NCBI GenBank assembly: GCA_046538485.1
Contig: JBKHIT010000043.1
Span: 1-41,914, forward strand
Origin: Candidatus Brocadiia bacterium
Lineage (GTDB): Bacteria > Planctomycetota > Brocadiia > SM23-32
Reading direction: 5' to 3'
Length of the DNA stretch: 41,914 nucleotides
The notes beneath the pieces were generated by a model, which saw only the letters and a list, made by a program, of their open reading frames with translations, was not told the DNA's origin and did not search any database. Numbering within the stretch: the stretch's first letter is position 1; each line of letters begins with the position of its first letter. Below, one piece after another: positions 1-41,914 of the stretch. The translations under genes were made by a program, and so were the position numbers.

Positions 1-2
1 GT

Positions 3-947
3 TTCACTCAGTGTGCGCAGGTCAACGACGGTGAATCGTGGCAGGAAATACTGGCGGCTCACTTTCGGGAACCAATTCGCAATTTTGGGGTGGGTGGTTA
101 CGGCGTTTACCAGGCTTATAACACGGCCATGCGCATAGAAGAGAGCGACCTTGCCGCCAAACATGTTGTGCTCAACGTCTGGGACGATGATCATCTTCGC
201 AATATCGACGCCGCACGCTGGATACGGGTGGGCTGGATGCACAAAGATCTTCCCCGTGGCGGCGGAGAGGATACTTATCCGGTTCACGGTTTCCCCTGGG
301 CCCACGTCCGTTACAATCTGAAAAGGGGAAATTTTGTTGAGTTGCCCGGCCTCTGCAAGAGAACCGAGGACCTGCGAGAACTTGCTGACAAAGATAATTT
401 CTACGAAATTTTCAAAGACGATCATGTGGTGCATCTCTATGCTTTGTCGCAGGGGCTGGACGCGCCGGTGGAATATCTGGAAGAACTCGCAGAGGAATTT
501 GACATTGAGGTCGACCTCAGGGATCCGGATGTCCGGCAGCAGGAAGCGCGCAAGCTCCATCTTGCTTATGGCGTTCGATCGACCCGGTTTATCCTTAACA
601 ATCTAACGGACTGGGCGGAAGAGCAGGAGCGCGAGGTGATGGTCCTTCTCAGCTACGAGACCCCCACGGTAAAGACGTATATCGACACGGGATTCCGCTT
701 CGACGCCGAGCTTCTCGGATACTTAGAAGAAAATAATATTCCCTGCGTCGATTGTCTTGAAAAAGCAGCTGAAGACTATGAGGATTTCTCGATCTCAATC
801 GACGAGTTTCTGGAACGCTTCTACATCGGCCGCGCCGGCGCACAGGTCTTTGGACACTACAACCCGCACGGCAACTTCTGGTTTGCTTTTGCAATTCGAG
901 ACGCGCTGGTCGACTGGCTCGATCCCAATCCGCCATCATACCGCTGA
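3..947 (+). CDS. SGNH/GDSL-hydrolase-like protein, 5'-truncated by the window edge
   Basis: Frame is open from nt 3 (FTQCAQVNDGESWQEILAAHFREPIRNFGVGGYGVYQA), resembling the end of SGNH block I and block II (NxGVGGYG). The C-terminal GHYNPHGN resembles block V. Confidence 0.65.
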   Translation, partial: FTQCAQVNDGESWQEILAAHFREPIRNFGVGGYGVYQAYNTAMRIEESDLAAKHVVLNVWDDDHLRNIDAARWIRVGWMHKDLPRGGGEDTYPVHGFPWAHVRYNLKRGNFVELPGLCKRTEDLRELADKDNFYEIFKDDHVVHLYALSQGLDAPVEYLEELAEEFDIEVDLRDPDVRQQEARKLHLAYGVRSTRFILNNLTDWAEEQEREVMVLLSYETPTVKTYIDTGFRFDAELLGYLEENNIPCVDCLEKAAEDYEDFSISIDEFLERFYIGRAGAQVFGHYNPHGNFWFAFAIRDALVDWLDPNPPSYR

Positions 948-1138
948 ATTCTCGGTTGCCCGCAGACTGTTTGCAGCCAGGCGAGGAGATGTTGGCGCAT
1001 AAATAAATGCACTTTTCGCCGTTCTGCTTTCCCCGCGATCTCTGTCTTTTACCCGGTCGCAGGGACGTTTGAGATAGGTATTATGATGCCCAGTGGATGC
1101 GCTTGAATCGAGAAGACGATCCGCAAGGAGGTCGTTCC

Positions 1139-2290
1139 ATGAATTCAAAAGAACGAGTAGCTGCCATGATTTCCCGTGAACCAGTCGACAGCATACCCCT
1201 GGGGTTTTATGTTGTCGATTGCGATACAGTTGAGAAAGTGATTGGTCGGAAGACGTATGTTCGCGACAAAATTGGACGGCAGATTGCTTTCTGGGAAGGG
1301 CGGCGCGATGAAGTCGTTCAGAGTTACATAACCGACACCATTGAGTTTTTTGAAAAACTCGATTGTGTCGATCTGATCACGTTCAAAGAAGCGGCAATCG
1401 TTCCCCCGAAAGATTACCAGCCCAATCCGCGTCGCAAAATTGCTGAAGATCTCTGGGAGGACGACGCGGGACGAATCTACAAAGCGTCTTATGTTTCAAA
1501 CGAAATGGTCTGTGTCGAAGATCCCAATGCCCGCGACGTATCGGATTTTTCCGAGGACATGTTTCCGGAAGTATCAGAAGACGAGCTTCAGCCGCCGGAC
1601 GAATCCATATTTGAAGCAGCTGACGCCGTCACTGAGGTGCTGGGAAAAGACCGTTATATCGCTGGCAAGTGCGGTGGCATGACGGCGTTCACGCTTGTGG
1701 GTGGACAGGAAACCGGTTTGATGATATATGCGCTGAAACCCGGAGTGGTCAAAGCCGCCAACCGACGGAGCGTCAAGATACAAAATTACCGCGATGAGTA
1801 TTTTATCAGATCTTCTCAGGATGGTGTGCTTTTGGAACAGGATATGGGGGGGACGAACGGGCCGTTTATAAGCCCTGAAAAGTTCAGAGAATGTTGTTTC
1901 CCGTATTTGAAAGAGCGCGTGAGTAATATCAAACAATTTGATAAACAGGTGATCCTGCACAATTGCGGCGATAACCGTCCTTTAATTGATATGTTCATCA
2001 AGGCGGGCATCCAGTGTTACCAATCCCTGCAAACCAACGCCGGCATGGAACTCGGGCATCTTCAGGAGCGGTTTGGCAATAGAATTATTTTCTGGGGTGG
2101 AGTTGCAACGGAACTGCTCGTTGGGGGAACGCCAGCGGAAGTCAGGGAAAATGTCCGCGAAGCAATGGAAATCGGCGCATCTGCGGACGGCTTCATATTG
2201 GGCCCGAGCCATTCTGTTGCTTATGGCACTAAATACGAGAACTTCATGGCGATGCTTGACGAATACGATAAAAACAAAGACAAATTTTGA
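1139..2290 (+). CDS. Uroporphyrinogen decarboxylase (URO-D)/MtaA-like family protein, not canonical HemE
   Basis: Starts MNSKERV after an AAGGAGG RBS. Motifs: DMGGTNGPFISPEKFRE, ILHNCGD, FWGGV, GTPAEVRENV, GFILGPSHSV. Confidence 0.85.
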   Translation: MNSKERVAAMISREPVDSIPLGFYVVDCDTVEKVIGRKTYVRDKIGRQIAFWEGRRDEVVQSYITDTIEFFEKLDCVDLITFKEAAIVPPKDYQPNPRRKIAEDLWEDDAGRIYKASYVSNEMVCVEDPNARDVSDFSEDMFPEVSEDELQPPDESIFEAADAVTEVLGKDRYIAGKCGGMTAFTLVGGQETGLMIYALKPGVVKAANRRSVKIQNYRDEYFIRSSQDGVLLEQDMGGTNGPFISPEKFRECCFPYLKERVSNIKQFDKQVILHNCGDNRPLIDMFIKAGIQCYQSLQTNAGMELGHLQERFGNRIIFWGGVATELLVGGTPAEVRENVREAMEIGASADGFILGPSHSVAYGTKYENFMAMLDEYDKNKDKF

Positions 2291-2370
2291 ATGAGTTCGT
2301 TGTGCTGCAATCGTTGCATTCTTTTCTGTGCTTACGGGCGAAGAAAAACAGCAAGAAGAGGTATGAAAAC

Positions 2371-2399
2371 TTGACAGCAGAGTGGGGGTTGGCTATCAT
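2371..2399 (+). promoter_or_regulatory. Sigma70-type promoter of tRNA-Ser
   Basis: TTGACA (2371-2376), 17-nt spacer, TATCAT (2394-2399), about 50 nt upstream of the tRNA. Confidence 0.8.
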
Positions 2400-2450
2400 C
2401 GGAACTGGCTATTTGGCAAATTGTGACGTTTCAGATTTACATGTCACTTT

Positions 2451-2546
<96 letters not shown>

Positions 2547-2551
2547 TTTTG

Positions 2552-2582
2552 GGCCCGTGGTAAGTATTCCACGGGCCTTTTT
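2552..2582 (+). terminator. Rho-independent terminator after the tRNA
   Basis: Perfect 9-bp stem GGCCCGTGG-N8-CCACGGGCC followed by TTTTT. Confidence 0.85.
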
Positions 2583-2652
2583 CACCTGCCAGGAATGGGC
2601 GGAATTCCCGCACGCTCCGTTTTCGCCGTTCCCTGACTCGGGGAGAGAATTT

Positions 2653-3801
2653 GTGGCACTAATGGTCGATACTGAAATCCCTCACGGAAATGTATGCGGC
2701 GTTTCTATTGTTGAGCGGGATTCGCTTGAAGAAATTCGATTTACACCCCATCCCCATGGGGGGCCGGAGTGCTTATGGTTCTGTTTCCGATTGCGCCGAA
2801 CGGAGGGCGATATCGGACAGGTACGAATCGTACTGGAGCATTTTGAAACGATACTCGGCGGAAATGATGTGCTGAAAATGCGTCCCGTGATGCGTCCTGC
2901 CGGAGGACACTGGCAACGATTGGACACGGCAGGCCCACGGGAGGGTTCTGACGGCCAGATTTCGGCCTGTTGGGAGCTGATGGTTGACGCCCCGGAGTGT
3001 AATATAGCAACTTGCTACCCTTATGGACCGCCTCATATCTCTTGTCTTCTGGAACAGACGGACGGATACTGGAAATCGGAGGATATTGGGGTAACACAGA
3101 AGGGGCGGAAGATTGCTCGTCTTCGAAATGAAACAGGCAGCGACCAGGAAAACAAACCCGGCATCTATATTATTGCGCGTCAGCACTCGGGAGAAGCACC
3201 TGGATCCTGGGTGCTCGATGGACTTTTGCGTCAGTTGGCTCAGAAGAATCGGCAAAACTTGCTTGTGTGGACCGTGCCCTTTGCCAATTTGGACGGCATA
3301 ATAGACGGTGATTATGGAAAGGATAATTTTCCTTATGATATCAACAGGGCGTGGGGTAACCCGCCGATGCGACACGAAACGCTCGTCATAATGCGGGACA
3401 TAGATCGTTGGATTTCCCGTTGTAAGCCTGTCTTTGGCCTGGATCTGCATGCGCCCGGGGCCTGTGATGACAAGGGGTTGTATGCCCATATGCCTGACAG
3501 ACAGGAATATCCCCAGCGGTATGAATGTGCTTTGCCGTGGGCGAAAGCAATGGGGCAGGTCCTGGGCGCAGAGTTTGCAGCAGCAGAGTTTCCCCAAAGT
3601 CACCAGTATGCATCCCGCTGGACCACGCCAAGTTTCAGCAGATTCTGCTTCCAACGCCTCAATAGCCCCGGTCTTTGTGTCGAAGTGCCCTACGGGTTAA
3701 CCCGCCAGATTATCATGACAAAACGGAAATATCGAGAAGCCGGTGGGCGCATCGCAGATGCTCTGACGGAACTGATATCCAGAAGCCAGTTACAGTCATG
3801 A
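2653..3801 (+). CDS. M14 family zinc carboxypeptidase (cytosolic carboxypeptidase/Nna1-like)
   Basis: ARQHSGE (HxxE), NLDG, DINRAW, LDLHAPG and C-terminal VEVPY. GTG start after GGGAGAG (ATG 2662 is an alternative). The 2494 start in the ORF track overlaps the tRNA and is not credible. Confidence 0.85.
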   Translation: MALMVDTEIPHGNVCGVSIVERDSLEEIRFTPHPHGGPECLWFCFRLRRTEGDIGQVRIVLEHFETILGGNDVLKMRPVMRPAGGHWQRLDTAGPREGSDGQISACWELMVDAPECNIATCYPYGPPHISCLLEQTDGYWKSEDIGVTQKGRKIARLRNETGSDQENKPGIYIIARQHSGEAPGSWVLDGLLRQLAQKNRQNLLVWTVPFANLDGIIDGDYGKDNFPYDINRAWGNPPMRHETLVIMRDIDRWISRCKPVFGLDLHAPGACDDKGLYAHMPDRQEYPQRYECALPWAKAMGQVLGAEFAAAEFPQSHQYASRWTTPSFSRFCFQRLNSPGLCVEVPYGLTRQIIMTKRKYREAGGRIADALTELISRSQLQS

Positions 3802-3837
3802 GCTTTTTTACGACCTGCCATGCGCTTAAGTGCATTC

Positions 3838-3867
3838 TTGACAAAATGATTACTGGAAGGATAGGAT
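3838..3867 (+). promoter_or_regulatory. Putative sigma70 promoter of the motor/TPR operon
   Basis: TTGACA (3838-3843), 18-nt spacer, TAGGAT (3862-3867), about 65 nt upstream of the exbD-like start. Confidence 0.5.
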
Positions 3868-3931
3868 AGAATTAAGTCGGGGGTATCATGACGGTGGGTG
3901 CATTGCATTCAAAGAACGGGTTGTCAAATAT

Positions 3932-4336
3932 ATGAAGGTCAGACGGAAAGACCGGGAAGCACCGGAAATCCCAACGGCGGCGTTGAGTGATATCGCGCTC
4001 TTGCTGCTGATTTTCTTTATCGTGACGACTGAATTTTTGGTTCAGAGGTCACTTCCTGCCGAGCTGCCCGCCATCACACCGGAAAAAGAAGAAGCCACTG
4101 AAGACCCCATTACAGTGGTGGTGGCTAAAGATTTTGTGTATCTCAACGAAGAACGCATCGAATTGGATCAGCTGGCCTCTTTTCTGGCGGGGAGGCTGGC
4201 CGGCAAAGTGAAACGCGAAGAACGGGCTGTGGTAATCGATGGCAGAACAGATGTTCCTTACCATCGCGTCGCAGAAGCCGTCAACGAAGTGACCCGGGCC
4301 GGCGGCATTCCAACAATAATGAAAGTTGAGGAGTAA
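3932..4336 (+). CDS. exbD: ExbD/TolR family biopolymer transport protein (copy 1)
   Basis: TM segment EIPTAALSDIALLLLIFFIVTT with the conserved Asp; periplasmic AVVIDGRTDVPYHRVAEAVNEV. Confidence 0.9.
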   Translation: MKVRRKDREAPEIPTAALSDIALLLLIFFIVTTEFLVQRSLPAELPAITPEKEEATEDPITVVVAKDFVYLNEERIELDQLASFLAGRLAGKVKREERAVVIDGRTDVPYHRVAEAVNEVTRAGGIPTIMKVEE

Positions 4337-4371
4337 TATCCATGTCTTTGAGCTGTGAAACCGGAGGACCA

Positions 4372-7206
4372 ATGTTCCGAACGCTGGCCTTGCTGATCCT
4401 GGCCGGGGTCTTTGTTGTGGGACCGGGACTGTTCGGTATGAGTGCCCATGCCGGAGCCCCGGATGTCTCGAAGATGTCCGAAGAGGAAAAAAAGAACCTG
4501 TCCGATCGACAGAAAAGGATCCTCCGACGTCAGATGGCGAGCCGGGAGAAAGAGGCGGCTGCTGCTTACAAAAACGCTGAAACCGCTTTTCTGGTCGGTC
4601 AATACGACAAAGCGATCGAAGAGTTCCTTGCTGTTGCGCGCGAACACGGCGACACCTCATACCGAATGCGGGCCGTATTGAGGGTGGGGGACGTATTTTA
4701 TCGACAGAAGAAATATGAACGGGCGATCAGCTACTACCAACGGGCGCTCCGTGTGCCCTCGGAACCGTGGTGGCCCAAAGAGTCCGCCGAAGATTACGCG
4801 CGAGCCGACTACATGATAGGTGTCTGTTATTACGACCAGGGATCCCTGAATCCGGCATTCGCCCATTTCCGACGGTTCGTCAAAAAACATCCCACCAGCA
4901 AATTGGTCGATCGAGCTTACGATTTCATTGGACGCGGCAATATGCGTATGGAACGGTACGGACAGGCCATCGAAGCTTTTCGAATGGTCGGGACTGCGCG
5001 GCTTGAGAAGAAGGCCCGGCGTACAATCTCCCCCGGGGAAGATCTCTACCTGCGGGTGACAGATGAAGACGTCGGACTGGCCAGCAAGCAGGGGACGATC
5101 CCGGTTCGGCTCAGCACCAGTTCAGGTGATAAGGAAAGGGTCGAACTGGAAAGTCTCGGCCTCGGTTCGCCAACGTTCCTCGGAACCATCAAGACCCGGC
5201 TCGGGGAACCACGGCTTACAAGAGCTCTGGATGCCGCTTATACCACCAAAACCGGACGTAAAATGGACGAATGGCTTGAGACTGCGAAGGAAACACGCAA
5301 AGAAGCGCAAGCGGTGCAGAAGAAGGTCCGGGCCGTCGAAAAACAGCTTGAACAGGCCAGGAAAGGCCTGAAAAACGAGGACGGAACCGAGAATCCGGAG
5401 GCCCGTCAGAAGGTCGACGCGCTGGAAAAGCGGAAAGCTGAACTCGAAAAACAAGTCGCAGACCTGACGGAAGCGGCTGATTCCCTGCAGAAGAGAGCCT
5501 ATACGACCCTCGATGAGGCATATTCAGATATCGAAGCCGTCCTCAAAGAGTGGGGTGTTGCCCGGATTGAAGACGAGGAAGAAGGGGACGAAACGGAAGA
5601 AGATTCGAAAACTGAGGAAAAAACTGCCGAGAAGACAGCAAAAGCGGCGAAAAAGAAAGATCAGGGCGATAAACTCAGCGACGTGTTCACGCCGCTGGAA
5701 ATCGCGGAGACGCGTAACGCAGTAAAAGAAACTCCCACCAGTGAGGAAAACTTCAGGTTCCGGCGGGCCCTTATGGAGTACTGGCACGAACAACTACTGC
5801 GGGAATATAAAACGCTTGATCTCACCGGCTCCGATACCATCACGGTGGAATACCTCGATCGACACTCCGGTGACGAAGATAATGTCACAAGAACCGACAC
5901 CCTGGGTGTTGCCTCCGACGCACGGATTGTCTGTCTCGGCCCGGACCTCAAAAGCCCCGTTCAGGCGGTTATTTTCGGCGATAACGTGCGGGTAAAAGTG
6001 GTGGATGCCGACCGAGACGCTTCGGATAAACCGGATACGCTGCACGTTGTCGTGGCCAGTGTCCCAAAAGAAGATGAACAACAAAAAGAAGAAGACGATG
6101 AAAAAGGGGAAGAGACTGAAGAAGAGGAGAGCCTGTCCGTAGATGTCACCGGCGGGGAAGAAAAAGAGCAAAAAAAACCAAAACTCATTCCAGAAGATGT
6201 TCCGAACACGAAAGTCACCCTGACCGAAACCGGAAAACATACCGGCGAGTTCATCGGTTCGTTCTCGACCCTTCCGCGAAAAGAAAACGGGACCGCCTCT
6301 GAACTCGGCCTTTCGGTTGAGCAAGCCGTCCGCATCGCCTACGAGGACGAAAAGACAAGCAGTTACGGCAAGGGCGGCTGGGTTGCGGTGGCAACAGTCG
6401 AAATCGTTCCCGGCTCGGAAGGTAGCCAGCAAGTGATTAAGATGCAGGAGGGTGAGCTGGATCGGCGGAGTGAACTTGAAAAGGGCATTGCACTCGGTAA
6501 ACTGGCCCGGGTTTATCAGGATCTGGGACTTAAAGTGGAAGCCGGCCGCACTTTCGATGAAGCCCTGAAAATTGTTAAAAAGGTGGCCCAGGCGGAACGT
6601 AATTCCGCCCTCGGCGAAGAAGCAACGTATCAGATGTGGGATCTGTATTTTGCCAGTGGAGACGAAGAGGCCGCCGCGGAAGCGTGCTCAAAATTGATCC
6701 GAACTTTCCCGGATAGCCCCCTTGCCGACGATGCCCTGCTGATTATGGGAAAGGCCGAGGAGGATCCGCGAAAAGCGATTGGACATTTCTCAAGACTTGT
6801 CAAACGCTACCCCGATTCGCCCCTCGCACCCGAAGCGCAGTTTCATGTGGCCGAACTGAAAGCGGAAAGGGGCCACTTTGATGTCGCGGCATTCGAAAAC
6901 TGTTCCAACAAATTCCCCGGCAGCAACTTCGCCGCCAAAAGTCTGTTGAAACTGGCCGAATACTACATGGGCCAGAGGGATTATAAACGGGCAAAAGATT
7001 ATCTGGAACGAATTACGCTGGATTTTCCCGATTTTGATCAACTGGACAAAACAACCTACATGCGCGGGGTGTGTGCCTACCGCATGGGCGACGTCCAGCT
7101 TTCCTATACGCTGATGCACGAGGTGATTGAAAAGTATCCCGGCACGTCTGTCGCAAAGTCCGCCGCGAAAATCGTCAAACTCCTCGCCACGAAATTGAAC
7201 CGCTGA
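4372..7206 (+). CDS. Secreted TPR protein (YbgF/BamD-like repeats) with two DxD beta-sandwich repeats and an inserted coiled coil, 944 aa
   Basis: GGAGG RBS before ATG 4372; signal peptide ending SAHA. N- and C-terminal TPRs (KKHPTSKLVDRAY, FPDSPLADDAL, YPDSPLAPEAQF); central PGEDLYLRVTDED and GDNVRVKVVDADRD repeats. Confidence 0.8.
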   Translation: MFRTLALLILAGVFVVGPGLFGMSAHAGAPDVSKMSEEEKKNLSDRQKRILRRQMASREKEAAAAYKNAETAFLVGQYDKAIEEFLAVAREHGDTSYRMRAVLRVGDVFYRQKKYERAISYYQRALRVPSEPWWPKESAEDYARADYMIGVCYYDQGSLNPAFAHFRRFVKKHPTSKLVDRAYDFIGRGNMRMERYGQAIEAFRMVGTARLEKKARRTISPGEDLYLRVTDEDVGLASKQGTIPVRLSTSSGDKERVELESLGLGSPTFLGTIKTRLGEPRLTRALDAAYTTKTGRKMDEWLETAKETRKEAQAVQKKVRAVEKQLEQARKGLKNEDGTENPEARQKVDALEKRKAELEKQVADLTEAADSLQKRAYTTLDEAYSDIEAVLKEWGVARIEDEEEGDETEEDSKTEEKTAEKTAKAAKKKDQGDKLSDVFTPLEIAETRNAVKETPTSEENFRFRRALMEYWHEQLLREYKTLDLTGSDTITVEYLDRHSGDEDNVTRTDTLGVASDARIVCLGPDLKSPVQAVIFGDNVRVKVVDADRDASDKPDTLHVVVASVPKEDEQQKEEDDEKGEETEEEESLSVDVTGGEEKEQKKPKLIPEDVPNTKVTLTETGKHTGEFIGSFSTLPRKENGTASELGLSVEQAVRIAYEDEKTSSYGKGGWVAVATVEIVPGSEGSQQVIKMQEGELDRRSELEKGIALGKLARVYQDLGLKVEAGRTFDEALKIVKKVAQAERNSALGEEATYQMWDLYFASGDEEAAAEACSKLIRTFPDSPLADDALLIMGKAEEDPRKAIGHFSRLVKRYPDSPLAPEAQFHVAELKAERGHFDVAAFENCSNKFPGSNFAAKSLLKLAEYYMGQRDYKRAKDYLERITLDFPDFDQLDKTTYMRGVCAYRMGDVQLSYTLMHEVIEKYPGTSVAKSAAKIVKLLATKLNR

Positions 7207-7263
7207 CAGACCGGCCAGATTTGCCGGAAAAAACAACAGAACGATCCAGGAGCTTTTTAAAAG

Positions 7264-10200
7264 ATGAGATATTCCATGAAAACGAAAAATGGACGAGTGC
7301 AGGCGGCTGCGCTCTCGCGGAGAAAGCTGGTCGCGTCGGTTGTGCTTCAAGTCGCGTTCGTGGCGGCGATTGCCGCGGGACTCGTGCTGGTGAAGACAGC
7401 CAAACCGCAGGAAAAACTACCGAAAGAGGCCAAAAGTGAAAAGATACTTGAGGAGTTTAAACACATCCGGGGATTTGCTGCGGCGGGACAACATGGTGAG
7501 GCCGCACGGGCCCTCCGTGAGTTCGTGGCGAAATATCCTGATTGGGAAAGAGTATCAGAAGCCACCGTTCTGCTCGGGAAAGAACTCGTTCTGGCCGGAG
7601 ATGTCTCTTCGGGCAAACAGTCCCTCCAGCGTTTCGTCCAGAAAAACCCCTCGGCCCCGCTGGTGCCCACCGCGCATTTTTACGTCGGTAAAGCTCAGGA
7701 AGCTCTCGGGGACTTCCCCGGAGCCGTGCTTTCCTACGACGTTGTCGTGAGCCGTTTTCCAGATCACAAACGGGCCCCGGAGGCGGCACTAAGTGAAGCT
7801 CTCATTGCCGGCAGGGTTCTGGGGAACAACCGCCGTGCCCGGCGGGTCTACGAGGATTTTACAACAAAATATCCCAAACATCCCCGTATTGCGGCCGTCC
7901 AGAACCACCTTGCGGTCATGGCGGAAAAGGGGAAAGGCAGAGCCGGCGGCCCGACCTCCGCGTTCATGCAAAAATGGCAGATCGCTACACCGTTCCCGAA
8001 CGCAAAAGGGAAAGGTCTCCTGAAGACCTATCCGCCTGAGCAAGGGGTTGACCTGGATGCCGCGTATGTGGGTGCCGGCAACGAAAAAGTCAGGTGGCAC
8101 AGATTGCCCGAAAAGGCAAAGAAAACGAACGGATATGTCGATCTGCAGGCGGGCTTTAAGATCAACGAAAATGTCTGCGCCTATGCCTACCACACTTTCC
8201 AAAGCCCCGAACAGAGAGACGGCACGCTGTATATCGGCAGTGACGATGGTGTCGCAGTCTGGTTTAACGGCAAGAAAATACTCACCCGAAACGTCACGCG
8301 TGGCGCTGAACCGGACCAGGAGCAAATTCCGGTCCACCTGGAAAAAGGACAGAATAGCATTCTGCTAAAAATAAGCCAGGGAAAGGGCGGGTGGGGCTTC
8401 TATTGTCGGCTGGATTACGAATTTGGGTGGGGACCTACGGCGGCTGTGGCGCTCTACCGTGATTATGCCGAAAAACATCCCGATGATGTCGGCGACCCGG
8501 TGCTGAACGGAGACCGGGCCGGCGCCGCGGCCGCGATGTGGCGGGCAGCCGAACTCACACAAAACAAACTGCATGACTCAGAAGCTGCCGTCAATCTCTA
8601 CAAAAAATACGAAGCGCTCCCGCGTTCAAAATCCGGCGAGGGCTACTACCGGGCAGCCCGGCTTTTGTGGCAAGAGAAAGATGATAGTGCCGCGGAGATG
8701 TTCGAGGCGGCGCTGAAAGCCCAACCCAACAATCTGAACTGGCGGTATGAATACGCCCGGTGGCTGAAAGACAAGAAAAAGAATAACGCAGCACAGAAGC
8801 AACTGTCTTACGTTGTGCGCAAGACCGAAAACGATAAACAGCTGGACCAGACCATCAAAATGATGGGCGCGGAAAATGTTCGAAAATACCTCGATGAAAA
8901 TCCCGGAGATTATGTGGTATTCAGGCGTTACCTGAGCTGGTACAGGGGCGGGGAAAAACGCGACGAGGGGCGTAAGATTCTGGATACATGGCTGAAACGA
9001 TCCGAGATCGATTGGAAAACGCAGATCGCACGGGAGTGGTTTGAATGGACCAAGGAACTGAAGGATTGCCGCCGGCTGATTGGCGCCGCGGAAGCGGAAG
9101 GACACATACAGGAGACCGCGCGAGCCAGTTTGCAGGCCACTGATAAACTGATCCACGCCAGGATGTTCGGGGAAGCAGCGAAAGAACTGGAAAAGTCACT
9201 GAAGAAATGGGGGCAATATCCCGATTTCCCGCGGCAAGAATTTGCCCGGAGGGTCCTCCGGATCGCCAGTTCCGAACCGCTGATGGTCCCAAATCCGGAA
9301 AAGAAAAAGGAGAAAAAGACAGACGGGGAGAAGGCCGATACGGATGGGGACGAAAACGAAGCGAAAAAACTCCCCGACAAAATTGTTTCCGAGAAAGGCA
9401 AAGCCGCCCGTAAAAAGGCGATAAAACTCCTCCGGGAACACGGACTTGACCGGACCGCCGGCGGGGCTGATGCACTGGCGCGATTGAGCCGCGAACTCAA
9501 CGAAGATGATGCAGCCGAAGTGACAAAACAGGCCGCCGTCGCTTTGATCGAGGCGGGCAAGTTCGGCCAGGCGGTAGGACATGTCGAATTTCTCCTGAAA
9601 AATGCGCCCCATACGGACGAAACCGTTGATGTCCTTTACGAAGCAGGGCGCCGGGGGCACAAGCCCTGGGGGAAGCATTGGAAATCGACGGTTCTCCCCA
9701 CAGCACAAAAAGAACTGAAACATTTTGAGAAAGCGAAAAAGCAGACAGAAGCTACGCGCCTGGCAAGGGTGAAACTTCTCCGTCTGTTCGACCCGAAAAA
9801 GTCCATCTCAGCCCATGACGAATTCCTGAAACACCACAGGGGAAGTCAGCAATCTGTTTGGGTGGCCCGCCATCGTTTCTGGGAAATCAATCGTTCTAAG
9901 AAGGATGTAGCGGATGCGATTACGGCTTCAATTCAGAAGGTGGAAAAGAATCCCGATATTGCTTTGCACATTCCGATACAACTGGTGCCGGCGGGGCGGA
10001 AGGGACACGGTGCGCTGGCTGATGCACTGGCGAAAGTTCTGAAACAAGTGAAAGGGGAAAAATGGGCGCAGTTGGCGCTTCAGGTGGCCCGCTTGGACAA
10101 ACAGCAAAACCGTATGGCTGATTGTATGCGTTGGGTCGAGAGAATTATTGCCAGACAACCGCAGAGCCGCGAAAGCGTCGAAGCGAAAAAGCTGGGCATA

Positions 10201-13200
10201 AGCCTCTTTGATCGGGGATTTTTTGCTCCCCAACTTACCCAGAAAGACGCCCAGAATGCCTATAAATGGCAGATGGAGCTTTTTCTGGATGGAGAGGGCG
10301 TATCGCACACAATCGCTGACGTCACCGGCAACGTGTGGAAACTGGCGTGCCATCCTGCCTACCGCAAACAGCGGATTAACCGGTTTGGCTCGTTGTATAT
10401 GGTCAGTGCCCATGGCAAAGAAGGTCGCCCAAAAAATATGCGGCAGTTCATGACAGGGCTTTACGCGCGCATGCCCGGAGACGGCATCGGACCGGAAACG
10501 AAAGTTGAGAATCGGGCGTCTCCATTCAAGGGAGGCGACAAATTCAGGATATACCGCTGGGGTCTGCTGCGCGCTCCACGCGATGGAACCTATCATTTCT
10601 GGGGTCATGCCGATGACTGGGTCGGTTTGAGTATTGATGGCCGACAATACAATTTTCCGGCTCGTGGGGGAAATTTTCACGCTGCCGTGCCGTTGACCCG
10701 GGGACTGCATATGTGCCAGATCGCCTACATCGATTTCGGTGGGGGCTATCACATGCGTCTCGACTGGCGCCCCCCGACGGAGTCGGATCGCGTGCCTCGA
10801 AAACGGATGCGTGCCGGGGCTCAATTGTTTTCGCCGGAGTACTTCCCGCTGATCCTCAGCGAGTCGGCGGCCTTCAACGGTGCGTGGGGGCTGAAACAGT
10901 GGGAATCCTATGTGAAAAAGTTCCCCGATGACCGGCGCGGGCATATGATGTTAGCTGAGCTCAAAACTCTGGCCGATCCCAAAGCCGGGGCAACCGAAAT
11001 GCTCGGTATGAGAAAGAAATATCCGAGTAATCCCCATTTCCGCGAACGGTGCGCCGACTGCCTCTGGCGGTCGGGACAGAAAGGAAGAGCGCTCGAGGAG
11101 TACGAAAATCTGGCCGCTGGGAATCACCGTGCTGTCTGGAAACGCAGCTACAATGCTCTGTATCGCTCCGTGTTCCTCGGTGGTAAAACCCCTGTGGGCT
11201 TTGATGAACAGCTGGCGGATCGTGTCCGGGCGGCGGATAGCTGGGGCACGTGGCAAAAGAAGGTGAGCAGTGAAGGACATTGGCCGGCCACTGACGGTCT
11301 TCGAGCCCGGAACTCAGCCGCCGGACATCTTCGCACGTTGGAGCGGCGTGCCACTGAGATGGAAGAGAGTGTTAGTTTTGTGAAGACGGCCATCAGTAAA
11401 GAAAAAGCCCAGCTGGCATCGGCCGAAAAACTGGCAAACAAAAAAGAGGCGAAAAAGAAGGTCCGCGCGCAGGCCCGGCGGGCCGTGGGGCGTTCGCAGG
11501 ACCGATTGGAAATGCTGAATCGGGAGCTCTCTGTTGCCCAAACAACCGCCAAAAACGCGCGGAAAAGAGCCACCGCGTTTCGCAAAGAACTGGGAATTGC
11601 CGAGGATGCGGGACCCGAAGAATTTTATCTCGATTTTGCTGAAAAGGTTGTCAGCGAAAAAAGCGCCAATCCCGATGCCGTCTACCATATCGCGCAGGAT
11701 CTCTGGGATTTGAAACGAAAGGCCGATGCACGACGATTCCTCAAGTATGTCATCCATTATTCGCCCCATCGCCACCACATCGACTGGTGTGCGGACCGAT
11801 TGGTGGAGCTGGCGACGGACGGAGAGAATGTGGCCGAAGCGGTGGAAGTGCTGTCGAATCTGGGATGGCGGAATCCCAGAGATAAACATCATGCCAACTG
11901 GCTCAAACGGGCCTGTGAAATGGCCCGAGAGGCCGGGGAGGTCTATGAGTACGCTCGTAACGCCCGGGTTTTGGCCCGATTGCATCCAAAAAACAACGAT
12001 CTCAACGAGTATGTCGATAGGATGGGAGAGGTTTTTGAAAAAGCGGGGAACTATGTAAGTGCGGAACACGAATATCGACGGGTTATCCGCCATACGCGAG
12101 ACCGATCCCGCCAGCGCACGGCGCGTTTGTCTCTGGCGGAACTCTATCAAAAACGCAATCGGCCCCGAGAGGCCCTTGAGACGCTTTCAAAATTGGTCGA
12201 TATCACAATACCCGACGACGGCAAAGGCCGCAGACGGGAAAGACGAAATGTTCTCCCTGATGGCGGGGGAGTCAAGAAGAACGAACAAAAAGAGGAAGAT
12301 GCTGATGCTCTCCTGCTGGCAGCCCGCTGTTATCTCGACTTGGAGAAAAAGCATCTTGCTCTGGAAGCTTATGATCGGGCGGCTGCTCAGAAGACGTTCG
12401 GGAAAAAGGTAAAACCCGAGCGCGATCTGTTAATCGACCTGGCGAAAGCCTGCCTGCAGACCCGCCGAGTGATGGAAAGTGAGGGGAAGAAGGGGGATAT
12501 GGGCGAACATGAGGCGGTCCCGCCGGTGATACTGGAGCAGGCCCGAAAATCTCTCGCACTGATCGACACTCTGTTCCGATTTTACGCCGATAAAATGGAT
12601 CCGTACCAGAAGACGCGGGCCACTCTCGTGCGAGCGGATGCCAATATCATGATGCGCAATTACCCCCGCGCAATCGAAGAAATCCGGAAAGCTAAAAAGG
12701 AAGCCGGTGATTCCCCGGCGCGGTATCTGGCCGACCTTAAAATGGGTGAGGTCCATCTCGCTACGGATAACGACCGGGAAGCGTTGCGCGTGTTCAAAAA
12801 ACTCGCCGAACTGAACCGCAAGAAAGTCTCGCCGCTTGCGCTGTTCTGGCTGGGTACGACCCGGCTCAAGATGAACGAACGGGAGAAGGCCATTGAAGCG
12901 TTCCGAATCCTGTGGGAACGATATGCGGATAACGACCTCGTGCGGGAGGCGGTTTACGCCATCGCCCAAACCTATGCCAAACAGGGCGCTTTCCTCGATG
13001 CGATTCGCCTTTATGAAGCTGTTGGGGCGATTAATTCGGCTCCGCGAAAAAAAGTTGTGCCCGGAGAAGTCTTGACCGTCAAAGTGTGGGACGCCGATCA
13101 CTATTTGGGAACGGGTCAGTACACTATCCCCGTCAACGTCCAGGCGGCTTCAGGGGATGTGGAGTCGATGAAACTCGAGATGAACAAGATCAACCACTCC

Positions 13201-16200
13201 CTGTTCCTCGGCACAATTCGTACCGAACTCGGGGAACCTAACCCCAACGATAGGATCCTGCAGGTGTACGGAACCGACGTCATTTATGTAACCTACCAGG
13301 ACAAGTTTAAAGGTTTCACGGAGGGTGACGATTTGACGGCGGAAGACATTAAGGGCGAACGTAGCACCAGCCTGATCCAGGTCGTGCAGGATGCAGAATT
13401 GAAGGTCTCTCCGCGCGCGTTTGTCGAACGCGAAGAGGAAGCGGAAGACGAGATGTACCGTCAGAAGACCGAGGACGAGCTACGGGAGGAGAAACGGCTC
13501 CGGCAGCTCAGTGCCAGACTTCAGCGTGGAAAAGCGGTGGTGCGACCCGGAAACGCCGTGTATCTCAGGCTCCGAGACGGCGACCTGGACTCAAGCGGAA
13601 AGAAAGACCGCGCGAAGGTAAGAGTCTTTACTTATTCGCCCGGGCAGAAACGCTCTGAGAAGCGGCGACAGCGGGAACTTGCCCGGGCCATGAAAAACCC
13701 GATGGATATGCCCATCCGGCGGGATATTCCGTCCAACGGGTCCTTCTCCCACCACCGAACCGCCGCACCACCCCCGAACAATCGCCCGCGACTCGATTCG
13801 GTTGAGGTGTTTGTCGAAGAGATCGGTGCCCATGAAGGTATTTTCTACGGAACGGTTCAGACTGCCGTCAACGGTCCAACCGCTGTGGCATCCGACCATT
13901 CGGGCGAGCGGGTGGCGGCTTACGCAATCGATGGTGAGGGCGGAGCGGATGATGCCTGGATGGGATTCATCGATGGAAAACCCGATAAATGGATCGAAAT
14001 CGACCTGAAAGAACTCCATTACGTTAGCAAAATTACCTGGGATCGTGGAGAAGGCGCCGATGACAGGTATATGATCGATTACACCGTGAGTATGCGCGGA
14101 GAAGGCCCCCCGAAAAAGATCGAGAAGGAAGGCAACAAGTCGGCCCACGACAACGAAATTGCCCTCGAAAAACCCGTCCGATGCCGATGGATACGCTTCA
14201 CCGCTCACAAATACGAAGGGGATGCCCCGGCGATCAGCCACATCGAAATAGTCGGTTCCCGCGAAAAAGATGCCGAAACCAGAAAAGTCGTTCCCCCCGA
14301 AGTCTCACCGCTCGAACGGGCGCGAAACGATGTGCTGGAGTTCAACGTCGGCGATTGCATGGCCGCTGAAGTCGTGGATGACGAGAACCTCGACCCCGGC
14401 CACTCCGTTACTCGCCAGTCCAATCCATTGGGAGTGGCCTATGTCGACGGGCACATTGACGCCGTCCACCTTTCCTACGACGAAAACCGGGTGCGGGGCA
14501 GTGTCCTGACATATCTGGACCGGGAGAAACGACGGAAGCCCGTTTATTCCCGCCGAACCAAACGTGTTAAACCCGACGAAGTTCTTCAAATCGCCATTAT
14601 GGATCCCGACCTGGATGTCGATGATCGGAAGAACAAAGCGACGTGCGAAGTCTATAGCACAAGTGGAGATAAAGCTACGCTCGAGGCCAAAGAGATCGCT
14701 CCAACTGCCGCTGTGTTCGTGACCCGGATCCAGCTCTCCACCGATCAATCCGCTCAGGAGTCCGATATGCGGCTCTGGGTGCGTTCCGGCGACTATATCA
14801 TGCTCCGATACCGGGATGAGCAGAACCGGCATCCCGGACACGCCATCTATCGGGAGAGTTTCGTTTTCGCGGCCGATGACGAAGTCGCTCGTTTCCCTGA
14901 CGACCAGCTTGAAATCCGTGCACCGAAGGCCGGGGGGGAAAGTATCGAACCGCCGAACTGGACCTTTGCGCTTGTCGATCCCGACCGGGCGCTGCCGGGC
15001 ATCGATCGTGTGGAAATGGAAGCTCTGTCGTTTGCGACCAGGGATCACGCGCGATTCAATCTGTTATTGCGCGACCTGGACGGACTTTTCACAAGCAAGG
15101 TGCCGGTGCAGATTGCCGATAAACCTCACGTTCAGTTGCCCGAAGACGCGGACCCGACGAAACCCCGGAGAATTTACGCTCTTGACGAGGCATGGGGCTA
15201 CAGAAACCAGCGCCGAAGATCCGAAAATGAACAGAACGTGTTTCGAATACCGTTCTCTGTTCTGGGCGACGATATAGTATATCTGCGTTACACCGACCCG
15301 GAGGCAAAGGAGGCGGCGGGACGACAGTTTGTGTCCCTTGTCCAACCGCGTGTGCTGGACCGACTTCACAAACTCGGTGTGAATGTGCGCGAATTGCCTG
15401 AAGCCGCGGCCCAGGAAGGTATCACCGTCACCCTTCGCGATCCAGACGCCGCCTTGAAAAAGGCGCGACAGGAAAGATTGCAGAAGATCAAACGGGAGAT
15501 CGCCGCCAAGAAAATACAGTACCGCACGATGCTCCAGGATTATGAATCGACGCTGGAACGTATCGGAAAACGCATCGATGATTTGACGGAGCAGAAGAGC
15601 GGGAAAGAGGAAGATACTGAGGAGACGACTGAAACCCCGAAAGAAGTTATGCCGGAAGATGCCCCTCTGACGGCCACCGAAAGCGGCGGGGAAGATCTGG
15701 CCGCAGGCGGGTTATCGGCCACTGAAAACCTCATTCTCGCTGCTGCACTGCGACGCGACCGTGACGGTTTGACGGAAGGAATGCGGGCATTGAAGCGACG
15801 CCTTGATGCTCTGGGCAAATACGAGACCGCTGAAATTGAAGCCCAAATTAAAGAAGAACGGGAAGCGGTCCGACAAAAGGCAAAAGAAGAGGGCAAAACC
15901 GAAGAGAAAGAAAAATCCGGCGAAAAACCGGCCCCGTGGTACACGCTATCCGATTGGTGGAAGAACTGCGGAGGCCTCGTGCCGGGAACCACCCTCAACA
16001 TCCGCGTTGAAGACCCCCATCTCCAGGGCGAGAGCGCGAAAGTCCTTGTGTCAGTGCTCGGCGGACAATTGCCCCGGTACCGCACATATACCGCTGAGCA
16101 GGTGGACGGTAAAGTGGGTGTCTTTGAGGTCTCGGTGCCGACAACCGAAGGCGGTGGGGGCGAAAAAGCACTCAACCTCAAAGGGGCTGAGAATATCCTG

Positions 16201-17454
16201 CTCACATACAAGGATGATATGCAGACGGAGTTTACGAAACAACGGGTCAGTTACCTGTCGCTGGCCTCCGATGCGACCCTTCAGATTACGGGAGCGGATT
16301 TCCTCGACCAGAAGGAAAAATACCATCTCGGGGAAGACGTTTTCATCCTCATTCGGGACGCCGACATGGACAAAACCAGTTCCCGGGATTACGTCTGGGT
16401 GGAGGTGGAGTCCGGAAAGGGCGACCGCGAACTGCTGGCGGTTCGAGAAAGCCAGCCCCACAGCGGTGTGTTTCGGGGTGATATCGGGACCCGGTTCGGA
16501 AAGCCAGTTGAGAATGACGGAACCCTCTGCGCCGCTTTTGGCGGAAGTTTCAGCGTTCGTTATGAAGACCAACTGTGGCGCGGCGAGGGACCTGTCCCCC
16601 CAGAACTCAAAGCTACGGGCCATTTCGTCAAAGGCAGCAAAGGTACCGTTGAAATTTTTGCCCGCCAGCTCAAACGCGGCAAACTACAGCGGGATGTCCT
16701 GTTTAATACAGCCCTTGCGGAATACGAACTCGGTAAAAGTTCCACGGAGATGGGAGCCGTGCAACGCGGCGAGATGCACCTCACCGAAAGCCGTGACCAG
16801 TTCAATCTCTTGATCGAACAGTACCCGGATGATCCCGTCTGCGCCCATGCTACCTACTACCTCGGCAATATCTACTTCCTGCTCGGGGATTATCCTGCAG
16901 CGGTTCAGAGTCTCCAGCGGGTAATCGACCGCTGGCCGGACAGCAAGTTCAAAGCGAAATCGCTTTACAAATTGGGGACATGTCACCTGAAAGCCGGCAA
17001 ACGCGATAAAGCGATAGAGGCGTTCGTGAACCTTGCCTACCACCATAGCGAAAGCCCGCTGGTGGCGGAAGCTATGCTGACACTGGCCCAGCATTTCAGC
17101 AAAGAAAAACTGTACCATCAGGCGATCGGTATCGGTCAGGCCTTCATCCGAAAGTTCCCGGCTCACGAAAAAACGGGGAGTATATATCTGCGGTTGGCCG
17201 GTTGGTTGATTATGAAAGAACGGCTTCAGCATGCAGCGGCCGTTCTGGAGGACGCCGAAAAAGAACTGCCAGAATCCAAATATATGCCGGCCTATCTCTA
17301 CTGGCATGCAGACTGTCTCTTCAAGATCCACGGGAGCCGGAGCACCGAATACAAAAAAGGAATCATCCTCCTCAAGCGCATCACATACGATTACCCCGAC
17401 TCCAAGTGGGCGAAATACGCCAAAGCCCGTCTGGCTGAAGTCGACGTCGATTGA
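7264..17454 (+). CDS. Giant 3396-aa membrane-anchored multidomain TPR protein with two PA14-like modules, an F5/8 type C-like module, about six DxDxD beta-sandwich repeats and coiled coils
   Basis: Uninterrupted 10.2-kb ORF with an N-terminal hydrophobic helix and many xxYPxSxxxxxA TPR units. GSDDGVAVWFNG module (~7975-8415); APRDGTYHFWGHADD module (~10543-10777); AYAIDG..W..KWIEIDLKELHYVSKITW..CRWIRFT discoidin-like module (~13879-14253). Confidence 0.85.
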   Translation: MRYSMKTKNGRVQAAALSRRKLVASVVLQVAFVAAIAAGLVLVKTAKPQEKLPKEAKSEKILEEFKHIRGFAAAGQHGEAARALREFVAKYPDWERVSEATVLLGKELVLAGDVSSGKQSLQRFVQKNPSAPLVPTAHFYVGKAQEALGDFPGAVLSYDVVVSRFPDHKRAPEAALSEALIAGRVLGNNRRARRVYEDFTTKYPKHPRIAAVQNHLAVMAEKGKGRAGGPTSAFMQKWQIATPFPNAKGKGLLKTYPPEQGVDLDAAYVGAGNEKVRWHRLPEKAKKTNGYVDLQAGFKINENVCAYAYHTFQSPEQRDGTLYIGSDDGVAVWFNGKKILTRNVTRGAEPDQEQIPVHLEKGQNSILLKISQGKGGWGFYCRLDYEFGWGPTAAVALYRDYAEKHPDDVGDPVLNGDRAGAAAAMWRAAELTQNKLHDSEAAVNLYKKYEALPRSKSGEGYYRAARLLWQEKDDSAAEMFEAALKAQPNNLNWRYEYARWLKDKKKNNAAQKQLSYVVRKTENDKQLDQTIKMMGAENVRKYLDENPGDYVVFRRYLSWYRGGEKRDEGRKILDTWLKRSEIDWKTQIAREWFEWTKELKDCRRLIGAAEAEGHIQETARASLQATDKLIHARMFGEAAKELEKSLKKWGQYPDFPRQEFARRVLRIASSEPLMVPNPEKKKEKKTDGEKADTDGDENEAKKLPDKIVSEKGKAARKKAIKLLREHGLDRTAGGADALARLSRELNEDDAAEVTKQAAVALIEAGKFGQAVGHVEFLLKNAPHTDETVDVLYEAGRRGHKPWGKHWKSTVLPTAQKELKHFEKAKKQTEATRLARVKLLRLFDPKKSISAHDEFLKHHRGSQQSVWVARHRFWEINRSKKDVADAITASIQKVEKNPDIALHIPIQLVPAGRKGHGALADALAKVLKQVKGEKWAQLALQVARLDKQQNRMADCMRWVERIIARQPQSRESVEAKKLGISLFDRGFFAPQLTQKDAQNAYKWQMELFLDGEGVSHTIADVTGNVWKLACHPAYRKQRINRFGSLYMVSAHGKEGRPKNMRQFMTGLYARMPGDGIGPETKVENRASPFKGGDKFRIYRWGLLRAPRDGTYHFWGHADDWVGLSIDGRQYNFPARGGNFHAAVPLTRGLHMCQIAYIDFGGGYHMRLDWRPPTESDRVPRKRMRAGAQLFSPEYFPLILSESAAFNGAWGLKQWESYVKKFPDDRRGHMMLAELKTLADPKAGATEMLGMRKKYPSNPHFRERCADCLWRSGQKGRALEEYENLAAGNHRAVWKRSYNALYRSVFLGGKTPVGFDEQLADRVRAADSWGTWQKKVSSEGHWPATDGLRARNSAAGHLRTLERRATEMEESVSFVKTAISKEKAQLASAEKLANKKEAKKKVRAQARRAVGRSQDRLEMLNRELSVAQTTAKNARKRATAFRKELGIAEDAGPEEFYLDFAEKVVSEKSANPDAVYHIAQDLWDLKRKADARRFLKYVIHYSPHRHHIDWCADRLVELATDGENVAEAVEVLSNLGWRNPRDKHHANWLKRACEMAREAGEVYEYARNARVLARLHPKNNDLNEYVDRMGEVFEKAGNYVSAEHEYRRVIRHTRDRSRQRTARLSLAELYQKRNRPREALETLSKLVDITIPDDGKGRRRERRNVLPDGGGVKKNEQKEEDADALLLAARCYLDLEKKHLALEAYDRAAAQKTFGKKVKPERDLLIDLAKACLQTRRVMESEGKKGDMGEHEAVPPVILEQARKSLALIDTLFRFYADKMDPYQKTRATLVRADANIMMRNYPRAIEEIRKAKKEAGDSPARYLADLKMGEVHLATDNDREALRVFKKLAELNRKKVSPLALFWLGTTRLKMNEREKAIEAFRILWERYADNDLVREAVYAIAQTYAKQGAFLDAIRLYEAVGAINSAPRKKVVPGEVLTVKVWDADHYLGTGQYTIPVNVQAASGDVESMKLEMNKINHSLFLGTIRTELGEPNPNDRILQVYGTDVIYVTYQDKFKGFTEGDDLTAEDIKGERSTSLIQVVQDAELKVSPRAFVEREEEAEDEMYRQKTEDELREEKRLRQLSARLQRGKAVVRPGNAVYLRLRDGDLDSSGKKDRAKVRVFTYSPGQKRSEKRRQRELARAMKNPMDMPIRRDIPSNGSFSHHRTAAPPPNNRPRLDSVEVFVEEIGAHEGIFYGTVQTAVNGPTAVASDHSGERVAAYAIDGEGGADDAWMGFIDGKPDKWIEIDLKELHYVSKITWDRGEGADDRYMIDYTVSMRGEGPPKKIEKEGNKSAHDNEIALEKPVRCRWIRFTAHKYEGDAPAISHIEIVGSREKDAETRKVVPPEVSPLERARNDVLEFNVGDCMAAEVVDDENLDPGHSVTRQSNPLGVAYVDGHIDAVHLSYDENRVRGSVLTYLDREKRRKPVYSRRTKRVKPDEVLQIAIMDPDLDVDDRKNKATCEVYSTSGDKATLEAKEIAPTAAVFVTRIQLSTDQSAQESDMRLWVRSGDYIMLRYRDEQNRHPGHAIYRESFVFAADDEVARFPDDQLEIRAPKAGGESIEPPNWTFALVDPDRALPGIDRVEMEALSFATRDHARFNLLLRDLDGLFTSKVPVQIADKPHVQLPEDADPTKPRRIYALDEAWGYRNQRRRSENEQNVFRIPFSVLGDDIVYLRYTDPEAKEAAGRQFVSLVQPRVLDRLHKLGVNVRELPEAAAQEGITVTLRDPDAALKKARQERLQKIKREIAAKKIQYRTMLQDYESTLERIGKRIDDLTEQKSGKEEDTEETTETPKEVMPEDAPLTATESGGEDLAAGGLSATENLILAAALRRDRDGLTEGMRALKRRLDALGKYETAEIEAQIKEEREAVRQKAKEEGKTEEKEKSGEKPAPWYTLSDWWKNCGGLVPGTTLNIRVEDPHLQGESAKVLVSVLGGQLPRYRTYTAEQVDGKVGVFEVSVPTTEGGGGEKALNLKGAENILLTYKDDMQTEFTKQRVSYLSLASDATLQITGADFLDQKEKYHLGEDVFILIRDADMDKTSSRDYVWVEVESGKGDRELLAVRESQPHSGVFRGDIGTRFGKPVENDGTLCAAFGGSFSVRYEDQLWRGEGPVPPELKATGHFVKGSKGTVEIFARQLKRGKLQRDVLFNTALAEYELGKSSTEMGAVQRGEMHLTESRDQFNLLIEQYPDDPVCAHATYYLGNIYFLLGDYPAAVQSLQRVIDRWPDSKFKAKSLYKLGTCHLKAGKRDKAIEAFVNLAYHHSESPLVAEAMLTLAQHFSKEKLYHQAIGIGQAFIRKFPAHEKTGSIYLRLAGWLIMKERLQHAAAVLEDAEKELPESKYMPAYLYWHADCLFKIHGSRSTEYKKGIILLKRITYDYPDSKWAKYAKARLAEVDVD

Positions 17455-17456
17455 CC

Positions 17457-18692
17457 ATGAGCGAGAAAAACCTCCTCCAGTATGTCCGGCGCCATCTGCG
17501 GAAACTTTCCGAGAGGATGCGGAAGCTGTGCCAGCCCGCGGGGGACAAAATCCTTGCCGCCACCGAGCCCCTGAGAACGTGGCTGAAGGCAAAATGGCGC
17601 ATTTGTTCCGATAAGGTGACGGGCTGGATGAACCTGCGGGGGCCGAAGCTGAGCCAGCTGAACCAGCGGGTTCAGTTTAACCGTGAACGCTCGAAACGGT
17701 CTTTCTACGTTTCCATTTCGGTTCACGTAGCCGTTATCCTTGTCAGCCTGTTGATGACGTTTCTAAGCGCCAGAGGATGTCTTTACGAGGTGCCGGCGGG
17801 TGTTCCCCAGGGCAAGGGCAATGAACTGACCAAAGGGAAGGTCGAGCCGATTCGGGCGCCCAAAGTTGTCCGCCGGCGGCGGAGGGTCAGAAAATCACCG
17901 GTCCAGGTCTTTGAAATGCTGGAGGAAGTCGAACAGGAACAAGAACAGGACACGGCCAAGAATTTCTCGGACAACGTCGGCGTGCCGGGCGGGGTGGGGC
18001 AGGGCGCGGCGGCCGCCGGATCCCCGCATGGCACAAAAGTCGGTGGGAAATTGCATTTCTACCGGGTGAAATTTCGCGGGCGTGGGTGGAAAGCGAACTG
18101 GAAAGGCGCCAAACCGCTGATGAAAGAAGTCCTTCAGGCAAACGTTGTCAAAGAGGTCGCGGGGTTCAATAACGTCGTCTCCCTGGAAAAGCTCCCCAAG
18201 CATAGCGGCAAATATCTGCCGAATCTGCTGTACATGACAGGCACCGGGAAGATCCATGCCAACCGCCAGGAAATCGAGAACATGCGCAATTACTTGCTCG
18301 CGGGCGGGATGCTTTTTGCGGATAACAGCGGGGGAAATTTCCACCGGCATGTCGTGCGCTTCATGCGACGCGTCTTCCCCCACAGGAAATTCAAAGTCAT
18401 CGAATATGATCACGAAATTTACCGCGGGGGGACCATGCCGTATGCTATGGTGCGCGGTTGCCCGATCTACCGGGCCCACCGGGGACACGGCCCGGCGCTG
18501 GGAATCTGGGTGGGACCCAGACTCTCGGTTTTCTACAGCCGGGGGGACCTCGGCTCAGCATGGGCGACCGCGGGGATTTTCAAAGCCCGCAAACGCAAAG
18601 TGGAACGAGCATTCCGAATGGGGGTTAATATCGTCACGTACAGCTTGGTATACTATAAATATGGTGTGGACCAGAACACTGAAAATGAATGA
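17457..18692 (+). CDS. DUF4159-domain protein with TonB-like transmembrane anchor
   Basis: TM SFYVSISVHVAVILVSLL, then a Gly-rich linker. C-terminal LLYMTG...EIENMRNYLLAGGMLFADN...DHEIY...DLGSAW...AFRMGVNIVTY matches DUF4159 as I recall it. Confidence 0.8.
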   Translation: MSEKNLLQYVRRHLRKLSERMRKLCQPAGDKILAATEPLRTWLKAKWRICSDKVTGWMNLRGPKLSQLNQRVQFNRERSKRSFYVSISVHVAVILVSLLMTFLSARGCLYEVPAGVPQGKGNELTKGKVEPIRAPKVVRRRRRVRKSPVQVFEMLEEVEQEQEQDTAKNFSDNVGVPGGVGQGAAAAGSPHGTKVGGKLHFYRVKFRGRGWKANWKGAKPLMKEVLQANVVKEVAGFNNVVSLEKLPKHSGKYLPNLLYMTGTGKIHANRQEIENMRNYLLAGGMLFADNSGGNFHRHVVRFMRRVFPHRKFKVIEYDHEIYRGGTMPYAMVRGCPIYRAHRGHGPALGIWVGPRLSVFYSRGDLGSAWATAGIFKARKRKVERAFRMGVNIVTYSLVYYKYGVDQNTENE

Positions 18693-18702
18693 GGTGCCGA
18701 TT

Positions 18703-20469
18703 ATGCCGGCTGGAGACTTCAGAATAAAGCGGTCCCGATCCCACGCGATGTACCAGGTTTTGTCCGGCATTCTGGCCGTCATGCTTCTGGGGGTTGTTGT
18801 GGTCGTACCGGTGCGTGCCGCGGCCGAAGATAAACGGGCCGATAAACTATATGAAACGGCAAAGTCGGCCTACGAGATGGAGCGATGGGAAGATGCATGC
18901 AACAAATTTTACGAATTCATGGCCGCCGCGCCATACGATCCGAGAAATGCCGAAGCACAGTACCTGGTGGGACGCGCCTTCATGCACCGGAATTATCTCA
19001 ACAAGGCAATCACAGAGTTCGGTTATCTCGTGAAAGATTTCCCCAAATCACACTACGCGACGCTCGGACTTCATTATCGTTCGAAATGTTATCTTAAAAC
19101 CCGACAACAAGATAAAGCCATCGCGGATAAAGAAAAAGTGATCGAGCGCTCCGTGGAACATCGGTGGCGACATCAGCGGAAAAACCCGCTCAAAAAACAG
19201 GTCGGCACGAGCCACCGCCACGACGTTTTCTGGCTGGCGAAACATTATATTCAGGAGAAAGAATACGACAAGGCTATCTCTGCTTACCAGCATCTGCCGC
19301 ATGAACTCGAAGCTTTCCGGCATGTCGTGGATGTCTACTACCGGCAGGGCAGGTTCGATAAGATCAAAGAACTGATCGACGGGCTTGCGGAAAAACATCA
19401 CCATGCAGCGTTCCAGCACCTGATCGAGTTTTACGCGAAGAAAAAAGCTTATAACCAGTTGAAAGACATTTTTGTTAAGCTTCTTCAGACCAAAAACCCG
19501 GATCGCAAGACCGACGATCTGGTGCGGCGGACGGCCGAAAATTTCCGGCATTTCGGCATGGACAAATGGGAAAGTGCCATGCGGCTGGTGAGCCAGCACT
19601 ACGCCCGACAGGCCCGTTATGCTGACCGACGACTCTGCCAGCACAACTGGAAGGATATGAACTACCAGGACAAAATGGAGCTGTTCGTCATCAAATACAA
19701 AAAGGGGCAGTGGGTCGACTGGGTCCTGCGTCACAAGGGGATCACCCTCGAGCGCCATGGGAAACCCGAGGAGGCGAGAAACGATTACCGCAGAATCGGC
19801 CAGACCGCTATGGGGCACTGGTATGTGGCCGAGAGTTATCACGGCCGGTATGCGAAGAAAAAAGATTATAAAGCGGCAATCAAAGAGTACGAGAAACTGC
19901 GCAAAGCCTTTTATTCCCAGCACTGGTCGGCCCGAGCCCAATGGCGAATCGCTCACCTCTACCGGACCAAAATTAAGGATGTCGATAAGGCCGCGGAAGC
20001 GTTTCGCCATATTGCTAAACGGTGGCCTTCTCTGAAAACATCTGCCCACAAGAGACATCACCATATTCACGTGAAACTCCCGGAAGCTCGGCCGTATTGT
20101 CATAAACACTGGAAACTGTACGTAGCGCCAGCGGCCCGGCTCGCGCTGGGGGATACCCTTCGGGAGGCGGATCGGTTCGACGATGCCATCATGGAATACA
20201 AAACCCTGGTGATCAGGTACCGAAAAACCAAATCGGCCTCGCGCGGGGCCTACAGGACGGCGCTGTGCTACGAGGGATTGAAAGATCCCGATACGGCCAT
20301 CAAAGTGTTGAAATCGGTGCTGCGACGGTATCCCAAAACGGCTGCGGCGAGCGATGCGCATACCCGGCTGGAAGAACGATACAAAATACCTGATACGGAA
20401 GTTTCGGATGAGATTGATTTTTTCCGGGAAGCGGAGAAAGATTACCTGGAAAAACACGATCGACGATAA
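18703..20469 (+). CDS. Secreted TPR protein (YbgF/BamD-like repeats), ~588 aa
   Basis: GAGGTG RBS before ATG 18703 (ATG 18685 is an alternative); signal peptide ending VPVRA. TPRs include APYDPRNAEAQYLVG, DFPKSHYATLG and RYPKTAAASDA. Confidence 0.8.
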   Translation: MPAGDFRIKRSRSHAMYQVLSGILAVMLLGVVVVVPVRAAAEDKRADKLYETAKSAYEMERWEDACNKFYEFMAAAPYDPRNAEAQYLVGRAFMHRNYLNKAITEFGYLVKDFPKSHYATLGLHYRSKCYLKTRQQDKAIADKEKVIERSVEHRWRHQRKNPLKKQVGTSHRHDVFWLAKHYIQEKEYDKAISAYQHLPHELEAFRHVVDVYYRQGRFDKIKELIDGLAEKHHHAAFQHLIEFYAKKKAYNQLKDIFVKLLQTKNPDRKTDDLVRRTAENFRHFGMDKWESAMRLVSQHYARQARYADRRLCQHNWKDMNYQDKMELFVIKYKKGQWVDWVLRHKGITLERHGKPEEARNDYRRIGQTAMGHWYVAESYHGRYAKKKDYKAAIKEYEKLRKAFYSQHWSARAQWRIAHLYRTKIKDVDKAAEAFRHIAKRWPSLKTSAHKRHHHIHVKLPEARPYCHKHWKLYVAPAARLALGDTLREADRFDDAIMEYKTLVIRYRKTKSASRGAYRTALCYEGLKDPDTAIKVLKSVLRRYPKTAAASDAHTRLEERYKIPDTEVSDEIDFFREAEKDYLEKHDRR

Positions 20470-20503
20470 ACCGATGAAACTGAGGAAAGAAACGGAATAA
20501 CCC

Positions 20504-21172
20504 ATGATCGAATTGTTGAGACAGGGACGTTGGTTCATGATCCCTCTGCTGACCTGCTCGGTGGTGGCGCTGGCCATCATTTTCGACCGTTGGCTCTACC
20601 TGCGGAGCGCTTCTCAGGAGCAAGACGAAGTGCTTGGTACAATCGACGATCTGGTGGAAGAAGGGGATGTCGATGGGATCGAGGAGTACTGTCTGGATAA
20701 TCCCGGGCTGCTTTCCGAGATATTTCTGGCGGGAGTTCGGAAGTTCAAACAGCTCCGCGAAGAACCTAATCTCGATTTTATTCAGAGCGAAATCAACAAA
20801 ATGATGGAAGATGCCAGTATCCTGAACACAACGGACCTTGAATGTCGTCTGCCGCTGCTGAGTTCCGTCGGGAATGTGGCACCTCTGTTCGGTTTCGCGG
20901 GCACAGTGACCGGAATGATTAATGCCTTTCAGGAAATCGCGGCCACGGCGAGTCCCAGCGCCCAGGATGTTGCGTCGGGCATCCAGGAGGCACTTGTGAC
21001 AACCGCATCGGGACTCCTGATCGCCATACCGGCGGTGCTGTTCTACAACTATTTTACAGCGCAAATCGACAGGCTCAGTGTGAGAACCGAAGAGAGCGCC
21101 AACGGACTGGTGGATATGCTGGTGATGAAAGCCGTTGAAAGCCGCCGTCAGGCCGGTTCCGAAGGAGAATGA
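20504..21172 (+). CDS. exbB: MotA/TolQ/ExbB proton channel family protein
   Basis: TM1 WFMIPLLTCSVVALAIIFDRW; APLFGFAGTVTGMINAF; GIQEALVTTASGLLIAIPA. Confidence 0.93.
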   Translation: MIELLRQGRWFMIPLLTCSVVALAIIFDRWLYLRSASQEQDEVLGTIDDLVEEGDVDGIEEYCLDNPGLLSEIFLAGVRKFKQLREEPNLDFIQSEINKMMEDASILNTTDLECRLPLLSSVGNVAPLFGFAGTVTGMINAFQEIAATASPSAQDVASGIQEALVTTASGLLIAIPAVLFYNYFTAQIDRLSVRTEESANGLVDMLVMKAVESRRQAGSEGE

Positions 21173-21582
21173 TTGTGAGAGTCAAACGCTCCAAGAAAAC
21201 CGAGTGGCGGACTTCGTTTGCGAGCATGAGCGATATCGCGTTCCTGCTCATTATTTTCTTCGCGCTGGCCGGAAAGTTCACAAAAAGCAGCGAGAAAGAC
21301 GTTGTGCTCCCCAGCGCCGATATGGGGGAAAGATCACGCCCGCGTGAAATCACCGTCATTGTGACCAAAAACGGCGAATATCTGGTCAATGGTGTGAAGA
21401 AAGATCCCGAGGAATTGCAGCAGGAAGTGTCATTTTACATCGTGCCCGATGCCCCTAAAGAGAATAAAACAGTGACGGTTTTTGCGGACCGTGATGCCGA
21501 CTACGGAGCAGTGGCAAAAGCAATCGACGCGGTCAACCAGGCCGACGGATACCTTGAACTTGCCGTGCGAGAACAACGATAG
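21169..21582 (+). CDS. exbD: ExbD/TolR family protein (copy 2)
   Basis: ASMSDIAFLLIIFFAL TM with Asp; VTVFADRDADYGAVAKAIDAV; ATGA overlap with exbB. Confidence 0.9.
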   Translation: MIVRVKRSKKTEWRTSFASMSDIAFLLIIFFALAGKFTKSSEKDVVLPSADMGERSRPREITVIVTKNGEYLVNGVKKDPEELQQEVSFYIVPDAPKENKTVTVFADRDADYGAVAKAIDAVNQADGYLELAVREQR

Positions 21583-21590
21583 GAGTCATT

Positions 21591-22073
21591 ATGACAACCG
21601 GAATGAATCAACAAACAAAAAAGAGGACCGGCAGACTTAAACTCTGGCAGTTTTTCTTATTTGCCATTCTCATCCACGCCATCGTGATCGTGGGATTCAG
21701 CCCGAGCATCTATACGAAAGGCGAGGATACCAGCCCGGAAGGATTGATTCGGAAAGCGCGGAAACTTGCGAAAGAAGAAAAATATGAAAAGGCGCTCGAA
21801 GTGTATGAAGAACTGATGGCAAAAAAACCCAAAATACCGCAAATATTCGAAGAAGCCGAAAAAGAAATGCACAACGCCCGCCTGAAAATGCTCGAAAAAC
21901 AACGAGAAGCCGCACAGAAAGCCAAAGAAGCCAAAGAAAAAGCCGGGGAAGAATCCGAGGAAGGGACAGACGAAAAGACCAAAGAGGAGGGGGCGGACGG
22001 AACTGAAGAGGATGAGGAAACCGAACCCGAAACCAGCGGAGAAGATCTCCCCGAATTGCCCGGGCTGGAGTAG
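21591..22073 (+). CDS. Small single-pass membrane protein with TonB/TolA-like anchor, one TPR-like helix pair and an acidic tail
   Basis: AGGAG RBS; TM FFLFAILIHAIVIVGFS; ARKLAKEEKYEKALEVYEEL; E-rich disordered C-terminus. Confidence 0.75.
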   Translation: MTTGMNQQTKKRTGRLKLWQFFLFAILIHAIVIVGFSPSIYTKGEDTSPEGLIRKARKLAKEEKYEKALEVYEELMAKKPKIPQIFEEAEKEMHNARLKMLEKQREAAQKAKEAKEKAGEESEEGTDEKTKEEGADGTEEDEETEPETSGEDLPELPGLE

Positions 22074-22163
22074 GGGCGAGCACCGTGAAGGTCCCTGCGA
22101 GACGGGAGAAAATTTTGCTTTTTCCCGTTACCATCCCGAAAGGCCTGGTTCCGCGGGCGAAGA

Positions 22164-22655
22164 GTGATTCGTTGCATGTTGTTGGTCGGGATTGTGAGGC
22201 TGATTGCGGGTTGCGGCAGCAAAACCGAACCCGTCACCGGGGCCGATAAAATGAGTGTGGCCGAAAAAAAAGAAAAAGTCCAGGAATACTGCAAAGATTG
22301 GGTCGACGCAATGGACGCGAGTCTGAAGGAAAAGGGCCTCGACGTGTTTCCGGCAACCTTCACGGGAGTTGAGGCAGAGCGGAAAGGCTGCGATCTGGAA
22401 CTTGGCGAACTGAGCCGGACCATGCGGGCGGCCTTGAACCAATCAAGTGTCGTGGGTCTGCTCAATCCGGCCCCGGGCAATATCAAGGTGAAAGTGCGTT
22501 ACCTGTTGCCCGCAAGCGGCGACCCGGCCAAAGCAAAATGTCGCATCAGCGTAGCCTGCGGGGCTGCCGGTTCGCCCGGGCATATCGCAAAGTATTATCC
22601 CGACCCCAGAATATTTGCGATTTACCTGCCTGACGACAAAAAGCCGAAAGAGTGA
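22164..22655 (+). CDS. Putative lipoprotein, function unknown
   Basis: Lipobox-like LIAG-C followed by GSKTEP; start uncertain (GTG 22164 or ATG 22176). Confidence 0.6.
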   Translation: MIRCMLLVGIVRLIAGCGSKTEPVTGADKMSVAEKKEKVQEYCKDWVDAMDASLKEKGLDVFPATFTGVEAERKGCDLELGELSRTMRAALNQSSVVGLLNPAPGNIKVKVRYLLPASGDPAKAKCRISVACGAAGSPGHIAKYYPDPRIFAIYLPDDKKPKE

Positions 22656-23268
22656 AAACCGCAGTTGCTATCGATGGCTTTCAGAAACGAGATACCCCAA
22701 CACCTTGGTTGATGTTGCGAGCGAAACCGGACGCGAGTAGCCCGGGGGACATACGTTATTTACCGGAGAGCGGATTCACAGCCCGATTAAAGCTGCCCAA
22801 AAGCCAGCTGTCGGCGGACGCTATCTACTCGTTGGTCCGAGCACCCTCGGCGGAATGCATCTGCCGAGCCCCTCCTGGGTCGAAGCCTCCGACATCCTTT
22901 TGCCACATGGCAACGGTTGCACACCGGAACAAATACGGCAGAAAGTTGCCAAACTGCGCGAGATGGACGTCTATGCGAGAAACCCCAAACCAATCGTTTT
23001 CAATGAAGACAGCGCGCGACTGGACAATATGGAAGCCGCTGCTGAGGAATATTGTTCGTGGGGTTATTTTGCGCAGGGGGCTGGCGCCGGGGAAGAACCA
23101 TACGTGAGCATCTGGGGACCGGAACGGGAGACAGATTTTTCAAAGCTGAGTGGTTTTCAAACTTTGCCCGTAAATTGGGGCATAAATACTGAGCGCAAGC
23201 GAAGATTCTTTAATCGATTGGAAAAGCTTACATCGTCGACGAAGGAGAGCACCGCTACATCCGCATAA
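22652..23268 (+). pseudogene. Internally deleted, nonsense-containing remnant of a conserved glycoside-hydrolase-like hypothetical gene
   Basis: MKTAVAIDG start (GTGA overlap with the upstream stop) is joined out of frame to RWLSETRYPNTLVDVASETGRE*PGGH...SDILLPHGNG...PIVFNED...SWGYF...FQTLPVNWGINTERKRRFF. In-frame TAG at 22738-22740. Confidence 0.65.
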
Positions 23269-23306
23269 GTTTAGCGTACATTACATCAGCCGGCCACGCT
23301 CACAAT

Positions 23307-23411
23307 GTCATTGCGAGCCGTTCCGCGTACCGGGACGCCGCGCCAATCTCGCCGTTGGGCTGAAAAAACGACGAGATTGCTTCGCACATCTTACGATGGG
23401 CTCGCAATGAC
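23307..23411. repeat. 105-bp palindromic REP/MITE-like element, copy A
   Basis: Terminal inverted repeats GTCATTGCGAG...CTCGCAATGAC with internal CAATCTC/GAGATTG. 92/105 nt ungapped identity (hand count) to the reverse complement of 32203-32307. Confidence 0.9.
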
Positions 23412-23657
23412 TCATGCTGCGGTATTCCCGGCTAAATACGTACAAACATCCTGCCTGTCAACGGTTCGGCTACGACGATTTAAAACGTCCGTGCGATGGG
23501 GTGTGGCGTTCTCTCTGCCTAGGAACCTGTTTGAGAACCGATTCGCCAGCAGAGCGTCCCGGAGATCCAAAGCCGCTATCGCGTCTCTAAGAACCGGGAG
23601 CTGACACAAAAGCGTGAGACCCGCCCACCGAAATGGTGAGGGTTTTTTAGCGTGTTG

Positions 23658-23693
23658 AAACGCCCCGTGCGATTGGAACGCACGGGGCTGTTT
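23658..23693 (-). terminator. Probable terminator hairpin downstream of the vWA gene
   Basis: Perfect 10-bp stem GCCCCGTGCG-N7-CGCACGGGGC flanked by AAAC/TGTTT, about 20 nt past the stop codon. Confidence 0.65.
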
Positions 23694-23710
23694 GGAAGAT
23701 AGATGAGGGT

Positions 23711-25051
23711 TCAGAACGCAACCGCCGGGGCGGCTTTTTCGCTCTGGCGATCCCGCATGTCTTTGCGCTGACGCCGGTAGCTCTCGTCGTCGGCGATTTG
23801 TTCCGCGTCTTCACGGTTCTGCTGGGCCTCTTTGGCGAGCGCTTTGGAATCCAGCTCTTCGGCTTTGTTGTCCAGCTGTTTCGCGTTTTCACGGAGAATC
23901 TTTTGTGCTTCTTCCACTTTGCCCTTGTCCCGCAGTTCCACAGCCTTCATGTTCTTTTCCATCGCTTCCTGTTCGGCCACGGCGACAATCACGTCTTTAC
24001 GGCGTTTACGTTTGACGGTCTCCGGATCTTCCACGAAACGGGCCCGCAGCTCGCTGGTTAATCTGTCCGTCGTCTTGGTCTGCATATTGGCGTAAGTCAC
24101 TTCCACGTCAGCGATCTTCATGTGCTTGCCCGCGGCTGTCGCCGGAACATTCAGTTCAACCAGCAGTCCGGCCTCGCGTCCGCTGTATATCTGGTTCATG
24201 CCAACAATGACTTTGTTGCCCTTGACGTTGCCATCAGCGTTCAGAATGCGAACGGGCCGCACTCCTTCGCCGCATTTGACCTGGACGGTCACTTCCTGCG
24301 CGACCACGGCCATTCCGATGCTGAACTCCAGGTCAAAGCCTTTTCGGAGGTCTGTGGCGTTTTCAGCGAAGAAATGATTGCCTTCGCTGCGGACCGCAAG
24401 CTGGGTCATCAGATCCTCGTTATAATCGAGACCCAACCCGATCGTAGTGACGGCTATACCGTCTTCATGAAGTCACGCTCCGAGCCCGGCAATTTCGGGT
24501 ATAGAATCAGGCCCGACGTTCGCCAGACCGTCGGACATAAGGACAATCCTGTTGATACGATTTCGGCTGAGGAATTTCCTCACTTCTTGTCCGCCTTTTT
24601 TAACACCTCCATAGAGGGCAGTGGACCCGCTTGCACCCAGCGAGCGAATCTTGCGAATTATAGCGGCCTTTTCTTGGGCTTTCGTGGCAGGAACCAGAAC
24701 CCTGACGGTCGCATCGTATACGATGACCGACACGATATCATCGGACCGGAGGCGGTTGACGGCCATGATGGCGGCCTGCCGGGCCTGTGCGATTTTCTGT
24801 CCACTCATCGATCCCGATTTGTCGAGCACCAGCGCCACATTAATGGGCGTTCGGGCTTCATTCTTCATCTTGAAGCCTTCAAGGCCGACTTTAAGGTAGG
24901 TTGTCTGCGCCCGGCCGGCCTGCAGCGCAGGATGAGAGAGAGCAACATTAAGTTTCACCTGGTCGGCTCGGGCTGGTGCCGCGGCCAGACTGAATACGAT
25001 TCCAAGAATAACAAATATTCCGATTCGCTTCCCACCGTGCCGTGTATACAT
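23711..25051 (-). pseudogene. Secreted vWA-domain protein (YfbK-like) interrupted by one in-frame TGA at codon 193
   Basis: RBS AGGAGAG, signal peptide ending APARA, MIDAS DKSGS, TAL and LMSDGLAN. Reads GLGA*LHEDGIAVTTIGLGLDYNEDLM in a single frame, joining the two track ORFs. TGA is at 24475-24473. Confidence 0.85.
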
Positions 25052-25108
25052 CGTGTCTCTCCTCTTGCAGATGGAACTATGGGGCAACCTCTGCGGCTTC
25101 ACATTCAA

Positions 25109-25137
25109 TTAGACGTCAACTGCTATAGTTTTGTTCC
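25109..25137 (-). promoter_or_regulatory. Putative ECF-sigma promoter of the vWA gene
   Basis: Minus strand reads GGAAC-N17-CGTCTAA, about 58 nt upstream of ATG 25051. Confidence 0.55.
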
Positions 25138-25200
25138 CAGAAAATCCAGGACCTCCGGCAGTTCGAATCGCACTGTAGTTTTAGTCTCTGCAACGGGACA

Positions 25201-25228
25201 TTGTTCGCACGAAACAGGGCACTATAAT
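25201..25228 (+). promoter_or_regulatory. Putative sigma70 promoter of the GNAT-DUF3604 gene
   Basis: TTGTTC, 16-nt spacer, TATAAT (25223-25228). Confidence 0.4.
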
Positions 25229-25312
25229 AAACGTCGAGAGGCTGCCCGTTGCTTCTCAGAAAATCCATGCGGTTCAATCCCAATTTTTCCTTTGTCCGGA
25301 GCGGAACTTGCA

Positions 25313-27751
25313 ATGTCAGAAAACCAGTCAGATCAGAAACAAAAACCCCAGTTACGTATGAAGCGTCCTCATCTGCAGAACTTGCCGCTTTCGCAGGTCG
25401 CATCTGGATATTGCATCCGCACTTATCGAAACGGCGATGCACGCAACTGGCAGGGTATCCTGGCGCAGTCCTTCGATCGAGATCCCGACAGTTTTTCGTT
25501 CGATAAAATGATGCGGCGGGACCCGGCTTTCCGGCCGGAAAGAATCTTTTTTGTGTGCCAGGACAAAGAACCTGTCGGAACGGTTTCAGAATGGCGCAGA
25601 CCGGCCGTGGACCCTGAGGCCGGAATTATCCACTGGCTCGGTGTGATGCCGGGGCATGGGGGAAAAGCTCTTGGCAGGTCGCTGGTAACTGAAGCCCTCC
25701 GGTCAATGGCCGAAAACGAGCTGAAACGGGCATTTTTGCTGACGGATGATTTTCGCCTCCCAGCGCTCAAGACGTACCTTAATTGCGGTTTTGAACCCCA
25801 GCTCGTCCATGAAAATCAACGGCAGCGTTGGAAAGACGTTTTTCAAAAACTCGGCTTGCCCCAACTTTCTGAACAATTTGCCCACATCCTGGATGGACCG
25901 TTATGGACGCCGCCCGATTTTCCTTCCGACGAATTTGACTATGATAATTTTATAAATAACCGGTTCCGCTGGCATTGTGACCGCAGTCCCGGCCGGCCTT
26001 CATCGATTGAATGCGATGCTCTGGCCGATGAAGGTCTTTATGCCCCCGCCGATTTGGGACGTGCCGGATGCAGCATTGAAAGCGTGCGCGCGGGGGAAGA
26101 CAAATCGTTTTCACTGTGGTTCGAGGTCGGACCGACTGCTCTTGAGGCCAGAACAGAAGTGAGCTTCGGCGTTCTTGGTCAGCGTCCCCTGGGAACTGGC
26201 ATTCAGACTGACGATCCGGATCGTCCGGGTTTTGCTGAACTGGAAGAGCCCTCCCCGGGAGAAAATATTGAGGTAACAGGTGCTGGATTCCGCGTCGTAA
26301 AGGAGCCCCTGTCCAAAGGTGACATCGTGCGACTGACGATCGGTGAAAAAGCGGGGTTCACGTGGACACCCCTGGCCGGTACCAAAGAAATGAAAGTGAT
26401 CGTCCAGCCTCCCGGAGAACACCAGCGACGTCTTCCTGAACCCGTTACCGTAGAGGTAGAACCGCGAGAAGCCGACCACATTGACGTTTTTTTCCCGGGG
26501 ACGGCTCGTCAGGACGAAGATGTGGTGGGACGTGTAGCCGTTCGGGATCGTTTTGACAATCGATGTCCCAGCGAAGATGACATAGATATTTCTTTCGGTG
26601 GGAAAAGTTACACAATACATCTGCAAAATGGGATCGGAAAGCTGGGTGAGCACTTTGCTGGCGACAATGCTATTCGTGCGGAAGTCACGGATGGTCCTTG
26701 TGGTCCTGGTGCCATGTCCAATCCTTGCGTTCCCGCGGCCGTACATAATCTGTACTTCGGCGATCTCCACTGTCATGATTTTACGTGTCCGGCGGAGGGG
26801 TGGACCGAAGAAGTCTATCGCTGGGCGATTGAAGACAAAAGGCTCGATTTTCTCTCGGTGCCGGTCCAGAACCACGCGCATCTGGACAATGAAAAATGGA
26901 CGATCGCCAAACACATGGCGGAAGTATTCCTGGACGAAGGACGATTTGTGACGTTTCCGGCATTTGAATGGCAACACTCGCATTATGGCGACAAAGTGGT
27001 GCACTATCTCGGCGGCAGCATGCCGTATCTGCCCGTTGACGATCCCAGGTCCGATCATCCGGCTAAACTTTATGAGACACTGCGTCGGACAGATGCATTT
27101 ATCATCAGCCACCATCCGGGGTACGAACTTGACCTGCACGTTCCTGGAACGGATTGGGAAGCCGTTGAAACGGATGTCGACAGGTTGGTCGAGATATGGT
27201 CGATGCACGGTTCAAGCGAAGGTTTCAATCCGAACGAGCGACCTCTCGTTTCGCCTCGGAGACCCGACGGAGTGATGGAAGCGTTACGAAGAGGGCTGCG
27301 CATGGGGATCGTTGGGGGTTCGGATAGCCACGGCGGCCGCCCCGGAGGTTCAGCGAAAGAGCCACGTCAATACTGGGGCGGACTCTGCGGTGTATGGGCC
27401 GAGAAACTCACGCGTCGGTCTTTGTTCGATGCACTCATGGCCAGGCGCACTTACGCGCTGACAGGCGACCGAATTGCCCTGCGGTTTGCGGTCAACGGAG
27501 AGCCCATGGGATCAGAACTGCCACCAACTGACGGACGCAAGATTGAGATTGAGGTGTGGGGTACCGACACAATTGAATCTGTGCAGCTGCTCCGCAATGG
27601 CACTGTGATCGAGGAAAACGCGCCGGGCTCAGATACATTCGAGCTGGAATACGAAGAAAAACGCGCCGAAACGCGCGCTGATTTTTACCATTGCCGGATA
27701 ACTCAACAAAACGGAGGGATGGCGGTATGCTCGCCCGTCTGGGTCGGGTGA
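25313..27751 (+). CDS. GNAT acetyltransferase fused to a PHP-like metallohydrolase (DUF3604/CehA-McbA-like), 812 aa
   Basis: N-terminus: IHWLGVMPGHGGKALGRSLV...LLTDDFRLPALKTYLNCGF. C-terminus: YFGDLHCH, FPAFEW, IISHHPG, VEIWSMHG, GIVGGSDSHGGRPG, RRTYALTG, CSPVWV. Confidence 0.85.
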   Translation: MSENQSDQKQKPQLRMKRPHLQNLPLSQVASGYCIRTYRNGDARNWQGILAQSFDRDPDSFSFDKMMRRDPAFRPERIFFVCQDKEPVGTVSEWRRPAVDPEAGIIHWLGVMPGHGGKALGRSLVTEALRSMAENELKRAFLLTDDFRLPALKTYLNCGFEPQLVHENQRQRWKDVFQKLGLPQLSEQFAHILDGPLWTPPDFPSDEFDYDNFINNRFRWHCDRSPGRPSSIECDALADEGLYAPADLGRAGCSIESVRAGEDKSFSLWFEVGPTALEARTEVSFGVLGQRPLGTGIQTDDPDRPGFAELEEPSPGENIEVTGAGFRVVKEPLSKGDIVRLTIGEKAGFTWTPLAGTKEMKVIVQPPGEHQRRLPEPVTVEVEPREADHIDVFFPGTARQDEDVVGRVAVRDRFDNRCPSEDDIDISFGGKSYTIHLQNGIGKLGEHFAGDNAIRAEVTDGPCGPGAMSNPCVPAAVHNLYFGDLHCHDFTCPAEGWTEEVYRWAIEDKRLDFLSVPVQNHAHLDNEKWTIAKHMAEVFLDEGRFVTFPAFEWQHSHYGDKVVHYLGGSMPYLPVDDPRSDHPAKLYETLRRTDAFIISHHPGYELDLHVPGTDWEAVETDVDRLVEIWSMHGSSEGFNPNERPLVSPRRPDGVMEALRRGLRMGIVGGSDSHGGRPGGSAKEPRQYWGGLCGVWAEKLTRRSLFDALMARRTYALTGDRIALRFAVNGEPMGSELPPTDGRKIEIEVWGTDTIESVQLLRNGTVIEENAPGSDTFELEYEEKRAETRADFYHCRITQQNGGMAVCSPVWVG

Positions 27752-27828
27752 GCGGCAGGGTAAACGGTCTGCGATAAATACCCCGGGGGCCGATAACCAG
27801 AAACCGTTTCCCACAAAACAGGTGGGCT

Positions 27829-28010
27829 CCGCGGCCGCAGCTATTTTAAAGAGGTAGTTATAATTCACTCGTCGAGATCTATATGGCGGGCCGTTGGCCC
27901 TTATGAACGCGACTTGAAGGGCTGAAAGCCCGGCATATATCGTTATGGGTGATGTCCTAAACGACTAACTTCTCTGATTAGCAGCTTCGTTAAAATGGCT
28001 GCAGCCGCGG
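27829..28010. repeat. REPIN/MITE-like long inverted repeat
   Basis: 21-bp arms CCGCGGCCGCAGCTATTTTAA and TTAAAATGGCTGCAGCCGCGG (19/21 complementary) enclose an inner inverted doublet GGGCCGTTGGCCCTT / AAGGGCTGAAAGCCC. Confidence 0.7.
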
Positions 28011-28187
28011 CACCGCAACATGTCGGGCTTCTCCATAACTCAGGGTCGTGAGCATCGAAGAACGGTTCTGCAGGCTCACAGCATGGCAACATGAAAGCGC
28101 AGATATTACTTTTTGTTGGCCGCGTTCTGAACTCCAGTCCCGCGGGGGCGGTTCTGAAGTCCAGTCCGCTCAGGTGTCAAAAGATCA

Positions 28188-28216
28188 TTGACATTCGATT
28201 GCCTAAACAGTATCAT
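28188..28216 (+). promoter_or_regulatory. Near-consensus sigma70 promoter with no conventional downstream gene
   Basis: TTGACA-N17-TATCAT, the same hexamers and spacing as the tRNA promoter. The -35 is half of a TGTCAA-N7-TTGACA dyad. Confidence 0.65.
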
Positions 28217-28719
28217 AGGCCTTTAATACTATTCGGTAGATAGAATATAAGTTCTGGATTTTTGCAGAGGCGTTAGATATTGCAGTCGAGGGTAATGGAG
28301 GTCATGAGAGGAACGGTGCTGTTCAGACAGCCGAAGGGTTAGGGGGTGAGAAACCTGAGTGAAAGTGAATAATCCCCCTAATCCCTTTGGGCATTCCGGA
28401 TGGATAGATTTTCAGCCGATAAAAGCAGCAAATGAGCAGGGGGGACGAAAAATGCTTTTTCGGTAAGTAAGCGGCCAGAGTACCGGGTTAGCGTGAAATC
28501 CGGACCACAGAGGGGGGCGCGCTCGGCGATTGTTAGGTCTCTTCGAGGGCATGGACATGGATTGGGGATTGGCCACGCCGACCCTGTGTTTGAAGCTCGG
28601 CTTATGTCCAGCGGGGCTCGAAGGTTTCCAGCTCTCATTTCGTCCTCAGGTGTCCGTTCAGGATTTAATTTAAGCAATCTCAGGGAACACGAAGGCCAAA
28701 ACGGGGAAAACCCACAAAC

Positions 28720-30837
28720 TTAAATGGAACGGACCACCAGCTTGAGCGGGCAGTTGTTGCAGGCGGGAATGGTTACCTGGATTCGGCCTTCGCCCGCTTC
28801 GGAAACGTCCAGACTTTGCCGATCCGCTCGGATGCCGGCTATGCGCGGATGAATGAACGTGACGGTAGTCTTTTCTGGCGCGCTGATCCGGCCATTTATA
28901 CCCCGCACGTGCAGACTCACCGGATTGTTTGAGAAAAACCCTGACTCTCCGTGCTGGAACGCGGTTCCCTTGCGTACAAAGTACAGGGCCACTGAATCAT
29001 CGACCATTCGAAAGAAGACTGCTTTCCCCTGAAACTGCATATTCTCGCCACGGCCGCATTGGGACCGGTCTTTAGAGAAGTAGAAGCGATCACTGATGGG
29101 GTCATGGTGGGATATCAGGATGCCATGGGCTCCTCCGTTACGGATCCGTTTGAATTCGGCTTTCATGTGCTTCTTGTTATGCGGAAACAGCACCATTGGA
29201 ATGCGGGCACAATCCTGCTCATCAACAGAATAGACGGCCGTCAGCCGGTAATGATCCGGGCGATTTGTTCGTTCCGAACCGGACGGCACCGACGTACATA
29301 TAACGCGCTCGGGCTCATTGCCATAGAACACAGCCAACCGATCAGCCTTCACTTCATTGAAAAGATTAATCTCGGCATCGTATTCCGTTTCCGGCCCGCA
29401 TACCTGTGGTCTGACGTCAGTGGAGGGATGCAGGTACTGATAAACTCTGTCTCCCGGGGTAGCCTCAACCTCATCCATAACAATAAAGTACCCGTTGGCG
29501 CCGTCCTGAGCATGTATAAAAAGAAGACTACGGGTAAACGAAGATCCATGCGGCAACGCCTCACCCGATAGCCCTGCGGCGTAATCAAACCCGTGTCCGG
29601 TCAGCCCCTCGTCCAGGCCTCCGCCCGATCGGGTGGAATGATCTTTTCCGTTAATAGTAAGCGTGTTGTTCATTTCCGCCGGGCGGGTCACCGGCCCAAG
29701 CCACCCGCCGTTCATCAGCAATCGCGCTCCATAGGCCGACAGGGAGATCGCATTGGTTTCCTGATGCGCGTGCCACATGGCCGGAGAAACGATGTTGTAA
29801 AGTGCCGCTCCCAGGGATTCAGGAGAGTCTTCGGGCTCACGGAAAAAAGCACCGCCATTGGGATATAGCTGGCTTGTCGGCACTTTCGGCTCATATCTTT
29901 TCCGCTTCAACACGTATGCCATCACATGGCCAGGGGGCTCCATTCCCTCAAGAGCCCAGGCCATGTACCGGCCGGCAAGCGGGTCGAAACGCCCGGCCCG
30001 ATAGGCCAGTGCCGCGTTCCTCACGTCTTTTGGAATGAAATCACCGAAGGCGTGCAGCTGTTTTGCCGGCGTGGCAGAGGAACCATACAGCCAGCGATAG
30101 AATTTCTTCAACCGGGGATTGTTATAGTATCGACGATCGATGCCGGTAAACTCCAGCACGTCGGCATAGCCAGTTTTCTGGAGTCGTCCATCCGTGCTGG
30201 CCAATCGGGCCCACGCGTAGTTGGTTGCGGTAACCATTACCCCATCGTCGGTCATCTGGCGTAAATAATGTTGGTAATAGGCGTCGTCGGGGGAGGTCCT
30301 TTCGCCGCTATAGATCTCCCAGGTCCCATGAGTACCATGGCGTGCCAGAGCCCAGGCACCTTTCCGATCGATCCGGTCGATCTGCCCTTGAATTACGCAT
30401 TCACACTCCTCGACCTGTCCGTGATCCAGGTCGTCGTAGACGATGTCCAACGCAATGATCCCGAGAAATGCCGCCCCCATGGGGGCAACGACGCCAGACC
30501 ATTTTTGCTCTTCGTCAAATTCGATTTCCATCAGGCCACGTGTGATCGCATCATGAACGAGACCGGCGAGGTGTGACCGACGCTGCGGTTCAACTATGTA
30601 AACCAACGCGGAGGCTGCCAGAAAGCTCTGGAGCCGGCGGACAAGCCTGTCCGTCTCAGCCATTTTCAAACCTTTCTCAACCCTCTGCAAAGCGTTGCCG
30701 TTCATCGTAGTCCACGGCTCGCGGCGGGCGCGTGCGCGGAGTTCGGGAAACTGGTCCCGTGTGCAGACGAGAAACGGATGTTCTCCTGATGAGGCAGAAG
30801 CTGGCCGGTTTCGACGAGTCTCTCGGTTCTCTGTCAT
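28720..30837 (-). CDS. Heparinase II/III-like (polysaccharide lyase-like) protein
   Basis: Helical N-terminal half; WHAHQETNAISLSAYGARLLMNGG; MNNTLTING; FTRSLLFI...YFIVMDEV...YLH. No signal peptide seen. Confidence 0.75.
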   Translation of the reverse strand: MTENRETRRNRPASASSGEHPFLVCTRDQFPELRARARREPWTTMNGNALQRVEKGLKMAETDRLVRRLQSFLAASALVYIVEPQRRSHLAGLVHDAITRGLMEIEFDEEQKWSGVVAPMGAAFLGIIALDIVYDDLDHGQVEECECVIQGQIDRIDRKGAWALARHGTHGTWEIYSGERTSPDDAYYQHYLRQMTDDGVMVTATNYAWARLASTDGRLQKTGYADVLEFTGIDRRYYNNPRLKKFYRWLYGSSATPAKQLHAFGDFIPKDVRNAALAYRAGRFDPLAGRYMAWALEGMEPPGHVMAYVLKRKRYEPKVPTSQLYPNGGAFFREPEDSPESLGAALYNIVSPAMWHAHQETNAISLSAYGARLLMNGGWLGPVTRPAEMNNTLTINGKDHSTRSGGGLDEGLTGHGFDYAAGLSGEALPHGSSFTRSLLFIHAQDGANGYFIVMDEVEATPGDRVYQYLHPSTDVRPQVCGPETEYDAEINLFNEVKADRLAVFYGNEPERVICTSVPSGSERTNRPDHYRLTAVYSVDEQDCARIPMVLFPHNKKHMKAEFKRIRNGGAHGILISHHDPISDRFYFSKDRSQCGRGENMQFQGKAVFFRMVDDSVALYFVRKGTAFQHGESGFFSNNPVSLHVRGINGRISAPEKTTVTFIHPRIAGIRADRQSLDVSEAGEGRIQVTIPACNNCPLKLVVRSI

Positions 30838-31288
30838 CGTTTGTCCTTTGTTCCGGGAGAGAGCATGCGCACCATCACTTTTACCAAGAGTCCAATGACA
30901 TTCTGGGGTTTTCCGAAGTGCCTTTTAAGGAATTCCCCGATGCAAGTCTGACTGATTTCGTTTATTATTTATTTAAGGTTATTGGAAACTCCGATGAAAT
31001 GACATTCGATCGATAGAGATAGACGGTGGCTGCATGCATTTCTGCCACACCTATTCGGAGCAGTCCCGTCTCTCCGGAGAGCCAGTGTGCCCGCGCTGGC
31101 TCGCCCGCCAGGGGTTAGAGGGATTGACATCTTTGAATCCACCCACCAGATATCCCTCTCCCCCTTCCGGAGAGTCTTGAGTTTTACTCATTAGCGACGT
31201 TTGTACTTTCCTTCCAAGCTTTTTTTGCCGTGTGAATTCGTTCCGTTTCTTTAGCAAACCCAACCGCAATAATTGGGAGAAAGATCTC

Positions 31289-31861
31289 ATGGAAGTACCG
31301 CTGGAGGTAAGTTTTCCGGACACGGACAAACCGCAAAATGCCGATGAGCTGATCCACGAACAGGTCGAACGGCTCGAAGAGGTTCACGACAATATCATCA
31401 GTTGTCACCTCACAGTCGAAAAGGTTCACGAACATAAGGAAACCGGGCACCCATTCCGCATCCGCCTGATGGTTCGTATGCCGCCCGGGCATGAGGTGAT
31501 CGCCACCAATAATCCGAATAAAGAAGATATGCACGACCCGTTCCATGTTGCGTTGCGGAAGGTTTTCGATCGGGCGCGACGGCAAATTAAAAAATTGGCC
31601 GAGCGCCAGCACGGCAAAACCAAAACACACCCCGAACAAGAACAGCAGGGCATCGTCACGAAACTATTTGAGGATGAGGACTACGGTTTCCTTCGGGCCG
31701 CGGAGACGAACGAGGAGATTTACTTTCACCGCAACAGCGTCCTGAACGATGCGTTCGACGCACTCCAGGAAGGTACGGTCGTCAGATACGTGGCCGAAAC
31801 CGGGATGAAAGGCCCGCAGGCCAGCACCGTGCATATCCAGGAACAGCCGGACGCCAAATGA
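31289..31861 (+). CDS. HPF/RaiA (S30EA) ribosome-associated protein fused to a cold-shock domain
   Basis: MEVPLEVSF...IISCHLTVEK...AL..VFDRARRQIKK followed by GIVTKLFEDEDYGFL...EIYFHRNSVL...KGPQASTV; GGAG RBS. Confidence 0.9.
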   Translation: MEVPLEVSFPDTDKPQNADELIHEQVERLEEVHDNIISCHLTVEKVHEHKETGHPFRIRLMVRMPPGHEVIATNNPNKEDMHDPFHVALRKVFDRARRQIKKLAERQHGKTKTHPEQEQQGIVTKLFEDEDYGFLRAAETNEEIYFHRNSVLNDAFDALQEGTVVRYVAETGMKGPQASTVHIQEQPDAK

Positions 31862-32074
31862 TCGGCGCCGGGGTGTGGCTGCGAATACGTTGAAGACATC
31901 TTGGCGCAGGAGCGATCTTTTGACAATCAGTCGGAGTCTCGGTGAAGCGTGCTCCTGCCAGGAAAATGGTAGCCTTTGCGAAGGCATCCTCCGGCAGTGC
32001 AAAGATACAGCTCCACTGACACTAGGTTTACGGACGGAAGACGCATTTTGGTCCTATTTCATATGGCTTTCTTA

Positions 32075-32160
32075 CCACCGGGTTCATCCCGGTGGAAGGG
32101 TACTTTTGCACTACCGGCGGCTGTTAAGAAACCAACGTCACCACCGGCTTGTTCCGGTGG
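32075..32160. repeat. Pair of REP-like hairpins
   Basis: CCACCGGG-TTCAT-CCCGGTGG (32075-32095) and CCACCGG-CTTGTT-CCGGTGG (32141-32160). Confidence 0.7.
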
Positions 32161-32202
32161 AGCGATACTTGATGTGCTGCGACATGAAATACCGCTTACC
32201 GG

Positions 32203-32307
32203 GTCATTGCGAGTCCATCGGAAGATGGGCGAAGCAATCTCGTCATCTTTTCAGCCCAACAGTGGAATTGCCGCGGCGTCCCGTTCCGCGGAACGCCTCG
32301 CAATGAC
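32203..32307. repeat. 105-bp palindromic REP/MITE-like element, copy B (inverted relative to copy A)
   Basis: GTCATTGCGAG...GAAGCAATCTC...CTCGCAATGAC; 13 mismatches against copy A. Confidence 0.9.
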
Positions 32308-32398
32308 GTAGTAAGCGTGGACGGCTCGTGGAGACACTGAGCTAATGAGACCCATTATGTTCCCAACAAGTATGACGCGGCACGGGAGACCGTTTTGT

Positions 32399-32513
32399 GG
32401 AGTACTGTGCCCTGGAACTGCTTTCATTGCCGGTTTACCTTTCTGTTTCGAAATTTTCGAGAAGGCCCGGCAAGCCGCGCGAACGACAAAGCGGTGGCAA
32501 GCCACCGCACTCC
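32399..32513. repeat. Degenerate inverted REP doublet
   Basis: AAAGCGGTGGCAAGCCACCGCACTCC (32488-32513) and a decayed inverted partner GGAGTACTGTGCCCTGGAACTGCTTT (32399-32424), 19/26 complementary. Confidence 0.6.
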
Positions 32514-32671
32514 CCTAACCGGCTGTCGCCGGCGGGGTTTATATGTGTGGCGAATGTAGTCGCGCCTGCTGTTAGTCGCTCTGTCTCAAGGGTCTGTTAT
32601 TCAAAATCCCTTGGACACAGAACGGGCTGGTGGCCCGCCTCCTGAACTCCAGCGCCGCAACCCGGCGCTGA

Positions 32672-34762
<2,091 letters not shown>

Positions 34763-34777
34763 ATAAGGAAGGCAACA

Positions 34778-35782
34778 ATGAAAATTACCGCATTCGAGGT
34801 CGAAGATTGGGAACGAGAAGCTTTTGCGGGACTTGCGGAAGCACACAACGTTGAGGTGCTCAACGAATCGCTCACCGAAGAGAACGCAGACCAGTACGAA
34901 GACAGCAATGTGGTGACAACTTTTATCTATTCTGAGCTGGATGAAGATGTGCTGGACCAGCTTTCGGAACTGAAAATGATAGCGACGAGGTCCACAGGTT
35001 GCGATCATATCCCCCTGGACTATTGTCGGGACCGGGGGATAACGGTATGCAACGTGCCGGAGTACGGAACACACACAGTGGCCGAACATGCTTTCGGGCT
35101 TTTGCTGACCGTGAGTCATAACCTGTATGAAGCGATCGACCGAACCCGGAAGGGGGATTTCAGCCCGCAGGGGCTTCGTGGATTCGACCTTCACGGGAAG
35201 ACGTTCGGTGTCGTTGGCACCGGTAATATCGGAAAGGCGGCGATAGGCATAGCGGAAGGATTTGGTCTGGATGTCGTCGCGTACGATAAAAAACCGGACG
35301 AAGAAGCAGCGCGCCAGCTGGGTTTTGATTACGTGGAACTGGATGAACTTCTGGAGATTTCGGATGTCATCAGCATCCACGTTCCGGGAACGCCTGCAAC
35401 ACACCATCTGATTTCGAACGAGGAGTTTGATAAAATGAAGGACGGCGTTGTGATTATCAATACGGCCCGCGGGAATGTGGTCGATGTGCAGGCGCTCGTA
35501 AAAGCTATCGCTGACCAAAAAGTGGCGGGCGCCGGGCTGGATGTCCTTCCTGAGGAGCCCACGATTCGGGAAGAAGCCGAGCTCCTGCGATCGGTGTACC
35601 AGCGGAAACATAATCTTGAGGAACTGCTCGCCAACCACGTTCTTCTGCATCTCCGAAACGTCGTGGTCACCCCCCATAGCGCTTTTAACACCAGGGAAGC
35701 CGTTCGAGAGATTTTGGAGACCACTGTTCAGAATATTAAATCCTATGCCGATGGCGAACCGAGCAATATCGTTAGAAGTTGA
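34778..35782 (+). CDS. D-isomer-specific 2-hydroxyacid dehydrogenase (D-lactate dehydrogenase-like)
   Basis: ATRSTGCDHI, NVPEYG..VAEH, GVVGTGNIG, INTARG, GLDVLPEEP, VTPHSAFNT. Confidence 0.92.
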   Translation: MKITAFEVEDWEREAFAGLAEAHNVEVLNESLTEENADQYEDSNVVTTFIYSELDEDVLDQLSELKMIATRSTGCDHIPLDYCRDRGITVCNVPEYGTHTVAEHAFGLLLTVSHNLYEAIDRTRKGDFSPQGLRGFDLHGKTFGVVGTGNIGKAAIGIAEGFGLDVVAYDKKPDEEAARQLGFDYVELDELLEISDVISIHVPGTPATHHLISNEEFDKMKDGVVIINTARGNVVDVQALVKAIADQKVAGAGLDVLPEEPTIREEAELLRSVYQRKHNLEELLANHVLLHLRNVVVTPHSAFNTREAVREILETTVQNIKSYADGEPSNIVRS

Positions 35783-35825
35783 CACCAAATCAGTGAGATA
35801 ATACAGCCGTAGTGGAGGTGCGGAA

Positions 35826-38096
35826 GTGTCCATAACGAACTGGCTCTGGACAAAACTGATCAGGTACCTCGCGCGAAGCCGGGGGTTTCTGGATCCCATT
35901 CGTCTGCTGTCGCGGCTCGACCGATTGAGTCAACCGTCGGAGGTGCGGGCACCTCTGGAACTATTGCGTGCAGGTGCCGTTTTCCACGCGCGAGGTCTGA
36001 TCAATGCGCGGGTCATACAGAACAATCTCGACTGGATCTGGCCCTACTGGGTCAAACGGCAGTTTGACCCCGCCGATGAATCGTTTCTGCCGCGGGGTTT
36101 TACGGCCAGCCACGTGAACCTGACCCACCGTAACTGGACGGCGATCGGTATGCCCGACAGCGATACCATGCCAATTGTCGACCCCCGGGGGCTGCTGACA
36201 CCATTCTTCGACGGTTGGTCGATCGATACGGCGTTCGTGGGCGACAACGGGACCTCTGTCTTCCCCTCCCAAAGTGAGCAGGTACAACAGACTTTGAGTC
36301 TGGCAGACGGGTTTCTTGGCATCCGCACGGTAATTGAGAGGAAAGAAGTCGAGATGCATACTTACGCTCACGTCGAGCGCGCGGCGGAAACCGATGTGTG
36401 TTACCTGCAGGCGCGGGCTACGGGAGAGGATGGCTGGCTGGTTGTAAGCTTGCGGCCGTTCAACCCGGAAGGCATCAGCTTCGTCAACACGGTCGAGTTG
36501 CTGGCGGACCGCGAGGGTTGGGAGATCGATGGGAAGACTCGTCTGCGATTCAACCGTTGCCCCGAACAGCATGCAGTGTCAAATTACAAAAGCGGCGATG
36601 TGTTGATCTGCCTGGTGGACAGCGAAAAGGGGACCGAGGTGAAGTGCAAGGCCGGCCTGGCAACGGCCGCTGCGATGTTTCGCGTCGAGCGCGGATCGAA
36701 CGAAGTGGTTGAAGTATGTGTTGACCTGAGTCAGGACAAGGAGTGCGACGGTGTTGTGTCCGGTGTTGAGACGGCCGGTTGGTCTGACGCACTGGAAGGA
36801 CTCTGTCAGATCGATATTCCCAACAACCGATGGAAGGAGCTGTTCGAAAATGCGCTGAGGAGCGTAATCCTGCACAGTCCGAAAGAAGTCTACCCGGGCC
36901 CATATACCTATAAACGGTTCTGGTTCCGGGACGCGGCCTACATCCTTAACGGGCTGATGAGTGTGGGAGCGGTGGATCGTGCCGAAAGGGCTCTCGACCA
37001 GTTTTCGGACCGGCAACGTATTGGCGGGTATTTTCACAGCCAGGACGGCGAATGGGATTCGAACGGGGAGGCACTGTGGGTCATGAATCGGTTCTGTGAA
37101 TTAACCGGTTCGCAGCCAAAACAAGAATGGAAAGATGCTGTAATACGAGGAGCAAAGTGGATTGACCGAAAACGCTGTTCGCAGGAAATTGACGAAGACC
37201 ACGCGGGACTTTTACCGGCCGGTTTCAGTGCGGAACACTTTGGGAACAATGATTACTATTACTGGGATGACTTCTGGAGCATTGCAGGGCTGCGCGGTGC
37301 GGCTCGAATGTGCGAAAAGTGGGCAGAGCAAGAAAAAGCAGACCATTTCAGAGAGATCGCAGAGTCGCTTGAAACTGCAATCGAGCGAAGTCTGAGCCGC
37401 ACCAGCGATAGACGCACACACCAGGGCGTTCCCGCTTCTCCCTATAGACGGATGGATGGGGCCGCTGTCGGAATTATGGTGGCAAGCTATCCACTCCAAA
37501 TCTGGTCGGCAGAGGATGATCGGATCCTGGATACCATCGAATACCTTCGTGAGGAGTGTTTTTTAGACGGTGCATTTTTCCATCACGTGATGCATTCGGG
37601 CGTGAATGCGTACCTCACCCTTCACATCGCGCAAGCGCTGTTGCGGGCGGGGGATATGCAATTTTATTCAATGGCGGAACGCATTGGCGAGCTGGCCTCC
37701 CCCACAGGCCAGTGGCCGGAGGCAATTCATCCACACACCGACGGCGGGTGCATGGGAGACGGCCAGCACATCTGGGCGGCTTCGGAATGGATCATGATGT
37801 TGCGGAATATGTTCGTGCGGGAAGAAGGGAAACAGATCATTCTGGCGTCAGGGGTGCCTGAAGAATGGTTGCAAAGCGGAGAAACTCTGCGGTTGGGCCC
37901 AACTTTCACTCGTCAGGGACCAATCAGTGTTGAGATTGATGCCGGTGATGAAGCCGCAGAAATCCGATTAGATGGGCAGTGGCGAGACGAATCTTTCCCA
38001 ATCGAAGTGCGTCTTCCAGCAGCCTCGAAGACCGTAAAAGCCGAAGGCCCGACACAAACTATCACTGTTCCGCTCAAAACGGAAGGGCGTGAATGA
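35826..38096 (+). CDS. Six-hairpin glycosidase-like protein (GH15/amylo-alpha-1,6-glucosidase-like)
   Basis: YKRFWFRDAAY, GEWDSNGEALW, GFSAEH, YYWDDFW, GQWPEAIHP, MGDGQHIWAA. GTG start after GGAGG. Confidence 0.75.
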   Translation: MSITNWLWTKLIRYLARSRGFLDPIRLLSRLDRLSQPSEVRAPLELLRAGAVFHARGLINARVIQNNLDWIWPYWVKRQFDPADESFLPRGFTASHVNLTHRNWTAIGMPDSDTMPIVDPRGLLTPFFDGWSIDTAFVGDNGTSVFPSQSEQVQQTLSLADGFLGIRTVIERKEVEMHTYAHVERAAETDVCYLQARATGEDGWLVVSLRPFNPEGISFVNTVELLADREGWEIDGKTRLRFNRCPEQHAVSNYKSGDVLICLVDSEKGTEVKCKAGLATAAAMFRVERGSNEVVEVCVDLSQDKECDGVVSGVETAGWSDALEGLCQIDIPNNRWKELFENALRSVILHSPKEVYPGPYTYKRFWFRDAAYILNGLMSVGAVDRAERALDQFSDRQRIGGYFHSQDGEWDSNGEALWVMNRFCELTGSQPKQEWKDAVIRGAKWIDRKRCSQEIDEDHAGLLPAGFSAEHFGNNDYYYWDDFWSIAGLRGAARMCEKWAEQEKADHFREIAESLETAIERSLSRTSDRRTHQGVPASPYRRMDGAAVGIMVASYPLQIWSAEDDRILDTIEYLREECFLDGAFFHHVMHSGVNAYLTLHIAQALLRAGDMQFYSMAERIGELASPTGQWPEAIHPHTDGGCMGDGQHIWAASEWIMMLRNMFVREEGKQIILASGVPEEWLQSGETLRLGPTFTRQGPISVEIDAGDEAAEIRLDGQWRDESFPIEVRLPAASKTVKAEGPTQTITVPLKTEGRE

Positions 38097-39373
38097 ATAT
38101 TGCGATGCTCACCAACACGTTTAAGCCGCACGTCGGAGGAGTCGCTGAGTCGGTGCTGAGGTTCACCGAAGGATACCGCAAGCGCGGACACCGGGTGCTC
38201 GTGGTCGCGCCTGAATACGACGAAGAAACCGAGGACGAAAACAATGTGGTAAGGATGACGTCAATTGATGAGTTGACCGGCAGCGATTTCACGATTGCTC
38301 TGCCGGTGTCCCCGAAATTGCGACAGCAACTGGACGATTTTGCGCCCCAGATTCTTCACTCCCACCAACCGTTTCTGGTGGGGGATACGGCGGTACGACT
38401 TGCGGCGTCGCGGGATTTGCCGCTGGTTTTTACCTATCACACGAATTACGAGCACTACACCCGCTATGCTCCGGTGGATACCAGGGGCATACAGAAATTT
38501 ATCATCGAGCTGAGCACCGGCTATTCCAACCTCTGCGATCGGGTTATAGCACCGAGTGAAAGCGTTGCCGAGATGCTCCGGTCGCGCGGTGTGACAACCC
38601 CAATTCGCGTCATTCCCACCGGCGTGGAAGTCGATCGGTTTGCAAAAGGGGATAAGGAGATCGGCCGGGAAAAAGCCGGAATCCCCCGAGAAGCTTTTGT
38701 GGTGGGCCACGTCGGACGACTCGCCCCGGAGAAGAACCTCGTTTTTCTGGCCGAAAGCATCTCCCGTTTTCTGAATGAGTCCGAGTATGCACATGCCATG
38801 ATCGTCGGATCTGGACCGTCCCAAAGCGAGATGGAGGACGCTTTTCAAAGAGGGACAGTGGCCGATCGAGTGCACTTTACCGGTGTACTGAAGAACCAGG
38901 AGCTTGTCGACGCTTACCATGCCATGGATGTGTTCGCGTTTGCTTCTCACACCGAGACCCAGGGGATGGTTCTTGTGGAGGCGATGGCCGCGGGCAATCC
39001 GGTCGTTGCCCTCGATGCGCCTGGTGCCCGGGAGGTGGTTCAGGATCAGAAGAATGGGTGTCTTCTGGACGATGAGGATCGGGGTGCGTTTTCCGATTCT
39101 CTGAAGTGGGTGGAGAATCGGGAGGAGACTGAGATCAAGGCGATCCGGAAATGCGCGCGATCATCTGCGAAAGATTTTGATATTGCACATTGTGTCGAAG
39201 ACGCCCTGGAACTTTACGAGGAAATTACTTCGGATGATGAACGGAAACATAGGCCGCGGAATACGGCCCGAATGGACGCGATACTGGACGGACTTGCACG
39301 CGAGTGGGAGCTCTGGTCGGCGCGGTTGAAAGCGCTGGCAAGGGCCGCGACACCGGAAGAGGAAGATGAGTGA
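38093..39373 (+). CDS. Glycosyltransferase family 4 protein
   Basis: MNIAMLTNTFKPHVGGVA, VFTYHT, VGRLAPEKNL, ETQGMVLVEAMAAG (EX7E); ATGA overlap with the upstream gene. Confidence 0.92.
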   Translation: MNIAMLTNTFKPHVGGVAESVLRFTEGYRKRGHRVLVVAPEYDEETEDENNVVRMTSIDELTGSDFTIALPVSPKLRQQLDDFAPQILHSHQPFLVGDTAVRLAASRDLPLVFTYHTNYEHYTRYAPVDTRGIQKFIIELSTGYSNLCDRVIAPSESVAEMLRSRGVTTPIRVIPTGVEVDRFAKGDKEIGREKAGIPREAFVVGHVGRLAPEKNLVFLAESISRFLNESEYAHAMIVGSGPSQSEMEDAFQRGTVADRVHFTGVLKNQELVDAYHAMDVFAFASHTETQGMVLVEAMAAGNPVVALDAPGAREVVQDQKNGCLLDDEDRGAFSDSLKWVENREETEIKAIRKCARSSAKDFDIAHCVEDALELYEEITSDDERKHRPRNTARMDAILDGLAREWELWSARLKALARAATPEEEDE

Positions 39374-39420
39374 GTCACTTCAGTCTTGTGACCTGGAGCT
39401 ACGATTACAGGAGGTTAACG

Positions 39421-40092
39421 ATGACAGCTGAACAATCGGAAGAGAATATTGTAAAGATCGATGCCCATGGTGCTGAACTCGAAGGAAACCTTTTGATTCC
39501 CGAGGAAGCCGAAGGAATCGTTCTATTTGCCCATGGAAGCGGCAGCAGCCGTCACAGCCCGCGCAACAAAAAAGTGGCCCGGGACCTGCGCGATCGAGGG
39601 CTGGCAACATTGCTATTCGATCTGCTGACTGCTGAAGAGGACAAGGTTGACAGAGTGACACGCGAACACCGCTTCGACATACCAAAACTCGCGGACCGTC
39701 TCTCGGGGGCGACTGACTGGCTCGAACAACAACCGGAGGCAGAAGCCCTTCATTTTGGTTACTTTGGTTCCAGTACAGGTTCGGCAGCAGCACTTATCGC
39801 TGCGGCCAAAGGCCCAGAACGGATAGATGCCGTCGTCAGCCGGGGCGGTCGTGTGGATATGGCCGAAAAAGCTCTGCCAGAAGTCCAGGCTCCCACACTC
39901 ATGATAGTCGGGGGAAGAGATCCGCAGGTGCGAAAACTGAATGAGCAGGCGCAAAGCCAGCTTGAATGCGAATGCAGGCTTGAAATTGTCGAAGGAGCAA
40001 CTCATCTCTTCGAAGAACCGGGCGCGCTCGATGAAGTGGCACGGGTAGCAGGGGACTGGTTCGTGGAACATCTCACGGAAAACGAGAGCTGA
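39421..40092 (+). CDS. Dienelactone-hydrolase-like alpha/beta hydrolase
   Basis: AGGAGG RBS before ATG 39421; FAHGSGSSRHSPRN, GYFGSSTG, VSRGGRVD, IVGGRD, GATHLFEEPG. Confidence 0.88.
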   Translation: MTAEQSEENIVKIDAHGAELEGNLLIPEEAEGIVLFAHGSGSSRHSPRNKKVARDLRDRGLATLLFDLLTAEEDKVDRVTREHRFDIPKLADRLSGATDWLEQQPEAEALHFGYFGSSTGSAAALIAAAKGPERIDAVVSRGGRVDMAEKALPEVQAPTLMIVGGRDPQVRKLNEQAQSQLECECRLEIVEGATHLFEEPGALDEVARVAGDWFVEHLTENES

Positions 40093-40267
40093 GAAAAAAT
40101 TGCTTGACCCCACAGCGAGATCTTGCAATGATAAAAGTGTCTGTGGCGCCACTGATTTGGGTTTTGCATGAGTTCGGGCTTGAGGCCCCCCCGAAATCAG
40201 GGTCAGGTCTTTTGTTCCATAACAGGCGTGTTCGTTCCAGCGAAAAAATATTGACGGAGAAGAAAGC

Positions 40268-41371
40268 ATGGATGAGGGAGTTCTGCAGCACGAAAAGGAG
40301 AAGGCTTACAAAGGTTATACATTATTCAGTGAGACGTTTGGCACGCCATGGTCGGAAGACCAGCCTGCCCGGAATATTTACCTGATCGATATGGAAGGGA
40401 GAGTCGTCCACCAGTGGGAAGTTCAAACCACGCTCCAGTCGTATTGTCGGCTCTTGCCTGACGGCAATTTGATTTATCCCACTCACGATCGTTCGGACGT
40501 CGCCAGCGGGAAAGTTGGGCTGTACGAAATCACTCCTGAGAGTCAGGTGGTCTGGCACTATCGTTGCCGGACCGATCACGATTTCCAAATCCTGGAAGAC
40601 GATTGTTTTCTGATCAACACCATCACCGAGTATATGACACCCGCTCTGGGACCGGAGCTGAAACGCCATCCGTATATCGTTGAGACCAACCGGGACAAGG
40701 AACTTGTCTGGGAGTGGCGGGGCGACGAACATCTGGAAGAACTTCAGGCACGCTTGACGGCCGACGGTTGGGACCATCTAATGGAACGAGCTCGCGGGGA
40801 TTTTGCTTTCGATTGGGCGCACAATAACACTGTCCAAATAATTCCACCAAACGATACTCACGATAAAGAAGTGGAAGACGGCAAACCCCCGAGATTTAAA
40901 CCGGGAAATTTTTTCATCTCATACCGCAGTGTTGACGTAATTGCGGTGGTGGAAAGACCCTCCGGACGGATTGTATGGGCGTGGGGCCCGGGCATACTGG
41001 ACGGCCAGCATAAACCTCATATGCTGAAGAACGGGAATGTGCTGATTTTTGACAACGGCGCTCTGCGAGGTTACTCGCGCGTCATTGAGCTCAACCCTCT
41101 GACGGAAAAGATCGAATGGGAATATAAAACTGATCCCCCCGAAGATTTCTTCAGCCCGTTTATTTCCGGCGCCCAAAGATTGCAGAACGGAAATACGCTT
41201 ATATGTGAGGGAGCCAATGGACGCCTGTTCGAGGTAACGCCCGAAAAAGAAATCGTCTGGGAATTTGCAAATCCATACCACAGCGAAGAAAGCCGCCCGA
41301 ATGTGTATCGTTGCCTCCGGTATTCGGAAGACTACGTGCAGCCGCTGCTGGAACGCATTGACGAGAACTGA
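40268..41371 (+). CDS. Arylsulfotransferase (ASST) family beta-propeller protein
   Basis: GYTLF, YLIDMEGRVVHQW, DWAHNN, GQHKPH...GNVLIFDNG...SRVIE, SGAQRLQNGNTLICEG..GRLFEVT. Confidence 0.85.
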   Translation: MDEGVLQHEKEKAYKGYTLFSETFGTPWSEDQPARNIYLIDMEGRVVHQWEVQTTLQSYCRLLPDGNLIYPTHDRSDVASGKVGLYEITPESQVVWHYRCRTDHDFQILEDDCFLINTITEYMTPALGPELKRHPYIVETNRDKELVWEWRGDEHLEELQARLTADGWDHLMERARGDFAFDWAHNNTVQIIPPNDTHDKEVEDGKPPRFKPGNFFISYRSVDVIAVVERPSGRIVWAWGPGILDGQHKPHMLKNGNVLIFDNGALRGYSRVIELNPLTEKIEWEYKTDPPEDFFSPFISGAQRLQNGNTLICEGANGRLFEVTPEKEIVWEFANPYHSEESRPNVYRCLRYSEDYVQPLLERIDEN

Positions 41372-41653
41372 CGCGGCAGAAGACGGGATATCGGCACCGG
41401 ACGCCCGGACCGGACGAAGACCCAATTTGGATTGTAACAATTTTTGTGATTGCAGCATCTGTATCCCGTCATGGGAGACTTGGGGAAGTTAAACGGCGGG
41501 GCTTAAGGGACCAAAGCAACAAAAGCTCTTGAACTCGCTCCTGATATGCGCAGCTGCCCAAAGTTGCGTTCATATCCTTTAGCCCAGGTCTTGTTTAACC
41601 CACATTTCTCAGTGTGCCTTATTGTATGCGTTTAGCGTTGGTGCTGTCGGTAA

Positions 41654-41878
41654 GCCCGCGGAGCGGGCGTGGCAGACGTAGCCCGGGGCGAAATGAGGCC
41701 GCTGTTTTGGCCGAACGAGCCCCGGGTTAGCATTGGGAAGCCGGAGGAGGCGGATCGCCTCGCCGGAGGCGAGCGCGGCAAGCTTGCCGCGGCGAACACA
41801 GTTCGCGCGTTCCGCCGGCACGTCCCCCGAACCGCTAACCCCGGGCTTCCCCCGAAGAGCCCGGGATCGCCCGGGGCT
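41654..41878. repeat. GC-rich multi-hairpin REPIN-like element
   Basis: GCCCGC-GGA-GCGGGC; TAGCCCGGGGC...GCCCCGGGTTAGC; GCTAACCCCGGGC...GCCCGGGGCT; internal palindromes TCGCCTC..GAGGCGA and GCGGCAAGCTTGCCGC. Confidence 0.65.
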
Positions 41879-41914
41879 CCTATGAGGCCGTTTGTCAAGA
41901 CCAAAATCCATTCC

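Follow-up and report, generated by a model that had tools for sequence, protein, structure and literature searches.

To our knowledge, no routes other than Ton and Tol by which inner-membrane energy reaches the outer envelope of Gram-negative bacteria are well understood. In Myxococcus, the Agl-Glt machine combines large TPR proteins with one TolQ-like subunit and two TolR-like ones. In the bacterial group that hosts the locus described here, envelope biology is poorly known, and Tol-Pal or TonB receptors are often missing. A study of PVC bacteria (PMC12204202; Mol Biol Evol 2025) models, in its available text, SHLS-anchored non-TonB transducers on TolQ-like motors.

Results

An eight-gene operon with a Tol/Ton-type motor and giant periplasmic proteins

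Positions 3932-22073 of the window (the whole 41,914-nt stretch of DNA that was analysed) are a genuine eight-gene operon that brings together a Tol/Ton-type proton motor, two unusual TonB-like arms and giant, putatively periplasmic scaffolds. Its features are as follows:

3838..3867, + strand: candidate sigma-70-like promoter lying upstream of exbD1 (TTGACA-18-TAGGAT, 10/12)
3932..4336, + strand: ExbD/TolR-like subunit 1, 134 aa, with membrane Asp20 (Pfam ExbD, 72.6 bits, cut-off 25.4)
4342..7206, + strand: exported 954-aa scaffold protein (Pfam TPR families; N-terminus read)
7264..17454, + strand: giant 3396-aa scaffold protein (TPR families in Pfam scans of the full-length protein and of 13 pieces)
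17457..18692, + strand: putative DUF4159-headed TonB/TolA-like transducer, 411 aa (Pfam DUF4159, aa 202-399 of the ORF)
18703..20469, + strand: exported 588-aa TPR protein (Pfam TPR families; within ORF 18256-20469)
20504..21172, + strand: TolQ-like ExbB proton-channel subunit, 222 aa (Pfam MotA_ExbB, 107.9 bits, cut-off 22.9)
21169..21582, + strand: ExbD/TolR-like subunit 2, 137 aa, with a membrane Asp (Pfam ExbD, 64.3 bits, cut-off 25.4)
21591..22073, + strand: putative TolA-like transducer without a head, 160 aa (21 orthologues aligned)

The genes run in the order ExbD, 954-aa TPR, 3396-aa TPR/discoidin, DUF4159, 588-aa TPR, TolQ-like ExbB, second ExbD and 160-aa anchor protein. The original prediction of eight co-directional genes with overlaps or gaps below 60 nt was borne out (all on the + strand; intergenic distances of 5, 57, 2, 10, 34, -4 and 8 nt, exbD2 overlapping exbB by 4 nt). 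The second gene had been given as encoding a 944-aa TPR protein, which holds if translation starts at the second ATG, whereas the full ORF encodes 954 aa. A single promoter had also been proposed; a sigma-70-like site does lie upstream of exbD1, but similar sites in the region are not above chance (7 vs. a shuffled mean of 9.5, sd 2.8), and we therefore treat the promoter as only plausible.

Set against the described systems, the module shares with Ton (ExbB-ExbD-TonB with TonB-dependent transporters) its 5:2-type motor genes and an S-x3-H transducer helix; unlike Ton, it has two different ExbD genes, with no TonB_C or TonB-dependent receptor in the window or genome. It resembles Tol-Pal (TolQ-TolR-TolA-TolB-Pal-CpoB) in that its ExbB scores best against TolQ, in having a TolA-like anchored charged rod, and in its CpoB/YbgF-type TPR modules, but it misses the equivalog cut-offs for TolQ and TolR, the window holds no TolA domain III, TolB or Pal, and its TPR modules sit within very large multi-domain proteins. 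The likeness to Agl-Glt is one of gene content (one TolQ-like subunit, two TolR-like ones and large TPR proteins), and neither Glt-type TonB_C proteins nor outer-membrane barrels were seen in the module. The agreement in subunit count could point to a machine for surface motility or adhesion by analogy with Agl-Glt, and the supplement of PMC12204202 raises gliding motility for a Tichowtungia locus; however, we saw in the module neither a Glt-like protein of the TonB_C type nor a barrel of the outer membrane nor a platform protein of the cytoplasm, and we regard this analogy as very unlikely to hold.

A TolQ-like motor with two ExbD paralogues

The motor residues had been described as intact, and alignment with the E. 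coli proteins confirms this: Asp20 of ExbD1 falls in the invariant Asp column of TolR and ExbD, the membrane Asp of ExbD2 aligns with the same residue, and the G-T, Glu and T-T positions of ExbB are conserved relative to TolQ/ExbB. None of the three subunits reaches an NCBIfam equivalog cut-off. ExbB scores higher against tolQ (135.7 bits, cut-off 221) than against exbB (77.4 bits, cut-off 206.2), and ExbD1 and ExbD2 reach 46.9 and 41.2 bits, respectively, against tolR (cut-off 127.3; the top NCBIfam match of ExbD1) and 29.7 and 21.7 bits against ExbD_1 (cut-off 152.95). In most relatives one member of the ExbD pair matches ExbD1 of the window and the other ExbD2, so the pairing is old. A quick, unfinished ExbB tree did not resolve where the module stands relative to E. 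coli TolQ and ExbB, and a long branch misplaced MotA in it. By homology, a TolQ-like ExbB pentamer and a heterodimer of the two old ExbD paralogues would form a 5:2 inner-membrane motor.

The reported absence of TonB_C, TonB-dependent receptor, TolB and Pal from the window stands (no Pfam match, 21 ORFs scanned), and in the whole genome, which is 88.3% complete, there was no match to TonB_C, to the TonB-dependent receptor barrel PF00593 or to TolB_N; the genome does have two OmpA-domain genes, both outside this contig. These results, with the missed equivalog cut-offs, uphold the view that the system is neither canonical Ton nor canonical Tol.

Two likely force transducers

The DUF4159 and 160-aa proteins had been treated as accessories, a view that we abandon: both carry a TonB/TolA-type Ser/Ala-x3-His helix, which can be read directly, and on this sequence evidence both are likely force transducers. 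The DUF4159 ORF (17451-18692) encodes 413 aa, or 411 aa if translation begins with the ATG at 17457, laid out as cytoplasmic helices, one membrane helix (S-x3-H-x6-L), a Lys/Arg-rich disordered linker and the DUF4159 head, and at least 90% of 25 aligned orthologues retain the membrane-helix His. The 160-aa protein consists of a membrane helix (A-x3-H), one TPR-like hairpin, a Glu/Lys-rich stretch and an acidic C-terminal motif; across 21 orthologues its His is kept in at least 90%, and both the Ser 8 residues past the His and the Pro of the C-terminal motif are invariant. Pfam, sequence reading and alignment revealed no C-terminal globular domain of the TolA domain III type in this protein. 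The two genes are adjacent in most relatives, with small overlaps or gaps. Because both proteins have the Ser/Ala-x3-His helix, with its His so widely kept, we propose a 5:2 motor with two non-canonical transducers that would replace TonB/TolA and dock on the motor via these membrane helices. The first arm would be the headless TolA-like protein, with its charged rod and acidic C-terminal peptide, and the second a disordered Lys/Arg-rich linker carrying the terminal DUF4159 head. We know of no role for the DUF4159 domain; heading a force transducer would be such a role.

The head exceeds the Pfam gathering score for DUF4159 (PF13709; 114.1 bits vs. a cut-off of 25.9) and matches the solved DUF4159 structure 4i66 by profile (E 2.8e-13). 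Its model (pLDDT of the head blocks mostly >85) returned 4i66 as the best Foldseek match (E 2.8e-11), followed by weak glutamine-amidotransferase-like folds; Pfam gave DUF4159 only, and no vWA entry was among the Foldseek matches listed. This bears on whether the machine is undescribed, as originally claimed. Among published systems the ‘vWA force transducer’ loci of PMC12204202 come closest, so the claim needs qualifying, although the head here is DUF4159 and not vWA. As described there, those loci share with the module a gene coding for TPRs, one tolQ-like gene, two heterologous tolR-like genes, two transducers and a non-TonB head on a TonB/TolA-type (SHLS) His helix, with a box about 20 residues past the His in both. 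The module may then be the same locus, its DUF4159 fold being called vWA in that study, and nothing in it would be new. We hold this to be possible, if doubtful: the word ‘DUF4159’ is absent from the available supplement text of PMC12204202, and the paper did not come up among the searched papers containing it; the head matches 4i66 and glutamine-amidotransferase-like folds; and true VWA_3-headed S-x3-H transducers beside ExbB/ExbD occur separately, both on contig C36 of the same genome and in a Kiritimatiellia genome with the DUF4159 module (L056:4402-5862). As far as the available text of PMC12204202 goes, the module also differs from the vWA loci in its second, headless transducer, in its three conserved TPR proteins, including the 3396-aa giant with a discoidin domain (giant TPR proteins go unmentioned there), and in the splitting of the window's two ExbD genes to opposite ends.

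Three scaffold proteins with CpoB/YbgF-type TPR modules

The 954-, 3396- and 588-aa proteins all exceed the NCBIfam cut-off for tol_pal_ybgF (TIGR02795; 130.4, 203.1 and 106.3 bits, respectively; cut-off 90.1). The first comprises a signal peptide, N-terminal TPRs, beta-sandwich modules and C-terminal CpoB/YbgF-type TPRs (best stretch aa 810-900); D-x-D and ‘ET.PHSG.F’ motifs are common to its orthologues in 21 aligned loci and to the giant. The giant comprises an N-terminal membrane anchor, TPR arrays, a discoidin domain (F5_F8_type_C, aa 2208-2328; 37.2 bits, cut-off 28.2), Ig-like beta-sandwiches, a coiled coil and C-terminal CpoB/BamD-like TPRs. Foldseek, with aa 2200-3396 modelled by AlphaFold2, and PDB profile searches matched it to the S-layer protein of Nitrosopumilus as well as to CpoB 6g5s and YbgF 2xev (by PDB profile, the C-terminus matches the latter two at E about 3e-11). 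Its TPR part also aligns with the flagellar-motor TPR scaffold of Campylobacter jejuni (PDB 9hmf chain K; Foldseek E 7.9e-8), a periplasmic TPR protein beside a MotA/ExbB-family stator, though the resemblance is of generic TPRs only. Fourteen protein clusters match the giant at 50-62% identity; where their source is given, it is a Planctomycetota MAG. The 588-aa protein has a signal-peptide-like N-terminus and a terminal CpoB/YbgF-type TPR module, and is 27% identical over 589 aa to its paralogue on contig C66.

We suggest that these three proteins, each ending in a CpoB/YbgF-type TPR module, form a periplasmic scaffold around the motor and arms, to which two of them would contribute Ig-like beta-sandwiches and the giant a discoidin lectin domain as well. 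The same motor would be wired to two different arms and about 4,900 residues of scaffold (954 + 3396 + 588 aa). Alternatively, the giant's discoidin and Ig modules could be the substrate-binding part of a Ton-like importer, in which motor and arms energise polymer capture or uptake (e.g. of a sulfated glycan) and the outer-membrane channel is encoded elsewhere. Consistent with import are the F5/8 type C domain itself, a patchy, multi-copy spread like that of substrate-specific loci, the mere ~30% identity between paralogous giants, and the heparinase II/III-like, arylsulfotransferase-like and DUF3604 proteins also encoded in the window. However, the genome (88% complete) gave no match to a TonB-dependent receptor barrel, no barrel belongs to the conserved gene set of related loci, and the window's glycan-related neighbours fall outside the conserved module in other loci; we consider import unlikely.

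Conservation and a probable accessory role

That the genes form one conserved unit was confirmed by a complete paralogous copy in the same genome, with all eight genes in the same order (contig C66:17940-36810; 25-46% identity), and by related loci. The DUF4159 protein was used to fetch 32 loci: 25 carry ExbB and ExbD beside it, 21 of these with the giant or a piece of it, and the seven lacking the set comprise three contigs under 4.5 kb and four weak matches. Synteny is conserved partly in the same order, which also occurs in one same-family genome, and partly as a gene set in other orders (a different order in one same-class genome; further taxa among Planctomycetota, Lentisphaerota, Kiritimatiellia and Omnitrophota). 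The module was found in 15 of 301 Planctomycetota genomes sampled (E<=1e-40; first four candidates per genome scored) and in 13/61 and 8/61 genomes of two other PVC classes, and some genomes carry two to four copies. One Kiritimatiellia genome (G031) holds it together with Tol and Ton loci of the canonical kind, among them a TolQ-TolR-TonB_2-PD40 locus. This patchy distribution and coexistence argue for an accessory machine, not a substitute for Tol-Pal.

We think it probable that the products of all eight genes make up a single accessory envelope machine, driven by protons and of the Ton/Tol/Agl kind, with Tol-like envelope organisation or tethering as our guess at its output. The outputs first suggested (polymer uptake, fibre handling or motility) are likewise guesses. 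Its assembly, contacts and output we infer from sequence: the motor may pull or rearrange the scaffold against the wall or outer layers, as an optional extra and not as TonB-type import via a gated barrel. The conserved gene set encodes no outer-membrane or wall-binding component, and the patchy distribution, with two to four copies in some genomes, is no less compatible with a niche- or substrate-specific role than with one in organising the envelope. It is quite unlikely, in our estimation, that the module is a third proton-driven envelope machine beside Ton and Tol, whose headless and DUF4159 arms would pull the giant lectin-bearing TPR/Ig scaffold and so move or hold periplasmic polysaccharide; were this true, it would amount to polysaccharide handling in bacteria without TonB-dependent receptors.

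A paralogous lineage with altered transducer and motor residues

One lineage, made up of the contig C66 copy and its orthologue in genome G005, lacks the His in both transducers and has Gln in place of the conserved ExbB Glu, while the ExbD Asp is kept. These changes show that at least one lineage can do without the His motif, and the joint loss, a single evolutionary event, is what we would expect if the residues work together. This natural His-less, Glu-to-Gln paralogue offers a ready comparison for arm-motor coupling and, should the module prove to be a third envelope machine, would represent a differently coupled version of it.

An eight-gene putative operon with intact ExbB-ExbD motor residues

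We found that the eight genes form one unit. ORF calling returned eight ORFs at window positions 3932-22073, all on the + strand, with intergenic gaps of 5, 57, 2, 10, 34, -4 and 8 nt in gene order, and these ORFs, gaps and Pfam domains agree with the original prediction of eight co-directional, closely packed genes. Its suggestion of one putative promoter stays soft: a candidate sigma-70-like site does exist (3838-3867), yet the module region is not enriched in sites of this kind. The features are as follows:

3838-3867: best sigma-70-like site
3932-4336, + strand: ExbD (Pfam)
17451-18692, + strand: DUF4159 (Pfam)
20504-21172, + strand: MotA_ExbB (Pfam)
21169-21582, + strand: second ExbD (Pfam)
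954-aa, 3396-aa (giant) and 588-aa proteins, + strand: TPR families (Pfam)
Giant protein, aa 2208-2328: F5/8 type C (discoidin) domain (Pfam)

Aligned with their E. coli counterparts (NC_000913.3), both ExbDs keep the membrane Asp of TolR/ExbD, and ExbB keeps the G-T, the Glu and the T-T of TolQ/ExbB, so the motor residues are intact, as had been claimed. The NCBIfam scores all fell under the equivalog cut-offs (ExbB, 135.7 bits for tolQ and 77.4 for exbB; the two ExbDs, 46.9 and 41.2 bits for tolR). In a quick tree, which misplaced MotA and left the inner order undecided, 25 module ExbBs grouped with E. coli TolQ and ExbB (support 99), apart from the three other ExbBs of the window’s genome (G000), which lie in the following clusters:

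Contig C36: PBP-like, VWA, ExbB, ExbD, ExbD
Contig C7: TPR, ExbB, ExbD, ExbD
Contig C51: DUF2162, ExbB, DUF2149, CobN

The first and second ExbDs of related loci mostly match ExbD1 and ExbD2 of the window, respectively, and the heterologous pair is therefore old. Profile searches for TonB_C, a receptor barrel and TolB_N found none in the window, in keeping with the original prediction, nor in the whole of G000 (5.19 Mb in 143 contigs, 88.3% complete; the window is contig C107).

Conservation and spread of the module

A second complete module lies in the same genome (contig C66:17940-36810; loci L008 and L009); its eight genes follow the order of those in the window and are 25-46% identical to them. 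Using an alignment of four DUF4159 orthologues as query and one genome per species, a locus scan returned 32 loci, in 25 of which ExbB and ExbD adjoin the DUF4159 gene; the other seven comprise four weak matches and three contigs shorter than 4.5 kb. Of those 25 loci, 21 show a giant TPR protein, whole or as a cut end. The original prediction depended above all on conserved synteny, and the gene set is indeed kept, both in these 25 loci and in the C66 copy. Module loci were found in Planctomycetota, Victivallales, Lentisphaerales, Kiritimatiellia and Omnitrophota, and the homologues of the giant protein with a named source come from Planctomycetota MAGs.

The gene order varies. The commonest arrangement outside the window’s clade is giant, ~530-aa TPR, ~760-aa TPR, ExbB, ExbD, ExbD, small protein and DUF4159 protein. 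When the DUF4159 protein was compared with 30 relatives, 19 had some match at E<=1e-10, but only two of these matches extended over the region ahead of the DUF4159 domain (E<=1e-30). The first comes from a genome of the same family, with the module order of the window and the giant gene split in two, and the second from one of the same class, with the order TPR, giant, ExbB, ExbD, small ORF, DUF4159 and TPR. Among the Planctomycetota genomes sampled, a profile of DUF4159 orthologues matched in 15 of 301 (E<=1e-40; G000 is counted, and only four candidates were scored per genome). It also matched in 13/61 genomes of the class to which a Kiritimatiellia carrier belongs (E<=1e-30) and in 8/61 of the class to which a Victivallales carrier belongs (E<=1e-40), with two to four matches in some genomes.

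Two putative force-transducing arms

The DUF4159 protein and the 160-aa protein had been read as mere accessory and anchor proteins; instead, both show a membrane helix with a TonB/TolA-like His. The DUF4159 protein has one membrane helix (S-x3-H-x6-L), followed by a Lys/Arg-rich disordered linker and then the DUF4159 head. When 25 module orthologues were aligned, at least 90% of them had this His; the protein has four or five helices in many relatives, and there the last helix carries the His. The 160-aa protein belongs to a family of 131-236-aa proteins whose genes, in most relatives, separate the second ExbD gene from the DUF4159 gene and often overlap or nearly touch the latter. Of 21 aligned members of this family, at least 90% have the helix His, the Ser eight residues after it is invariant, and all carry a Glu/Lys/Ala-rich stretch and an acidic C-terminal motif with an invariant Pro; most members outside the window’s clade also have a Tyr-x-Thr/Ser-x-x-Pro box ~20 residues after the His. 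This family thus has the layout of the N-terminal halves of TonB and TolA, but without a head, and its Glu/Lys/Ala-rich stretch resembles domain II of TolA. A complex prediction of the 160-aa protein with residues 60-411 of the DUF4159 protein (score 0.02, mark 0.32) speaks neither for nor against contact between them.

Both arms lack the helix His in the C66 module and in its orthologue in another genome (G005), and in these same modules Gln replaces the ExbB Glu of the ‘GI.EAL’ motif, while the ExbD Asp is kept. That Glu is present in 22/25 module ExbBs and is Met in one. Since the loss of His and the Glu-to-Gln change amount to a single evolutionary event, they give only a hint, from natural variation, that the arm His and the ExbB Glu may work together.

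Four members of the family of small headless putative transducers (L015:8516-9187, L016:8633-9226, L030:8504-9214 and L033:3691-4371) have an extra N-terminal segment, zinc-ribbon-like (Cys-x-Cys...Cys-x2-Cys) and on the cytoplasmic side, and a 944-aa DUF4159 module protein (L012:8192-11026) has an N-terminal cytoplasmic FHA domain, which also matches the YscD cytoplasmic domain and hints at possible phospho-dependent control from the cytoplasm.

The DUF4159 head and the published vWA transducers

In its head, the AlphaFold2 model of the DUF4159 protein (mean pLDDT 73.9, and mostly above 85 in the head blocks) matches 4i66, a DUF4159 protein of known structure (Foldseek E 2.8e-11; profile E 2.8e-13); beyond this, Foldseek gave only weak glutamine-amidotransferase-like, ThuA-like and flavodoxin-like folds, and no von Willebrand A fold was among the matches listed. 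Across 25 orthologues, the invariant polar residues of the head (numbered from the ATG at 17457) are Asp289 in ‘GG.(L/I)FAD’, Asp318, His341, Asp364 and Trp369, which could mark a binding or catalytic site; the amidotransferase nucleophile position holds no Cys.

Among the papers searched, only the Pfam paper mentions DUF4159. PMC12204202 describes transducers of PVC bacteria in which a disordered linker joins an SHLS helix to a vWA head, two of them in Tichowtungia, and gives no function for them. These loci share the logic of the module, and the claim of an undescribed machine has to be narrowed accordingly: the machine is uncharacterised and large, but it is neither unique to the window nor wholly unprinted. 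That the published vWA family is the DUF4159 family under another name is a reading we consider rather doubtful: all tests run set the DUF4159 head apart from the published vWA head, and genuine VWA-headed S-x3-H proteins are encoded in loci separate from the module. In G000 itself, contig C36 encodes a 313-aa protein (L005:10097-11038, minus strand) that combines an S-x3-H membrane helix with a Pro-rich linker and a VWA_3 head. Its gene is preceded by a PBP_like_2 gene and directly followed by ExbB-ExbD-ExbD; by its domain layout, the protein is a genuine vWA-type transducer that shares a genome with the module. When searched against five module-bearing genomes, it gave one weak match.

The putative scaffold proteins

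The 954-aa, 3396-aa and 588-aa proteins all score above the NCBIfam tol_pal_ybgF cut-off, and the C-terminus of the giant is a CpoB-type TPR end, matching CpoB 6g5s, YbgF 2xev and BamD. The N-terminus of the giant reads as a membrane anchor and those of the other two as signal peptides; no lipobox was seen at any of the three. Searched with Pfam in 13 pieces, the giant has TPRs at about aa 70-500, 1450-1900 and 3170-3396 in addition to its discoidin domain, with no Pfam match between these, and it has D-x-D and ‘ET.PHSG.F’ modules in common with the 954-aa family. Besides the TPR end, a model of aa 2200-3396 (mean pLDDT 63.4) contains beta-sandwich domains and a long stretch of helix; the first Foldseek match listed was the Nitrosopumilus S-layer protein 8c8m (E 3.6e-9), followed by designed TPR proteins and then the Campylobacter flagellar motor TPR scaffold 9hmf_K. 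For aa 2000-3150, the protein atlas gave only sub-threshold leads, to discoidin-type domains.

An optional extra beside Tol and Ton

We rejected the module as a general replacement for Tol-Pal, because it coexists with TolQ-TolR-TonB_2-PD40 and ExbB-ExbD-TonB_C loci in genome G031, and its low frequency agrees with this. TonB_C was found in three of five module-bearing genomes; a TolB_N profile search found none in five module-bearing genomes, one of which has a TolB-like PD40 gene, so the profile is insensitive here. G031, a Kiritimatiellia genome, has two other arm-bearing loci besides the module and these Tol and Ton loci: in one, TPR-ExbB-ExbD accompanies a VWA_3-headed S-x3-H protein, and in the other the S-x3-H protein has an alpha/alpha-toroid-like domain at its end. 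Given this coexistence and its patchy spread, the module is an optional extra, and it is one of several cassettes in these bacteria that combine TPR proteins, a motor and a variable-headed arm.

Downstream of TPR-TPR-ExbB-ExbD-ExbD, two proteins (L019:16799-18292 and L054:4450-6021) have a head like the squalene-hopene-cyclase/prenyltransferase alpha/alpha toroid, and the former carries the S-x3-H helix; the toroid may be yet another kind of head that such arms can carry. A Zorya-like reading of the module was dropped, as PADLOC gave no defence-system match except two weak ones (E about 2e-4).

We propose that ExbB and an ExbD1/ExbD2 heterodimer would form a 5:2 motor on which both arms would dock in the manner of TonB and TolA, with the TPR/Ig proteins as a putative periplasmic scaffold, and that force may pass from the motor to this scaffold or else to a partner in the wall or outer membrane. 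We tentatively favour an accessory, Tol-like organising or tethering role. Polymer capture or uptake, which ranks next, seems unlikely, and surface motility quite improbable.

Neighbouring genes in the window

Downstream of the module lie heparinase II/III-like (28720-30837, minus strand), weak oligosaccharide-amylase-like (35826-38096) and arylsulfotransferase-like (40268-41371) genes, all outside the conserved gene set of other loci, and a 1209-aa ORF (24122-27751) with a GNAT acetyltransferase domain (aa 456-557) and a short DUF3604 match (aa 1086-1122). The G000 bin also holds two full-length NAD-dependent DNA ligase genes (window 32720-34762 and C36, L005:2647-4680), both lying no more than about 11 kb from an ExbB cluster; the pair may reflect either a genuine duplication or an artefact of binning (contamination 4%).
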